Assembly (NCBI GenBank): GCA_031360575.1
Contig: JANMBU010000056.1
Span: 1,376-65,375 of the forward strand
Length of the DNA stretch: 64,000 nt
Reading direction: 5' to 3'
DNA from: Gemmatimonadaceae bacterium
GTDB taxonomy: Bacteria; Gemmatimonadota; Gemmatimonadetes; Gemmatimonadales; Gemmatimonadaceae
Position numbers and translations under genes: made by a program. Under the pieces are notes generated by a model. It made no database searches and was not told the DNA's origin. It saw only the letters and a program-made list of their open reading frames with translations. This document shows, piece after piece, positions 1-64,000 of the stretch (the first letter of the stretch is position 1; each line of letters opens with the position of its first letter).

Positions 1-2
1 TC

Positions 3-1931
3 ATGCGCTTCGCGCGGGAGCATGGCGCCGACGGAGTTCTCGATTACCCGGGGCTCTATCGCTGGTCGATCGAGCATCCGGCGCAGTTCTGGCCGGCGAT
101 CTGGAAGTGGTGCGATGTCGTGTGTGCGGAGCGCGATCGCGGCGAGCCATGGGACGAGGTTGTGATCGGGCTCGATCGGATGGCGCCGCCGGATCCCGAG
201 ATCGGCCCGCGCTGGTTCAGCGGCGCGCGCCTCAACTTCGCCGAGAACCTGCTCCGCCATCGGGGGCCCGAGGCGGCAATCACCGCGTGGAACGAGCAGG
301 GATGCTATCGCTCACTGTCGTTCGACGAGCTGCGCGACGAGGTCGCGCGGGTTGCGCGGGCGCTGCGAGCGATGGGGGTCAGACGCGGCGACCGCATCGC
401 CGGCTTTCTCCCTAACGTTCCGGAGGCGGTGATCGCGATGCTGGCAACGGCGAGCATCGGCGCGCTCTGGTCGTCGTGCTCGCCCGATTTCGGGGTGAAG
501 GGAGTGCTCGACCGCTTCGGCCAGATTGAGCCGAGGGTGTTGTTCTGCGCCGACGGCTATCGCTACGCGGGGAAAGAGATCGACTGCCTCGAGCGGGTGC
601 GCGAGATCGTCGACGCGCTGCCGCAGCTCGAGCGGGTGGTCGTCGTACCCTATCTCACTCCCGATCCCGACGCGCGGATGATCCGCCGCGCGGTGGGGTG
701 GCGCGACTTCGCCCCGGACGACGAATTTCCCCCGCCGCTCGAATTCGAGCGGCTGCCCTTTGACCACCCGCTCTACCTCCTCTACTCGTCGGGAACGACG
801 GGCCTGCCGAAGTGCATGGTGCACGGCGCGGGTGGCACACTGCTCCAGCACCTCAAGGAGCTGGCCCTTCATACCGACATCGGAGAGGGTGACCGGCTGT
901 TCTACTTCACCACCTGCGGATGGATGATGTGGAACTGGATGGTCAGCGCGCTCGCGTTAGGCGCGAGCGTCGTGCTCTACGACGGTGCGCCGCTGGCGCC
1001 CGATCCGGCAATTCTCTGGAAGATGGCCGAGCGCGAGCGGGTGACGGTGTTCGGCACGAGCGCGAAATACCTCGCGCTCCTCGAGAAGACCGGCCTCGAG
1101 CCGGCGAAATCCTACGACCTCGGCGCGCTGACGGCGGTACTGTCCACCGGGAGCCCGCTGGCCGTCCACAGCTACGACTTTGTCGCGCGGGCGATCGGTG
1201 CCGACGTGCGGCTGAGCAGCATCAGCGGCGGCACCGACATCGTCTCCTGCTTCGCGTTAGGCAACCCGATTACCCCGGTGTGGCGGGGCGAGCTGCAGTC
1301 GCGCGGACTGGGGATGGCAGTCGAGATCTGGGATGAGGCGGGGCGGCCGGTGACTGGCGTGAGCGGAGAGCTGGTCTGCACACGGCCCTTCCCGAGCATG
1401 CCGCTGGCGTTCTGGCGCGACCCCGATGGGGCGAAGTACCGCGCGGCATATTTCGACTACTATCCTAACGTCTGGCGACATGGCGACTGGGCGGAGCACA
1501 CCGAACACGATGGCCTGGTGATCCATGGCCGGAGCGATGCGACGCTGAATCCGGGCGGGGTTCGCATCGGCACGGCGGAGCTCTATCGCCAGGTCGAGCA
1601 ATTGCCAGAGGTAATCGAGAGTCTGGCGATCGAGCAGATGGTGGGCGAAGATGAGTCGCGCGTCGTACTCTTTGTCCGGCTCCGCGACGGTGTGCTGCTG
1701 ACCGACGCGCTGCGCGATGAGATTCGTCGCCGCATCCGCGAGCACACGAGCCCACACCACGTGCCGAAGAAAATCGTGCAGGTCACCGACCTCCCGCGAA
1801 CGATCAGCGGCAAGATCAGCGAGCTCGCCGTGCGGGACGTCGTCCACGGGCGGGCGGTGAAGAACAGCGACGCGCTAGCCAACCCGACGTCGCTCGGGCT
1901 CTTCCGCGACATGCCGGAGCTGCGCGACTGA
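3..1931 (+). CDS. aacS: acetoacetyl-CoA synthetase (acetoacetate-CoA ligase); N-terminus probably lies left of the window
   Basis: 642-aa ORF. It has the N-terminal 'YRWSIEHPAQFWPAIWKW' region, the AMP-binding signature 'LLYSSGTTGLPKCMVH' and C-terminal 'PRTISGKISE'. The frame is open to the window edge. Confidence 0.9.
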   Translation: MRFAREHGADGVLDYPGLYRWSIEHPAQFWPAIWKWCDVVCAERDRGEPWDEVVIGLDRMAPPDPEIGPRWFSGARLNFAENLLRHRGPEAAITAWNEQGCYRSLSFDELRDEVARVARALRAMGVRRGDRIAGFLPNVPEAVIAMLATASIGALWSSCSPDFGVKGVLDRFGQIEPRVLFCADGYRYAGKEIDCLERVREIVDALPQLERVVVVPYLTPDPDARMIRRAVGWRDFAPDDEFPPPLEFERLPFDHPLYLLYSSGTTGLPKCMVHGAGGTLLQHLKELALHTDIGEGDRLFYFTTCGWMMWNWMVSALALGASVVLYDGAPLAPDPAILWKMAERERVTVFGTSAKYLALLEKTGLEPAKSYDLGALTAVLSTGSPLAVHSYDFVARAIGADVRLSSISGGTDIVSCFALGNPITPVWRGELQSRGLGMAVEIWDEAGRPVTGVSGELVCTRPFPSMPLAFWRDPDGAKYRAAYFDYYPNVWRHGDWAEHTEHDGLVIHGRSDATLNPGGVRIGTAELYRQVEQLPEVIESLAIEQMVGEDESRVVLFVRLRDGVLLTDALRDEIRRRIREHTSPHHVPKKIVQVTDLPRTISGKISELAVRDVVHGRAVKNSDALANPTSLGLFRDMPELRD

Positions 1932-2758
1932 TGCCGATCGGCCGGAAGTACCTGCGCGGCCACGAGGATGGCTTCGAATGGCGTGGCCGCGAGGTGTCGC
2001 GGCTCGAAGGGCTGAGCGACGCGGTGTTCGGCTTCGCAACCACGCTGCTCGTCGTCTCGCTCGAGGTGCCACGAAGCGTGGAGGAACTGTTGCACGCAAT
2101 GCGCGGATTCGTCGGCTTCGCACTCAGCTTCGCGCTGCTCTTCCGGCTCTGGGGGTATCAGTATCGCTTTTTCCGCCGTTATGGTCTCGAGGATCCGACG
2201 ACCATCCGCTTGAATGGGGTGCTGCTGTTCGTCGTGCTGTTCTTCGTCTATCCGCTCAAGTTCCTGACGCAGGCGCTGACGGATTTCTTCTTCAACGACA
2301 CGTTCGCCGGCCTGCGCCCGGGCATGCTCACGCGTGCGCTCGCAGGGGGCGGGTTCGATCTGCTGCTGATGTTCTACGCCGGCTTCGGCACGGTCTTCCT
2401 CGTCCTCGGGCTGATGTACCTGCACGCCTATCGCTTGCGCGAGCAGATCGGACTGAATGAGCTCGAGTCGCTCGATACCCGGATCACCTGCGAGCGTCTG
2501 ATGCTGCCACTCCCGGTGTTTCCGCTCGGCGTCGGGTTGATGTGGTTGGCGTCGCTCGACAAGGAGACGCTGACCTCCGTAGCCGGAAAGCGGACCGTGA
2601 TTGCTGTCGCGCTGCTTGGTGACGCGGCGATGTTCGCGTACCTCGGCTGGGCTGTGTGGCGCGTGAGGAAACTGAAAAGCCGCCGGGACGCCCTGGAACA
2701 GGCGATGATCGACGCCGACCGCGGTGACTCGGGGCACATCCTCCCGGTGGCGGTGTAA
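1931..2758 (+). CDS. DUF1211/TMEM175-family membrane protein (putative K+ channel)
   Basis: 275 aa with about 6 hydrophobic helices. Helix 1 carries 'RLEGLSDAVFGFATTLLV', an RxxxxSD-type TMEM175 signature. Its ATG overlaps the aacS stop (TGATG at 1929-1933). Confidence 0.75.
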   Translation: MPIGRKYLRGHEDGFEWRGREVSRLEGLSDAVFGFATTLLVVSLEVPRSVEELLHAMRGFVGFALSFALLFRLWGYQYRFFRRYGLEDPTTIRLNGVLLFVVLFFVYPLKFLTQALTDFFFNDTFAGLRPGMLTRALAGGGFDLLLMFYAGFGTVFLVLGLMYLHAYRLREQIGLNELESLDTRITCERLMLPLPVFPLGVGLMWLASLDKETLTSVAGKRTVIAVALLGDAAMFAYLGWAVWRVRKLKSRRDALEQAMIDADRGDSGHILPVAV

Positions 2759-2859
2759 GTCCGCGCCCAGTCCGCGCGCTGATAATTCACGGCGCCGGCG
2801 TTAGATTTATCCCGGTGGCGCGCCGCCGCTCCTGACTCGCAGCCGTTCGAGGAGATTTC

Positions 2860-3795
2860 GTGACATCAGCGCAGATTGACCGCAGCGCAGCCGGGCTGAC
2901 GACGACGAAGGCACCCTTCATCGAGCAGGCGAAGGCCAACGGGCAGCTCTACATCGAGCAGCCGTACGCGCTGTACAATGCCGATAACCACGAAGCGTGG
3001 CGGCGTCTCTACGAGCGGATGGCGCCGCGCTGGGCGCGCTACGCGAACCACCGGTTTCTCCAGGGGATCGAGAATCTCTGCCTGAATCCCGCGCAGGTGC
3101 CGCGCCTCGAGGACGTCAACAAGTTCATGGCGCCGTTGACCGGATTCCGCGCCAAGCCAGTGAGTGGTTACGTCCCCGCCTACCTCTTCTTCGATTGCCT
3201 GCGCCAGCGCGAGTTCCCGACGACGATCACGATTCGCGACACGGCGAACATCGATTATCTCCCCGAACCCGACATCTTCCACGACATCGCCGGCCATGTC
3301 CCGATGCATACGGACAAGGCGTTTGCCGACACGCTCGCCCGCTTCGGCGATGCAGCGCGAACAGCAGCGGAGATCGTGGCCGGGGTGAAGGATCGCGATG
3401 AGCGAGTGCGGCGAGTGACCAGCATCTTCAAGGCGCTCGCCCGATTCTTCTGGTTCACGATCGAGTTCGGGTTGATGAAGGCGCAGGACGGGAAGGGACT
3501 CAAGGTCTACGGCAGCGGACTGCTCTCGAGCTACGGCGAGATCGCGCACTCGATCGACAGCCCCGAGGTGCAGCGCTTTCCTTTCCAGCTCGAATGGGTG
3601 GTCAACCAGTACTTCGAGATCGACAAATATCAGCCTCTCCTCTACTACGTGGACAGCTTCGATCACCTCTTCCAGCTGGTGAACACGCTGGAACAATGGA
3701 TGAAGGAGGGAAAGCTCGACAACGTCTCGCCGGGTGAGCCGAGCATGAGCACGGCGGACGTCAACAGCTTCCTCGAGGCAGGCCACGCAGCGTGA
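2860..3795 (+). CDS. phhA: phenylalanine 4-hydroxylase (pterin-dependent aromatic amino-acid hydroxylase)
   Basis: 311 aa with the iron-ligand region 'PDIFHDIAGHVPMH' and 'FWFTIEFGL'. GTG start with GAGGAG 5 nt upstream. Confidence 0.92.
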   Translation: MTSAQIDRSAAGLTTTKAPFIEQAKANGQLYIEQPYALYNADNHEAWRRLYERMAPRWARYANHRFLQGIENLCLNPAQVPRLEDVNKFMAPLTGFRAKPVSGYVPAYLFFDCLRQREFPTTITIRDTANIDYLPEPDIFHDIAGHVPMHTDKAFADTLARFGDAARTAAEIVAGVKDRDERVRRVTSIFKALARFFWFTIEFGLMKAQDGKGLKVYGSGLLSSYGEIAHSIDSPEVQRFPFQLEWVVNQYFEIDKYQPLLYYVDSFDHLFQLVNTLEQWMKEGKLDNVSPGEPSMSTADVNSFLEAGHAA

Positions 3796-3890
3796 GGCGT
3801 GCGGCCGGCAACGCCTGACGATGCCGGCCGCTGACGTGAACAGCGCATCGCGATCTACAACCGGGTAATACCCTGGACGGAGTGATTCCC

Positions 3891-5036
3891 ATGGCGACGA
3901 CGATCGAAACCGCACCGAACGCGGCACCGGCGACCGACACGTTCCCGATCAACGGGACGGACTACATCGAGTTTTACGTCGGCAATGCGAAGCAGGCGGC
4001 GCACTTCTACCGCTCGGCGTTCGGCTTCCAGCTGGTCGGCTACCGTGGGCCGGAGACAGGCGTGCGCGACCGCGCCAGCTATCTGCTGCAGCAGGACAAG
4101 ATCCGCTTCGTCATGACGACGCCGATTCGCCCCGACATCAGTGAAGAGTCGAAGGTGATCGCCGCGCACATCGACCGGCACGGCGATGGCGTCCGCGACC
4201 TCGCGCTCTGGGTGGACGATGCTCGCGATGCGTTCCGAAAGGCGGTCGAGCGGGGCGCGGTGCCGGTGCACCAGCCGCGCGTGCTGAAGGACAGCGACGG
4301 CGAGATCGTCATTGCCTCGTTCCAGACCTACGGCGAGACAATCCACTCGCTTGTTGAGCGAAAGAACTACAAGGGCTTGTTCATGCCCGGCTTCGTTCCC
4401 GTAAAGCCGTACTGCAACCCCGCGCCCGTCGGGCTGAAGTACGTCGACCATTGCGTCGGCAACGTCGAGCTGGGGAAGATGAACGTCTGGGTCGAGTTCT
4501 ACGCGCACGTCATGGGGTTCCGCAACCTGCTTACCTTCGACGATGAGGACATCTCGACGGAGTACTCGTCGCTGATGTCGAAGGTGATGGCCAATGGAAA
4601 CGACCGGATCAAGTTCCCGATCAACGAGCCAGCGTCAGGCAAGAAGAAGTCGCAGATCGAGGAATACCTGGACTTCTACGGCGGCCCCGGGGTGCAGCAC
4701 ATGGCGCTGGCCACCGACGACATCGTCAAGACGGTGACGCAGCTTCGCGACCGCGGCGTCGAGTTCCTGTCGGCGCCGACGACCTACTACGCTGAGCTGC
4801 AGCAGCGGGTCGGGAAGATCGATGAACCGCTCGACGTGCTCGCATCGTTAGGCATCCTCGTCGATCGCGATCCCGATGGCTACCTGCTCCAGATCTTCAC
4901 CAAGCCGGTCGAGGATCGTCCGACCGTGTTCTACGAGATAATCCAGCGAAAGGGCGCCAAGAGCTTCGGGAAGGGGAACTTCAAGGCACTGTTCGAATCG
5001 ATCGAGCTGGAGCAGGCAAAGCGCGGGAATTTGTAG
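3891..5036 (+). CDS. hppD: 4-hydroxyphenylpyruvate dioxygenase
   Basis: Two VOC-fold halves and the C-terminal 'FGKGNFKALFESIELEQAKRGNL'. ATG 3891 follows GGAG (3879-3882). The ORF-track GTG at 3882 is an alternative start. Confidence 0.92.
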   Translation: MATTIETAPNAAPATDTFPINGTDYIEFYVGNAKQAAHFYRSAFGFQLVGYRGPETGVRDRASYLLQQDKIRFVMTTPIRPDISEESKVIAAHIDRHGDGVRDLALWVDDARDAFRKAVERGAVPVHQPRVLKDSDGEIVIASFQTYGETIHSLVERKNYKGLFMPGFVPVKPYCNPAPVGLKYVDHCVGNVELGKMNVWVEFYAHVMGFRNLLTFDDEDISTEYSSLMSKVMANGNDRIKFPINEPASGKKKSQIEEYLDFYGGPGVQHMALATDDIVKTVTQLRDRGVEFLSAPTTYYAELQQRVGKIDEPLDVLASLGILVDRDPDGYLLQIFTKPVEDRPTVFYEIIQRKGAKSFGKGNFKALFESIELEQAKRGNL

Positions 5037-5053
5037 TCGTCGAGGCTGACACC

Positions 5054-5857
5054 GTGCTCGTCACCTTTGTGCGGCCCGGCGGTGCGCGCGGCGGCGTCGG
5101 CACCGGCGAGAACGCCTGCGTCGGGCTGCTGTCGGCGGACGGCGGACGGGTGGCCGACCTGACCGCGATCGGAATGGAAGACGTGTTCGCGGCGCTCCCT
5201 CGCGTGGCGCAACTCGAGCGGCTGCTCACGCACCTGACGGCAACACCGGGCGCCGTCTCGTACGATGTCGGGAGCGTCCGGCTGCTGGCGCCCGTGCCCT
5301 ACGCCCGCCTGGTGCGCGACGTGGCGGCGGTCGCGCCTGACGGCGCCGATGTTGCAGCGCTGCGCTTCAGCGATCCGCGAGAGATCGCCGGGCCCGGCGC
5401 ACGCATCTCGGTGGATGGCAGCGAGCTGCTCGCCGTCGGCGTCATCGCAGCGATCGGTACCGGCGGACGCGACATCGCCGCGGACGACGGCATCGCGCAC
5501 CTCGCCGGCGTGACGATGTTCGCCGAGTGGCGGAGCGCCGATCCCGACGCCGAGGTGGCGAGCGACCGGCTGCTCAGCGGGCCCGCGCTTGCGCCGATGA
5601 CGGCGTTGACCGACGATGCCGAGCTGCTGGTGACGGTGCCGCGCGAGAGCGTCCGCCGTATACCGCTGGCCGGCGCCAGTAAAGCGTTAGGCGCCGCGGT
5701 CGCCGCGGCGTCCGCCCGCTACACGCTGCGCGCCGGCGACCTGTTCCTCCACGACGCCGGAGTCGTTGACTCGCTGCTCGGCGCGCGGGAGTCAGGCGAG
5801 ATCACCATCGATGGACCGTCGGGCACACTGTCGCACACCGCGACGCGATCGGATTGA
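5054..5857 (+). CDS. divergent FAH-fold (fumarylacetoacetate hydrolase family-like) protein
   Basis: 267 aa. Segments 'VRLLAPVP', 'GSELLAVGVIAAIG', 'IAHLAGVTMFAEWRSAD' and 'RAGDLFLHDAGVV' line up with FAH-family blocks, but the acidic metal ligands look partly replaced. GTG start with GAGG 8 nt upstream. Lies between hppD and hmgA. Confidence 0.55.
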   Translation: MLVTFVRPGGARGGVGTGENACVGLLSADGGRVADLTAIGMEDVFAALPRVAQLERLLTHLTATPGAVSYDVGSVRLLAPVPYARLVRDVAAVAPDGADVAALRFSDPREIAGPGARISVDGSELLAVGVIAAIGTGGRDIAADDGIAHLAGVTMFAEWRSADPDAEVASDRLLSGPALAPMTALTDDAELLVTVPRESVRRIPLAGASKALGAAVAAASARYTLRAGDLFLHDAGVVDSLLGARESGEITIDGPSGTLSHTATRSD

Positions 5858-5924
5858 CGCGCGGCGGCCGCGGCAGGCTCGCCGCAACCGGGACGAAGCG
5901 GACTTACCCAAGGGACACGACGCC

Positions 5925-7118
5925 ATGCCATTCTATCACACGTTAGGCAGGATTCCCCGCAAGCGCCACATCGCCTTCCGGAAACCGGACGGCGGTCTCT
6001 ACGCCGAGCAACTGGTCGGCCACGAGGGATTCACCGGCACGTCGGCGCTGCTCTACCACACCCATCCGCCGACGACCATCAGCTCAGTGCGCCGGGTGAA
6101 GGAGATGCCATTCGTCGCCGATGAAGACCAGACGCTGCGCCACCGGCATTTCCGCACCGCCCAGGCGAAGAAGGGGGGCAGCGCGACGCTCGATCGCATT
6201 CCCCTGCTCTTCAACGCCGACGTCGCGATGCTCTACGTCGAGCCGGATAAGGTCGATACCCATTTCTATCGCAACGCGCAGGCGGACGAGCTGGTTTACG
6301 TCGCGAAGGGGAAGGGAACCCTCGACACGCAGTATGGCGAGCTCCCGTTCAGCGAGGGCGACTACCTGGTGATCCATCGCGGCATCATGCACCAGTACCG
6401 TTTCGAGAAGGGCGCCGAGCAGGCGAAGCTGCTCGTCATGGAGAGCCGCGGTCACGTGCGCTGGCCGAAGCGCTATCGGAACGAGTTCGGGCAGCTCATC
6501 GAGGGCGCGCCATTTTCCGAGCGTGACGTGCGCGTACCGACAAACCTGAAGACGCACGACGAGAAGGGTGACTTCTCGATCTACGTCAAGCAGTACGACG
6601 GGATCAACGAGCTGGTGCTCGATCATCACCCGTTCGACGTGATCGGCTGGGATGGATATTTCTATCCGTGGGCGTTCAACATCCGCGACTTCGAGCCGAT
6701 CGTGGGACGCGTGCACCAGCCGCCCCCGGTGCACCAGACCTTCCAAGGCGACGGCTTCGTCGTCTGCTCGTTCTGCCCGCGGCCGTATGACTTCGATCCC
6801 GAAGCGGTGCCCGCGCCCTACAACCACAGCAACGTCGACTCCGACGAAGTGCTGTACTACGCCTCGAGCGAATTCATGTCGCGGAAGGGGATCGAGTTCG
6901 GCAGCATCACGCACCACCCGGACGGGTTGCCTCACGGTCCGCATCCGGGGCGCGCCGAGGCGAGCATCGGCGCCAAGTTCACCGACGAGCTGGCGGTGAT
7001 GATGGATACCTTCCGCCCGCTCAAGGTCGCGAAGCAGGCACTCGACTTCGAAGATCCGAAGTACCACCGAAGCTGGATCGACGCACAGCACATGCAATTC
7101 AATCCACCGACGTCGTGA
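5925..7118 (+). CDS. hmgA: homogentisate 1,2-dioxygenase (short type)
   Basis: ATG 5925 gives 'MPFYHTLGRIPRKRHIAFRKPDGGLYAEQLVGHEGF...', typical of roughly 390-aa HmgA proteins. The 53 upstream codons in the ORF track are Arg-rich and overlap the previous gene. Confidence 0.88.
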   Translation: MPFYHTLGRIPRKRHIAFRKPDGGLYAEQLVGHEGFTGTSALLYHTHPPTTISSVRRVKEMPFVADEDQTLRHRHFRTAQAKKGGSATLDRIPLLFNADVAMLYVEPDKVDTHFYRNAQADELVYVAKGKGTLDTQYGELPFSEGDYLVIHRGIMHQYRFEKGAEQAKLLVMESRGHVRWPKRYRNEFGQLIEGAPFSERDVRVPTNLKTHDEKGDFSIYVKQYDGINELVLDHHPFDVIGWDGYFYPWAFNIRDFEPIVGRVHQPPPVHQTFQGDGFVVCSFCPRPYDFDPEAVPAPYNHSNVDSDEVLYYASSEFMSRKGIEFGSITHHPDGLPHGPHPGRAEASIGAKFTDELAVMMDTFRPLKVAKQALDFEDPKYHRSWIDAQHMQFNPPTS

Positions 7119-7180
7119 CGGAGTTGGCCGACGTCGACCGCCGTCGAGCAATTCCGACCTTCACCGCGAGCGCCTGACGC

Positions 7181-8365
7181 GTGCCACGCCTGACCGACCG
7201 CTTCAACAGTCTTCCCGTCTACGCGCTCGCGGCCATTCCGCAGAAGAAGCGCGACCTGCTCGCCCGTGGCGTCGACGTCATCGACCTCGGCGCCGGCGAC
7301 GCCGATCTCGCTGCGCCCGAAGCAGCGATGCGCGCCCTCACCGAAGGGGCGCGCACGCCAGCGCTCAACCGTTATGGTTTCGGGCTCGGGCACGTCCCGT
7401 ATCGTGAGGCAATCAGCGCCTGGATGCAGGCGCGCTTCGGCCACCGCTTCGATCCCCTGACGCAAGTCGTCCCGCTGATCGGGTCGAAGGAGGGCATCGT
7501 CCACCTCGCATTGGCCTATCTCCAGGAGGGCGACGTCGCGATCATACCGGAACCGGGTTATGGAGCGTACATCGGGGGTACGCTCCTGTCCGGGGCCACA
7601 GCGTACAAGTACGCGCTCCGCCCGCGGACGAACTTCCTCGTGGATCTCGACGAGATCCCGCACGACGTGCTGGCGAAGACGCGGATGCTCTACCTCAACT
7701 ATCCGAACAACCCGACCGCCGCGATCGCCCCGAAGAGTTATCTCGAGAAGGTCGTTCGCATCTGCCGCGACCGCGACATCCTGCTCGTCTATGACAACGC
7801 GTATTCCGAGCTGACCTTCGACGGCTACGTCGCGCCGAGCATCTTCGACATCGATGGCGCCGACACGGTGGCGATCGAGTTCCACTCGCTGTCGAAGACA
7901 TACAACATGACGGGCTGGCGCTGCGGATGGGCGGTGGGCAACACCGCGCTCTGCGCCGCGCTCGCGAAGACGAAGTCATTCATCGACACCGGCCAGTTCA
8001 TGGCCGTGCAGGCGGCCGGGGTGGCCGCGCTGCAAAGCTGGCGCGAGTTCGTCCCGCGCAATGTCGCCGTGTTCCAGGAGCGCCGCGACGCGGCCGTCGC
8101 CGCGTTTCGCGCGAACGGCTTCAGTTGCGACACGCCGCAGGCGAGCATGTATCTCTGCATCCCGCTGCCCGCGGGAATGACGAGCGCATCCTTCGCCGAT
8201 CGGCTGATGGAAGACGAGGGCGTGATCGTCCTCCCCGGCTCGGCTTTCGGCGCCGGCGGTGAGGGCTTTTTCCGGATCTCGTTCATCGCCGGCCCGGCGC
8301 GGATCGCCGAAGCAGCGGGCCGGGCCGGGCGGGTGCTGGCGGCGATGGGCGCCGGGGTTACTTAG
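7181..8365 (+). CDS. class I/II PLP-dependent aminotransferase (context suggests an aromatic/tyrosine aminotransferase role)
   Basis: 394 aa with 'NYPNNPT' and the PLP-lysine block 'SLSKTYNMTGWRCGW'. GTG start. The substrate is inferred from neighbourhood only. Confidence 0.85.
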   Translation: MPRLTDRFNSLPVYALAAIPQKKRDLLARGVDVIDLGAGDADLAAPEAAMRALTEGARTPALNRYGFGLGHVPYREAISAWMQARFGHRFDPLTQVVPLIGSKEGIVHLALAYLQEGDVAIIPEPGYGAYIGGTLLSGATAYKYALRPRTNFLVDLDEIPHDVLAKTRMLYLNYPNNPTAAIAPKSYLEKVVRICRDRDILLVYDNAYSELTFDGYVAPSIFDIDGADTVAIEFHSLSKTYNMTGWRCGWAVGNTALCAALAKTKSFIDTGQFMAVQAAGVAALQSWREFVPRNVAVFQERRDAAVAAFRANGFSCDTPQASMYLCIPLPAGMTSASFADRLMEDEGVIVLPGSAFGAGGEGFFRISFIAGPARIAEAAGRAGRVLAAMGAGVT

Positions 8366-8367
8366 TA

Positions 8368-9600
8368 TCAATCGATACTAATGTGGCCCCTGGTATCGGA
8401 GAGGCCGGCCGTCGCGCAGACCACGGTCAGCAGCCGCGCGATGCCGGCACTCCCGTCGACGTTCTCGAACCACTCTCGCGGGGTGTGCGCATCGCCGCCA
8501 TGGCCGCCGGCGCCTAACGCGATGGCCGGAATTCCCAGCGCGATCGGGACGTTGGCGTCGGTCGACGCGGCCGCGAGCTCCGGCACGCGGCCGATCAGCC
8601 GTGTCGCCTCGACCGCGATCGCGACGAGCGCATGCGACTCGGCGGTCTCGCCAGCCGGGCGGTCGCCGATCAGCTCGACCGTGCTCGCCAGCGGCGGCGT
8701 TCCGCGGGCGCGCCGATCATTCTCCTCGCCAAGCGCGGCGTCGATGAGGCCGCGGACCTCGAGGCTGAGTTGCTCGAGCACGAGCTGGGACACCGATCGG
8801 AGATCGATCTCGACCAGCGCTTCGCCGGGTATCGCATTGATCGACACTCCGCCAATGATCCGCGTTACGCTCAGCGTCGTCCGCGGTTCGGCGGGTATGT
8901 CGAGCGCGGCCACCATCGCCGCAACGCATCCTGCTGCATTGAGCGGATTCGGCAACCCGTATGCGGACCAGCTGTGCCCACCGGAGCCAGTGAACATGAT
9001 TCGCCAACGACGGGACCCGACCGCGCGGTGCACGACGCGCTCATCGCCCGGTCCATCCACGATCAGCGCAGCGTGCGCGTGACGGCCGTTGTCGCTCGTG
9101 AAGTAGTGCTTCGCTCCACGCAGATCGCCGAGCGCTTCCTCGCCAACCGTAGCCAGCCAGACGATCGGTCGCCGCGGCTGGAGCCCGGCGCGCTGTATCG
9201 TCTCGGCGAGCGCGATCATCGCGGCGAGTCCGCGCGCGTTGTCGCCGATGCCGCGCCCGATCAGCCGCGATCCGTCGGTCCTGATGGTGACGTCGTCCGC
9301 GGCGGCGAACACGGTGTCGAGGTGTGCGCAGACGACCACCTGCGCGCTGTCGGAGGTCCCCCGCATCTGCCCGATAACGTTACCGACTGCATCGATTTCG
9401 ACGTGCAAGCCGGCGTTTCGCAGCCGGGACGCGATGTGGCGCGCCCGCTCGCCTTCCATCCCGGTCGGCGACGGAATCTCGCTCAGCGCGATCTGCGATT
9501 CGACCAAGGCAGCATCGTTCGCAACGAGCAGCGCGCGCGCGTCGCGGAGCAACTCGTGCGTGCGGTGGGTTGCGGTTGCCTCGATAGTGTTCGCTGGCAT
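8368..9600 (-). CDS. M20 family metallopeptidase (ArgE/DapE/PepT-like)
   Basis: Motifs 'VVCAHLDTV', 'GRGIGDNARG' and 'TVGEEALGD'. I prefer ATG 9600 ('MPANTIEA...') because the longer ORF (to 9696) would overlap the divergent MFS gene. Confidence 0.85.
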   Translation of the reverse strand: MPANTIEATATHRTHELLRDARALLVANDAALVESQIALSEIPSPTGMEGERARHIASRLRNAGLHVEIDAVGNVIGQMRGTSDSAQVVVCAHLDTVFAAADDVTIRTDGSRLIGRGIGDNARGLAAMIALAETIQRAGLQPRRPIVWLATVGEEALGDLRGAKHYFTSDNGRHAHAALIVDGPGDERVVHRAVGSRRWRIMFTGSGGHSWSAYGLPNPLNAAGCVAAMVAALDIPAEPRTTLSVTRIIGGVSINAIPGEALVEIDLRSVSQLVLEQLSLEVRGLIDAALGEENDRRARGTPPLASTVELIGDRPAGETAESHALVAIAVEATRLIGRVPELAAASTDANVPIALGIPAIALGAGGHGGDAHTPREWFENVDGSAGIARLLTVVCATAGLSDTRGHISID

Positions 9601-9647
9601 GTTGCTGTTATCTCGCGTGGCCACCAGGTGGCCGCAAGGGTTCTCGC

Positions 9648-10895
9648 ATGATGAAACCGGAATCGCCCGACCTGCGCGGGGCACCGCCCGCCGCAAAGCT
9701 GAAGCTGCCGCGCACCGTATTCGCGCTCGCTCTCGTCAGCCTGCTCACTGACGCGTCGAGCGAGATCATCTACCCGCTCCTTCCCCTCTTTCTGACCGCC
9801 ACACTCGGCGCCAGCGCTGCGACGCTCGGCGTGATCGAGGGTGCCGCTGAGACGACCGCGTCGCTCCTCAAGCTGGCCAGCGGATGGTGGTCGGATCGCA
9901 TCAAGCGGCGGAAGACGCTGGTGGTGATCGGTTACACGATCGCGTCGGTGGCGCGCCCGCTCGTCGCGCTCGCGCAGAGCGCGGGCCAGGTGCTCGCCAT
10001 CCGTGTGAGCGACCGTGTGGGGAAGGGAATTCGCAGCTCTCCGCGCGACGCGCTGCTCGCCGACGCGGTCGCGCCGGCGCAGCGAGGGCGCGCCTTCGGG
10101 CTGCACCGCGCGGCCGACCATCTCGGCGCGGTCATCGGACCGCTCCTCGCATTTGCCGTCCTGCGCTGGACGACGCTGACGCTCCGGCAACTGTTTCTGC
10201 TCGCGGCGATTCCCGGCGCGTTGGCGGTGATCGCCTTGATCGTCGGCGTCCGGGAGGAGCCGCGCGCCATCGCCGCCACCGTGCCTAACGGCGCGCCAGC
10301 AGCCACGCGCCCGACACTGGCCGGCGGCCTGCCCGGCCGGTTCTGGGGATTCCTCGGCGTGCTGCTGCTCTTCACGCTTGGGAATTCGAGCGATGCGTTC
10401 CTGCTGCTCCGCGCGTCGCAGATCGGCGTCGCGACCGCGCTGCTGCCCATTCTCTGGGCGATGCTGCACGTCGTGAAGTCGGCAACGAGCACGCCGGGCG
10501 GGACGTTGAGCGATCGCGTCGGACGCGCCCCACTGATCATCGCGGGATGGCTGATCTACGCAGCAGTATACCTCGGCTTCGGCCGCGCGACGGCGACCTG
10601 GCAGGCGTGGGCGCTGTTCGCGATCTACGGGACCTATTTCGGGTTGACCGAAGGCGTGGAGAAGGCGCTTGTTGCCGACCTCGTCCCAGAGGAGAAGCGC
10701 GGGGCGGGCTTCGGCTGGTACAACCTGGCGATCGGCCTCGGTGCGCTGCCTGCGTCCGTGATCTTCGGTGCGGTCTGGGATCGCTACGGCGCGGCGCGCG
10801 CGTTCGAGATGGGGGCGGCGTTCAGCGCGGTGGCTGCGGTTACGCTCCTCGTGGTGGTGCCGAGACGGCGGACGAAGGTCGCATCGGAACGTTAG
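9648..10895 (+). CDS. MFS transporter
   Basis: 415 aa with about 12 hydrophobic helices and the basic loop 'GWWSDRIKRRK' between TM2 and TM3. The TAG stop lies inside a CGTTAGGC word. Confidence 0.85.
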   Translation: MMKPESPDLRGAPPAAKLKLPRTVFALALVSLLTDASSEIIYPLLPLFLTATLGASAATLGVIEGAAETTASLLKLASGWWSDRIKRRKTLVVIGYTIASVARPLVALAQSAGQVLAIRVSDRVGKGIRSSPRDALLADAVAPAQRGRAFGLHRAADHLGAVIGPLLAFAVLRWTTLTLRQLFLLAAIPGALAVIALIVGVREEPRAIAATVPNGAPAATRPTLAGGLPGRFWGFLGVLLLFTLGNSSDAFLLLRASQIGVATALLPILWAMLHVVKSATSTPGGTLSDRVGRAPLIIAGWLIYAAVYLGFGRATATWQAWALFAIYGTYFGLTEGVEKALVADLVPEEKRGAGFGWYNLAIGLGALPASVIFGAVWDRYGAARAFEMGAAFSAVAAVTLLVVVPRRRTKVASER

Positions 10896-10904
10896 GCATG
10901 CGCC

Positions 10905-12398
10905 TTACCGCGGGCTGAAGTTCACCTGCATCCGCTTCAACTCGCAAATTGGCTGGCGTCCTTCGCGCGCCGGCGAGAACCGGACGTGTGGAAGTATGAT
11001 GTCCACGCTGGAAGCCGCGATGTTGTCCATCCCCCGCGGCGAGACGATCGATGCGGGGTCAACGTGCCCGGCCGAGTCCACGGTGAACTGGAGCCACCAG
11101 GTACCCGGTGGGGCATTGCCGACGATGTGGAGAATCGGCATCGACGCCGACCCACGGAGTTGCGCGCTCCAAATCACAGCTTTCGTCGTCCTATTTCGCT
11201 TCAGGGGGCCGGCGCTCGCTGCACGCGTCGCGTCGGCCGTCACGCCGGTCGGATACGCAGGCTGTACGTCCTCGCTTGCGAACACCGGCGACATCAGGAG
11301 CTGGTCGGTGAACCGAACCGGGTAGACGTGCTGCTTCGACTCGTCAGGCTGCGCCGATTCGAGCGGGCCCGTCACCGGCGCCCAGCCGAACGCCTCAACC
11401 CGGACCGCATACGTTCCGGGACGTGGCGCGTGAAGGACGAACAGGCCTCGCGCGTCAGTCCGGCCGGTAGCGACAGTGTTCTGCAGGCTATCCTCGAGTG
11501 CGACGCGCGCACAGCCTAACGGTTTTCTGCTATCAGCATCGACGGTGACGCCCTCGAAGACCGGCGCGTGCGGATCGACGGGGAAGGCGACGATCACCGG
11601 ATAGTCGACGACGTCCGCCGGGAGCTGCGTCAGTATCTGCTGCGCTTCGTCCGAGAGACGAAAGCGAACGATAGCCCTCCCCGGGGTGCGAGCGACCAGC
11701 GTTGATGGGGCGAGGAACCCAACTGCGGCTCCGCCCGGAACCTGATAACGCACCCACTGCGTCTGTCCGAGTACCACGCCCATACTGTCGAGCAGCAACA
11801 GGTGAACCTGCTGAAGATCTGCGCGGGTGCCGGGCGTGAGCACGAGCGAATCCGGGGAGACACGCAGTGACCGCGCCCTCCCGCTGAGAGCGGCGAAGTC
11901 GCTCCGCGAAAGCTCATTGAAGTGCGGCCCACGCGGATCGCGCTGAAGCGAGTCTGAACGCTGGATGGCCGCGAGACGCGTCCGCGCTTGCTCGTCGCCA
12001 TTGGCGGCGAGCGCGTTCAGCGCATTGATCCCCGCGGAATCGGCGTGCCAGCTGAATCCGAAATTATAGCCGAACGCTCTCTCCGGATCGCTCGCCTCGA
12101 CCCGAGCGGCCAGTTGGCGCTCGCCAGGGCCAACCCGGAGGTTCATCGAGTGTTGCCCGCAGGACTGCTTGACGTTCTCACAATTGGTGAGATTGATGCT
12201 GAACACGCGGACCGCAACTGTCGACCGGTTCTCGACGAAAAAAAGGTGTGCCGGCGGAATCCCTCCTCGCTCCTCGGTGGTCGAAAAGACAGTCTCGTGG
12301 GTCGGGGCGACGTACGGCCGCTGCGCTGTCTGGGCGCAGCCAAGGAGGAGCAGAGCCACAGCAGCACGAGGGAGCCTGGACGTGAATTCGTATCGCAT
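10905..12398 (-). CDS. secreted/lipoprotein with Big_2-like, carboxypeptidase-regulatory-like and TonB-C-like regions
   Basis: ATG 12398 gives the signal/lipobox 'AAVALLLLGC'. The segment 'FEGVTVDADSRKPLGCARVALED...TDARGLFVLHAPRPGTYAVRVEA' is CarboxypepD_reg-like. The C-terminal roughly 80 aa resemble a TonB C-terminal domain. The ORF track extends to 12446. Confidence 0.6.
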   Translation of the reverse strand: MRYEFTSRLPRAAVALLLLGCAQTAQRPYVAPTHETVFSTTEERGGIPPAHLFFVENRSTVAVRVFSINLTNCENVKQSCGQHSMNLRVGPGERQLAARVEASDPERAFGYNFGFSWHADSAGINALNALAANGDEQARTRLAAIQRSDSLQRDPRGPHFNELSRSDFAALSGRARSLRVSPDSLVLTPGTRADLQQVHLLLLDSMGVVLGQTQWVRYQVPGGAAVGFLAPSTLVARTPGRAIVRFRLSDEAQQILTQLPADVVDYPVIVAFPVDPHAPVFEGVTVDADSRKPLGCARVALEDSLQNTVATGRTDARGLFVLHAPRPGTYAVRVEAFGWAPVTGPLESAQPDESKQHVYPVRFTDQLLMSPVFASEDVQPAYPTGVTADATRAASAGPLKRNRTTKAVIWSAQLRGSASMPILHIVGNAPPGTWWLQFTVDSAGHVDPASIVSPRGMDNIAASSVDIILPHVRFSPAREGRQPICELKRMQVNFSPR

Positions 12399-12774
12399 GT
12401 CTGGGATTGGTGGCCGCGAGAGAGCGTAGGGCGGATCGGCGCCCATGGCGAACGGGGTCGCCAGATCCTAACGCTCGGATGGCACAGGTCAATAGGGGCG
12501 CGCGACTCGCCGCGCCGATCGGGTTCGAACCAATGGAGACGCTGGCCTAACGCCTCGCGACCGCCAAGCTGCGGATTCCGGGCTTACTCCGATGGTGCGG
12601 AGGCGCACCGGACGTGGCATCGAGCGGCGTCAGTCGTCGTTACGCGCGGCCGCGAACCCCGGAGATCGCGGAGGCTGGCACCCCGCGAACCGGTGGTCAA
12701 CGGCGCTCCGTTCCGCTCTGCCCTGTGCACCATCGCCCCGTTAGCTTCATAACAACCCTCCACCCCGGATTTGC

Positions 12775-13485
12775 GTGAGACCTCCGAAGCTCGTGGCGAT
12801 CGTCGCGCCGGTGCTCGCCGCGCTCGGCCTCGCTGCCGCAATCGCCGGTTGCAGCAAACCCGCGCCGCAGCCGCCGTCTCCCGTCGCGGCGCCGGTGAGC
12901 GACGTAGCGCCGCCGGCTCAAATGCCACCCCGCCGCGTCAGCCCGCTCGCCGGACTCGCTGGGCAGCACGTGGTGGTCCTCCCGGTTCACTACCTCCGCG
13001 CCGACACGCTGGGCTGGTCCGCGCACATCACCGAACCGCGCGCGACGCTCGCCGCGCTCGACAGCGCGATCGAACGCGCGCTCTCCGAGCGCGGTTTCCG
13101 TACGGATTGGACGTACCCGCCCGCGCTCGCGCGTTCAGCGCGCCGCAATGCCGGTTACGTCAGCGATCCGTACTCGCTCGCTGGTGAACGCCTCCGGTTC
13201 GGCGCGCGCGCGACCGACGGCAGTGTCGCCGAGCCGCTCGCGTCACAGCTGCGCAGCATCGTCGCGATCACCGACGCGCGATACGCGCTCTTTCCCGTCG
13301 AGCTGCGCTTTGAGCGGTTGACCGATGGCCGCGCGCGTCCAGTGCTGCGGCTCGCCCTGCTCGATGCGCGTGGCGCGTCAGTTCGCTGGATGGGTGACGT
13401 CCGCGGCGCGGCCGCAAACGAATTTTCTCAGGCGACGCTCGAAAGCGTCGCCTTCGCCTTCGCTGATCTCGTCGCTGCTCCCTGA
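12775..13485 (+). CDS. hypothetical lipoprotein
   Basis: 236 aa with a GTG start and signal peptide plus lipobox 'LGLAAAIAGCSKP'. I recognise no family. Confidence 0.55.
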   Translation: MRPPKLVAIVAPVLAALGLAAAIAGCSKPAPQPPSPVAAPVSDVAPPAQMPPRRVSPLAGLAGQHVVVLPVHYLRADTLGWSAHITEPRATLAALDSAIERALSERGFRTDWTYPPALARSARRNAGYVSDPYSLAGERLRFGARATDGSVAEPLASQLRSIVAITDARYALFPVELRFERLTDGRARPVLRLALLDARGASVRWMGDVRGAAANEFSQATLESVAFAFADLVAAP

Positions 13486-13506
13486 GCGCGGAACTCATTC
13501 TTCGTC

Positions 13507-14520
13507 ATGCCCACTCACGTAACGCTCATCCCCGGCGATGGAATCGGGCCAGGGATCACTGACGCCACCGTGCGCATCCTCGACGCGGCCGGCTGTGACT
13601 TCGTCTACGATCGACAGGTGGCGGGCCTCGCCGGTGTCTCCGCGGTCAACGATCCGATGCCCGAGGCGACGCTCGCGTCGATCCGCCGCACGCGACTCGC
13701 CCTCAAGGGCCCCCTCGAGACGCCGGTCGGTGGCGGTTATCGCTCGGTGAACGTTGCCCTCCGGAAGACCTTCGACCTCTACGCGAACGTGCGACCGGCG
13801 CACACCATCCGGCCCGGCGGCCGTTATGACAACGTCGACATCGTGCTCATTCGCGAGAACACCGAGGGGCTGTACATCGGGATCGAGCATTACGTCCCGA
13901 TCGCCGGCGATCCAAAAGCCGCGGCGGAATCGGTCGCGCTGATCACGCGGGCCGGTTCGGAGCGCATCGTCCGCTACGCATTCGAGTACGCGGTCTCGCA
14001 CAAGCGGAAGCGCGTCACGCTGGTCCACAAGGCGAACATTCTCAAGTTCTCGCAGGGGCTCTTTCTCGACGTCGGCCGCGAGATCGCCAAGGAGTACGCC
14101 GGACGCGTCGAGTTCGACGATCGGATCGTCGATGCTTGCGCGATGCAACTCGTGATGAAGCCCGAGACCTTCGACGTGATCGTCACGACGAACCTTTTTG
14201 GCGACATTCTTTCCGACGAGATCTCCGGCCTCGTCGGGGGACTTGGCCTCGCACCCGGCGCCAACATCGGGGCGCGGGCGGCGCTCTTCGAAGCGGTGCA
14301 CGGAACCGCCCCGGACATCGCCGGAAAGGGCGTCGCGAATCCGGGAGCCCTCGTGCTCGCGGCATGCATGATGCTCGATCACATCGGCGACAGCACGCGC
14401 GCCGATCGCATCCGCAACGCACTGACGCGCGTCATCCGCGAGGGAAAGACCCTCACCCGCGACCTCGGCGGCACCGCCAACACCGACCAGTTCACTGACG
14501 CGATCATTGCCGCACTCTGA
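13507..14520 (+). CDS. isocitrate/isopropylmalate dehydrogenase family enzyme, NAD-IDH (IDH3-like) type
   Basis: 337 aa with 'LIPGDGIGPGI', 'GYRSVNVALRKTFDLYANVRP', 'IRENTEGLY' and 'NLFGDILSDE'. Confidence 0.88.
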   Translation: MPTHVTLIPGDGIGPGITDATVRILDAAGCDFVYDRQVAGLAGVSAVNDPMPEATLASIRRTRLALKGPLETPVGGGYRSVNVALRKTFDLYANVRPAHTIRPGGRYDNVDIVLIRENTEGLYIGIEHYVPIAGDPKAAAESVALITRAGSERIVRYAFEYAVSHKRKRVTLVHKANILKFSQGLFLDVGREIAKEYAGRVEFDDRIVDACAMQLVMKPETFDVIVTTNLFGDILSDEISGLVGGLGLAPGANIGARAALFEAVHGTAPDIAGKGVANPGALVLAACMMLDHIGDSTRADRIRNALTRVIREGKTLTRDLGGTANTDQFTDAIIAAL

Positions 14521-15339
14521 ATGAGGATCTTTCACGTCTCCGACCTGCACTTCGGGCGACCGGCGGTTCCCGAGCAGATCGACGCGATCGAGGCGATGAT
14601 CCAGCGCGACCGTTATGACGTCGTCGCCATCTCCGGCGACGTCTCGCAGCGGGCCCGCGCCGGTGAGTTCCAGCGGGCGAAGGCGTTCATCCGCGACGCC
14701 GACAAGGTCAGCCACACCATCTGCGTGCCGGGCAACCACGACGTCCGCTGGTGGTTCGCTCCGCTCGGTCTCGGCGATGAGATGAGGATGTACGAGGGCT
14801 ACCGCGCCTACATCTCCGCCGAGCTGGAGCCAGTGCTGCGGCTGCCCGGCGCGACAATCGTCGGGCTGAACACGTCGCACGGCATCACCCGCCAGACGCT
14901 CACCTGGAACCTCCGCGACCTGTCGATCATCGGATATCTCACGCGCGCGCAGATCGCGCACGCTCGCACCGAGTTCGAGAAATCGCCGGCTGGCGACACT
15001 CGCGTCATCGTGATGCACCACAACCCGGTGAAGGGCGAACTCTCGCAGCGGCATGGACTCAAGAGCACCCGCAAGATCCTTGGTGCGTTCGCCGAGATGG
15101 GTGTCGATGCGGTGCTCTGCGGACATGATCATCAGGAAGCGATCCACTTCGTGGAGCACACGAAGAAGGGGACGGTCATTTCCACCGCGGGTACCGTCTC
15201 CAATCGCTCGCGCGGCGGGCGGCCATCGTCGCTGAACGTCCTCGACATCGAGCACAAGCAGGTGGAGACGACGACCTACGTGTGGACTCCGGAGCGACGA
15301 GAATTCGTCGCCGGAGCGGTGAAGTGCTACACGCGCTAG
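14521..15339 (+). CDS. metallophosphoesterase (calcineurin-like)
   Basis: 272 aa with 'HVSDLHFG', 'ISGDVSQ', 'PGNHD' and 'GHDHQ'. The ATG directly abuts the upstream stop. Confidence 0.85.
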   Translation: MRIFHVSDLHFGRPAVPEQIDAIEAMIQRDRYDVVAISGDVSQRARAGEFQRAKAFIRDADKVSHTICVPGNHDVRWWFAPLGLGDEMRMYEGYRAYISAELEPVLRLPGATIVGLNTSHGITRQTLTWNLRDLSIIGYLTRAQIAHARTEFEKSPAGDTRVIVMHHNPVKGELSQRHGLKSTRKILGAFAEMGVDAVLCGHDHQEAIHFVEHTKKGTVISTAGTVSNRSRGGRPSSLNVLDIEHKQVETTTYVWTPERREFVAGAVKCYTR

Positions 15340-16058
15340 CTCGCTTCATCGGCCGGTCCCGCACCGACCCGTCGCAGCTCTCGTTCGACCTCGCTGTCCC
15401 CGCGCGCACCGCGGATGATTTGCTCTCCCGCCTTCGGGCCCTCGGTCTTCGCCGCATCGCGACGTTGACGCTCACGCGCAACCGGGCCGTCATGGTGAGC
15501 TACCGCGGCGGCGAGCTGCGCGTGCACGAGGCCTACCTCGCCGCGGAAGTCGCGGTGCTGCGGGCAATCGTGCGATTCGTCGAGGGTCGCACGCGGGCCG
15601 AGCGCCGCGCAGCGCAGCGCGATATCATGGCGCACGAGATTCCGACAATTGCGCGCAAGATCACGCGCGAGCGCACCGCTCCGCAGGATCTTCCGTTGGC
15701 CGCGCGCCTCGCCGAGGTTCATCGCGACCTCAATGCGCGCCATTTTGGCGACAGCCTCACCGAAATCCCCATTCGCGTCTCGCGGAGGATGCGTTCCCGG
15801 CTCGGTCATTACACCGCCGCGACTCCCGCCGGCGATAGCGCGGAGATCGCGATCAGCCGATCACACCTGCGGCGCCATGGGTGGGACGAGACGCTCCACA
15901 CACTCCTCCACGAAATGGTGCATCAGTGGCAGGACGAGACCGGGCGCAGCATCGACCATGGTACGACGTTCCGCGCCAAGGCTCGCGAAGTCGGCATCGA
16001 AGCCGCCGCCCGGCGAATGGTCTGCGCACCCGCCCCGAGGATCGCGCGCTCGGCTTGA
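15324..16058 (+). CDS. SprT-like zinc metalloprotease domain protein
   Basis: Contains 'LLHEMVHQW' (HExxH) in an SprT-like context. The start is uncertain: GTG 15324 or ATG 15282, both overlapping the previous gene. Confidence 0.65.
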   Translation: MLHALARFIGRSRTDPSQLSFDLAVPARTADDLLSRLRALGLRRIATLTLTRNRAVMVSYRGGELRVHEAYLAAEVAVLRAIVRFVEGRTRAERRAAQRDIMAHEIPTIARKITRERTAPQDLPLAARLAEVHRDLNARHFGDSLTEIPIRVSRRMRSRLGHYTAATPAGDSAEIAISRSHLRRHGWDETLHTLLHEMVHQWQDETGRSIDHGTTFRAKAREVGIEAAARRMVCAPAPRIARSA

Positions 16059-16082
16059 ATCCCCGGTGGCAGGAGGCGACCT

Positions 16083-17285
16083 TTGAGGCTCTCCCCATCC
16101 CCACGATTCGTGACTTCCGACTACTTCAATATCGACAGCGCGCTTTCCGAAGAGGAACGCGCCGTTCGCGACAGCGTCCACAAGTTTGTCGACGACAGCA
16201 TCATGCCGATCATCGGCGATGCGTACGTCCAGGGCAAGTTTCCGAAGCAGATCATCCCGGGCCTCGCTGAGCTGGGCGTGTTCGGCGCGAATCTTCCCGA
16301 GGAGTACGGCTGCGCGGGACTGAACAACGTCGCCTATGGCCTGATCATGCAGGAGCTCGAGCGGGGTGATTCGGGCATCCGTTCGTTCGCCAGCGTGCAG
16401 GGTGCGTTGGTGATGTATCCCATCTACGCGTTCGGGAGCGAGGAGCAGAAGCGGCACTACCTCCCGAAGATGGCCGGCGGCGAGATCATCGGATGCTTCG
16501 GCTTGACCGAGCCCGATTACGGATCGAATCCGTCGGGGATGATCACGATGGCAAAGGAGCAGGCCGACGGAACGTGGGTGATCAACGGCTCGAAGATGTG
16601 GATCACCAATGGCTCGCAGGCGAAGGTCGCGATCGTCTGGGCGAAGACGAACGGCGATCCCGAGGCGAGCTCGATCCGCGGCTTCATCGTCCCCACCGAC
16701 GCGAAGGGGTTCACCGCGAAGGACCAGAAGGGCAAGCTGTCGCTCCGCGCCTCCGACACGAGCGAGCTGGTGCTCGACGACGTCCGTGTCGCCGCTGACG
16801 CGCTCCTCCCGAAGTCCGGCGGCATCAAGAGCCCGCTCATGTGCCTGACGCAGGCGCGTTATGGGATCTCCTGGGGAGCGTTAGGCGCGGCGATCGGCTG
16901 CTACGAGGAGGCGCTCGCCTACTCGAAGACGAGGATCATGTTCGGCAAGCCGATCGGCGGCTTCCAGCTGCAGCAGGCCCGCCTCGCCGACATGATCACC
17001 GAGATCGTGAAGGGTCAGCTCCTCTCCCTCCACCTCGGCCGCCTCAAGGACGCCGGCACGTACACGCCGCAGCAGGTCTCGCTGGCCAAGCGCAACAACG
17101 TCAACATCGCGACGAATATCGCCCGCGAGGCACGCCGCCTGCTCGGCGGTAATGGCATCCTCGCCGAATACGCCTCGATGCGCCACATGGCCAACCTCGA
17201 GAGCGTGTACACGTACGAGGGGACGCACGACGTTCATACGCTGATCATCGGGCAGGCGGTCACCGGTCTCGCGGCGTTTGAATGA
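16083..17285 (+). CDS. gcdH: glutaryl-CoA dehydrogenase (acyl-CoA dehydrogenase family)
   Basis: 400 aa with an ACAD fold ('GLTEPDYGSNPSGM', 'WITNG', 'YEGTHDVHTLIIG'). TTG start with AGGAGG 6 nt upstream. Confidence 0.85.
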   Translation: MRLSPSPRFVTSDYFNIDSALSEEERAVRDSVHKFVDDSIMPIIGDAYVQGKFPKQIIPGLAELGVFGANLPEEYGCAGLNNVAYGLIMQELERGDSGIRSFASVQGALVMYPIYAFGSEEQKRHYLPKMAGGEIIGCFGLTEPDYGSNPSGMITMAKEQADGTWVINGSKMWITNGSQAKVAIVWAKTNGDPEASSIRGFIVPTDAKGFTAKDQKGKLSLRASDTSELVLDDVRVAADALLPKSGGIKSPLMCLTQARYGISWGALGAAIGCYEEALAYSKTRIMFGKPIGGFQLQQARLADMITEIVKGQLLSLHLGRLKDAGTYTPQQVSLAKRNNVNIATNIAREARRLLGGNGILAEYASMRHMANLESVYTYEGTHDVHTLIIGQAVTGLAAFE

Positions 17286-17499
17286 GGGTCAGCACGGCGA
17301 TGAGAGATGAGCGAGGCTCCGATAGCGCGACAAGAGCAGCGAGAAACCGCCGGGCTGAGCGGCAACGGTAGGGCGTGCAGGTAGCTATGTCGTCTTTTCG
17401 CCTCTCATCTCTTCGCTCTCGATCGGGTCCTCTCTCCTCTCTCATCGCAGTGTCATAGCCAGTCCTGCTCCTCGCCACCCAAGTCCTCGGAGTAACACG

Positions 17500-18252
17500 T
17501 TGCGAATCGCGGTCTGCATCAAGCGCGTCCCCGTGATGGATGTGAAGTTCCGGATCGCCGCCGATGGGAAGTCGGTCGACGAAACGGGGCTCAAGTTCGA
17601 CGTGAACGACTTCGACCTCTGGGCCGTCGAGGCGGCGTTGCAGCTCAAGGAAAAAACCGGCGACGGCGAAGTCGCGGTCTTCTCGCTCGGGCCCGACGCG
17701 GTTCAGGAGCAGATCCGGAAGGCGTTGAGCATGGGCGCCGATCGCGGAGTGCACCTCAAGGCTGATGGTACCAGCGCCGATCCGCTCTCCATCGCGCGCG
17801 CACTCGCTGCGGAGCTCAAGGCGACCGCATGGGACGTGATCTTCTTCGGGCGGATGGCGATCGACAGTGCCGACCAGTCAGTCGGGCCGATGGTCGCCGA
17901 GCTGCTCGGGCTGCCCTGCGTCAGTGCGATCTCGTCGCTCGAGATCGCGAACGGGCGCGGTACCGCGAAGCGCGAGCTCGAAGGCGCGAGCGAGATCGTC
18001 GACTTTCCGCTTCCCGTCGTGCTCACGGTCGATGAGGGGCTCAACAAGGAACGTCTTCCCTCGCTCAAGGGGATCATGGCGGCGAAGAAGAAACCCCTCG
18101 AGTCGAAGCCGGCGCCGATCAACGGTGCGACGGTCAACGTGGTGAAGATGGAGCTTCCCCCCGAGCGTGTCGGCGGGCGAATCATCGGCGAGGGCGCTGC
18201 CGCGGTGCCGGAGCTGATCCGGCTCCTCCAGACCGAGGCGAAGGTCCTCTGA
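17500..18252 (+). CDS. etfB: electron transfer flavoprotein beta subunit
   Basis: 250 aa beginning 'MRIAVCIKRVP...'. TTG start with GGAG 8 nt upstream. Confidence 0.92.
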   Translation: MRIAVCIKRVPVMDVKFRIAADGKSVDETGLKFDVNDFDLWAVEAALQLKEKTGDGEVAVFSLGPDAVQEQIRKALSMGADRGVHLKADGTSADPLSIARALAAELKATAWDVIFFGRMAIDSADQSVGPMVAELLGLPCVSAISSLEIANGRGTAKRELEGASEIVDFPLPVVLTVDEGLNKERLPSLKGIMAAKKKPLESKPAPINGATVNVVKMELPPERVGGRIIGEGAAAVPELIRLLQTEAKVL

Positions 18253-19244
18253 TGGCGAACATCTTTGCCTTCGCCGAGCAGCGCGGCGGCGAGCTGCGGA
18301 AGGTCGCGCTCGAGGCCGTCACCGCGGCGCGCACTCTCGCCGACGCGACCGGTGGCGGGGAAGTGCACGTGCTACTTGTCGGCGCTCCCGGAATCGGCGG
18401 CAAGGCGGCAACGTTAGGCGCGCACGGCGCCGACGTCGTCCATGTCTGCGAGCACGCGGCGTTCGCCAACGCCAACCCGGAAGCTGCCGCCGCGCTGGCT
18501 GCCGCTCTCCTCGCCCAGCTGGCCGCCCGCGCCGGCGTCTTTGCCGCGTCGGCGGAGGGGCGCGACCTCGCGCCGCGCGCTGCCGCCAAGCTCGGCGTCG
18601 GCCTCGCCTCCGACGTGACCGAATTCTCGGTCGCCGGGGACGCGATCCATGTCCGCCACCCGACCCACACCGGCAAGGTCATCGCCACCCTCGCCCTCAC
18701 CGGGACCCCGGCGCTGTTCGCCGTCAGGCCTAACGTCTTCGCGCCGGTGCCCAACGCGAAAGCCGGGCGGGTCGAGACGATTGCGCCGGCCGCTGACCCC
18801 GCCGCCTCGCGCGTCGTCGTCAAGGAGCTGCGGGGCGGCGGCAAGGCGAAGCTCGACCTCTCCGAGGCCCCGGTCATCGTCAGCGGAGGGCGCGGCCTCA
18901 AGGCCGCCGAAAACTTCAAGCTCGTTGAAGATCTCGCCGCGGCGTTCGGCAATGCGGCCGTCGGCGCGACCCGCGCCGTCACCGACGACGGCTGGCGCCC
19001 GCACAGCGACCAGATCGGCCAGACCGGCCGCGTCGTCAGCCCGGATCTCTACGTCGCGGTCGGCATCTCCGGCGCCATCCAGCACCTGGCCGGCATGCGC
19101 ACCTCGCGCACCATCGTCGCCATCAACAAGGACAAGGAAGCGCCGATCTTCAAGCTCGCCGATTATGGCATCGTCGGCGACGTGTTCGAGATCATGCCCG
19201 CGCTGATCGAAGCCGTGCGCGCCGCGCGAGCACAGAAGCACTGA
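18252..19244 (+). CDS. etfA: electron transfer flavoprotein alpha subunit
   Basis: 330 aa with the FAD-binding C-terminal half 'VSGGRGL...[18 protein letters not shown]'. The ATG overlaps the etfB stop. Confidence 0.92.
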
Positions 19245-19254
19245 TCGCGCGCCG

Positions 19255-21357
19255 ATGAGCCCCTCGAACATCGTCTTCGTCCTCTTCGTCATCGCGGCGA
19301 CGGGGTTCTTCGCCCTCAACGTGCAGCGGCTCGTCGGCTACATGCGCATCGGTCTTCCGGACGATCGCACCGATCGTCCGCTGCGCCGACTCGGCAACGT
19401 CTTCGGGATCGCAATCGGCCAGAGCAAGATCCTCCGCGAGCCGGTCGCCGGCGTGATGCACGCGATGATCTTCTGGGGCTTCATGGTATTGACCGTGGGG
19501 ACGATCGAGTTCGTCCTCGACGGCATCTTCCCCGGCTTCTCGCTCGCGTTCCTGCCCACACCGATCTACCGCCTCTACGCGCTGTCGCAGGATGTCTTCG
19601 TGCTGCTCGTACTCGCGGCGATCGCGTTCGCGTTCTATCGGCGCCTCGTCCTCCATCCGCGGCGCCTCGAAGGCGATAACCTCGAACACGCCGACGCGCT
19701 GATCATCCTCGGGATGATTGGCGGTCTGATGGTCTCGTACCTGTTCGCCAACGGCTTCCTCGCGGCGCTGCACCCCGACGCGGTCGCCCCAGAAAAGTTC
19801 GCGTCGCACATCCTCGGCGGCGTTTTCGCGCATGTCAGTTCTCGCACCGCGCACGTCGGGTACGACGTCAGCTGGTGGACACACGGCCTGCTCGTCTTCG
19901 GCTTCCTCAATTACCTCCCGTATTCGAAGCACCTCCACGTCGCCACATCGATCCCTAACGTTTATCTCTCCAACACGTCGGGTCCCTGGCAGAAGGGCGT
20001 GATGAAAGGGATGGACCTCGAGGCGGAGAACGCCGAGCAGTTCGGCGCTTCCGACGTGAATCACCTGTCGTGGAAGAATCTTCTCGACGGTTACTCCTGC
20101 ACCGAGTGCGGGCGCTGCACGGCGGCCTGCCCGGCGAACATCACCGGCAAGCTCCTCAGTCCACGGAAGATCGTCGTCAACACCCGCCAGCGGCTGATGG
20201 AAAAAGGCCCGGTCGTCACCGGCGACCGGATGGAGTTTGCGCATCCGATGCTGGTCCACGGCGAAGGCGCTGACGGCGGCGCGGTCACGGTCGCCGAGAT
20301 CCTCGATGAGCGCCGCCTCCTCGACACCTTCATCACCGAGGACGAGCTCTGGGCGTGCACGAGCTGTCGCGCCTGCGTGCAGGAATGCCCGGTCGGCATC
20401 GATCAGCTCGAGATCATCAACGAGATGCGCCGCCATCTCGTGCTGATGGAGTCGCGTTTCCCCCCCGAAGTCCAGCCGACCTTCCAGTCGCTCGAGCGCA
20501 ATGGCAGCCCCTGGGCATTCAGCGCCGGCGATCGCGCGAAGTGGGCCGAAGGTCTCGAAGTCCCCACGATGGCCGAGATGGTCGAGCGCGGCGAGCAACC
20601 GGAGATCCTCTTCTGGGTCGGCTGCATGGGATCGTTCGACGATCGCGCGAAAAAAATCGCTGTCGCCGTCGCCCGTATCCTGACCGCCGCCGGAATCAAG
20701 TTCGCCATCCTCGGCCAGGAGGAGAGCTGCAACGGTGACCCGGCCCGGCGGTTAGGCAACGAGTATCTCTACCAGATGCTGGCCAAGCAGAACATCGAAA
20801 CCCTCGACCGCTACGGCGTGAAGACGGTGCTCACCAGCTGCCCGCACTGCTTCCACCAGATCGGCAACGAGTACCCCCAGCTCGGCGGCAACTACGACGT
20901 CGTCCACCACTCGACCTACATCGAGAAGCTGCTGGCCGACGAACGCGTCCCGTTAGGCGACGGCGACCGGAAGACCCTGCGCATCGTCTATCACGACTCG
21001 TGCTATCTCGGCCGCTACAACGACGTCTACGATGCGCCGCGCGACACCCTCAAGCGCTCGCTGCCCGTCATCACCCTGCTCGAGGCGCCGCGCTCTCGCG
21101 ATCGTGGCCTCTGCTGCGGCGCCGGGGGCGGGCGGATGTTCATGGAAGAGAAGGAAGGGAAGCGCATCAACATCGAGCGCACCGAGGAGCTTCTCGCCAC
21201 TGGCGCCGATGAGATCGCGGTCGCCTGCCCTTTCTGCATGACGATGATGTCCGACGGGCTCAAGGCAAAGGAATCAACCGTCCCCGTGCGCGACATTGCC
21301 GAAGTCGTCGCGGCTCAGCTATCCGCTCAGCCCCGCGCTGGCCAGCGAATCTCGTAG
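19255..21357 (+). CDS. membrane-anchored Fe-S oxidoreductase (HdrD/GlpC-like CCG domains), 'EtfD-like' candidate ETF:quinone oxidoreductase
   Basis: 700 aa with an N-terminal polytopic membrane domain. It has two ferredoxin motifs, '[12 protein letters not shown]' and '[12 protein letters not shown]', and Cys-rich CCG-type blocks ('WVGCMGSF', 'GLCCGAGGG', 'ACPFCMTMM'). Lies immediately downstream of etfBA. Confidence 0.8.
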
Positions 21358-22031
21358 AGATCGATCGTCTGCCTGACGGTCCCTTCCTCGTACGGGAGTC
21401 GCCGCACGCGCTCGATCGTCAGGCCTGACGCCGGCACGGCGTCGACGAACGCCGGCGCCGCCATCCGTCCCGGATCGGCCACGATCGCCACACCGCCGGG
21501 GACGAGCGTCAGCGACAGCGTCTTCGCGACCAGTTCCGCGTACGGTCGCTCGTACAGTACGTCCGATGCGATGACCACGTCGTACCTCGGCAGCGTCGCC
21601 GGGATCGCCCGCCAGTCGAGATGCAGCACTGCGATCCGCTGCCGGCTCGCGTGCCAGGCGTTGACCTCCGCGAACCGCAGAGCGTCGTCGTAGTAATCGC
21701 TCGCCGTCACCGCAAATCCCGCCAGCGCCGCCGCCGAGGCCACCAGCCCGGCGCCGCACCCCAGTTCGAGCAGCGACCGCCGCGCGCCCGGGCCGAGCAC
21801 CGAGTCCGCGCCAACCAGGTGCCGGGCCAGCTCGAACGACGACGGCCACGGCTCGGCCCAGTAGGGGAGGCGCTCGTCCGTCAGGTAGTCCTCCTCGCTG
21901 ATCAGCTCATCCGAGCTCGCCGGGTGCGCCAGCGAGAGTGTCGTCTGGCCTAACGCAACGCGCGTGTCGGTCACCCGGAACCGGCGCCGCAGCGACGCCT
22001 CGATGCGGGCGACGTCGCGGGCGTCGCTCAA
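21327..22031 (-). CDS. class I SAM-dependent methyltransferase
   Basis: 234 aa with the SAM motif I '[19 protein letters not shown]'. Its 3' end overlaps the 3' end of the convergent Fe-S gene by 31 nt. Confidence 0.75.
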
Positions 22032-23293
22032 GCAACGTCCGTCGCGCGTATCCGGAGGGCCCTGTCCATCGCGACCGCGCCACGCAGCGGGATCGCGGCG
22101 ACCATCGTGCCCGCCGGCAGGTACTCGGCCCCGGCTGGGATCACCAGCAGTGCGTCCGCCCGTGCCATCGACGACATCAGCCCCGAGCCCTGTGGCCCGG
22201 TGAGCTCGGCCACGAACCCGCCGCTATAGGGCGTGAGCCGCGCCCGCAGCAGGAGAGTCATTCCTGCCGCACCCTGAATCGCTGTGCCTAACCGCACGGT
22301 CACCGGGGCCCTGTGCACCGCACGCACGCCCTGCAGCCGCAACACCGCCGGTCGCACGAACAGCTCGCCGGTGATCGCCGCCGAGACCGGATTGCCGGGG
22401 AGCCCGAGCCATGGCGTGCCGGCCACCGCGCCGAACGCGAGCTGTGAGCCTGGGCGCGCACTGATTCGCCAGAAGTCGATTCGCCCCAGCTCTTCGATTA
22501 CTGACTTCGTGTGATCGTGCTCGCCGACCGACACACCCGCCGTCGTGACGACCAGGTCCGCTTGCGACGCCGCATCGGCTACCATGGCGCGAATACGCGT
22601 GCGATCGTCCGGCGCCACACCGAGGTCGAGCACCTGCCCACCCGCCTCACGGACGATGGCACCCAGCACGTATCCATTGGTCGCGATGATGCGCTCGCCA
22701 CGGCGCACTTCAGCGAAACGATCGACGCTCGTCAGCTCATCGCCCGAACCGACCAGCGCGACCACCGGCCGCCGCGCCACCCGAGGCCGTGCACAGCCAA
22801 CACCGGCGAGCAGCGCGAGCAACGCCGCCGTCACCACGGTGCCGTGCTCGGCGACGACACTTCCGGCCGCGACGTCCTCACCGCCCGGCCGGACGTTGCG
22901 CCCGGCATCGCGCGCCGAGTTGATCGAGACGGTCGTCGTGCCGCGGTCCGTGTCCTCGACGCGGATCACGCTGTCGGCTCCCGAGGGAATGGGCGCGCCG
23001 GTCATGATCCTGATAGCCTCGCCCGCGCCAAGCGCGAGCGTCGACCGCTGGCCGGCGGCGACAGTCCCGATCACGCGGAGCGCTGCCGGCCTGCCTGCGT
23101 GCGCGTCGCTGACGTCGGCAGCGCGGACCGCGTATCCGTCCATTGCCGAGTTGTCCCACGGCGGGAGTGCCACCTCTGACGAGACATCGGCCGCGAGCAC
23201 CCTGCCTGACGCGTCGGCGAGCGATATCTCCTCGCTCTCGACCTGCCGCAGTCCGGCGAGGATTGCCTCCGCGGCGGCCGTGATGTCGAGCAC
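22028..23293 (-). CDS. moeA: molybdopterin molybdotransferase
   Basis: 421 aa with 'PPWDNSAMDGYAV' and 'DLVVTTAGVSVGEHD'. Confidence 0.9.
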   Translation of the reverse strand: MLDITAAAEAILAGLRQVESEEISLADASGRVLAADVSSEVALPPWDNSAMDGYAVRAADVSDAHAGRPAALRVIGTVAAGQRSTLALGAGEAIRIMTGAPIPSGADSVIRVEDTDRGTTTVSINSARDAGRNVRPGGEDVAAGSVVAEHGTVVTAALLALLAGVGCARPRVARRPVVALVGSGDELTSVDRFAEVRRGERIIATNGYVLGAIVREAGGQVLDLGVAPDDRTRIRAMVADAASQADLVVTTAGVSVGEHDHTKSVIEELGRIDFWRISARPGSQLAFGAVAGTPWLGLPGNPVSAAITGELFVRPAVLRLQGVRAVHRAPVTVRLGTAIQGAAGMTLLLRARLTPYSGGFVAELTGPQGSGLMSSMARADALLVIPAGAEYLPAGTMVAAIPLRGAVAMDRALRIRATDVA

Positions 23294-23303
23294 AGCGAGC
23301 TGC

Positions 23304-24833
23304 CTAACGCCCGGGCGGCGCGAGGCGCATGCCAGCCAGCCGCGCGGCGATCATGTTCTGCACGGCTTCGACATCCACGGTCGGCACCGTCCAGTTGTTG
23401 CAGAGCATGCTGAAGATCAACATCCGACCGTCCATCGTCGTGGCGTAGCCTGACAGCGATCTCGCCTTGTCGACGAATCCGGTCTTTGCATGCACATTGC
23501 CTTCGGCGGCGGTGCCCTTCATCCGGTTGGAGATGGTGCCGTCGACACCGGCGATGGGAAGTGCATCGTAGAACACGTGGAACGCCGTGTCCGACCGGAT
23601 CGCCGCCAGGACCCGTACGATTGTCTCCGGAGAGAGATAATCGTGGCGCGACAACCCGCTCCCATCGCGAATGGCGTAACCGCCGTCCCTCGCGCCCCAC
23701 GCTGCGAGCTGCTGCTCAAGCACCCTTCGCGCGCTGTCCGCCGACCCGACGCCCGTGCGCTCCAGCGCCATCGTCTTGAAGAGCACCTCGGCGATCTGGT
23801 TCTGCGAAGGCTTCTCCATCGCCGGGAGAATCTCCCGCAACGCCGGCGAGCGCGTGGTAAAGATGGTGTCGCCATGAATCAGTGTGTCGGTAGTGGTTCG
23901 CCCGTCGATCCGGATCCCGCGATCGGCCAGGGCTTCGCCGAGTGCGTCGAGATATGAAGCGTCAGGCACGCGAAAGGCCACATCGTCGCTCGTGCTGTCG
24001 CCCACCTGGATCGTTCCCTCGACGAGCGCGCCACCGCCGATGCTGTCCCAGCGAAAAGTCGGCGCCTTGGCTGCCGGCGAGCCAGGCGCCGCGCGCGCCA
24101 CTGTTGTCGCCGCGACGCGGACCTTCGGGCTCCGCCGCGCTGGACGCGTCTCGATGCTGACCGCCGACCCCGGGCGCGCTCCGCCGCGCGCGATGATCGT
24201 CGCGAACCCTTCGTTGAACAGCAGCTCGTCGACTCCGGCGCCGTACGCGTAATCGAGGTCGTCCCAGTCCCAGCCAAAGCCTAACGTCGGTCCGGGAAAT
24301 GCGTCGCCCGCCGCGAGTAGGCGCCCGGTGATCCGTGCGATCCCGTGCGCGCGGAGCGAGTCCGCCAGCTCGCGGAGCGGGATCATCGCGTCTTTTCGCA
24401 TCTGATCGCTGATCGTCGGGTCGCCGCGTCCGACCACCACCAGGTCTCCGCGCAGCGTCGAGTCGCGCACCATGCCGCGCGCCACGAACGTCGTGCGGAA
24501 CTGATAATCCGCGCCGAGCTGCGTCAATGCTGCCGCGCCGGTGATGATCTTCATGTTCGACGCCGGCATGAACAGCTTGCCGGCGTTGCGCGAGTAGAGC
24601 GTATCGCCGCTCACCGGATCGACGATCAGGACACCCCAGTGTGCGTTGGCGAACTTCGGCGAGTCGACCGCGCTGTCGATCGCGGCGCGCAGCATCGAGC
24701 GATCGCCCGCGTCCGCCCGGGCGCCTGGCAGCACGCCCTCATGCGGAATCGCCGCCGGTACCGGACGCGTCGACACAGGGGGCGAACACGCGGTGAGTGC
24801 GGCGACGGCGAGCAGAAATGGGGCAACGCGCAT
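23304..24833 (-). CDS. dacB: D-alanyl-D-alanine carboxypeptidase/endopeptidase (PBP4, peptidase S13)
   Basis: 509 aa with a signal peptide, 'FMPASNMK' (SxxK), 'DGSGLSR' and 'HAKTGF' (KTG). The TAG stop lies inside a CGTTAGGC word. Confidence 0.88.
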   Translation of the reverse strand: MRVAPFLLAVAALTACSPPVSTRPVPAAIPHEGVLPGARADAGDRSMLRAAIDSAVDSPKFANAHWGVLIVDPVSGDTLYSRNAGKLFMPASNMKIITGAAALTQLGADYQFRTTFVARGMVRDSTLRGDLVVVGRGDPTISDQMRKDAMIPLRELADSLRAHGIARITGRLLAAGDAFPGPTLGFGWDWDDLDYAYGAGVDELLFNEGFATIIARGGARPGSAVSIETRPARRSPKVRVAATTVARAAPGSPAAKAPTFRWDSIGGGALVEGTIQVGDSTSDDVAFRVPDASYLDALGEALADRGIRIDGRTTTDTLIHGDTIFTTRSPALREILPAMEKPSQNQIAEVLFKTMALERTGVGSADSARRVLEQQLAAWGARDGGYAIRDGSGLSRHDYLSPETIVRVLAAIRSDTAFHVFYDALPIAGVDGTISNRMKGTAAEGNVHAKTGFVDKARSLSGYATTMDGRMLIFSMLCNNWTVPTVDVEAVQNMIAARLAGMRLAPPGR

Positions 24834-24881
24834 CAGCGTCTTGGTCGGAGACAGGTGATCATCGGGGATCGAGTAGTTGCA

Positions 24882-25487
24882 TCAACGCGTCGCTGGCGGC
24901 CCGGCGCGCCGCGCCGCGTCGAGTTGCTCTGAAGTGTTGATGCTGGCGAATGGCGACGACTCGTCGGTCTCCGCGCGGGTCACTAGCTGAAGTCGAAGTG
25001 CGCCTAACGTTGCGCGCGGGCTCCGCTCGCCACCGGCGAATGCAGCGGCCAGTGCTGGCAGCGCCGTTGCCCGGTAGAGCCCGCACAGGGGCTCGACCCG
25101 CCCTTCGCTCTGCCAGAGCACCGCGTCCGCGTCACTCGGCGCGTGAAGGAGTGGCTGCAGGTCCGCGGCCGTGACGAATGGCATGTCCCAGGCAACGATC
25201 AGCGTATCGCGCCCGCTCGCGCCCAGTGCCGTCACGATCGCCCCTAACGGTCCATCTCCCGGCGACGCGTCTGGCACCAGCCGCCAATCGGGAAGCGTTG
25301 CCGCGATCACCGGCGGCGCCCCGATCAGCAGCAGCTCGCCGGCAATGTCACGGAGTGCGCTCGCGACCCGGTCGATGATCCGCACCCCGCCGATGAGCTC
25401 CAGCCCCTTCGGCCGTCCGCCGAAGCGGAGCGCCCGCCCACCGGCGAGAATCGCCCCCGCCGGCCGCAGGCCCGCGTCGCCGGTCAC
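24882..25487 (-). CDS. mobA: molybdenum cofactor guanylyltransferase
   Basis: 201 aa beginning 'GAILAGGRALRFGGRPKGL'. The start overlaps the stop of the upstream PTPS-like gene. Confidence 0.85.
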   Translation of the reverse strand: MTGDAGLRPAGAILAGGRALRFGGRPKGLELIGGVRIIDRVASALRDIAGELLLIGAPPVIAATLPDWRLVPDASPGDGPLGAIVTALGASGRDTLIVAWDMPFVTAADLQPLLHAPSDADAVLWQSEGRVEPLCGLYRATALPALAAAFAGGERSPRATLGALRLQLVTRAETDESSPFASINTSEQLDAARRAGPPATR

Positions 25488-25909
25488 TCGCCCGCCGTGT
25501 AGGTGGCTCGCAGCGTCTCGTCCTCAGCCACCGAAACCGAAATGACCGTGGCCGCGCTGCCTAACGCGCGCTGTACCCGCTCGAGAATGAATCGCGCCAG
25601 GTTCTCGCCGCTCGGCACGAGCAGTCCGTCGGCGAACTCGCGGACGTCGAGATTGATGTTCCGATGGTCGAACCGCTCCCGCACCTCGGTTTGCAGCGCG
25701 CGATCGAGCGCGCCGAGATCGACGACAAACCCGGTCAGCGCATCGACATGGCCGCTCACCGTCACGTCGCAAACGTAGCTGTGCCCGTGATAGCTCGGTC
25801 GCGCACAGAGGCCGAACGCCGCGGCGTTCCGCGCATCGTCCCACTCGGGACGACGGTAGCGGTGCGCGGCGGCAAAGGTCACGCGGCGGGTGAGCGTCGT
25901 AGTCGGCAT
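25484..25909 (-). CDS. 6-pyruvoyl-tetrahydropterin / 6-carboxy-tetrahydropterin synthase family (COG0720, QueD/PTPS)
   Basis: 141 aa with 'VTFAAAHRY' and 'LCARPSYHGHSY' (C-x5-HGH spacing). The overall layout parallels PTPS/QueD. Confidence 0.85.
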   Translation of the reverse strand: MPTTTLTRRVTFAAAHRYRRPEWDDARNAAAFGLCARPSYHGHSYVCDVTVSGHVDALTGFVVDLGALDRALQTEVRERFDHRNINLDVREFADGLLVPSGENLARFILERVQRALGSAATVISVSVAEDETLRATYTAGE

Positions 25910-25910
25910 T

Positions 25911-25944
25911 CAAAAAGAAAATGTCCGGCTCTCACGAGCCGGAC
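25911..25944 (-). terminator. rho-independent terminator after the BON-domain gene
   Basis: On the minus strand, GTCCGGCTC-GTGA-GAGCCGGAC (9-bp stem, tetraloop) is followed directly by ATTTTCTTTTTG. The U-tract ends 1 nt before the PTPS-like ATG. Confidence 0.7.
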
Positions 25945-25965
25945 AAGCCTTTTGCAGGTAGCGCG

Positions 25966-26457
25966 TCAGCGCGCGTCGCCCATGTCGCGGCCTTCCGGCG
26001 TCGGCGAATCCGGCGGAACCCACGCCGTTCCATCCTCGATTGCGCGCTGCACGTCGGTCGTCCCGTAGAGCCGCGCATCGAGATCCTCCTCGAGATGCTC
26101 GGCTTCCGGCGACAGGGAGACCGCGCGATCGCCGAGCAGGAGCCCCTCAGTGCGCTGCTCGTCCACCAGGTGCTCGTCGATTGCCATCGGGCTGATTGCG
26201 CGCAGCTGCGGATCGACCGCGAGCAGGTTCTCGTACTGCTCGATCCCCAGCACGTCGGTCACCACGTGCTCCGCGATCCGCTGTTCCGCCTCGGTTCCAA
26301 CACTGCCCGACAGCGTGACGAAACCGTCCTCGACCCGCACCGAGATCTCGTGCGCATCCACACCCGTTTCGCCGGCGAGGTGAGTACGAACCAGATCACG
26401 CAACTCGTCATCGTTCAGGTCGTCGAGGTCGTGAATGTCTTCGAAATCATGCGCCAT
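25966..26457 (-). CDS. BON domain-containing protein
   Basis: 163 aa. An acidic N-terminus is followed by 'ISVRVEDGFVTLSGSVGTEAEQRIAEHVVTDVLGI', which is BON-like. Confidence 0.7.
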   Translation of the reverse strand: MAHDFEDIHDLDDLNDDELRDLVRTHLAGETGVDAHEISVRVEDGFVTLSGSVGTEAEQRIAEHVVTDVLGIEQYENLLAVDPQLRAISPMAIDEHLVDEQRTEGLLLGDRAVSLSPEAEHLEEDLDARLYGTTDVQRAIEDGTAWVPPDSPTPEGRDMGDAR

Positions 26458-26517
26458 GGTGTGCTGCTCCTCGAACGTGAGACGACGAGCACGGCACGCT
26501 GCCGGACCCGCCTTGCC

Positions 26518-27243
26518 TTAGCGCAGAAAGCGGTACGTGAGGCCGAGCGTGAGCCCCGCGTTGTGCCGCCAGCTCGATGCTGAGGCGTTTGGCTTGAGGA
26601 CGGACAGAGTCGTCGCTGTCGAGATGTACGAGCTTGGATACTTGATCGCGAACAGGTAGTCGGTGACGTCGCCGCGCACCTCCAACCGGCTGAAGCGGCC
26701 ACCCGGCACGTAGCGAATCCCGCCGCCGAAGGAAAGTGCAAAGGTGGTGCCGGACGTCCCACCGAACTTGTAGTTCCCAATATCCGACGCCGGCTTCAAG
26801 TCCGACGCGACTCCGCCGCCGAACATGATCAGAGGAACCAGTCCATGCCAGCTGCGCTGGCCGGTGAGGTTCAGGGTGATGTCGACGTCGGTCAGCAGCA
26901 GCGGAGCCGACACGTCCCCAAGCAGCCGCGTCGCCTTTGGCTGCCGAGGATCGATGACGTGACGCTTCGATGATGTCGCTGCACTGCGAACCGTGAGCTG
27001 CGCCGGCCCGGCGAGCTGCAGGTCATAACGCAGGCCGATCATCGGTGCACTGCGCGGGGCCACTCCGGCCGGATCGATCGCCGCGTTGTACCAGCCGGCG
27101 AACGTTGTCAGCCCCTGGCGCCAAGGCACATCGTGATAGGGACTCTTCGCCGGATCGTATCCGACCTGCGCCGCGAGAGGGCGCGTGATCGCCAGCAACC
27201 CGAGTGAGAACAACATCGCTGCAACTGCCGTCTTTCGCTTCAC
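26518..27243 (-). CDS. outer-membrane beta-barrel protein (OmpW/porin-like, family not recognised)
   Basis: GTG 27243 gives 'VKRKTAVAAMLFSLGLLAITRPLAAQ' (signal peptide). The body shows alternating beta-strand patterning and the C-terminus is 'GLTYRFLR'. The longer ORF-track version overlaps gpmI. Confidence 0.65.
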   Translation of the reverse strand: MKRKTAVAAMLFSLGLLAITRPLAAQVGYDPAKSPYHDVPWRQGLTTFAGWYNAAIDPAGVAPRSAPMIGLRYDLQLAGPAQLTVRSAATSSKRHVIDPRQPKATRLLGDVSAPLLLTDVDITLNLTGQRSWHGLVPLIMFGGGVASDLKPASDIGNYKFGGTSGTTFALSFGGGIRYVPGGRFSRLEVRGDVTDYLFAIKYPSSYISTATTLSVLKPNASASSWRHNAGLTLGLTYRFLR

Positions 27244-28790
27244 GTGCGTGGTCCATCCTGTCGAAGGTCGATGCCGGTCATTTCCGCCGGCCGCTCGATG
27301 CCGAGCATCGAGAGAATTGTCGGTCCTATGTCGCACAACGCGCTGCCTGATCGCAGCCTCCGCTCCCCCTCCGGGTCGACGATCACCAGCGGTACCGGGT
27401 TCGTCGTGTGCGCGGTGTGCGGTCCGCCGGTTTCCGGGTCGATCATCATCTCGCAGTTGCCATGGTCCGCCGTCACCAGCAGCCGCGCGCCCGCGTTCTC
27501 GGCGGCTGCAACGACTCGCGTTAGGCACTCGTCGACGGTTTCCACCGCACGAATCGTCGCCGGTAGCGATCCGCTGTGCCCGACCATGTCGCCATTCGCG
27601 TAGTTGCAGAGCACGAAGTCGTGATCACCCCGGGCCAGCGCGCCGCAGAGCACGTCGGTCACCCCGTGCGCACTCATCTCCGGCGCGAGATCGTACGTCG
27701 CGACCTTCTGGCTCTGCACCAGCAGCCGCTCCTCGCCCGGATACGGCGGTTCTACCCCGCCATTGAAGAAATAGGTCACGTGCGCGTACTTCTCGGTCTC
27801 CGCCGTCCGGAACATCGTCAGCCCCTCGCCGCTCACCACCTCGGCAACAATGCGCGCCATCGACTGCGGCGCGAAGGCAACCGGAAGGTCGAACGTCTGG
27901 TCGTACTGCGTCATCGTCACGACGTGAAGCTTTGGCCGCTTCGAGACGTCGAATCCATCAAAGTTCGGCAGCGTCAACGCGCGCACGATCTGCCGCATCC
28001 GGTCCGAGCGGTAGTTGAAGCAGATCACCGAGTCGCCAGCGCGCATCGGAGCGACAGCGCCGGCGTCGTCGACAACGGTTACCGGCGGGATGAATTCGTC
28101 AGTCACGCCACCTTCGTAGGACGCGCGAATCGCTCCAAGCGGATCTCGCACCGTCGTCGCAACACCGTCCACGGCGGCGCGATAGAACTTCTCCGTGCGC
28201 TCCCACCGCTTGTCGCGATCCATCCCGAAGTAGCGGCCACCGAGACTCGCCAATCGCGCGCGCCCCTTCGCCTTCGCGAGCAGGTCCCCCATGTAGCCGA
28301 GTCCGGACGTCGGAAGCGTATCACGGCCGTCCATCAGCGCGTGGATGGCCACTCGCTTCACTCCCTCCCGCTCGGCGAGGTCGAGCAGCGCGAAGAGGTG
28401 CGTGTCCACGCCATGCACTCCGCCCTTGCCAACCAACCCGAGGAGATGGAGGGTCCCGCCGTTCTTCTTCACCCGCTGGCACGCGTCCACGAAGGCAGGA
28501 TTGGCGAAGAAGCCCCCGTCCTTGATCGACTGCGTGATACGCACGAGATCCTGCATCACCACGCGGCCTGCGCCGAGGTTGAGATGTCCGACCTCACTGT
28601 TGCCCATCTGTCCCTCGGGCAGTCCAACGGCGAGGCCGGACGCCTCGAGCAGCGTGCGCGATCCGCGCTTCCAGAGCGCGTCCCACGTCGGCGTGCTCGA
28701 TAGCGCGATCGCATTACCCTCGCGCGACTCGCGGTATCCCCAGCCATCCAGAACGACCAGCACGACTGGTCGCTTCGCTCTCCCCGCCAT
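27240..28790 (-). CDS. gpmI: 2,3-bisphosphoglycerate-independent phosphoglycerate mutase
   Basis: 516 aa with 'VVLDGWG', 'MGNSEVGHLNLGAGR' and 'TADHGN'. Confidence 0.93.
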   Translation of the reverse strand: MAGRAKRPVVLVVLDGWGYRESREGNAIALSSTPTWDALWKRGSRTLLEASGLAVGLPEGQMGNSEVGHLNLGAGRVVMQDLVRITQSIKDGGFFANPAFVDACQRVKKNGGTLHLLGLVGKGGVHGVDTHLFALLDLAEREGVKRVAIHALMDGRDTLPTSGLGYMGDLLAKAKGRARLASLGGRYFGMDRDKRWERTEKFYRAAVDGVATTVRDPLGAIRASYEGGVTDEFIPPVTVVDDAGAVAPMRAGDSVICFNYRSDRMRQIVRALTLPNFDGFDVSKRPKLHVVTMTQYDQTFDLPVAFAPQSMARIVAEVVSGEGLTMFRTAETEKYAHVTYFFNGGVEPPYPGEERLLVQSQKVATYDLAPEMSAHGVTDVLCGALARGDHDFVLCNYANGDMVGHSGSLPATIRAVETVDECLTRVVAAAENAGARLLVTADHGNCEMMIDPETGGPHTAHTTNPVPLVIVDPEGERRLRSGSALCDIGPTILSMLGIERPAEMTGIDLRQDGPRT

Positions 28791-28811
28791 CTATGCTCTC
28801 TCTCGTTCGCG

Positions 28812-28820
28812 TGATATAAT
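28812..28820 (+). promoter_or_regulatory. extended -10 promoter element (TGATATAAT)
   Basis: TGnTATAAT at 28812-28820 lies in the 40-bp gap between divergent genes. The in-frame GTG at 28831 is only 10 nt downstream, implying a leaderless or near-leaderless mRNA. Confidence 0.4.
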
Positions 28821-28830
28821 CGAACTCGAC

Positions 28831-29919
28831 GTGCTCAAATGTACCCGGCCCCACATCCACACGCGACATGGCATCGCGCCCAGCGTCGGCATCCGGCGCG
28901 AGCTCGCTTTGCTGTGTGCCCTCGCCCTCGCGCTCTTCACGGCCACTGACGCGGCCGCGCAGGTCGTCGCCAGTCGCGACGTCGAGCTTCTCGTTGTACC
29001 CGGCGGGCGCGCGGTCGCGACGGTTCGAAAGGGGACTTCCATCAGCACGGCAGCGGTGCGTGGTGTGTACGTGCAGGCCACGCTCGACGGTTGGATCGCT
29101 GCGGCGTTACTCGGTGCGTCGCGCGACTCGTTCGCGCTGACCGTCAAACCGGGTGGCGGCGTACGGCTTCGCGCCACCGCCAACCCGCAGGCGCCGATAG
29201 TTGCCGATCTTCGCGGCGGCATGGGGTTGAACGAAGTCGAGCGTCAGGGCCCATGGGTCCACGTTCGGCGCAGCGGTTGGCTCAAGTCCGCGGATGTCGC
29301 GTCGCCTTCTGTAGTCTCAGCGAGTACCTCGAGTGCGTCAGCGACAAAGGCCGCGACGGCGACGCCGGCCGCCATGAACGCTGCACCGCCGATCGCGCCG
29401 GACACCGACCGGAATGGATTTGTACTTACTCCCATCGCGGCAACGTCGCTCGCGGCGTCGCCTGCCGGAGAGCGCATTGGCTCACTCGGACCCGGTGCTC
29501 GCGCGATGGTCACTGCGCGCGAGCGAGGCTGGGTGCGGGTCCGCGTGGAGGGGTGGGTTCGCGAGGCTGATCTTTCGGTCGCCGACACCGCGCTGCGCGG
29601 GGCGCTCAGTGCTGCCGACCTGCGCGCCGATCCCGATGCCGTCGCCGGACGCTTGGTTCACTGGGAAGTCGAAGTGCTTGCCCACCAGGTCGGCGACCCG
29701 CTCCGAAAGGGACTGGCCGATCAGGAGCCGTACCTGCTTGCTCAGGGACCAGCCGGTGAGAATGCGCTGCTCTACCTCGCGATCCCTCCGGCCCTCGCTT
29801 CGACGGCGCGCGAGATCCCGGATCTTGCGCGCGCGATCATCACCGCGCGCGTCAGAGTTGGAAAGAGCGAGCCGGTAGGAATACCGGTGCTCGAGTTGCT
29901 GACGATCGTCGGGCGCTGA
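28831..29919 (+). CDS. secreted protein with three SH3b-like repeats
   Basis: GTG 28831 is followed by the signal 'ELALLCALALALFTATDAAAQ'. Repeated '...V/G..G..V.V...GW...' modules are present (for example 'QGPWVHVRRSGWLKSADV' and 'ERGWVRVRVEGWVREADL'). The ORF-track start at 28345 runs antisense through gpmI. Confidence 0.55.
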   Translation: MLKCTRPHIHTRHGIAPSVGIRRELALLCALALALFTATDAAAQVVASRDVELLVVPGGRAVATVRKGTSISTAAVRGVYVQATLDGWIAAALLGASRDSFALTVKPGGGVRLRATANPQAPIVADLRGGMGLNEVERQGPWVHVRRSGWLKSADVASPSVVSASTSSASATKAATATPAAMNAAPPIAPDTDRNGFVLTPIAATSLAASPAGERIGSLGPGARAMVTARERGWVRVRVEGWVREADLSVADTALRGALSAADLRADPDAVAGRLVHWEVEVLAHQVGDPLRKGLADQEPYLLAQGPAGENALLYLAIPPALASTAREIPDLARAIITARVRVGKSEPVGIPVLELLTIVGR

Positions 29920-30000
29920 GCGGTCGCCAAGCGCCATCGCACTCCGGTACTGCCTTTGCTTTATCATCCACAGCGGCCATAGCCGCTGTACCCCAGCCAC

Positions 30001-30816
30001 GTGCAAATACCGATGGAACCAAACGATCCGGCGACGCCAGCAATCCCGTCACGACACGAGACCCCGCTGCACGTCCCGTCGTCGGACTTACCGCCGCCCC
30101 CGTTCGGGGGTCCGCCGCCGTTCGCAGAGCGACGGCGCCGCGGATGGGGTGAGTTCCGCCACGCCTACCCTGGCATCCTCGCGACCATGGGGCTGGCCTT
30201 CGTTGTGATGCTCACGGCTGACGTCTGGCTGGTCTATAAGCGCCATTACTACACGGCCGAAATCGCCCGGCTTCGGTCTGGAATGAGCGATGCCGAAAAG
30301 AAGCAGGCCGACGTCGTGATTGCGACCGAAGAAAACAAGCTTCGCGTCGCTGTCGCACTCATCAAGCGTCAGGCGCAGGGCGACAAGGAAATCCACGTCT
30401 CGATCGCCGTCGATTCATCACGGATGCTGCTCGAGCAGGAGGGCGCGCTGCTGCGCGAGATGCCTGTCGAGATCGCGGCCGCGAAGATCATCGGATCGGG
30501 ACCGGATACCGTGCGGATGTCGCCCCCCCGCGGGGCTCGTACCGTCGAGCGCGTCCTCGAAGGGGGAAAGTGGGAAGTGCCGAAGTGGGTTTACACGGAT
30601 CGTGGGCTTTCAACGCCTGCTGACCGATCGGTCAAGGGCGCACTTGGACCTGCCGCAATCCTCCTGAATGGCGGGACAGTCATCTATTCAATGCCGTCCG
30701 TCGGACCGCTGGCCGATCCGAACTACATCCTGCCGGGTAGTATCCGTGCACGCTCTGCCGACATCCGAGCCATCGCCCCGAATCTCAAGCCCGGCCGCAC
30801 CGTTTACCTCTACTGA
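30001..30816 (+). CDS. membrane-anchored YkuD-fold (L,D-transpeptidase-like) protein lacking the catalytic His/Cys
   Basis: 271 aa with one TM helix. The C-terminus 'GGTVIYSMP...YILPGSIRARSADIRAIAPNLKPGRTVYLY' is collinear with the next gene's 'GYGIHGTDDP...SHGCVRLRNEDIETLYRMVPVGTPVFIY', with His to Tyr and Cys to Ser changes. Start is GTG 30001 or ATG 30013. Confidence 0.6.
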   Translation: MQIPMEPNDPATPAIPSRHETPLHVPSSDLPPPPFGGPPPFAERRRRGWGEFRHAYPGILATMGLAFVVMLTADVWLVYKRHYYTAEIARLRSGMSDAEKKQADVVIATEENKLRVAVALIKRQAQGDKEIHVSIAVDSSRMLLEQEGALLREMPVEIAAAKIIGSGPDTVRMSPPRGARTVERVLEGGKWEVPKWVYTDRGLSTPADRSVKGALGPAAILLNGGTVIYSMPSVGPLADPNYILPGSIRARSADIRAIAPNLKPGRTVYLY

Positions 30817-30823
30817 ACTGACA

Positions 30824-31678
30824 ATGGCATTCGAATTCTTCCGCCATGGCGGACGCGTTGCGTGGGGCCTGATCACCGGTGTCATCGTCGCTATCGGCGC
30901 CAGTGTCCTGCTCGTCACCCACACCGCCGAAGCGCGTTACGAGCGTGACGTCACGCGCATGGTCTTCAACCACACCCTCGAGACCCTCGAGGATGTGAAG
31001 AAGGGCGTCGGGGCGACGAACGATACCCTTGAAGCAGTCCTGTCCACGGCCGATGAATCGCCCGGAGAACGGCCATACATCGTCGTCTCCATCGCCGAAA
31101 ACCGGATCTGGTACAAGCAGGGAAACCAGACCATGTTCACCACCCAGGTCGCCACCGGCAGTGGCAAGGAACTCGATCACGAGGGCGGCGGCTCGCACTG
31201 GAAGTTCGAGACCCCACGCGGACGACTCGTCGTTCAGGGCAAGGAGGCTGACCCGGTGTGGGTGCCGCCCGACTGGCACTACGTCGAGATGGCGAAGAAG
31301 AAGCACCTGGGGCTCGTCAAGCTGCAGCGGGGGCAGGAAATTCCCGCTCCCGACGGCTCGACGATCACGGTCGATGGGAATGACGTCGTCAAGAAATACC
31401 CCGATGGCCGGATCGTACCGATCGAAGTCGTCGAGGGCAGGGAAATCTCCGCCGGCGGGAACGTCATCATCCCGCCATATGGCACGAATCAACGCAAATA
31501 CAAGGGCGTCCTCGGCACCTATCGCCTGGAGATGGGAGATGGATACGGCATCCACGGCACCGACGATCCGGCGTCGATTGGCCATTCGGCCAGCCACGGG
31601 TGCGTGCGTCTCCGCAATGAAGACATCGAGACCCTTTATCGAATGGTGCCCGTCGGCACCCCGGTGTTCATCTATTGA
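30824..31678 (+). CDS. L,D-transpeptidase (YkuD domain)
   Basis: ATG 30824 is followed by a TM anchor 'VAWGLITGVIVAIGASVLLV'. The catalytic motif is 'YGIHGT...GHSASHGCVRLRNEDI'. Confidence 0.85.
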   Translation: MAFEFFRHGGRVAWGLITGVIVAIGASVLLVTHTAEARYERDVTRMVFNHTLETLEDVKKGVGATNDTLEAVLSTADESPGERPYIVVSIAENRIWYKQGNQTMFTTQVATGSGKELDHEGGGSHWKFETPRGRLVVQGKEADPVWVPPDWHYVEMAKKKHLGLVKLQRGQEIPAPDGSTITVDGNDVVKKYPDGRIVPIEVVEGREISAGGNVIIPPYGTNQRKYKGVLGTYRLEMGDGYGIHGTDDPASIGHSASHGCVRLRNEDIETLYRMVPVGTPVFIY

Positions 31679-31724
31679 ACCTGTCCGACCGGTCAGCACT
31701 CGGCCGCAATTTCAAAAATTAGTG

Positions 31725-31895
31725 TTGGAAGTTTTACCTCTTGAAGGTCTATACTGTCTTCAGAGCAGGTTGTACCCCCGCTGAGGCGGGGCTCCTTGCC
31801 AAGGGCAAGTCGGTTGAGGTCCGGCCGACACGCAAAGCCGTGAGATGGCGGTGACCCAGTCACCGCCGTCAGTCTGGTTACCAGGGAGATCGAAA
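31725..31895 (+). promoter_or_regulatory. candidate promoter plus structured 5' leader of the M15 peptidase pair
   Basis: An AT-rich patch has TTGGAA (31725-30), a 19-nt spacer and TATACT (31750-55). Three stem-loops follow: CCCCGC/GCGGGG (31776-91), CTTGCC/GGCAAG (31795-809) and GGCGGTGAC/GTCACCGCC (31847-67). GGGAG lies 7 nt before ATG 31896. Confidence 0.35.
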
Positions 31896-32837
31896 ATGGC
31901 GGGTGTAAAGACAGTCAGCCGCGCGTTCGCGCGAACGCTCTGGATTGGCGGCATCACCGCGTCGGCCATCGGTGCGTCCAGGGGCGCCGCCCTGGCAGCC
32001 GGCGTCGATGCGGCGACCACGACCATCTCGAGCCTGCCCCACGATGTCGTGTACGGACGCAGCGGGAAGTTGCGCGTTCGTTTCGTGTCGGCGCGGCGCG
32101 GTGCCTTCGCGCTCCCGATCCTCAGTCGCCTCTTCGGCGACAACGCGGCGCGCACGCCCGGTGTCTACACGATGCCCGATAGCGACGCGGCCGAACCGAT
32201 TACCTTCGTTACCCTGCTCCCGTTCGAGACAAAGAGCCAGGGCACCGTCGGGTCGTACCGCATCGGCTATTGGCCCGAAGAGCGCGGGCGGCTCCGCTCA
32301 GAGGCGTACGAAAATCCCGATGGGTTCGTCGTCGTCACGCCCGAGAACCAGGACCTCCAGATCTCTGAACACTTCCGGCTGCGCGACTTCCTCACCCATG
32401 ATCAGCAAGATGTCTGGCCGAAGTACATGGTCCTCGAAGATGCGTTGGTCGACAAGCTGGAGCTGGTGATTCAGGACCTGCAGGTTCACGGCGTGCGCGT
32501 CGATCGCATGCGTGTCATGTCCGGCTTCCGCACCCCCGAGTACAACGCGCGAGGCGTCGGGCGGAAGGGTGGTCGTGCGAAGGACAGCCGCCATCAGTTC
32601 GGTGACGCCGCTGACGTATTCGTCGACAACGACGGCGACGGGCGCATGGACGACCTCAATCACGACCACCGGATCGACTCGCGTGACGCGAAGGTCATCG
32701 TCGCTGCGGTCGAGCGCGTCGAGCGGGCCTACCCCGAGCTTGCTGGCGGCGGCGGCGTCTACCGCGCAACCCGCGCCCACGGACCGTTCGCGCACATCGA
32801 CGCGCGCGGCCGCCGCGCGCGCTGGAGCCGCAGCTGA
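31896..32837 (+). CDS. peptidase M15A / DUF882 (YcbK/MepK-like) zinc peptidoglycan hydrolase
   Basis: Contains 'SGFRTPEYN', 'SRHQFGDAADV' and 'FAHIDARG' (H-x6-D...H zinc site). ATG 31896 has a good SD. The ORF track starts at 31845. Confidence 0.8.
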   Translation: MAGVKTVSRAFARTLWIGGITASAIGASRGAALAAGVDAATTTISSLPHDVVYGRSGKLRVRFVSARRGAFALPILSRLFGDNAARTPGVYTMPDSDAAEPITFVTLLPFETKSQGTVGSYRIGYWPEERGRLRSEAYENPDGFVVVTPENQDLQISEHFRLRDFLTHDQQDVWPKYMVLEDALVDKLELVIQDLQVHGVRVDRMRVMSGFRTPEYNARGVGRKGGRAKDSRHQFGDAADVFVDNDGDGRMDDLNHDHRIDSRDAKVIVAAVERVERAYPELAGGGGVYRATRAHGPFAHIDARGRRARWSRS

Positions 32838-33874
32838 TGGCGCTTGATCGCCGCACTTCGCGCGCGCCGGTGCGGCGCGATCGCGCAGGGTGGCTGACCG
32901 TCGTTGCCTTCGCTACCGCAGCTCTCGCTGTCATCGAGCTCCATCAGCCACCGCAGTCGGGATTGCCCAAGCCCTTCGAGTCGCTCGCGATCGTCAAGGC
33001 GATGGGTGTCGCGCCGAGCGCTGACGCGTACGGGACCAGCGGCGCGGTCAAGCTCCGCGTCGTTCTTCCCGGAGAGCGGGTCGAGTATCCGCTCGAGGTC
33101 GAGGGTGACCCGGCCAAGCTCACCTATTCGTGGGTACGCACCGGAACCGACTCACTCGCTGGCGCCCCCGCCCCGCTGAGTGGTGCTGAACTGGTCGCGC
33201 CGCAGGCGCCGGGCATGTACCATCTTGCGCTGATCAGCGGTGGCCAGCGTCGGGTGATCCCCCAGATGACCGTCGCGGTCCTCGTGCCCTTCGCGGACAA
33301 GCTCGGTGCGACGTTGAACGGTTATGAGATCGGCACATATCTCGCCGAGCGCGTGACCGGTCCTCATCATGACGCCCCCGAGGGATTTCTCGAGGTCGGG
33401 GCCAACGACGTGGACATGCAGGTGACCACTCACCTCCGAGTTTCTGACTTCCTCACCCACGACGGCCAGTCGTCGTGGCCACGATATGTCGCGCTGCAGC
33501 CAAAACTTCTCGACAAGCTCGAGTTGGTGATCGCGCAGGTCAGCCGGATGCAGGGCAGTGATCGCGAAGGCGCACGCTCCGTCGCGCTCGACGTGCACTC
33601 GGGCTTCCGCACGCCGAGCCACAACCGCGGAGTACGTCGTTCAGCACGCGACAGCCGCCACCAGTACGGCGATGCCGCGGACGTCGCGATCGACGCTAAC
33701 TTCGATGGGCGTTACACGGCCGCCGACAGCCGACTGGTCGCCCTTGCGGTCGAGATGGTCGAACAGGATCATCCGGAGCTACGCGGCGGCATGGGTGTAT
33801 ATACCAGTCGCCGTTACAGCACGCCGTACGTCCACATCGACGCACGCGGAAAGAGAGCGCGCTGGCGAGGCTGA
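32837..33874 (+). CDS. peptidase M15A / DUF882 (YcbK/MepK-like), tandem paralogue
   Basis: Contains 'SGFRTPSHN', 'SRHQYGDAADV' and 'YVHIDARG'. It shares 'SDFLTHDGQSSWPRYV...LLDKLELVI' with the upstream copy. The ATG overlaps the upstream TGA. Confidence 0.8.
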   Translation: MALDRRTSRAPVRRDRAGWLTVVAFATAALAVIELHQPPQSGLPKPFESLAIVKAMGVAPSADAYGTSGAVKLRVVLPGERVEYPLEVEGDPAKLTYSWVRTGTDSLAGAPAPLSGAELVAPQAPGMYHLALISGGQRRVIPQMTVAVLVPFADKLGATLNGYEIGTYLAERVTGPHHDAPEGFLEVGANDVDMQVTTHLRVSDFLTHDGQSSWPRYVALQPKLLDKLELVIAQVSRMQGSDREGARSVALDVHSGFRTPSHNRGVRRSARDSRHQYGDAADVAIDANFDGRYTAADSRLVALAVEMVEQDHPELRGGMGVYTSRRYSTPYVHIDARGKRARWRG

Positions 33875-33910
33875 GCGCGTCGAACGGCACGACCCTGGGA
33901 GAGCGACGCC

Positions 33911-34317
33911 ATGCAACCGCACCTGCGCGACCGGATCATTCGCAAGCTGGAGACTCTCTCCGACGAGCGCGGCTACCAGATCCTCGACTACGTCGAGTTC
34001 CTCGACTCGCGATACGCTGAGCGCCCCGCGCCGCCCGCCTCGATCTTTCAGCGCTTCGGCGACGCGGTCGAAGATTCCCTCCGCGCCGGGAAGGTCTCGG
34101 CGACGACCATCTCCAAAGCGATGGGATTCATGGGGCAGGCCATGTCCGCGCTCGAAGGAGTCGCCGCTGCTGGCAAGTCTGTTGCGAGTGACATTGCCGG
34201 CGCCGCTGGCATGAACGGTCCCCGACCGATGGGAACCCCAACGCCGAGTGGCCCCGCGGCCAGCGCACCCAGCGCCCCGACGACGCCAGGTACATCGAGG
34301 TCCGGAGAGCAGCCCAC

Positions 34318-34321
<4 letters not shown>
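33911..34321 (+). CDS. hypothetical protein with DUF2281-like N-terminus and Ala/Gly/Pro-rich tail
   Basis: 136 aa. 'RIIRKLETLSDERGYQILDYVEFLDSRY' resembles the DUF2281 '...vLDFVEFL' signature. Confidence 0.5.
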
Positions 34322-36397
<2,076 letters not shown>

Positions 36398-36423
36398 AGC
36401 CGATCAGTGCGGCGCGATTTCCC

Positions 36424-36462
36424 GTGCGGCGCCGTGAATAACGGCGCCGCACGCATTTCCCC
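36424..36462 (+). terminator. stem-loop terminator candidate after guaB
   Basis: A perfect 12-bp stem GTGCGGCGCCGT/ACGGCGCCGCAC (36424-36452, 5-nt loop) is followed by GCATTTCCCC. The U-tract is weak. Confidence 0.5.
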
Positions 36463-36594
36463 TCGTGTTCACGGGGAAATTCGCTTGACAAAGCCGCAGC
36501 CCGAGCCGCAATTTCCCGCGCGGTTGATACCCACCTCGCTGGGCCGGCGCCTCTGGTTCCCTCGCCTGTCCCTAACGCCCTGGAGAACACCAGT

Positions 36595-38061
<1,467 letters not shown>

Positions 38062-38114
38062 TCGGTCGACGTTAGGCAACTACAGACGCGGCGCCCGGCG
38101 GTCCTGCGGGCGCC

Positions 38115-39185
38115 GTGTCCGTTCCATCAACACCGCTGCGAGTGCCACTCTCTACGCTCCTCTCCGTTGCAGATCACCGTCGTGCCGACATCGAGCGGCT
38201 CGCCGGTGCGCTGCGCCCGGGGCTGAAGGTCGCGCTCGCGACGCATATCAGCGCCGACGGTGATGGCTGCGGGTCCGGGACGGCGCTTGCCCGCCTGCTG
38301 GCACAGCGCGGAATGCGGCCATTCATCGTCAACCCGACGCCGTGGCCGGACATGTACGACTTCCTCCTCGGCGCGGATGTCGCCGACCGGAGCGCCGAGG
38401 GAGCCGCCGCGCTCCGCGATGCCGATGTCCTGATCGTCCATGACATCAGCGACGTAAAGCGCTTGGGCGGGCTCGCCGAGGCCGTTCGCCGCCTGACGAT
38501 TCCGAAGCTCGTGATCGATCACCACCTGCCAAGCGATGAGCCCCCGAGCGACGTCACGCTGAGCGACACCACCGCCTGCGCAACCGGCGAACTGGTGTTC
38601 GATTTCGCCTCGGTGCTCGGTCTGGAACTCACGGCGCCGATCGCCCGCTCACTTTACGCCGCGATACTCACCGACACCGGCGGCTTTCGCTTCAGCAACA
38701 CGACGCCGCGCTGTCACGCGATCGCCGCAGCGCTCCTCGCTGCCGGCGTGGATCCTGAGGAGATGTACACCCGCATCTACGCGTCGGCCCCGATTGGCCG
38801 CCTGCAATTGCTCGGCGAAGCGCTGGAGACGCTCGGAATAGACCGCGCACACGGGATTACCTGGATTTCGGTTGCGTCCGGTGCGCTGGAGCGCCACGAA
38901 GTTCGCAGCGAAGATCTCGATGGCATCGTCGAGCATGCGCGGTCGGTGTCGGGCACGCGGCTCGCACTTTTCTTCCGCGATCTTGGCCACGGCAAGGTGA
39001 AGGTGTCGTTTCGCAGCACCGGTGACGTCGATGTCAACCGGTTCGCCCGGCAGTTCGGCGGCGGCGGTCACGCAAAGGCGGCAGGCGCGCTCGTCGCCGG
39101 CTCGCTCGAGAGCGTCCGGGAATCCGTCGTCGGCGCCGCACGCGTCTACCTCGCCGCCCCGCAGCCGGCGACTCTCGAAAGCTGA
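38115..39185 (+). CDS. nrnA: DHH/DHHA1 phosphoesterase (NrnA-like oligoribonuclease / pAp phosphatase)
   Basis: Contains 'HISADGDGCGS', 'DHH' and 'GGGHAKAAG'. GTG start. Confidence 0.8.
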   Translation: MSVPSTPLRVPLSTLLSVADHRRADIERLAGALRPGLKVALATHISADGDGCGSGTALARLLAQRGMRPFIVNPTPWPDMYDFLLGADVADRSAEGAAALRDADVLIVHDISDVKRLGGLAEAVRRLTIPKLVIDHHLPSDEPPSDVTLSDTTACATGELVFDFASVLGLELTAPIARSLYAAILTDTGGFRFSNTTPRCHAIAAALLAAGVDPEEMYTRIYASAPIGRLQLLGEALETLGIDRAHGITWISVASGALERHEVRSEDLDGIVEHARSVSGTRLALFFRDLGHGKVKVSFRSTGDVDVNRFARQFGGGGHAKAAGALVAGSLESVRESVVGAARVYLAAPQPATLES

Positions 39186-39300
39186 ACGCCGAGTGGCCAC
39201 GGTACGCGTCGCCGACCGCGGCGCGTTAGCTTTCTCAATTGGGCGATCGTTCCGCAGGACGTCCCGGACGCGCCCACCCTCAGAATCGCTGACAATTCCG

Positions 39301-40464
39301 ATGGCCCAGAATCTTCAGGAGCGCGTCGTCACGGCGCTCTCCGCAGTGCAAAGCGCCCGCGCCAGAACCGATGTCCTGAATGCGTCGATGATTCGTGACC
39401 TCGCGACCACCGTCGACGGGAAGATCCGCCTAACGGTGCTTCTCACGCCTCAGGATGACGCCGGCATCGTTCGCGAAATCCGGCAAGCCGTCGAGCGCGT
39501 TGACGGCGTCACCGACGTGCGAGTCGATGTGAAGGACGCGACGGAGCGGGCAACGGGTGGTGCGACGCCGCCACCGCGCAGCATGTCGGCAGCGGCGCCG
39601 TCCCCGAGCGGCCGCATGCTCCCAGTGATGGACAATGCCCCCAAGGCGCCGGCACGCGGCTCAGTGCCGGCCCCGGTCGCTTACCCGAAGCTTGGCCGCA
39701 TCATCGCAGTCTCGAGCGGGAAGGGTGGCGTCGGCAAATCCACGGTCTGTGTCAACCTCGCCGTGTCGCTCGCTCGCGATGGTGCGCGCGTTGGAATCCT
39801 CGACGCCGACATTTATGGGCCGAACATTCCGCGCATGATGGGCGTGATGGAAGCGCCGCGCGTCATCGGCGACCGCATCATGCCACTCGAGGCGCACGGC
39901 GTGAAGATCATGAGCCTCGGCTTCATCATCGAGCGCGATCAGCCTGCCATCTGGCGCGGCCCGATCGTCATGAAGATCATCACGCAATTTCTCGGCGACG
40001 TCGACTGGGGTCAGCTCGACTACCTCTTCGTCGACATGCCGCCGGGAACAGGTGACGCGCAGCTTTCGCTCGTCCAGGCGACCAACGTGCACGGTGCGAT
40101 CATCGTCACGACCCCGCAGGAAGTGTCAGTCGGTGATGCGTTGCGCGGCGCAAAGATGTTCCAGCGTGTCGGCGTGCCCGTGCTGGGCATCGTGGAGAAC
40201 ATGAGTTGGCTCGAGTGCCCGCATTGCGGGAAGCCGACCGCGCTGTTCGGCAGCGGCGGCGGCCAACGGCTCGCCGATGAACTCGAGCTACCCCTCCTCG
40301 GCCAGATCCCGCTCGCGCCAGCGGTGACCCAGGGCGGCGATACTGGAGCGCCGATCGTCGTGGCCGACGCCCGTTCAGCGCCGGCCGTCGCTCTCGGAAA
40401 GATTGCGGTCGCTGTCGCGGCGAATGCCGCTGCTGTGGCAGGAGCAACCGCGCCGAGCGAGTGA
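39301..40464 (+). CDS. apbC: Mrp/ApbC/NBP35-family Fe-S cluster carrier ATPase
   Basis: ATG 39301 is followed by a DUF59-like N-domain, the P-loop 'SGKGGVGKST' and 'CPHCG'. The upstream 93 codons in the ORF track overlap nrnA. Confidence 0.88.
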   Translation: MAQNLQERVVTALSAVQSARARTDVLNASMIRDLATTVDGKIRLTVLLTPQDDAGIVREIRQAVERVDGVTDVRVDVKDATERATGGATPPPRSMSAAAPSPSGRMLPVMDNAPKAPARGSVPAPVAYPKLGRIIAVSSGKGGVGKSTVCVNLAVSLARDGARVGILDADIYGPNIPRMMGVMEAPRVIGDRIMPLEAHGVKIMSLGFIIERDQPAIWRGPIVMKIITQFLGDVDWGQLDYLFVDMPPGTGDAQLSLVQATNVHGAIIVTTPQEVSVGDALRGAKMFQRVGVPVLGIVENMSWLECPHCGKPTALFGSGGGQRLADELELPLLGQIPLAPAVTQGGDTGAPIVVADARSAPAVALGKIAVAVAANAAAVAGATAPSE

Positions 40465-41909
40465 GTAGCCAGCCGCCAGTCGTCGACGAAACCCGCGCCA
40501 CCGATCCTCGCTCGGCCTCGGCGCTGCCGATGGAGCCTCACGACGGCGGCACGCTGTACATCACCGCCGAACACATTGCGGGAGCCGGTGCCGGCGCGCT
40601 CGCCAGCGGGCCGTTAGGGAGGACGCTCCTGCGGATCGCACTCCCCGCGGTCGCCTCGATGCTGCTGATGACGATCTTTTCCTCGGTCGATGCCTACTGG
40701 GTCGGCACGCGGATCGGATCGCCGGGACTCGCCGCGGTCACGGCCGCGGTATTCTGGATCTGGCTCATCGTCTCGATCGCCGAAATGGTCAGCGTCGGGC
40801 TGACCGCCGTGGCGGCCCGACGGCATGGCGAGGGCCGGCCCCTCGAAGCGGCGCGAACGAGTGGTGACGCGCTCCTGCTTGCGCTCGCACTCGGCATCGT
40901 GATCGGTAGCGCGGGATTGTTCGTACTCCCGTCGTTGTTCGCAGTCATGGGGACGCCGGCGGAGGTCACCGCCCTCGGCATGCGGTACCTCGGCACCTAT
41001 TTGGTGGGCGCGCCGCTGATCTTCGGCTTCTTCGTGGTCGACGCCACGTTCCGCGCTGCCGGGGACAGCCGCACCCCGTTCCTGCTCCTCTCGACATCCG
41101 TCATCGCAACGCTCGTCCTCGATCCGGTGCTGATCCTCGGCCTGCTCGGGGCGCCCTCGCTCGGGATCCGTGGTGCTGCGATTGCAACGCTGACGACGCG
41201 CGGCATCGTCTTCGCGATCGGACTGATGATACTGCGCCGCCGCCGGATGTTGACGCTCGGCGCACCGCGGCGCGCTGCAACGCTCGCCATCGTGCGCGTC
41301 GGGCTCCCGACAGCGGCGACCGGCGTGTTCTTCTCGCTGATCTACGTCGCAATCGCACGCATCGCGACCCCGTTCGGCACCCCCGCGCTCGCAGCGTTAG
41401 GCATCGGTCACCGGGTGGAGAGCTGGTTGTTCATGGTGGGGGTCGGCGTCGCCTCAGCGGTCGCGGCAGTCGTCGGCCAGAGCCTCGGCGCCGGCAACGT
41501 CGACCGCGCCGAGCGAGCCGGCTGGGTGTCCGTCGGCTTCGTCAGTGTAGTCGGGCTCGTGGTGTTTGCTGCGCAGTCGCTCTGGGCGCCGCAGCTGGCC
41601 GGGCTGTTCACCAGCGACCGGCTCGTCGTCGCCGAAGGCGCGCGCTACCTGCGGATCGCCGCGTGGTCGCAGCTGTTCATCTCGGCAGAGATCGTGCTCG
41701 AGGGCGCGTTAGGCGGCGCCGGCGCGACCTTTCCGCCGATGATAACGTCGACCTCCATTACCGCGTTGCGAATTCCACTCGCACTGCTCAGCGTCGCGCG
41801 TTGGGGTACCGCCGGACTCTGGTGGACGATATCCTTGACCGCGGTTGGACGGGCGGTGGCGATGATGGCTCTGTGGCGCTCGGGAGTTTGGAAACGCCGC
41901 GCCGTCTGA
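40461..41909 (+). CDS. MATE family efflux transporter
   Basis: 482 aa with 12 TM helices and 'LLRIALPAVASMLLMTIFSSVDAYWVG'. Confidence 0.85.
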   Translation: MSSQPPVVDETRATDPRSASALPMEPHDGGTLYITAEHIAGAGAGALASGPLGRTLLRIALPAVASMLLMTIFSSVDAYWVGTRIGSPGLAAVTAAVFWIWLIVSIAEMVSVGLTAVAARRHGEGRPLEAARTSGDALLLALALGIVIGSAGLFVLPSLFAVMGTPAEVTALGMRYLGTYLVGAPLIFGFFVVDATFRAAGDSRTPFLLLSTSVIATLVLDPVLILGLLGAPSLGIRGAAIATLTTRGIVFAIGLMILRRRRMLTLGAPRRAATLAIVRVGLPTAATGVFFSLIYVAIARIATPFGTPALAALGIGHRVESWLFMVGVGVASAVAAVVGQSLGAGNVDRAERAGWVSVGFVSVVGLVVFAAQSLWAPQLAGLFTSDRLVVAEGARYLRIAAWSQLFISAEIVLEGALGGAGATFPPMITSTSITALRIPLALLSVARWGTAGLWWTISLTAVGRAVAMMALWRSGVWKRRAV

Positions 41910-41949
41910 TAGTCGCAGCTAGACGCCGGCGAGGCGCCGGGGGGGGCAC

Positions 41950-42957
41950 TTATTGTGGCCCGCGCGCGGCGAGTGGCTGCGCGCGCTCGATCCGCTCGGT
42001 TGATGCCGCCCCTGGGCGGCCCTCGGTTCCGATGCGGCCCGCGTAGCTCGCGCCACGTTCCGGCTCTGCGCGCGCGGTGCCGCAATGCAGTTCCGACGCG
42101 AATTCGCCCCCGGACAGCAGCACGAGCATCGTGAGGTACATCCACGTGAGCAGGACGATCACGCCACCGATCGCGCCGTAGGTCTTGTTGTAGGAACCGA
42201 AATGCGCGACGTAGAGCCGGAACACTTCAGTCACGACCACCCACAGCACCGTCGCCACGAGCGCGCCAGCAAGCACGTGCGACGCTCGCTGCCTGACGTT
42301 AGGCAGGAAGTAGTAGAGGAGCCAGGTGGCGCCGACGAGAATCCCCAGCGCCAGGGGGATCTGCACGACCGACCAGATCTGCGTGACGGCATGGCTGAGT
42401 CCAAGAACGGTGCCCGCCCAGTCGGCGATCTGGCCGCCACCCAGCATGACAGTGGTTGCGGCAATCATGACGCCGCCGGCGACGACGAGCGCCGCCAGCC
42501 GAAGCAGCTGCTGGCGCAGCCATGGTCGCGTTTCGCGGACGTCGTAGGCGGTGTTGAGCGCGTTCATCAGCGCCCCGAAGATGTTCGAACCGGCCCATGC
42601 TGCGAGCAGCGCGCCGATCGACATCGCCGCCGGCGCGCTCGGGCTCAGCACCACGTCATTCACCACGCTGGATACCAACTCGACCGCGCTCGATGGAACC
42701 GCAGTGGCAAGATGGGCGACGAGCCAGTTGACGATCTGCTGCTTGTTGCCGACCAGCGCGAGCATCGGCGCGACGAACAACAGCAGCGGGAACAGTGAGA
42801 AGAAGAAGTAGTACGCGGTCTGGGCGGCGAGTCCGAGGACATTGTCCTCCATGATCTCCCGGCCAGTCTTCTTCAGCAGCGGCCAGATGCGATAGCCGCC
42901 GATCGTGAGGCGCTCCTTTTCCATGCGCCTGAAGGGGGCAATCGCCGGGCCAGCCAC
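41950..42957 (-). CDS. YihY/BrkB family membrane protein
   Basis: 335 aa with 'LAAQTAYYFFFSLFPLLLF' and a C-terminal 'LSGGEFASEL'. The GTG start shares 1 nt with the upstream TAG. Confidence 0.8.
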   Translation of the reverse strand: MAGPAIAPFRRMEKERLTIGGYRIWPLLKKTGREIMEDNVLGLAAQTAYYFFFSLFPLLLFVAPMLALVGNKQQIVNWLVAHLATAVPSSAVELVSSVVNDVVLSPSAPAAMSIGALLAAWAGSNIFGALMNALNTAYDVRETRPWLRQQLLRLAALVVAGGVMIAATTVMLGGGQIADWAGTVLGLSHAVTQIWSVVQIPLALGILVGATWLLYYFLPNVRQRASHVLAGALVATVLWVVVTEVFRLYVAHFGSYNKTYGAIGGVIVLLTWMYLTMLVLLSGGEFASELHCGTARAEPERGASYAGRIGTEGRPGAASTERIERAQPLAARGPQ

Positions 42958-43811
42958 TACGGCTCGGAGTGATTCACCTCGAGGCTCCCAAACGCTGCGT
43001 TGACGACGACCGTCACGTGTCTCGCACTTTCGTTCCAGTTGGGCGTGAGCCAGGCATCGTTCGTCCGCGTGAATCCCTGCAGCTTGAAGTTCGCCAGCTT
43101 CGTCTCCGCCTGCACCTTCACGCCGACAGATCGTGGAACCTGGATCTTCAGCCCGCCGAACGCCACGTGCGCATTGATCTTCACATCGTGCATCACGGTG
43201 TCGCCGAAGTTCAGCGCGACGCCGTCCATCCCGCCGTTGATGTCGATTTGCGAGACATTGGCGTTCCCGAGATTCTCGAATTTGACCCCGCCGAGGCCGA
43301 CATCGACGCTCAGTTCGTCCATCACGATCGCGTTTGGCGTGGAGAAGCGCACATTTCCGCCAGCGAGTCCCATGTTCAACTTCAGGGACTTGACGCGCAT
43401 TCCCCCCAGCTCCAGGTCGGCTGTCGCGCCGCCAAGGTTCAGCTCCAGCTTCATCGGGACAGTAGGATTCAGGCCAACGGTCATGTTTCCTGAATCGTCA
43501 CGATTCATCGAATGCAGCGCGCGCCATCCGACGTTAGCCTTGGTCATGCCCAGCGTGAGCTGATGCTGCGCGGCGTCGAACTCGTGCACTGCGTCGGATG
43601 ACTGTTCGTCGTAATGCAGGTGCATCTGGTAGAGCAGTGCCCCAGTGAGGGGCCGCAGCTCGAACTTGCCGCCGGCAAACGTCAAGGAAACGCGCGTCTG
43701 CTCCGTGTTCGCGAGTTGGCGAGCCGACTCGATCGTGCGCCACTGCTGTCCTTCCGCCGCGATGGGCATTAGCGCAACAGCCAGCGCGAGATAGATCATT
43801 CTCGTACGCAT
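42957..43811 (-). CDS. secreted toastrack (DUF2154/LiaF C-terminal-like) domain protein
   Basis: ATG 43811 is followed by the signal 'MIYLALAVALMPIAAEGQ'. Repeated beta units are present: 'LELNLGGATADLELG', 'LKLNMGLAGGNVRF', 'VDVGLGGVKFENLG' and 'AHVAFGGLKIQVP'. Confidence 0.65.
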   Translation of the reverse strand: MRTRMIYLALAVALMPIAAEGQQWRTIESARQLANTEQTRVSLTFAGGKFELRPLTGALLYQMHLHYDEQSSDAVHEFDAAQHQLTLGMTKANVGWRALHSMNRDDSGNMTVGLNPTVPMKLELNLGGATADLELGGMRVKSLKLNMGLAGGNVRFSTPNAIVMDELSVDVGLGGVKFENLGNANVSQIDINGGMDGVALNFGDTVMHDVKINAHVAFGGLKIQVPRSVGVKVQAETKLANFKLQGFTRTNDAWLTPNWNESARHVTVVVNAAFGSLEVNHSEP

Positions 43812-45211
43812 CACGCCTCGGGGGTATTCGTTGCCTGACGGCGAGCCGCGGCGATGCCGCTGATCGGTGTCGGAGTTTGCCAACCAAGCTCGCTCGCGGC
43901 GTCGGGCGCGGCGACCGGCGACGGAGCAGGACGACCGCCGCCGCGGGTGATCACCGCAGCCCCGAGTCCCACCGTCACCGCCGCCCAGGTGACGACGAAC
44001 GCGAGCGCGTGAAGCAGCGGGCCGAGCACCGGCACCCAGCTGAGAATTGCCGCGACCAGCCAGAGTCCGAAGAAGAAGAAAAGTCCCGCCAGCATCGATC
44101 GAAGCTCAGCCCCGCGGACACTCACCGTCGCCGCGCGCCGCGTCAGCGCCTGACCCGCAACGCGCGAGACCGCGAGGAAGCCGAGCACGGCCAGCAGCGC
44201 GCCGACGACGAAAATTCCCGGGACGACGACAGGGAGCAAGATGATCCCGATGATCGTGATCACCAGCAAGACGATCGACAGGACGAGCACCGGAATGAAC
44301 GAGACCTCGGCGAGAAGCCCGGCGAACAATGAGCGGCCGAATCGCGCTTCGATCGTTGCCGCAACTATCCGGAGCCGGTCCTCGGCGAACACCATCGCGC
44401 CGAAGCCGAGGAGAACCATCGCCACCAGCCATCCCATCGCGATCTGCAGCTCATCGAGAATCGACAGGAATCCCGACGACGACGCGGCAGCCGCCGCAGT
44501 GGGCGCGACGGCTCGATCTGTCGAACGTAGCTCACCGTCGATAGTGCCGCCGTCGAGCCGCACGGTACCACCAACCGACAGCGCGTCACCGGTAATGTGA
44601 CCGCCCTTGTGCACGACCACGTCGCCGTTCAATGACACGGCGTTCCCGTTCACTCTCCCGAACACATCGAGTTGGCCTGTTGCTGCGACGCGCCCGATCA
44701 CAGCGCCCTGGGTCACTGCGAATGCGCCGCGAACGATGCTGTCTGCTGGGGGGAGCTCGATGCCCTGCGGGTCCTGGCGCACGCGCGTGAAGAGCTTATC
44801 GAGATCTCGCGGCGATAGCATGCGATGCGTGCGCGAGCGGTTCCCGTCGAGTTCCTCGCCGTGGCGAGCCGACTCACCCTGCAACTGGCCGAGCTGGCCC
44901 TGCAGCCCGCCCAGTCGCCCTTCGAGCGCACCGAGCCGTCCCTGGAGATAGCCGATCCGCCCCGGTGGAATTCCCTTCATGCGCGCGCTCGTCATCTCGC
45001 CCGCGATCAGGTTGATGCTATCAGTCAGGAGCTTGAGATCGCGCGAGAGCGACGAATCATTCCACCCGATCTGATCGCCGTATTTTACGATCTGGATGCG
45101 TTCGGCCGTCGGTGGATTCGGCGGACGCCCTGGTGCGCCTGCTGCCTGCGCGCCGAGTGGCCGACCGAGACCGAATGCGGTGATGAGGAGAGCGCCGAGT
45201 GCAGCTCGCAT
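43811..45211 (-). CDS. membrane protein with signal peptide, G/L/Q repeat, bactofilin-like beta-helix region and 4 C-terminal TM helices
   Basis: 466 aa with 'LQGRLGALEGRLGGLQGQLGQLQGE' and 'GRVNGNAVSLNGDVVVHKGGHITGDALSVGGTVRLDGGTIDGEL'. Hydrophobic helices are near the C-terminus. The ATG shares 1 nt with the anti-sigma TGA. Confidence 0.6.
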   Translation of the reverse strand: MRAALGALLITAFGLGRPLGAQAAGAPGRPPNPPTAERIQIVKYGDQIGWNDSSLSRDLKLLTDSINLIAGEMTSARMKGIPPGRIGYLQGRLGALEGRLGGLQGQLGQLQGESARHGEELDGNRSRTHRMLSPRDLDKLFTRVRQDPQGIELPPADSIVRGAFAVTQGAVIGRVAATGQLDVFGRVNGNAVSLNGDVVVHKGGHITGDALSVGGTVRLDGGTIDGELRSTDRAVAPTAAAAASSSGFLSILDELQIAMGWLVAMVLLGFGAMVFAEDRLRIVAATIEARFGRSLFAGLLAEVSFIPVLVLSIVLLVITIIGIILLPVVVPGIFVVGALLAVLGFLAVSRVAGQALTRRAATVSVRGAELRSMLAGLFFFFGLWLVAAILSWVPVLGPLLHALAFVVTWAAVTVGLGAAVITRGGGRPAPSPVAAPDAASELGWQTPTPISGIAAARRQATNTPEA

Positions 45212-45807
45212 CAGAAACCTCCCGAACGCCGAGATGAAGCAGCGGCCAAACGACGTACCCCGAGCACTGCGCCGGTTGCGGCGATAATGAGCGCGAGCGT
45301 CGAAACGACCAGCCCCGCAGTGCCCATCGCGCGAAACACGCCTAACGCGACGGGACCGAAGGCGGCGCCGACGAGAGCCTCAGCGGCGCTTTCCGCGATG
45401 ACGCGGCCGCGTCCGATCGCACTTCCCGAGAGCAACGTCAGCAGATCAATCCGCGTCCCGATCCAGAGGGAGACGACGCCCAGCACCGAGGCGGCGATAG
45501 CGCCGACTGCGCCGGCGGCGATCCTCGCCGGCAGCGACCGCGGAACGAACCGATGCACCGAGTCACGAGCCGCGACATGCCAGGGCTGGAATACCTGGAC
45601 CTGGGCCATCACCCGCTCGGCAAACAGCGACGAGGGAGCGAGATGGGGAATTTCCTCGAGGGCGTTCACTACCACGAGCGCGTCGTCGACCTTCGCGCGG
45701 CACTCGGCGCACTGGCGGACATGGGCGCGCAGCGGGGCAACGCCGAAGCCGACGTCGCCGTCGACGATGAGGTCGATTTCGTTGGGCAGCAGATGGCGAT
45801 TGATCAC
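45211..45807 (-). CDS. anti-sigma factor (zf-HC2 type) with membrane-spanning C-terminal half
   Basis: 198 aa with 'HVRQCAECRAKVDD'. GTG start with GGAGGA upstream. Lies directly downstream of the ECF sigma gene. Confidence 0.7.
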   Translation of the reverse strand: MINRHLLPNEIDLIVDGDVGFGVAPLRAHVRQCAECRAKVDDALVVVNALEEIPHLAPSSLFAERVMAQVQVFQPWHVAARDSVHRFVPRSLPARIAAGAVGAIAASVLGVVSLWIGTRIDLLTLLSGSAIGRGRVIAESAAEALVGAAFGPVALGVFRAMGTAGLVVSTLALIIAATGAVLGVRRLAAASSRRSGGF

Positions 45808-45901
45808 AGGATATCCTCCGCAGCCTCGTACGCGTTAGACGCGGCACCGGTTTCAGCAGATTCCGTGAATCGCGTGATGGCAGTCACCGCAGCCGAGTGA
45901 A

Positions 45902-46501
45902 TCATCGCGCGTTCTCCAGCGCCTTGCGAAGCTCGTGGCGCGCCCGGTGGATGTAAGTCTTGACGGTCCCCAGTGGCAAGTCGAGGGTCGCCGCTATTTC
46001 CTCGTACGAGCGGTCCTCGACATGGCGCAGCATGATGCAAGCGCGGTACTCGGGGCGCAGCCCCGCGATTGCTTGCTCGATCGCCGTGCCGAGTTCCTTT
46101 GCCTCGAGGGCCTCGAGCGCCGACTCGCCGTGTGACGCGAGCTCGAACGAGGTCGCCTTGATCTGGGACGCCGTCGTGGCATCGGGGGAGCCATCGACGC
46201 TGATCGTCGCCACGCGGCGTTTGCGCAGGTGATCGATCGCCAAATTGTTCGCGATCTTGAACAGCCAACTGGAGAACTTGAAGGCTGGATCGTACTTGTC
46301 GATGTTGTTGAGAACCTTGATGAAGGTCTCCTGCGACAGGTCTTCCGACGTCGTGCGGTCGCGGCACATTCGGAAGACGAGCGAGAATACCGGTCGCTCG
46401 TAGCGCCGGATCAGCTCGCGGAACGCGACTTCGCGGCCCTCCTGCGCGAGGGCGACGACATCGGCGTCGGGGAGGTTCTGAAGTTCGAGAGAAGATGACA
46501 T
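45902..46501 (-). CDS. ECF-type RNA polymerase sigma-70 family factor
   Basis: 199 aa with region 2 'FRELIRRYERPVFSLVFRMCRD...DLSQETFIKV' and region 4 'SYEEIAATLDLPLGTVKTYIHRARHELR'. Confidence 0.9.
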   Translation of the reverse strand: MSSSLELQNLPDADVVALAQEGREVAFRELIRRYERPVFSLVFRMCRDRTTSEDLSQETFIKVLNNIDKYDPAFKFSSWLFKIANNLAIDHLRKRRVATISVDGSPDATTASQIKATSFELASHGESALEALEAKELGTAIEQAIAGLRPEYRACIMLRHVEDRSYEEIAATLDLPLGTVKTYIHRARHELRKALENAR

Positions 46502-46609
46502 GCGTGGCGGCGCGGCCGCGCGAGCAAACTAGCCCGAATGCGGCGACGCGGCCAGCACGGATGTCTGCAGACGCTTGCTGTTGTCGTGCAGCCCGACGAG
46601 CTTTGGGCC

Positions 46610-47380
46610 ATGCCGCCATCACCGATGACCCCATTGCCTCCCGAGGAATCCGACGCTCGGGTCGTCGCCGATGCAGCGTCAGGCGGATCGGGAAAACGCG
46701 ACTATGTCCGCTCGGTCTTCGAGCAGATCGCGCCGAGCTATGATCTGCTCAACCACCTCTTCAGCCTGAACATCGATCGGCTCTGGCGCCGTCGTGCGGT
46801 GAAGCTGCTCGGCTGGGAGCGCCATCCGTCGGCGACCTATCTCGATCTTTGTGCTGGCACGATGGACGTCGCGGCCGAGCTGATTCGAACGGATGGCTTC
46901 ACCGGCCGCGTCATCGCCGCGGACTTCGCTGAGCCAATGCTGCGCGGCGGCCGCGGCAAGATGCCGCGCGGCACGGCCGCGGCGGTCGTTGCCGATGCCC
47001 TCGTCCTGCCATTGCGCGACGCCAGCGTAGCGGGCGCGCTGGTCGCTTTCGGCGCGCGTAACCTCGCGGACCTCGATGCGGGGCTTCGCGAGGCACGGCG
47101 CGTACTGATTCCGGGCGGACGGTTCGTGGTCCTCGAGTTCACGACGCCGCGGTCGTGGATCGTGCGCGCCGCATATCACGCGTATTTCCACCACCTGCTT
47201 CCATTCATCGGGGGCGTCGTGAGCGGGCACCGGACCGCGTATAAATATCTCCCGGAATCAGTCGCCCGCTTTCCGGCGGAGGACGAACTCGCCGACCGGC
47301 TGCGAAGCGCCGGGTTCGCGAACGTGACGTACCAGTCGCTGAGCTTCGGAATCGCCGCGCTGCACGTCGGCACGCGCTGA
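46610..47380 (+). CDS. ubiE: demethylmenaquinone/ubiquinone C-methyltransferase (UbiE/MenG family)
   Basis: Contains 'VFEQIAPSYDLLNHLFSLNIDRLWRR' and the SAM motif 'LDLCAGT'. I prefer ATG 46610 over the ORF-track start at 46538. Confidence 0.85.
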   Translation: MPPSPMTPLPPEESDARVVADAASGGSGKRDYVRSVFEQIAPSYDLLNHLFSLNIDRLWRRRAVKLLGWERHPSATYLDLCAGTMDVAAELIRTDGFTGRVIAADFAEPMLRGGRGKMPRGTAAAVVADALVLPLRDASVAGALVAFGARNLADLDAGLREARRVLIPGGRFVVLEFTTPRSWIVRAAYHAYFHHLLPFIGGVVSGHRTAYKYLPESVARFPAEDELADRLRSAGFANVTYQSLSFGIAALHVGTR

Positions 47381-47865
47381 TGGCTGGGGCGGGCGCGCAT
47401 CGGATCGGCCTCGTCTCCGACACGCACGGGATGCTCAGGCCGGAAGTGTTCAGTGCGCTCGAAGGTGTCGAGCTTATTTTTCACGCCGGCGACGTCGGGC
47501 CGGACGAGTTGCTCGCCCGTCTGGAGACAATCGCGCCGGTACAGGCCGTCTTCGGCAACACCGATTCGCCGGGACGCCTGCGGTTGCAGGAGGCGATCGA
47601 CACGAGCATCGGCGGTGTCCGGATTCACGTCAGTCACGGGCACGAACTCGGCTTGCCCAACCCTCTGCGGCTGGTCGCCGCTTACGACGCCGATGTCATC
47701 GTGTATGGACACACGCACCGCCAGCTCATCGAGCGAATCGGAGCGCAGCTCGTCGTGAATCCGGGGGCAGCCGGGGCGCGTCGATTCAACCTTGTCCCAA
47801 GCGTGGCGATTCTCACGATCGACGATGGAGAGGCCGACGTATCGCTCGTTCCGCTCGCGGGCTGA
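47380..47865 (+). CDS. YfcE/MJ0936-family metallophosphoesterase
   Basis: 161 aa with 'VSDTHG', 'HAGD', 'GNTD', 'HGH' and 'GHTH'. The ATG overlaps the ubiE TGA. Confidence 0.85.
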   Translation: MAGAGAHRIGLVSDTHGMLRPEVFSALEGVELIFHAGDVGPDELLARLETIAPVQAVFGNTDSPGRLRLQEAIDTSIGGVRIHVSHGHELGLPNPLRLVAAYDADVIVYGHTHRQLIERIGAQLVVNPGAAGARRFNLVPSVAILTIDDGEADVSLVPLAG

Positions 47866-47886
47866 AGGTCGCGGCCGAGCGCCGGT

Positions 47887-48117
47887 TTACATCTCGCGAA
47901 AGTGCGACGCGGGGTAGAGATAGTCGTCACCCGAGTCATCGACGATCCGGTAGAACGATCCGTTCGCCTCGACAGCGAGGAGGGAATAAATCCTGCCTAA
48001 CGTGAGGTCGTGGCAACCCCCGGGTTCGTCGCACCCCGGGTAGGTAAGCCACGGTTGGACACTCACGCATTGTACGATCGTCGTTGGCTGCCAGGTCGTG
48101 GCCATGCCGGCCTCCAT
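47887..48117 (-). CDS. small hypothetical protein
   Basis: About 76 aa counted from the internal ATG ('MEAGMATTWQPTT...DDSGDDYLYPASHFREM'). I recognise no family. The longer ORF version would overlap the SET-domain gene start region. Confidence 0.4.
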   Translation of the reverse strand: MEAGMATTWQPTTIVQCVSVQPWLTYPGCDEPGGCHDLTLGRIYSLLAVEANGSFYRIVDDSGDDYLYPASHFREM

Positions 48118-48200
48118 TGCGTTCCGCCATCCCGCGCGCGCTCCTTCAACGCGGTTCCGAGCCGCCAATTGTGCAAGAGACTCGCCAGATCCGCTCGAGT

Positions 48201-48659
48201 GTGCGTGCCAGCACATTAGCCGTCGAGATTCGCGCATCGGCGATCCAGGGACTCGGTGCATTCGCCACCGAATCAATCGCTGCTGGCGTGCGCCTCATCG
48301 AATATTCAGGCGAACGCCTGACCCCCGCCGAGGCTGACGCCCGCTATCCGGACGTCGAGGGCGAGCGGCACCACACCTTCCTCTTCGCGATCGACGACGA
48401 TGTCGTCATCGACGCCGCGAACGGAGGAAATGCGGCGCGGTTCATCAACCATTCCTGCGACCCGAACTGCGATGCCGTGGTCGAGGATGGGCGAATCTGG
48501 ATCGAGACGATCCGCGAAGTGGCCGCCGGGGACGAGATGGCGTACGACTACGCGTACGTGCTGGAGGAGCGGCATACCGCGGCGGCCAGGCGACGGTATC
48601 CCTGTTCGTGCGGTGCGTCGACCTGTCGCGGTACAATCCTCGCTCGCAAGCGCCGTTAG
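48201..48659 (+). CDS. SET domain protein (putative protein-lysine methyltransferase)
   Basis: Contains 'IQGLGAFATE', 'AARFINHSCDPNC', 'YDY' and post-SET 'CSCGASTCRG'. The start is uncertain (GTG 48201 or ORF-track 48084). Confidence 0.75.
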   Translation: MRASTLAVEIRASAIQGLGAFATESIAAGVRLIEYSGERLTPAEADARYPDVEGERHHTFLFAIDDDVVIDAANGGNAARFINHSCDPNCDAVVEDGRIWIETIREVAAGDEMAYDYAYVLEERHTAAARRRYPCSCGASTCRGTILARKRR

Positions 48660-49726
48660 GCTATTCGCAGTTTCCGCTTCCGGGCGAGCGTATGCTGTGC
48701 GGTCCGCTCGAGTTCGTCGGGATAACGGCGGAACCAGGAGGAGAGCAGCAGCAGCTCATCGATTTCGTGCGTCGGCACCGAGGCGCCTTCGAACTGCACT
48801 CCATTGAAGACGTCGTCAGCGAGTGCGAGCAGGTCGGCGCGCTCTGACGGAGTTGTCGGCGCCGGGCGCTCGGCGCGAACGCGACCACGTCGGACGAGGT
48901 AGACGCGGTCGTCGCCACCGTGTCCCGGGACCGGATAGAGAAACGAAAGGGTCTCCACTGCGAAGCGGAAGCGAATGAACTGCTCGCGCAGCCCCTCGAG
49001 GCGCCCCAGCTTGTCACGGAGCGAAGCAGCGCGCTCGAATTCCATACGGTCGCTGCTGGCGAGCATCTCCCCTCGCAGTGCGGCGAGTGGCGAATCGTCG
49101 ATCCCCTCGAGGAAGGAGCGCGCCATGCGCACTCGGGTGCCATATTCATCCACCGTGCACGCCCCCACGCAGGGCCCGAGACACTTCCGGATTTCAAAGC
49201 GAAGGCATCCCGGTGTTCGCGGCGCGAATTCGAAGAGTTCCGGCTGATCGGCGAAGTGCATTTTGCGGTCGCTGCCGCAGTCGCGAAGGCCGAGCGCGTC
49301 GTTCAGCTCGCGGACCGCCTCATTCACGCGCTGGGCCCCGTGAAACGGGCCGTAGTAAATGTCCGCCGCTTCATCGTTCGCTCCGCGGACCACGAGCAGC
49401 TTGCTCGCCGGGCCGCGGGTGACCTTGATGAACGCGAAGTGTCGCGCGTCGCGCTTCATCGCAACGTTCATCCGCGGACGGAATTTCTTGATCAGCTGTA
49501 GTTCGGCGAGCAGCGCCGCGAACTCGCTCGGCGTGTACTCCCAGTCGATTGACGCCGCGTTACGCACGATCCGCGCTCCCTTTTCCCCGGGTTCGCAGCG
49601 GAAATAACTCAGCAGGCGGGTTCGTACTCGCTTCGACTTCCCGACGTAGACTATTTCACCGTCGGCCGACGTCATGCGGTAGACCCCGGGACGATCCTCA
49701 CACCGAGCGCGAACGTCAGCGCGCAT
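48656..49726 (-). CDS. UvrC N-terminal-half homologue (GIY-YIG + UVR domains; Cho-like excinuclease)
   Basis: Has the GIY-YIG block 'PGVYRMTSADGEIVYVGKSKRVRTRLLSYF', a Cys-rich 'CLGPCVGAC' and UVR-like 'FERAASLRDKLGRLEGL'. It is too short to carry the C-terminal RNaseH-like/HhH endonuclease half. Alternative starts are at 49792 and 49855. Confidence 0.7.
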   Translation of the reverse strand: MRADVRARCEDRPGVYRMTSADGEIVYVGKSKRVRTRLLSYFRCEPGEKGARIVRNAASIDWEYTPSEFAALLAELQLIKKFRPRMNVAMKRDARHFAFIKVTRGPASKLLVVRGANDEAADIYYGPFHGAQRVNEAVRELNDALGLRDCGSDRKMHFADQPELFEFAPRTPGCLRFEIRKCLGPCVGACTVDEYGTRVRMARSFLEGIDDSPLAALRGEMLASSDRMEFERAASLRDKLGRLEGLREQFIRFRFAVETLSFLYPVPGHGGDDRVYLVRRGRVRAERPAPTTPSERADLLALADDVFNGVQFEGASVPTHEIDELLLLSSWFRRYPDELERTAQHTLARKRKLRIA

Positions 49727-49779
49727 CGCCGCGACCTGCTCATCGCTGGTCGCGGGGCAGAAGTCAGCCGGTCGTCGCT

Positions 49780-50607
49780 TCACTCTTGGCATCGCGCGCA
49801 AAAAACGGTGGATCGCCCATCGATCGCGTGGGTCGCGACCAGCCGCGCGCCGCAACGAGGGCAGGGAAGCCCGCCGCGTCCGTACACCGCGAGGCGGTCG
49901 CCGAAGCTGCCCTTGCCTCCGCTCGCATCGCGGTAATCGCGGAAGCTCGTCCCTCGCGCCGCAATCGATTCCTGAAGAACCGATACAACGCCACTCAAAA
50001 GATCGACCCCTTCCTTGTCGGACAGCGAGCGCGCCTCGCGCGACGGGTCGACTCCGGCGCGCCAGAGCGCTTCATTTGCGTAGATGTTGCCGATCCCAAC
50101 GATCACGCGCTGATCCATCAACACCTTCTTGACTGCCCGTCTCGATCCCCGAAGAAGACCCGATAATCGCTCGGCGGATAGCGTCGGGTCAAGTGGCTCG
50201 ACGCCCAACGCTCCGGCATACGCCGCAAACCGCGCAGGCGACATCAAGGTGACAGTGCCGAGGCGGCGGATATCGCGATAGTGAAGCAGGCGACCGTCGT
50301 CGAGGGAAAACGCGAGCGTCGAGAACTTCCGCTCGGCATCGGGGAGCGCGCCGGAATCGAGGAGTAGCGCGCCCGTGAAGCGTGGCTGGACGACGACCCG
50401 GTCTCCGGTGTCGAGATCGAGGACCACCAGCTTCGCCCGGCGCCAGACTGCCGTGACCGTGCGACCACGAACACGTTTCGCGAAGACTGCGGCTGTGACT
50501 TCGCGGAGGACGTCGCTCCGGGTGACCGTCAGGCTGACGATCGAACGGCCCGCGAGACTGGCGTTCAGGTCGCGAGCGATTGTCTCCGTCTCAGGAAGCT
50601 CCGGCAC
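49780..50607 (-). CDS. mutM: formamidopyrimidine-DNA glycosylase
   Basis: 275 aa with the N-terminal 'MPELPETE' and a C-terminal zinc finger 'CPRCG...CARCQ'. Confidence 0.93.
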   Translation of the reverse strand: MPELPETETIARDLNASLAGRSIVSLTVTRSDVLREVTAAVFAKRVRGRTVTAVWRRAKLVVLDLDTGDRVVVQPRFTGALLLDSGALPDAERKFSTLAFSLDDGRLLHYRDIRRLGTVTLMSPARFAAYAGALGVEPLDPTLSAERLSGLLRGSRRAVKKVLMDQRVIVGIGNIYANEALWRAGVDPSREARSLSDKEGVDLLSGVVSVLQESIAARGTSFRDYRDASGGKGSFGDRLAVYGRGGLPCPRCGARLVATHAIDGRSTVFCARCQE

Positions 50608-51877
50608 CGCGCCTCAATTCGCGCCACCCGATATCGCGGCGGAACTGCTTACCGTCGAGCTCCACGGCGGCGGCGTAGTCACGGCTCTTTCTTGCGGCGG
50701 TCGCGAGACTATCGGCAACTGCGGTGACTGCGAGCACGCGTCCTCCCGCGGAGATGAGCGCGCCGCTGGTTCCGAGCCGCGTCCCGGCATGGAAGACATG
50801 TACCCCGGGCGGCTCCGGCGGCAGCACGACCTCGGTTCCGGCGACGGGGGCTTCGGGGTATCCCGCCGCGGCGACGACGGTAGTCACCGCGTGTGACGGC
50901 TCCCATTCGATTGGCGCAACGCGCGACAGCGAATCCCCTTCGCCGACAGCGCAGATCAGCTCGAGAAGGCTGGATCGCATCAGCGGAAGAATCGCCTCTG
51001 TTTCGGGGTCTCCGAACCGGCAGTTGAATTCAACCACCTTCGGACCGGCGGGTGTCAGCATCAACCCGGCGTATAGCAGTCCGGTGAACGGGCGGCCGTG
51101 CTCCCGCAGTGCTGCCAGCGTCGGAGCAATCACCGCGGAGCACGCGATCGATACGGCCGTGTCGCTCCCGGCCGTCGCCGGAGCATATGATCCCATCCCG
51201 CCAGTGTTCGGTCCCGCATCCCCGTCGAGGAGCCGCTTATGATCCTGAGCCGGGAGCATGGGGAGGAACGATTCGCCGTCTGTGATCGCAAATAGCGACA
51301 GCTCTTCACCTTCCATGAACTCTTCAACGAGCAGGATTTCGCCAGCGGTGCCGAACGCTCCGTCTCGGAGCATCATGTCGATTGCGCCGTCTGCTTCCGC
51401 TATGCTCCCAGCGACGATCACGCCTTTTCCGGCGGCGAGGCCGCTTGCCTTGATCACGACCGGAATTCCAAACCGCCGCACGGCCGCTTTCGCGGCGGTG
51501 GGATCGCTGAAATGCTCCGCGCGGGCCGTGGGAACCCCAGCCCGGAGCATCAGCTCCTTGGAAAAACGCTTCGATGTCTCGATTTCGGCGGCCCGGCGCG
51601 TCGGACCGAAAACGGGTACGCCGGCTGCACGAAATACATCGACCAGTCCCGAGGCGAGCGGCGCCTCTGGCCCGACCAGCACGATGTCTACGTCTTCTGC
51701 CTTCGCCAGATCGAGCAGCGCGACAATATCGGTCGCCGCAACCGAGACGCAGCGGGCGAGGGTCGCAATTCCTGGGTTGCCCGGTGCGGCGATGATCTCG
51801 AGCGCTGGGTCGTCGCGGCGGAGCTTCCAGGCGAGTGCGTGTTCGCGTCCTCCGCCGCCGACGAGGAGCAGCTTCAC
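50591..51877 (-). CDS. purD: phosphoribosylamine-glycine ligase
   Basis: 428 aa beginning 'MKLLLVGGGGREHALAWKL', with an ATP-grasp core. Confidence 0.93.
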   Translation of the reverse strand: MKLLLVGGGGREHALAWKLRRDDPALEIIAAPGNPGIATLARCVSVAATDIVALLDLAKAEDVDIVLVGPEAPLASGLVDVFRAAGVPVFGPTRRAAEIETSKRFSKELMLRAGVPTARAEHFSDPTAAKAAVRRFGIPVVIKASGLAAGKGVIVAGSIAEADGAIDMMLRDGAFGTAGEILLVEEFMEGEELSLFAITDGESFLPMLPAQDHKRLLDGDAGPNTGGMGSYAPATAGSDTAVSIACSAVIAPTLAALREHGRPFTGLLYAGLMLTPAGPKVVEFNCRFGDPETEAILPLMRSSLLELICAVGEGDSLSRVAPIEWEPSHAVTTVVAAAGYPEAPVAGTEVVLPPEPPGVHVFHAGTRLGTSGALISAGGRVLAVTAVADSLATAARKSRDYAAAVELDGKQFRRDIGWRELRRGAGAS

Positions 51878-52869
51878 TCTCGCCGGGTCCTTCGATCGTT
51901 GAATGCGTCGCGCGCCCGCCCAAGGACGTCGGTCACCGTGGCCATCGCGTCCTGCGCCTGACGGCGGTAGTAGTCGCCGGCGTCGGCGTAATCCTCAGCC
52001 AACGGTCGCGACTCATCGCCGCGACGCTGATACTCGCCGCGGAGGATCCGGTCGTACTCCCCCGACATCACCCAGCGCTGCAATTCCGCGGCGCGCACCG
52101 TCGCGAACGGGTGGGTACGGAAGGCCGTGTTGAGGATCTTCCAGACATGATCGCCGATGTCGCCCTGCTGCTCGTATTCCGCAGCCTGGACGAGGAATGC
52201 ATCGAGGTCCACCTGGTCATCGTAGCGCGGGCCCCCAGCGAGCTTGAGGTACACGCTCATCGTGGAGCGAGGATCCTGCGAGCCAAGCAGCGCCGCCCGA
52301 TCGGCGGAGAACTCTGCCTTGCGGTACCACTCGAACAGCGCGAGCTCGATGGGCAAGAGCGCCATTCCGGCAAGCCACGGCAGGAAGCGCGTCCCGACAA
52401 GGAGAAAGAGAAGTGCGAGCGTCGTGTAAACCGCGTGGCCGCTCATCGCATGCCCCACTTCGTGCGCGAGGATCGCGCGCCGCTCCTCGGGCTCGAGCAG
52501 TTCGATCATCGAGGAGTTCACGACGATGAATGGCTTGTCGAAGCCGATGCAGTACGCGTTCACCTCAGGATTCTGCGAGACGTAGAGCTCGTAGCGCATC
52601 GGGGCGTCGAGCGTGGCGAGCACCTCGGCATACATCGCATCGAGCGCAGGGCGCTGGGTGGGACCGACCTTGACCGCGTTGGCGAGAAAGATCTGGCGAA
52701 TTCCCTTCTCGCCAAGGACGGACAGCACCTTGCGAAGGACCTCGTCGAATCCGGGGAGGGATCGCAGCGTGTTCAACGCGGCGCGATCGGCAGGATGCTC
52801 CCAGGCGCGCGGGGAAATCTGACTGAGGGTCTGACGAGCGGGCACGGAATACTCCGGTGGAGGATTCAA
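51874..52869 (-). CDS. M48 family zinc metalloprotease
   Basis: 331 aa with 'ILAHEVGHAMSGH' (HExxH) followed by hydrophobic helices. Confidence 0.85.
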   Translation of the reverse strand: MNPPPEYSVPARQTLSQISPRAWEHPADRAALNTLRSLPGFDEVLRKVLSVLGEKGIRQIFLANAVKVGPTQRPALDAMYAEVLATLDAPMRYELYVSQNPEVNAYCIGFDKPFIVVNSSMIELLEPEERRAILAHEVGHAMSGHAVYTTLALLFLLVGTRFLPWLAGMALLPIELALFEWYRKAEFSADRAALLGSQDPRSTMSVYLKLAGGPRYDDQVDLDAFLVQAAEYEQQGDIGDHVWKILNTAFRTHPFATVRAAELQRWVMSGEYDRILRGEYQRRGDESRPLAEDYADAGDYYRRQAQDAMATVTDVLGRARDAFNDRRTRRE

Positions 52870-52906
52870 GCCGTACGTGCGAGCGACGGCGTTGTGTCGC
52901 AGAAGA

Positions 52907-54076
52907 TCAGAGTCCGGCCAGCGCTTGCTCGAGATCAGCGAGCAGGTCGCTCACGTCCTCGACGCCGCAGGAGAGCCTGACGATTCCGTCGGTGATTCCG
53001 AGTTCGGCCCGTCGCTCGGCGGGGACCGAGGCGTGAGTCATCATCGCCGGGTGTGAGATGAGCGACTCGACACCGCCTAACGATTCGGCAAGGGAGAAGA
53101 CCTTGACGCGTGAGAGAATCTTCGCCGCCCGTTCCCTGGTGCCGACGTCGATCGAGATCATCCCGCCAAATCCCGACATCTGCTTCTTGGCCAATGCGTG
53201 TTGCGGATGCGAGGCGAGTCCAGGGTAGATCACACGATCGGCGCCGAGTCGTTCGGCGAGCCACGTCGCGATGCGGCGGCCATTCTCGTCATGACGCGGC
53301 ATGCGAAGGTGCAGCGTCTTCGTGCCGCGCAGCGCAAGCCACGAATCGAATGGTCCCTGCACCGCGCCGGCCGCGTTGTGAATGAACTGCAGCCGCGCCG
53401 CGAGGTCGTCGTCCTTCACTACTGCGATCCCACCGATCATGTCGCTATGGCCATTCAGGTACTTCGTCGTCGAATGAAAGACGATGTGTGCGCCATGCTC
53501 GAACGGGCGCTGAAAGAACGGCGATGCGAAGGTGTTGTCGACGATCAGGTACGCCCCGGCACGCGTCGCGACGTGCGCCGCGGCAGCGAGGTCGGTGATA
53601 CGCATGAGCGGGTTCGTCGGCGTCTCGACAAGGATCGCAACGGTGCGCGCGGTCACGGCGTCGGCGATGCGCTGCGGATCGCGGGTGTCGACGTAGGTGA
53701 ACGACAATCCCATGTGCTGCAGGATGCGATCGAACAGGCGGAAGGTGCCGCCGTAGACGTTCTCGCCGCAGACGATGTGATCGCCCGATTTGAAGAGCTT
53801 CATGATCGAGTCGACGCAGGCAACGCCGCTGGCGAACGCGAAGCCATGATTCCCGCCTTCGAGCGCGGCGACATTTCGCTCGAGTGCCTCACGCGTCGGG
53901 TTCTTCCCCCGGGCGTACTCGTAGCCCTTGTTCTCGCCGAGACCGTCCTGCACATAGGTCGACGTGAGATAGACCGGGGTCATGATTGCACCGGCGAGCG
54001 GTTCAGGCCGCTGACCGGCGTGAATGGCCCGGGTACCAAAACCTGCTGCAAGATCGTCTTCGAAGACGCGGGTCAT
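52907..54076 (-). CDS. Cys/Met-metabolism PLP enzyme (cystathionine gamma-synthase / gamma- or beta-lyase family)
   Basis: 389 aa with 'YEYARGKNPTR' and the PLP-lysine block 'HSTTKYLNGHSD'. Confidence 0.88.
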   Translation of the reverse strand: MTRVFEDDLAAGFGTRAIHAGQRPEPLAGAIMTPVYLTSTYVQDGLGENKGYEYARGKNPTREALERNVAALEGGNHGFAFASGVACVDSIMKLFKSGDHIVCGENVYGGTFRLFDRILQHMGLSFTYVDTRDPQRIADAVTARTVAILVETPTNPLMRITDLAAAAHVATRAGAYLIVDNTFASPFFQRPFEHGAHIVFHSTTKYLNGHSDMIGGIAVVKDDDLAARLQFIHNAAGAVQGPFDSWLALRGTKTLHLRMPRHDENGRRIATWLAERLGADRVIYPGLASHPQHALAKKQMSGFGGMISIDVGTRERAAKILSRVKVFSLAESLGGVESLISHPAMMTHASVPAERRAELGITDGIVRLSCGVEDVSDLLADLEQALAGL

Positions 54077-54183
54077 GCCGATACTCTGTGAAGGTTGACC
54101 GGAAAGCTAACGCCGCCGCCGAGTCGCGGGGGGAGAATGCCGACGTTCTCGAAGTGGATACATGTGAAGGCAGGAGTTGATCG

Positions 54184-55239
54184 ATGACGCTGAACACCCG
54201 CGCGATGGCGAGTGAGTCACCGCGCTGTCTCGTCGTGGATGATGAGCCGCGGTTGCGACAGGTGCTCGTGCACCTGATGCAAAACGACGGATTTTCATGT
54301 CGCGAGGCGGGGAACGGCGCCGAGGCGTTGGAGGTGCTGCAGCGCGAATCAATCCCGCTGGTCCTGTCGGACCTGCGGATGCCGCAGATCGATGGCATCG
54401 AGTTGCTGCGTCAGACGCGCGCGCGCTATCCCGACACCGCAGTGGTGATGATCACCGCGGTCGCCGACGTGGAAGTCGCGGTGAGCTGTCTTGCCATGGG
54501 CGCGATGGATTACCTGACAAAGCCGTTTCATCTCGAGGAGGTGCGAGCGCGCGTTTCGCAGGCTCTGGAGAAGCGGCGGCTGATCCTCGAGAACCGCGAC
54601 TATCAGGATCGGCTCGAGGAGCGGGTGGCGGCGCAGGCACGCCGACTCGAGGACCTGTTCCTGGCGAGCGTGCAGTCGCTCGCCGAAGCTCTCGAAGTCA
54701 AGGATCCGTACACCAGCGGACACTCGATACGGGTGAGCCATTTCTCATCGGCGATTGCGCGGGTGATGGACCTCGACACGCAGGTGGTGCGGCAGATCGA
54801 ACTCGGCGGCCAGGTTCACGACATCGGAAAGATCGGCGTGCGCGAGGCGGTGCTGAACAAGCCGGGACCGCTGACGGAAGAGGAGTACGCGCACATCATG
54901 ACGCACATGACAGTGGGCTGGCGCATCCTCGCGCCCCTGCTCGGCGACGCTCCACTCTCGTTGAGCATCGTGCGCTCACATCACGAGCGCTGGGACGGAC
55001 GCGGGATGCCTGACGGTCTGGTCGGCGGAGCGATTCCCCTCGAGGCGCGGATCACCGCGGTGGCCGATTCGTACGACGCGATGACGAGCGGACGACCCTA
55101 TCGCGTCGCACAGCTCACCGCGGCGCAAGCGCTCGACGAGGTGCGAGCGAACAGCGGGACGCAATTCGATCCCGCCGTCGTCCAGGCGTTTCTCCAGGCG
55201 GTGGACGGCGGTGGGATCCCGGCGCCGGGCGTCGCCTGA
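54184..55239 (+). CDS. response regulator with HD-GYP-type domain
   Basis: The receiver domain has 'LVVDDE...' and 'LSDLRMPQIDG'. The HD domain has 'HSIRVS', 'HDIGKIGV' and 'HHERWDGRGMPDGL' (GMP in place of GYP). Confidence 0.85.
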   Translation: MTLNTRAMASESPRCLVVDDEPRLRQVLVHLMQNDGFSCREAGNGAEALEVLQRESIPLVLSDLRMPQIDGIELLRQTRARYPDTAVVMITAVADVEVAVSCLAMGAMDYLTKPFHLEEVRARVSQALEKRRLILENRDYQDRLEERVAAQARRLEDLFLASVQSLAEALEVKDPYTSGHSIRVSHFSSAIARVMDLDTQVVRQIELGGQVHDIGKIGVREAVLNKPGPLTEEEYAHIMTHMTVGWRILAPLLGDAPLSLSIVRSHHERWDGRGMPDGLVGGAIPLEARITAVADSYDAMTSGRPYRVAQLTAAQALDEVRANSGTQFDPAVVQAFLQAVDGGGIPAPGVA

Positions 55240-55248
55240 CGGGGAGAG

Positions 55249-56691
55249 TCAGGGGCTCACTTCGATGGTGGCGGGCTGTTTGTAGGCGCTGAGGCGACGC
55301 TCGCACCAGGCGCGAACTTGCTCTTGGGTAACCGACCCCCGCACACTGAGCGCGATGTCATTTTCGCGGAGTTGATCGGGGAATGCTGCGACGGCGGCCG
55401 ATCGCACTCCGGGAAGCTCGCGGACAGCCGCTTCGATCTCGCGCGGGTAGATGTTGAAGCCGTTCCTCGTGAACATCGCCTTGGCCAGTCCGCGAAAGGC
55501 GACCGACCCATCGGCGCATCGCGCGCCAAGATCTCCCGTGCGGAGCCATCCATCGCGGACATCCAGCCCGGCGGGGGGCGGAGCGCCGGGGGCCTGGACA
55601 TAACCGGCAAATACCGTATCACCGCGGACGCAGATCTCGCCGGTGGTCCCATCTGGAACGGTCGCGAAACTCGACTGGTCGCGAATCACGACCTCGACGC
55701 CCGGGTATGGCGTCCCTAACGCTCCACGAACGTTAGGGAGCAAGATCGCATTGAACAGCGCCACCGGTGAGGCCTCGGTCAGCCCGTAGCCCTGTCGCAG
55801 CTCGATGCCGGTCGCGTCGAACCAGCGGTCCTGCACCTCGGTACGCAACACGGCGCCGCCGCAGATGGCGAGTCGCAGAGTGCCCGGAGCGAGGCCGCGA
55901 CCGCGTCGCTCCATGGCGGCGAGCAACGCGACGAACATCGCTGGGACGCCGACGAAGAGCGACGAGCGTTCTCCCTCGAGCGACTCGAGCGCTGTCAGGG
56001 GGTTGAACCGGGGCATCGTCGTGATGCGCGTGCCGGCAAGCAGCGGCGCAACGCCGCTGACGACCAGACCGAACAGATGCGAGTAGGGGAGCGCCGCAAG
56101 TACGTGTTCAGAACCAGTAAACGCGGCAGCAGCGATCGTCGCACGGCTGTTCGCGAGCAGGTTGCGGTGCGTGAGGATGGCACCGAGGGGCCGGCCCCGC
56201 ATCGCTGACGTGTAGACGATGACCGCTTCCTCGGGAGACCCAGCCGCGTCTGGATCGCCCTCGACATCGAATGCGTAGTGGGAGCCGAGGTCGATGCTGC
56301 GACTGGTCCCGCCGATTGCGACGGTCGCCCGCCGGGGCGCCTCGTCGAGAAGTACGCGCGGGATCTCGGGCGGAAGCTGCGGCGCGAGCTCGGCGATGGT
56401 GAACACTGCGCCGACGTTTGCGTCGGAGAGCTGATACGCCAGCTCCGGTGGCGCGGCGAGAGGATTCATCAGCACGGCGCCGCGACCCTCGCTCGCGGCG
56501 AGCGCGATGAGGAAGGCGGGCGACGTGGGAAGAAGGAGAGCGGATCGCTTGCCGGCGAGCGCGCGGACGAGCGGCGCCGAGCGCTGGAGAAGCGTTAGGC
56601 CGGCGGCGACAAGGGTCGGCGCGGGAATACCGTCGATCGAGCCGCCGCGCGATGCCGCGGCGAGAGGGAGCAGCGCGAGGGGGTCGGTCAC
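55249..56691 (-). CDS. AMP-dependent acyl-CoA synthetase/ligase
   Basis: 480 aa with 'YTSAMRGRPLGA' (a degenerate AMP motif), 'GYGLTE' and 'LRTGDLG'. Confidence 0.8.
   Translation of the reverse strand: MTDPLALLPLAAASRGGSIDGIPAPTLVAAGLTLLQRSAPLVRALAGKRSALLLPTSPAFLIALAASEGRGAVLMNPLAAPPELAYQLSDANVGAVFTIAELAPQLPPEIPRVLLDEAPRRATVAIGGTSRSIDLGSHYAFDVEGDPDAAGSPEEAVIVYTSAMRGRPLGAILTHRNLLANSRATIAAAAFTGSEHVLAALPYSHLFGLVVSGVAPLLAGTRITTMPRFNPLTALESLEGERSSLFVGVPAMFVALLAAMERRGRGLAPGTLRLAICGGAVLRTEVQDRWFDATGIELRQGYGLTEASPVALFNAILLPNVRGALGTPYPGVEVVIRDQSSFATVPDGTTGEICVRGDTVFAGYVQAPGAPPPAGLDVRDGWLRTGDLGARCADGSVAFRGLAKAMFTRNGFNIYPREIEAAVRELPGVRSAAVAAFPDQLRENDIALSVRGSVTQEQVRAWCERRLSAYKQPATIEVSP
55713..55739. 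repeat. inverted pair of the genome-wide word (TCCCTAACG-n9-CGTTAGGGA) inside the acyl-CoA ligase CDS
   Basis: Read directly: 9-bp perfect arms at 55713-55721 and 55731-55739 with a 9-nt spacer. The element encodes ...PNVRGALG.... Confidence 0.9.
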
Positions 56692-56707
56692 CGCCGGAAG
56701 TTAGCGG

Positions 56708-58543
56708 TCAGATCTCGAAACGGGACATCGCCGACTTGAGGCGCGACGCGATCTCGGCGAGATGCTGGCTCGACTCGGTCACATGCGTCATCGATGCGGT
56801 CTGCTCCTGCACGACGGCGCTGACCTCTTCGGAGGTTGAGGCATTGGTCTCGGCGACAGTCGCAATGGCTTCGATTTCGCGCGCCAGACCCTCTGCCTCG
56901 CCGCGCTGCGATTCGGCGGCGCCGACGATCTGGGCCACTGCACGCCGGCTCTCGTCGATCTCGCGGCCGATCTGGGTGAGTGCGGCGGCCGATGCGCGAA
57001 TGACCTCCGCCCCGTTGTTCACGCGCTCACTGACCTGCGTGATGCGCTCGCCGGTGCGGACGGATGCGGTGCGCATCTCGCCGGCGAGCTTGCGGATCGT
57101 GTCGAGCGCGCGGGCGGTCTCACCGGCGAGCTTGCGCACTTCGTCGGCGACGACGGCGAAGCCCTTGCCATGCTCGCCGGCGCGCGCCGCTTCGATGGCT
57201 GCGTTGAGGGCGAGCAGGTTGGTTTGGCGGGCGATTGCGGCAATGGTGTCGGCGACCTTGCCGATACGCTGCGACTTTTCCCCAAGCTCCTCGACGGCGG
57301 GTACCGTTTCGTTGGTGACCTCGGTAATCGCACCCATGCTCTCGAGCGCTTCCTGCGCCGACGCGACGCCGCGCTGCGCGGAGAGCGTCATCGTGTCCGC
57401 CGCCGCCTGCGCGGCGCGCGCGTGCTCGACGGTTTCCATCGCGCGCTCGACGACGCGTGAGGACGCGCCGACGATCTTGCTGATGCCTTCCGTCTGGATG
57501 GCGGCGGATTCGGCGATCGAGTGCGCGGCAGCGGCGACTTCCTCGGTCGATGCGCTCATCTGCTGTGCGCCGGAGGCGAGTTCCTCGGCGGTGGCGGCAA
57601 CTTCGGTGGCGCCGACCTCCAGGTCGCGCACGAGGTCAGCGAGGCTGTGCGTCATTCGTCGAAAGGACTCGGCGAGCGATCCGATTTCGTCGTTGCCACG
57701 GAAGGCGAGGTCATGGCGCAACTGGCCGCGAGCGACAGCCTCGGCGTGTTCGGCGACCATCTCGACGCCGCGCGTTAGGCGGCGGGCGGCGAGATCGGCA
57801 CCGAACAGGACGAGGATGAGCGCAAGCGCGGGGTACACGGCGAACTTGACGAGCCGGTCGCGGAAGTTGGCGACGATGTCGTCGGTGCGCATCATGGTCA
57901 CGACAAAGCCGGCGGGGCTACCGCCGACGCGAGTGACCGGCGCGGCGGCGATGACCATCGTCCCGACAATACTGTCGGTAACCTGACTCCACGCGGCACG
58001 CCCGCGAGCCATCGAGTCGGCGAGCTCGGGAGGCGGCGTCCAGCGACGGTTGTACTGAGGCTGGCCGGCATTCCATGACGAATGGACGAGGTACCGGTAG
58101 CGCCCCCCCTCGCGCCGGAGCACGGCAAGGCCATTCGCGAGTTGACTGACGTCGCCGCCATTGGCAGCCCAGAGCCGCTTGAGCATCGATCGGCCGAACG
58201 CGAAGGCCGACCCATCACGGCCATCGGGATTGGCGATCGCGTCGAGCGTGTCGGCGGGCAGCATCGCTGCGGTGGTGCGCGCGATGGCGAGCAGGCGGCG
58301 GCCGTGCGCATCGGACAGCTCCTGCTCCGACGAGCGGTACAACGGCACGAGAACGAGGACCAAGGTCACGAGCACCGCGCCGGCGCTGAGGAACGCGAGC
58401 TTGGCGCGGAACGACCAGGTAGTTGACCGGCGGGCGTGCTGCACGAAGAGAAGGGTCGTTCGAGGAGGACTGCAGCGGAAAGACGCCGTGCTGGGGGGTG
58501 AAGTAAAACCCTCGAGGCGCAGCGCAGGGGTGCCCGCAGGCAC
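56708..58543 (-). CDS. methyl-accepting chemotaxis protein
   Basis: Has a TM helix, a periplasmic sensor region, a second TM helix and HAMP, plus the signalling domain '[37 protein letters not shown]'. The start is uncertain (GTG 58543 or GTG 58444). Confidence 0.88.
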
Positions 58544-58593
58544 GCCGAGGGGCGATAATTAGCGGGCGGGCGAACCGGCGAACGGAGGCGGCG

Positions 58594-59961
58594 ATGTACG
58601 AGGGGTTGATGGTCAGCGTTTCTGGAGTGCGGGGACGCGTCGGCGACGCGTTGACTCCGGAGATCGTGGCGAAGTTCGCGTCCGCCTTTGGCGCATGGGC
58701 GCTGGCGCCGGGGCGGTCGAAGCTCGTCGTCGTCGGTCGCGACAGCCGCGTCTCCGGACCGATGTTTCACCGGATCGTCACCGGCGCGCTGCAGTCCGTA
58801 GGGGCGACGGTAATCGACATCGGCATGTCGACGACTCCGACGACCCAGATGGCCGTCGAGCACCATCACGCGGCCGGTGGGCTCATGATCTCGGCGAGCC
58901 ACAACCCGATCGAGTGGAATGCGCTGAAGATGATCGGACCGAGCGGGCTGTTCCTCGACGCGATCGAGGGCGCGGCGATGCGCGAGCTGATGGAAGCAGG
59001 GCCGATTCGCGCGAAGTGGAACGAACTTGGGGAAGTGGTGGCGGACGACGAGGCGATCAACCGGCATGTGGACGCCGTGCTGGCGCTGCCCTTCATCGAC
59101 TTCGCCATGATCCGCGCGCGGAAGTTCAGAGTGGCATTCGACCCGTGCCGAGGCGCTGGGGCGGCGATCGTTCCGCAGCTGCTCGAATGGTTCGGTTGTA
59201 CCGTGTCGACGATCAACCTCGAGCCCGACGGGCGGTTTCCGCGCCCGCCGGAGCCGATCCCGGAAAATCTCGGGGAGCTTGAGCGGCTGGTGCGCGAGAG
59301 CGGCGCCGACATCGGCCTGGCGGTAGACCCTGACGTCGATCGGTTGGCGCTGGTCGACGAGACGGGACGCGCCATCGGCGAGGACTACACGCTTGCGCTG
59401 GCGGCAAAGCTCGTGCTTCGCTACCGGAAAGGTCCGGTGGTGATCAATCTCTCGACGAGCCGGGTGGTGGACGACGTGGCGCTGGCGGCTGGGGCGCCGG
59501 TCATCCGCGCGCCGGTCGGGGAGGTGAACGTCGCGCTCCGGATGCGCGCCGAGCGCGCCGCGATCGGCGGCGAGGGAAACGGTGGGGTCATCCTCCCCGA
59601 ACTCCATCTCGGACGCGATGCGCCGTTAGGCATCGCGATCATCCTGCAACTGATGGCCGACGAAGGGCGGCCGCTCTCGGCGATCGTGGCCGACCATCCG
59701 CGCTACACGATCGTGAAGGACAAGCTCGATCGGCCGGACGCCGCACTGACGACGGTCTACGAAGCGCTGCGCGTCGCGTTTCCCGACGCTGAGGCGGACA
59801 TGCAGGACGGATTGCGGCTGGCGTGGCCCGATCGCTGGGTCCACATTCGGCCATCAGGAACGGAACCCATCGTGCGAGTGATCGCCGAGGCGCCGACCGC
59901 GGCGGAAGCAAAGGACCTCGTCGCGCGGTCCCGGGTACCGCTCGACGCGCTCGGACGTTGA
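58594..59961 (+). CDS. phosphohexomutase (phosphoglucosamine mutase / phosphomannomutase family; GlmM role plausible from adjacency to glmS)
   Basis: 455 aa with the active-site 'SASHNPIEWNALK' and the Mg loop 'AVDPDVDR'. Confidence 0.85.
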   Translation: MYEGLMVSVSGVRGRVGDALTPEIVAKFASAFGAWALAPGRSKLVVVGRDSRVSGPMFHRIVTGALQSVGATVIDIGMSTTPTTQMAVEHHHAAGGLMISASHNPIEWNALKMIGPSGLFLDAIEGAAMRELMEAGPIRAKWNELGEVVADDEAINRHVDAVLALPFIDFAMIRARKFRVAFDPCRGAGAAIVPQLLEWFGCTVSTINLEPDGRFPRPPEPIPENLGELERLVRESGADIGLAVDPDVDRLALVDETGRAIGEDYTLALAAKLVLRYRKGPVVINLSTSRVVDDVALAAGAPVIRAPVGEVNVALRMRAERAAIGGEGNGGVILPELHLGRDAPLGIAIILQLMADEGRPLSAIVADHPRYTIVKDKLDRPDAALTTVYEALRVAFPDAEADMQDGLRLAWPDRWVHIRPSGTEPIVRVIAEAPTAAEAKDLVARSRVPLDALGR

Positions 59962-59994
59962 TCGGGCGCGAGACATCAGGAGCCAAGGAAGATC

Positions 59995-61821
59995 ATGTGT
60001 GGCATTGTCGGATACGTCGGACCGCGTGAAGCGACGCCGGTCCTGCTCTCGGGGCTGAAGCGGCTGGAGTATCGCGGCTACGACTCAGCCGGTGTCGTCC
60101 TCCTCAACGGGAAGGGACTCGAGACGCGTAAGGCAGTGGGCAAGATCGCGATGCTCGAGAGCGTAGTCACCGCCGATCCGATCCTTGGCACGACGGGCAT
60201 CGGCCACACGCGCTGGGCGACCCACGGGGTGCCTAACGAGTGCAATGCGCATCCGCATCATGACTGTTCCGGCACAATCGCAGTCGTGCATAACGGGATC
60301 ATCGAGAACTTTGGCGCGCTGCGGAACATGCTCGAGCAGCACGGCCACACCTTCGTGTCGGAGACCGATACCGAGGTGCTGGCCCACCTGATCGAGGCGG
60401 CGTTCGACGGAAACCTCGAGGAGGCGGTGACCGACACGCTGCACCTCGTCGAGGGGACGTACGGGATCGCCGTCGTGAGCAGCAAGGATCCGGGGAAGAT
60501 CGTCGCGGCGCGAAAGGGAAGCCCGCTGCTCCTTGGACTGGGCGACGGGGAGAATTTCCTGGCGAGCGACGTCGCCGCGATCCTGCAGTATACGCGCGAC
60601 GTGGTCTATCTCGACGACGGCGAGATGGCGGTGATCACCGCCGACAGCTACAAGGTGTTCGACCTCCAGTCGATCGCGCGGGAGAAGCGCGTGAACAAGA
60701 TCGATTGGGACCTCGACATGATCGAGAAGGGCGGCTTCGCGCACTTCATGCTCAAGGAGATTTTCGAGCAGCCGACGACGATCGAGAACACGATGCGCGG
60801 CCGTCTGGTCGTCGAGGACGGCTTCTCGAAGCTGGGTGGGCTCAACCTGACGAAGGAAGAGCTGCTCAACATCGACAACATCGTCATAACGGCGTGCGGA
60901 ACGAGCTGGCATTCGGCGCTGATCGGCGAGCTGCTGATCGAGGAGCTGGCGCGCATCCCGGTCGAGGTCGAGTATGCGTCGGAGTTTCGCTACAGGAACC
61001 CGATCATCACGCCGCGCACGCTGTGCATCGTGATCTCACAGTCGGGGGAAACGGCGGATACCCTGGCAGCGATGCGCGAGGCGAAGCGGCGCGGCGCGAA
61101 GACGCTCGGCCTGGTGAACGTCGTCGGCTCGACGATCGCGCGGGAAGACGACGGCGGCATCTACCTGCACGCTGGTCCGGAGATCGGCGTGGCGAGCACG
61201 AAAGCGTTCACCAGCCAGGTGATCGCCCTGCTGCTGCTGACGCTGAAGCTGGCGCGGTTGCGCGACCTGTCGGTGGTGCGTGGCCGCGAGATTGCGCTCG
61301 CGATGCTCGAGCTCCCGGGGCAGATCCAGCAGATTCTCGACCGGGCGCCGGAGATCGAGGCGGTGGCGGAGAAGTTCATGGACGCGACCAATTTTCTCTA
61401 TCTGGGACGCGGACTGAACTTTCCCGTCGCGCTCGAGGGCGCATTGAAGCTGAAGGAGATCAGCTACATCCACGCCGAGGGGTACCCGGCGGCCGAGATG
61501 AAGCATGGACCGATCGCGCTCATTGATGCGAACATGCCGGTGGTCTTCATCGCACCGCACGATGCGGTGTTCGAGAAGGTCGTGTCGAACGTCCAGGAAG
61601 TGAAGGCGCGCGGCGGACGGGTGATCGTGCTGACGAGCCGCGATGAGCCGGGCTTGAAGAAGCTGGTCGACCACGAATTCCGCATTCCGGAGACGCTGGA
61701 CATGCTGTATCCGGTGCTGGCGGCGATCCCGCTGCAACTGCTGGCGTACTATATCGCCGCGAAGCGCGGGTTGAACGTGGACCAGCCGCGGAACCTGGCG
61801 AAGTCGGTGACGGTGGAGTAG
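59995..61821 (+). CDS. glmS: glutamine-fructose-6-phosphate aminotransferase
   Basis: 608 aa with the N-terminal 'MCGIVGY', two SIS domains and C-terminal 'NLAKSVTVE'. Confidence 0.95.
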   Translation: MCGIVGYVGPREATPVLLSGLKRLEYRGYDSAGVVLLNGKGLETRKAVGKIAMLESVVTADPILGTTGIGHTRWATHGVPNECNAHPHHDCSGTIAVVHNGIIENFGALRNMLEQHGHTFVSETDTEVLAHLIEAAFDGNLEEAVTDTLHLVEGTYGIAVVSSKDPGKIVAARKGSPLLLGLGDGENFLASDVAAILQYTRDVVYLDDGEMAVITADSYKVFDLQSIAREKRVNKIDWDLDMIEKGGFAHFMLKEIFEQPTTIENTMRGRLVVEDGFSKLGGLNLTKEELLNIDNIVITACGTSWHSALIGELLIEELARIPVEVEYASEFRYRNPIITPRTLCIVISQSGETADTLAAMREAKRRGAKTLGLVNVVGSTIAREDDGGIYLHAGPEIGVASTKAFTSQVIALLLLTLKLARLRDLSVVRGREIALAMLELPGQIQQILDRAPEIEAVAEKFMDATNFLYLGRGLNFPVALEGALKLKEISYIHAEGYPAAEMKHGPIALIDANMPVVFIAPHDAVFEKVVSNVQEVKARGGRVIVLTSRDEPGLKKLVDHEFRIPETLDMLYPVLAAIPLQLLAYYIAAKRGLNVDQPRNLAKSVTVE

Positions 61822-61851
61822 GGGACACCGCGCGGGGCGTTCGGTCGGAGC

Positions 61852-61900
61852 AGTAAGCCATAAGTCATTAGCTGTTAGCCATTAGCTGTTAGCGTTGAGC
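61852..61900. repeat. seven tandem heptamers (consensus nnTTAGC), including a perfect 14-bp duplication
   Basis: The run reads AGTAAGC CATAAGT CATTAGC TGTTAGC CATTAGC TGTTAGC GTTGAGC. CATTAGCTGTTAGC occurs twice (61866-79 and 61880-93). It lies in the glmS-dtd intergenic region. Confidence 0.85.
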
Positions 61901-61989
61901 GACGGCGGAACGGCAACAGGCGACAGCGGGCGGACCGTTAGGCGAGCGGCGGCGGTACGGCAGGTGGGGCTCAGCTACCATCCCTTGGA

Positions 61990-62442
61990 ATGCGAATCCT
62001 GTTGCAGCGGGTAGCGAGGGCGGAGGTGCGGGTCCGGATGCCCGATGGGTCTTCGCGGCCGTCGGGACGGATCGGGCGCGGGTATGTGCTGCTCGTCGGA
62101 ATCACGCACGACGACACTGACGAGCGGGCGGCATGGATGGCGGACAAGGTTGCCGGGCTGCGGTTGTTCGGCGACGGCGAGGGGAAGATGAACCTCGCGC
62201 TTGGCGACGTTGGGGGCGGGGTGCTCGCGGTTTCGCAGTTCACGCTCTACGGCGATGCGGCGAAGGGGCGGCGCCCGAGCTTCATCGACGCGGCGCGGCC
62301 GGAGATCGCCGAGCCGCTCTACGCCCGCTTCGTCGCGATGCTGCGGGCGCGGAGCCTAACGGTCGAGACGGGAGAGTTCGGGGCGATGATGGATGTGGAA
62401 CTGGTGAACGACGGACCGGTCACGCTCTGGCTCGAGCGATGA
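61990..62442 (+). CDS. dtd: D-aminoacyl-tRNA deacylase
   Basis: 150 aa with 'MRILLQRV' and 'SQFTLYGD...GRRPSF'. Confidence 0.9.
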
Positions 62443-63053
62443 CCATCGCACCGGAGCTCGTGCTCGCGTCGCAGTCGCCGCGGCGGCGCGAACTGCTCGC
62501 GCTGATCGGACTGGCGCACGACGTCCGTCCGGCGAACATCGACGAATCGCACCAGAGCGGAGAGACGCCCGAGGGTCACTGCGAGCGCCTGGCGCGGGGA
62601 AAGGCGATGGCCCTGCGCGGAAGCGTCAATGCGGATGCGGTGATCGTCGGGAGCGACACCATCGTCGTCGTCGACGGGGAGGTGCTGGGAAAACCGGATG
62701 GGGCGAACGACGCGGCGCGGATGCTCCGGCTGTTGAGTGGCCGCTCACATACGGTGCTCACCGCGGTGGCGGTCGCGCGAGGCGCGCGAATCGAGAGTTC
62801 GGTCGAGCGGGTCTCGGTCACCTTCCGCCAACTGAGCGACGCGGAGATCGCCGCATATATCGCGACGCGCGAGCCGATGGACAAGGCGGGCGCATACGGT
62901 ATTCAGGGATTTGGTGCGACGATCGTGTCGCGGATCGACGGCGACTATTTTGCGGTGATGGGACTTGCGCTCAACCTCCTCGTGCGATTGCTCGCGCGGG
63001 TGGGGCTGCGCTACGAGTTCGGACGGCTCGTCGAGACAGCGCCCATCCCGTAA
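62439..63053 (+). CDS. maf: Maf-like nucleoside triphosphate pyrophosphatase
   Basis: ATG 62439 overlaps the dtd TGA (ATGA). Contains '[14 protein letters not shown]' and '[10 protein letters not shown]'. Confidence 0.88.
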
Positions 63054-64000
63054 CGCGACGCGTAGGCCGTTCGCCACAGTTCGACGCGATCAAGGACGGC
63101 ACGGACCGTGATGCGCGGCATGCGGCCCGGCCGGTTCTCCATCGACACGGGGTAATCCTCGCCCGGGTCTCCGTAGGCGTCGATCATGAGATCGTGGAAC
63201 TTGCGATACGGCCCGACTCGTTTCGGGTTCGAGTACGCGATGAGCGACACTACCGGGCGGTCGAGCGCGACCGTCACGTGCAGCGGACCGGTATCCGGCG
63301 AGAGCACCAGTGCCGATCCATCGATGATCGACACCAGGCGGCGCAGGCCACTGCCTAACGCTGATACCGGAGTGCAGCGGGTGTTGTCCATGATGGCGCG
63401 CTCGGCCGCCAGCTCGCGCGACGAACGCCCGCCGACAAGCACTGGCTGCAGGCCGAAGTCGTGCCAGAGTGCATCGCAGACCGCTGCCCACCGGTCAGGC
63501 ATCCAGTCCTTGTCCGCCTTGCTCGTCGCGACGACGATGCTGGCAGTCGGCCGCTCGAGCGCGCCGAAAAACTCGCGCTGCCACGGCCGCTCCTCCGGCC
63601 AGGGACCGAGCCGCCATTGCACCGGACCGGCGGGCACGCCTAACGGCTCGAGGAACTCGAGATACTGGTCCTGGACATGCTGCATCGCGTGCGGGTCGAT
63701 GCGACGGTTGGTGAACAGCCAGTTGAGGTCGCGCGCGCGGGCTCGATCGAAGCCGAGCTTGACGTCGGCCGGTGTAATTGCAGCGACGATGCCTGCCTTG
63801 AAGTAAACCTGCAGGGCGAGGGCGACGTCGAAGCGACGCGACGCGAGCTGGCGGCGCAGGTCGAGATAGGCGCGCGGTCCCTTCGACCGGTCGAAGAGGA
63901 GAATCTCGTCAACGGATTCGTGGCCGCGGACGAGGCCGGCCGGCCCGGGCTGCATGATCCAGCTGATTCGCGCGGTCGGATGCGCGCGCTTGATGGCGTT
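63011..64000 (-). CDS. glycosyltransferase family 9 (heptosyltransferase-like), 5' end beyond the window
   Basis: Contains 'FDVALALQVYFKAG' and 'VLSPDTGPLHVTVAL'. The frame stays open to 64000 ('NAIKRAHPTARISW...'). The 3' end overlaps maf by 43 nt. Confidence 0.75.
   Translation of the reverse strand, partial: NAIKRAHPTARISWIMQPGPAGLVRGHESVDEILLFDRSKGPRAYLDLRRQLASRRFDVALALQVYFKAGIVAAITPADVKLGFDRARARDLNWLFTNRRIDPHAMQHVQDQYLEFLEPLGVPAGPVQWRLGPWPEERPWQREFFGALERPTASIVVATSKADKDWMPDRWAAVCDALWHDFGLQPVLVGGRSSRELAAERAIMDNTRCTPVSALGSGLRRLVSIIDGSALVLSPDTGPLHVTVALDRPVVSLIAYSNPKRVGPYRKFHDLMIDAYGDPGEDYPVSMENRPGRMPRITVRAVLDRVELWRTAYASRYGMGAVSTSRPNS

Follow-up and report, generated by a model that had tools for sequence, protein, structure and literature searches.

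A dense, strand-symmetric 8-base DNA word in a Gemmatimonadaceae genome and a patchy subset of its relatives

Sites and abundance of the word in the window

In the metagenome-assembled genome of a soil bacterium of the Gemmatimonadaceae, the 8-base word CGTTAGGC recurs about once per 1.5 kb. The window, by which we mean the whole 64-kb stretch analyzed (GC content 66.1%), holds 47 exact copies of the 7-mer CGTTAGG (0.73 per kb), and 37 of these are full CGTTAGGC. Three further copies of GTTAGGC lack the 5' C, at 20751-20757 (+), 22286-22292 (-) and 34488-34494 (-). All of these coordinates and counts reproduce those of the original prediction, as does its frame census exactly: 25 copies in frame NCG-TTA-GGN, nine in CCT-AAC-G, five in CTA-ACG, none in GTT-AGG, three supplying a stop codon and five intergenic. 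MoeA, which it had named as a word-carrying gene, contains only the GTTAGGC variant at 22286. In what follows, copies given as CGTTAGGg or CGTTAGGa match the 7-mer, all others are complete CGTTAGGC, and signs denote strands.

The largest class is read in the gene sense. As GCG-TTA-GGC (Ala-Leu-Gly) the word lies at 955-962 (+) and 1255-1262 (+) in the acetoacetate-CoA ligase gene (3-1931 +), 5685-5692 (+) in gene 5054-5857 (+), 8512-8519 (-) in a DapE/ArgE-like peptidase gene (8368-9624 -), 16879-16886 (+) in an acyl-CoA (GcdH-like) dehydrogenase gene, 21948-21955 (-) in a SAM-methyltransferase-fold gene (21327-22031 -), 25559-25566 (-) in the PTPS gene (25484-25909 -), 41395-41402 (+) and 41707-41714 (+) in the MatE gene (40530-41909 +), 45340-45347 (-) in gene 45211-45807 (-), and 63353-63360 (-) in a heptosyltransferase (GT9) gene. 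As ACG-TTA-GGC it lies at 5941-5948 (+) in an HmgA-like gene (5925-7118 +), 18412-18419 (+) in EtfA (18252-19244 +), 24279-24286 (-) in the S13 D-Ala-D-Ala carboxypeptidase gene (23304-24734 -), 25002-25009 (-) in a MobA-like gene (24882-25487 -) and 47995-48002 (-) in a small gene (47887-48117 -). TCG-TTA-GGC is found at 4846-4853 (+) in the 4-hydroxyphenylpyruvate dioxygenase gene (3882-5036 +) and 53075-53082 (-) in a Cys/Met-metabolism PLP enzyme gene. CCG-TTA-GGC is found at 11514-11521 (-) in gene 10905-12359 (-), 20951-20958 (+) in an Fe-S/CCG oxidoreductase gene (19255-21357 +), 59624-59631 (+) in a phosphoglucosamine-mutase-like gene (58594-59961 +) and 63638-63645 (-), again in the GT9 gene. 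Three CGTTAGGg copies complete the class: CCG-TTA-GGG at 25243-25249 (-) in the MobA-like gene and 40612-40618 (+) in MatE, and GCG-TTA-GGG at 55715-55721 (-) in an AMP-binding enzyme gene (55249-56691 -).

Antisense copies read as CCT-AAC-G (Pro-Asn) lie at 411-417 (-, CGTTAGGg) and 1464-1470 (-, CGTTAGGa) in the acetoacetate-CoA ligase gene, 10283-10290 (-) in an MFS transporter gene (9648-10895 +), 18728-18735 (-) in EtfA, 19954-19960 (-, CGTTAGGg) in the Fe-S/CCG oxidoreductase gene, 35561-35567 (-, CGTTAGGa) in the IMP dehydrogenase gene, 42297-42304 (+) in a BrkB-like gene (41950-42924 -), 55731-55737 (+, CGTTAGGg) in the AMP-binding enzyme gene, and 60231-60238 (-) in GlmS. Antisense copies in the CTA-ACG frame lie at 27519-27526 (+; TGC-CTA-ACG) in the iPGM gene (27240-28763 -), 39428-39435 (-; CGC-CTA-ACG) in an Mrp/ParA-like ATPase gene, 56593-56600 (+; GGC-CTA-ACG) in the AMP-binding enzyme gene, 57773-57780 (+; CGC-CTA-ACG) in a HAMP/MCP gene (56708-58444 -), and 62354-62361 (-; AGC-CTA-ACG) in the D-Tyr-tRNA deacylase gene. 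As CGT-TAG, the word provides the TAG stop of the MFS transporter gene (10890-10897 +), the S13 carboxypeptidase gene (23302-23309 -, the 7-mer at 23303) and a SET-domain gene (48288-48659 +; word at 48654-48661 +). The intergenic copies are at 12467-12473 (-, CGTTAGGa), 12545-12552 (-), 36571-36577 (-, CGTTAGGg), 38070-38077 (+), which is 9 nt past the stop of an amino-acid permease gene, and 61936-61943 (+).

The excess over chance is large. Dinucleotide shuffles of the window give 2.56 7-mers and 0.97 8-mers (maxima 6 and 4), and first- to third-order Markov models give 0.7-1.2 8-mers, an excess of 30-50 fold over these nulls; the original prediction was right about the enrichment, and its zero-order expectation was too high. 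When synonymous codons were shuffled inside the 60 gene calls of the window, 2.3 and 1.1 in-gene copies were expected against 39 (7-mer) and 31 (8-mer) observed. No other dispersed 8-mer of the window comes close to CGTTAGGC in over-representation. Tolerance is graded: the word can vary at positions 1 and 8 and can have C for T at position 4, and the remaining one-off variants are at or below background. The core is GTTAGGC, with T or C accepted at position 4 in this lineage; we found no extended motif beyond CGTTAGGC and no indels. Spacing is random (coefficient of variation 1.04), with no regular period.

Codon choice and orthologous sites

The word takes precedence over codon preference and, at some sites, over the amino acid too. 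In the window 25 of 30 TTA codons lie inside it, and TTA codons are in word context at 70-75% in word-bearing genomes versus 0/34 in word-free genomes. It occupies 22 of 68 compatible xCG-TTA-GGC sites and 9 of 15 compatible CCT-AAC-G sites, and the GTT-AGG frame, though open, is almost unused (0/32 compatible sites in the window; 5/170 copies overall). At word sites, word-free orthologues have CTC/CTG or other residues. The EtfA site at 18728, CCT-AAC-GTC here, is mostly CCG-AGC-GCG in relatives. Residues differ from those of word-free relatives at 16879 (Ile to Leu; GCG-ATC-GGC in most), 27519 (Ala to Thr; TGC-CTG-GCG) and 20951 (Arg to Gly; CCG-CTG-CGC and similar). The proteome is shifted towards the peptides that the word encodes: per 1000 amino acids, [ATPS]-L-G occurs 3.3-3.6 times in bearing versus 2.6 in word-free proteomes, and P-N-[VADEG] 0.54-1.13 versus 0.38.

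Word sites are kept above the synonymous, neutral background. In relative L003, 8/11 are intact, compared with 27% of control 7-mers drawn from the genes that hold these sites; in L054 the figures are 8/8 and 65%. Gain of the word is ongoing and convergent, separate lineages having each acquired it on their own at the same pre-adapted sites. At 24280, 25560 and 27519 it is present in separate clades and missing from closer relatives; the S13 site at 24280 is absent from L003 and L004, yet present in the distant L072 and L082, and the PTPS site at 25560 bears it in L072, L082, L080 and L073. The original proposal that the target of the force is the DNA word, not the encoded protein, is supported: orthologues that lack the word retain identical or similar peptides spelled with ordinary codons, both orientations are enriched, and conservation of word sites exceeds that of the synonymous background.

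Distribution among genomes

The word is not limited to the window. The same contig carries it outside the window, and many related genomes have it too: in a patchily distributed subset of the relatives that is not monophyletic, it is the dominant word, at 0.4-0.9 per kb. Most other relatives lack it. Counts of 66 in 116 kb and 65 in 122 kb of word-bearing sequence compare with 2 in 494 kb from word-free related genomes, a difference of about 140 fold. In a five-protein tree the bearing lineages were monophyletic in 0/200 bootstraps, and at a second locus bearing and word-free lineages are likewise interleaved. The word is also abundant in a type strain in culture, Gemmatirosa kalamazoonensis KBS708: 250 kb sampled from its two megaplasmids contain 159 8-mers, and none of the 50-kb samples is without them. 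CGTTAGGC is a feature of the DNA itself, present in both orientations on the chromosome and on megaplasmids alike. Enrichment under a codon-aware null, occurrence beyond the window and conservation in relatives therefore leave the original prediction standing at the three points where it had been open to refutation.

Possible origins and comparison with known words

The best reading of CGTTAGGC, which we hold tentatively, is drive by uptake or transformation; the original interpretation as a whole is partly supported, and its uptake-signal component is a provisional one, drawn by analogy with known uptake words. CGTTAGGC would be a genome-wide 'self' word that accumulates through base substitution wherever coding permits. 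The likely cause would be a sequence-biased step in DNA exchange, in which fragments with the word are preferentially taken up or transformed, as happens for Pasteurellaceae USS, Neisseriaceae DUS and, recent evidence suggests, cyanobacterial HIP1. A surface or periplasmic DNA receptor might read it, alleles mutating towards it would be over-transmitted through recombination (molecular drive), and in lineages without the reader it would decay to background. No Gemmatimonadota are known in the literature as naturally transformable, and comEA, comEC, dprA and pilQ were not found among the DNA segments examined. The only pilus-type gene near the window encodes an orphan PilB/MshE-like ATPase adjoining it, whose domain form does not follow word presence across the lineages compared.

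Alternatively, a repair ratchet may generate CGTTAGGC, or the word may be a binding site maintained by selection. A target of m6A or m4C methylation, which the original prediction had offered as an alternative, is disfavored because the published SMRT methylome of KBS708 has no such motif at CGTTAGGC (PMC3974934). A Chi- or KOPS-type signal is disfavored, as foreseen, by the absence of strand skew (21 7-mers on + and 26 on - in the window; 83 and 76 8-mers on the KBS708 megaplasmids).

To our knowledge, the only other bacterial words of such density and symmetry are USS, DUS and, as a third, HIP1; for USS and DUS, DNA uptake is proven. CGTTAGGC resembles these uptake sequences of Neisseria and Haemophilus, its signatures also match cyanobacterial HIP1, and we found no earlier report of it in the literature. 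HIP1 has been reported to raise transformation efficiency (10.64898/2026.06.24.733823), and the reported effect of USS on the proteome (PMC2817400) is paralleled by that of CGTTAGGC. In contrast, USS frames favor preferred codons (PMC2817400), whereas the most-used frame of CGTTAGGC needs the rarest Leu codon. DUS and USS, the model invoked originally, are inherited clade-wide with drifting dialects, unlike the single identical word seen here with its patchy, non-monophyletic spread. Inverted-pair terminators, which DUS and USS often form, are all but missing here. Neither the inverted pair nor the 3'-end placement once taken as hallmarks exceeds chance in the window: the only pair, with its left arm at 55715 and its right arm at 55731, compares with about 0.7 pairs within 20 bp expected by arithmetic. 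In L003, one copy of the word lies in a hairpin loop.

Abundance and placement of the word in the window

The original prediction described the 8-mer CGTTAGGC as an interspersed, uptake-signal-like word, and its coordinate list was reproduced in full: the 7-mer core CGTTAGG occurs 47 times in the window, 21 times on the plus strand and 26 times on the minus strand, and 37 copies carry the complete 8-mer. Three further copies of GTTAGGC, the variant without the 5' C, start at 20751, 22286 and 34488. The GC content of the window is 66.1%. Dinucleotide-preserving shuffles give expectations of 2.56 for the 7-mer and 0.97 for the 8-mer (maxima 6 and 4), and Markov models of order 1 to 3 predict 0.7 to 1.2 8-mers. 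Gene calling with a codon-usage model yielded 60 genes, which together occupy 94% of the window. When synonymous codons were shuffled within each gene, 1.1 8-mers and 2.3 7-mers were expected against 31 and 39 observed in genes, and the excess thus survives a codon-aware null.

As had also been claimed, the word shows no strand polarity (21:26). Its spacing in the window is random-like (coefficient of variation 1.04), and no regular spacing was found there at the kilobase scale. The flanks contribute little: positions -2 and -1 disfavour T, position 8 reads C in 37 copies, G in seven and A in three, and a purine comes next in 37 of the 47. The inverted pair at 55715/55731, put forward earlier as a hallmark, loses its force, since one pair in 64 kb compares with about 0.7 by chance (our arithmetic). 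In L003, one of the related loci compared with the window, the loop of a hairpin contains a single word copy. Scans of the window for tRNA genes, Rfam families and tandem repeats returned nothing relevant to the word, and domain annotation of the window genes, all ordinary housekeeping, revealed neither a DNA methylase nor a competence gene. Between 48000 and 56000 the cumulative GC skew has a minimum near 50-52 kb, where its sign changes from about -0.03 to about +0.1. This switch could be origin-like or simply a change of gene orientation; the orientation of the word is unchanged across it.

The frame census of the original prediction was exact: 25 copies are read as NCG-TTA-GGN, nine as CCT-AAC-G, five as CTA-ACG and none as GTT-AGG, three supply TAG stop codons and five are intergenic. 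The word contains 25 of the window's 30 TTA codons, and TTA-GGC encodes 24 of the 188 Leu-Gly dipeptides in the window, for which CTC-GGC is the usual choice. The fraction of synonymously compatible sites that are filled differs among frames: 22/68 for xCG-TTA-GGC, 9/15 for CCT-AAC-G, 5/29 for GC-CTA-ACG and 0/32 for C-GTT-AGG-C. This last, Val-Arg frame is nearly unused in bearing loci too (5 of 170 copies). GTT and AGG codons are no rarer in the window than TTA, CTA and CCT outside the word, and the avoidance of GTT-AGG may be an effect of tRNA supply.

That the force acts on the DNA word and not on the protein, as first proposed, is borne out by orthologues from genomes without word enrichment, which encode the same peptides with CTC or CTG and, at some sites, other residues. 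The word-free genomes have GCG-ATC-GGC at site 16879, TGC-CTG-GCG at 27519, CCG-AGC-GCG at 18729 and CCG-CTG-CGC at 20951, where the window has GCG-TTA-GGC, TGC-CTA-ACG, CCT-AAC-GTC and CCG-TTA-GGC, respectively. The codon alignments are collinear, with no indels at word sites. At 24280, 25560 and 27519 the word is found in separate clades and is missing from closer relatives; its gains are therefore convergent and continuing. The sites are also conserved, in line with the original reading, when compared with control 7-mers from the same genes and frames: in locus L054, at 93% nucleotide identity, 8/8 word sites are kept against 0.65 of controls. L003 keeps 8/11 against 0.27 (binomial p ~0.002 by our arithmetic), and a further related locus, L004, keeps 3/9 against 0.25, which is not significant.

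Distribution among related genomes

The window matches contig k141_5715780 of ENA ERZ27315166 and NCBI GCA_043735995.1, both metagenome-assembled. The ENA contig (L001, 1-14006) differs from window positions 49995-64000 at 12 of 14,006 bases and the NCBI MAG contig (L002) is identical to the window over 5.5 kb, so at least two near-identical strains have been sampled. The word is not confined to the window, in keeping with the original prediction: 20 copies lie in 21.8 kb beyond it, at equal density. A scan with the 700-aa Fe-S oxidoreductase, one genome per species, gave 80 syntenic loci, all from Gemmatimonadaceae/Gemmatimonadota MAGs. Among these, CGTTAGGC leads the dispersed 8-mers, at 0.5-0.9 per kb, in L003, L004, L054, L058, L031 and L035 and likewise in L047, L060, L072, L075, L079 and L082; it is weaker in L080, L073, L078, L050 and L032, and most of the other loci have none in 10-22 kb. 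Enrichment is about 140-fold, from 66 copies in 116 kb and 65 in 122 kb of bearing DNA versus two in 494 kb of word-free relatives. The background in unrelated metagenome contigs is five copies in 947 kb, a set drawn from a metagenome scan with an ATPase alignment and made up of only distant homologues from many taxa. One syntenic locus, L061, is titled a 'Gemmatimonas phototrophica' MAG and has 48% GC, against 60-73% in most other loci (L046 has 53%), with no word enrichment; its label or binning may be wrong.

The bearing genomes do not form one clade. In a locus-1 tree of five concatenated proteins (2322 columns, 30 genomes, 200 bootstraps) they fall into at least three separate groups and are monophyletic in 0/200 bootstraps, and L031 joins three word-free genomes in 147/200. 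Locus 2 is interleaved too, with one clade and L183 fully bearing, L097 weak, and L098, L179 and L184 empty. Both trees are of linked genes and not species trees, and repeated loss and lateral gain of a determinant look alike in them. Clade-wide sharing with dialects that drift along the phylogeny was found at neither locus. Nearly all of the top 8-mers in word-free relatives, considered as dialect words, proved to be local tandem arrays, and once these were removed no dispersed 8-mer stood out there. In one such locus, L024, CGACTACG was rejected as a dialect word because it is an Asp-Tyr codon artefact common everywhere. L032 has three copies of CGTTAGGC and nine dispersed copies of CGTTTGGC, of which the median elsewhere is zero per locus, and its branch neighbours one bearing clade. 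A weak candidate, CGTTTGGC may be a variant or a decaying form of the word.

In 279 kb of bearing MAG DNA there are 170 copies, of which 93 are read as Leu-Gly, 26 as Leu-Thr, 25 as Pro-Asn and five as Val-Arg, with six at stop codons and 15 intergenic; 88% are coding. The intergenic share is 8.8% of copies versus 7.1% of the DNA, intergenic enrichment is no more than about 1.2-1.7x, and no longer or extended motif was found around the 15 intergenic copies. The word leaves a footprint on the proteome. Per 1000 aa, [ATPS]-L-G occurs 3.3-3.6 times in bearing versus 2.6 times in word-free genomes, and P-N-[VADEG] 0.54-1.13 versus 0.38 times; per 1000 codons, TTA occurs 1.2-1.5 versus 0.23 times. 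One-off changes at positions 1 and 8 are tolerated. Co-enrichment of CGTCAGGC reaches 4-4.6 fold in the MAG lineages and is weak, about 1.6 fold, in Gemmatirosa. Some other one-off neighbours are under-represented in bearing genomes (CGTTCGGC at 0.6-0.7x, CGTTGGGC at 0.5x and CGGTAGGC at 0.3x), and several of the rest are at or under background.

The word is also present in the finished PacBio genome of KBS708, the cultured type strain of Gemmatirosa kalamazoonensis. Five 50-kb pieces of its two megaplasmids, taken from PLSDB, where no other Gemmatimonadota plasmids surfaced, hold 159 copies of CGTTAGGC, 83 on the plus and 76 on the minus strand, with 20-40 per sample and orientations of 19:11, 18:22, 15:18, 19:17 and 12:8. 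The logo there is C(85%)-GTTAGG-C(98%)-R(81%), and the density resembles that of chromosome-type contigs. SMRT sequencing is unreliable for m5C. The SMRT methylome of KBS708 contains only m6A, at RGATCY, ATGCAC and CCAGN7TCA (PMC3974934), and the word is therefore no m6A or m4C target in this strain. Across the Gemmatirosa samples, the longest interval without the word measures 7.9 kb (23403-31288 of L084, on plasmid 2); its GC content is slightly lower, and it consists mostly of a 1694-aa ORF without a Pfam family.

Candidate causes of the excess

Biased DNA uptake or transformation is ranked first, tentatively and at somewhat below an even chance, on the precedent of USS, DUS and the cyanobacterial word HIP1, the last of which is now reported to boost natural transformation (10.64898/2026.06.24.733823). 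The density, strand symmetry, substitution-only spread, frame bias, proteome footprint, graded tolerance and maintenance of the word are the signatures published for USS and DUS (PMC2817400; PMC1939737) and for HIP1 (PMC5861425). A motif scan of the DNA analysed for DprA, ComEA and secretin signatures gave no match. We found no literature on competence or transformation in Gemmatimonadota, none linking the phylum with uptake sequences or iterated words, and no paper containing the exact word.

About 6.3 kb past the 3' end of the window lies an orphan gene for a PilB/MshE-like ATPase with MshEN and T2SSE domains (10001-11758 of the related locus L088), with a DUF5686 and a NUDIX gene on either side in conserved synteny (L088, L090-L098, L179-L184). 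The protein occurs in forms of 580-612 aa and, with a C-terminal response-regulator receiver domain, of 745-771 aa. No pilus genes flank it at the examined loci, and a walk for a pilus operon failed to find any. This ATPase was considered as the determinant and rejected: the REC-less forms are all word-bearing, yet L183, which is REC-fused, is fully bearing, so the link between ATPase and word is one of phylogeny and not of cause.

An improbable alternative to uptake, though the strongest of them, is a ratchet of repair or gene conversion (the Elhai model for HIP1), in which near-cognate mismatches are corrected towards CGTTAGGC without DNA uptake. A sequence-directed mismatch-correction or short-patch system, possibly m5C-keyed, would write the word into any long-resident replicon. 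That Gemmatimonadaceae have acquired and lost such a system as one unit, with a drive independent of uptake, we likewise hold to be unlikely. The spread of the word by substitution alone, with zero indels, its equal density on chromosome-type contigs and two megaplasmids, and the depletion of some one-off neighbours are all consistent with it; the Poisson-like spacing is what a per-site process predicts, the patchy spread of one identical word would fit a cassette-borne determinant, and m5C is compatible with the SMRT data. Against this, a ratchet has been demonstrated in no organism, according to the literature, and no MTase or Vsr-like gene was seen among the window genes. A cytosine methylase with 8-bp non-palindromic specificity would be unusual. 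Moreover, a simple m5C-deamination hotspot converting CGTCAGGC to CGTTAGGC was rejected, since the two forms combined, C plus T, show an enrichment above 10-fold. If true, the uptake-independent account would make this the first demonstrable 'molecular ratchet', so far hypothesised only for HIP1.

With lower probability still, the word may be bound by an abundant protein that organises the chromosome, acts in segregation or associates with the nucleoid, with per-site selection keeping about one copy per 1.5 kb. Xu et al. argued for a chromosome-organising or binding role of HIP1 (PMC5861425). Conservation of sites above background and the presence of the word on all large replicons sampled agree with such a role, and presence and absence among lineages could track that of the protein. 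However, several thousand sites per genome would need selection stronger than codon bias, and even than amino-acid change, which we infer, following PMC1939737, is hard to sustain site by site without drive. The lack of kilobase-scale spacing, the slight intergenic enrichment, the lack of palindromy and the convergent gains at whatever sites happen to be compatible also argue against a binding protein.

It is very unlikely that the word is a self-marker for defence or nucleases, whether a Chi-like attenuator or a target of R-M, BREX or phosphorothioate-type modification. Like sites of the Chi, Type III and BREX kinds, the word is short and non-palindromic, and its patchy spread resembles that of defence systems. 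Neither the window nor the five 50-kb samples of two replicons show strand or replichore skew, however, and modification targets are usually neutral or avoided, not 140-fold enriched. The three motifs of the KBS708 methylome also speak against a self-marker. Protein-level or translational causes (selection for Ala/Thr/Pro-Leu-Gly peptides, bldA-like regulation through TTA, or a compositional artefact) would fit the 55% of copies in the single frame NCG-TTA-GGN and a sense:antisense ratio of about 2:1, but translation-level, peptide-level and artefactual causes are effectively excluded, since in other frames and between genes the reverse complement ranks just as much among the top words (51 antisense and 15 intergenic of 170), word-free orthologues encode identical peptides via CTC/CTG, codon-preserving shuffles leave about one copy, and the word occurs in a finished PacBio genome.

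Comparison with known words

To our knowledge only two proven uptake-sequence families, USS and DUS, and the long-unexplained HIP1 have been described, in phyla unrelated to Gemmatimonadota. The word is hyper-abundant like all three, yet it is unrelated in sequence, belongs to a new phylum, is non-palindromic (its reverse complement is GCCTAACG) and is patchy in distribution. Like the USS of Pasteurellaceae, with its 9-bp core AAGTGCGGT / ACAAGCGGT, it occurs about once per 1-1.5 kb in both orientations, mostly in genes and in few preferred frames, shifts tripeptide usage, tolerates mismatches in a position-graded way and spreads by substitution. For USS, 'genes without homologues lack USS', and the 7.9-kb word-free stretch of KBS708 is a single case pointing that way. 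Unlike USS, the word is patchy and not clade-wide, has no AT-rich flanking extension or extended motif that we could find, and forms no terminator-like inverted pairs; its favoured frame uses the rarest Leu codon, whereas USS frames use preferred codons (PMC2817400).

The DUS of Neisseriaceae, GCCGTCTGAA and its dialects, is read by the receptor ComP and is likewise short, non-palindromic, hyper-abundant and strand-symmetric. Differences in lineage tolerance (T/C at position 4 in the window clade versus a near-invariant position 8 in Gemmatirosa) may parallel DUS dialects, as possibly does CGTTTGGC in L032 as a lineage variant. However, DUS is concentrated in intergenic inverted repeats, and its dialects follow phylogeny; the word is predominantly coding, one identical form recurs across lineages that alternate with word-free genomes, and no ComP-like receptor was recognised. 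HIP1 (GCGATCGC) is also an octamer, propagated by substitution without indels and conserved in and between ORFs. It is 15-300-fold over-represented and in some lineages polyphyletic or missing; its function was long obscure. In contrast to the word, HIP1 is a palindrome containing DmtA and DmtC methylase targets, for which no m6A/m4C counterpart exists at the word in KBS708, and it shows 10-90 kb periodicity.

Chi, KOPS and architecture-imparting skewed octamers are, like the word, short, non-palindromic and over-represented, and they are read by DNA-processing machinery, as the word may be. Words of this type are strongly co-oriented with replication and few-fold enriched, whereas ours is distributed about 1:1 on the strands everywhere sampled and is more than 100-fold enriched.

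A third independent non-palindromic word suggests sequence-specific DNA exchange, or else a genome-writing process not known before, in a lineage of the uncultivated majority; Gemmatimonadota are an abundant but poorly studied soil phylum. The interleaved bearing and word-free genomes are natural contrasts in which a reader gene could be sought by phylogenetic profiling, and the question is directly testable because KBS708, cultured and with a finished genome, carries the word. The word is, moreover, a strong marker for the binning and taxonomy of these MAGs and accounts for their unusual TTA usage, and it may be required on DNA constructs for transforming these bacteria.

REP and MITE elements differ from the word, which has no conserved flanks, no block insertion or indels, and an 88% coding share. 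Repeats of other kinds are also present. At 61866-61893 of the window, upstream of the D-Tyr-tRNA deacylase gene, an intergenic perfect tandem duplication of the 14-mer CATTAGCTGTTAGC precedes the word copy at 61936 by 43 nt. Several other Gemmatimonadaceae loci, but not the window, contain intergenic arrays of short tandem units, mostly of 8 nt (for example GGTGGAAC x5), often as two inverted blocks and with a unit sequence that varies by genome. Such arrays flank an AT-richer stretch of about 250 bp in L006 (2370-2790), consist of irregular 8-24 nt units in L064 (1209-1298, 5802-5883, 6538-6619 and 7280-7345), occur in L077 (120-175), L029 (10293-10359) and L080 (20500-20552), and have a 19-nt unit in L009 (10978-11206).
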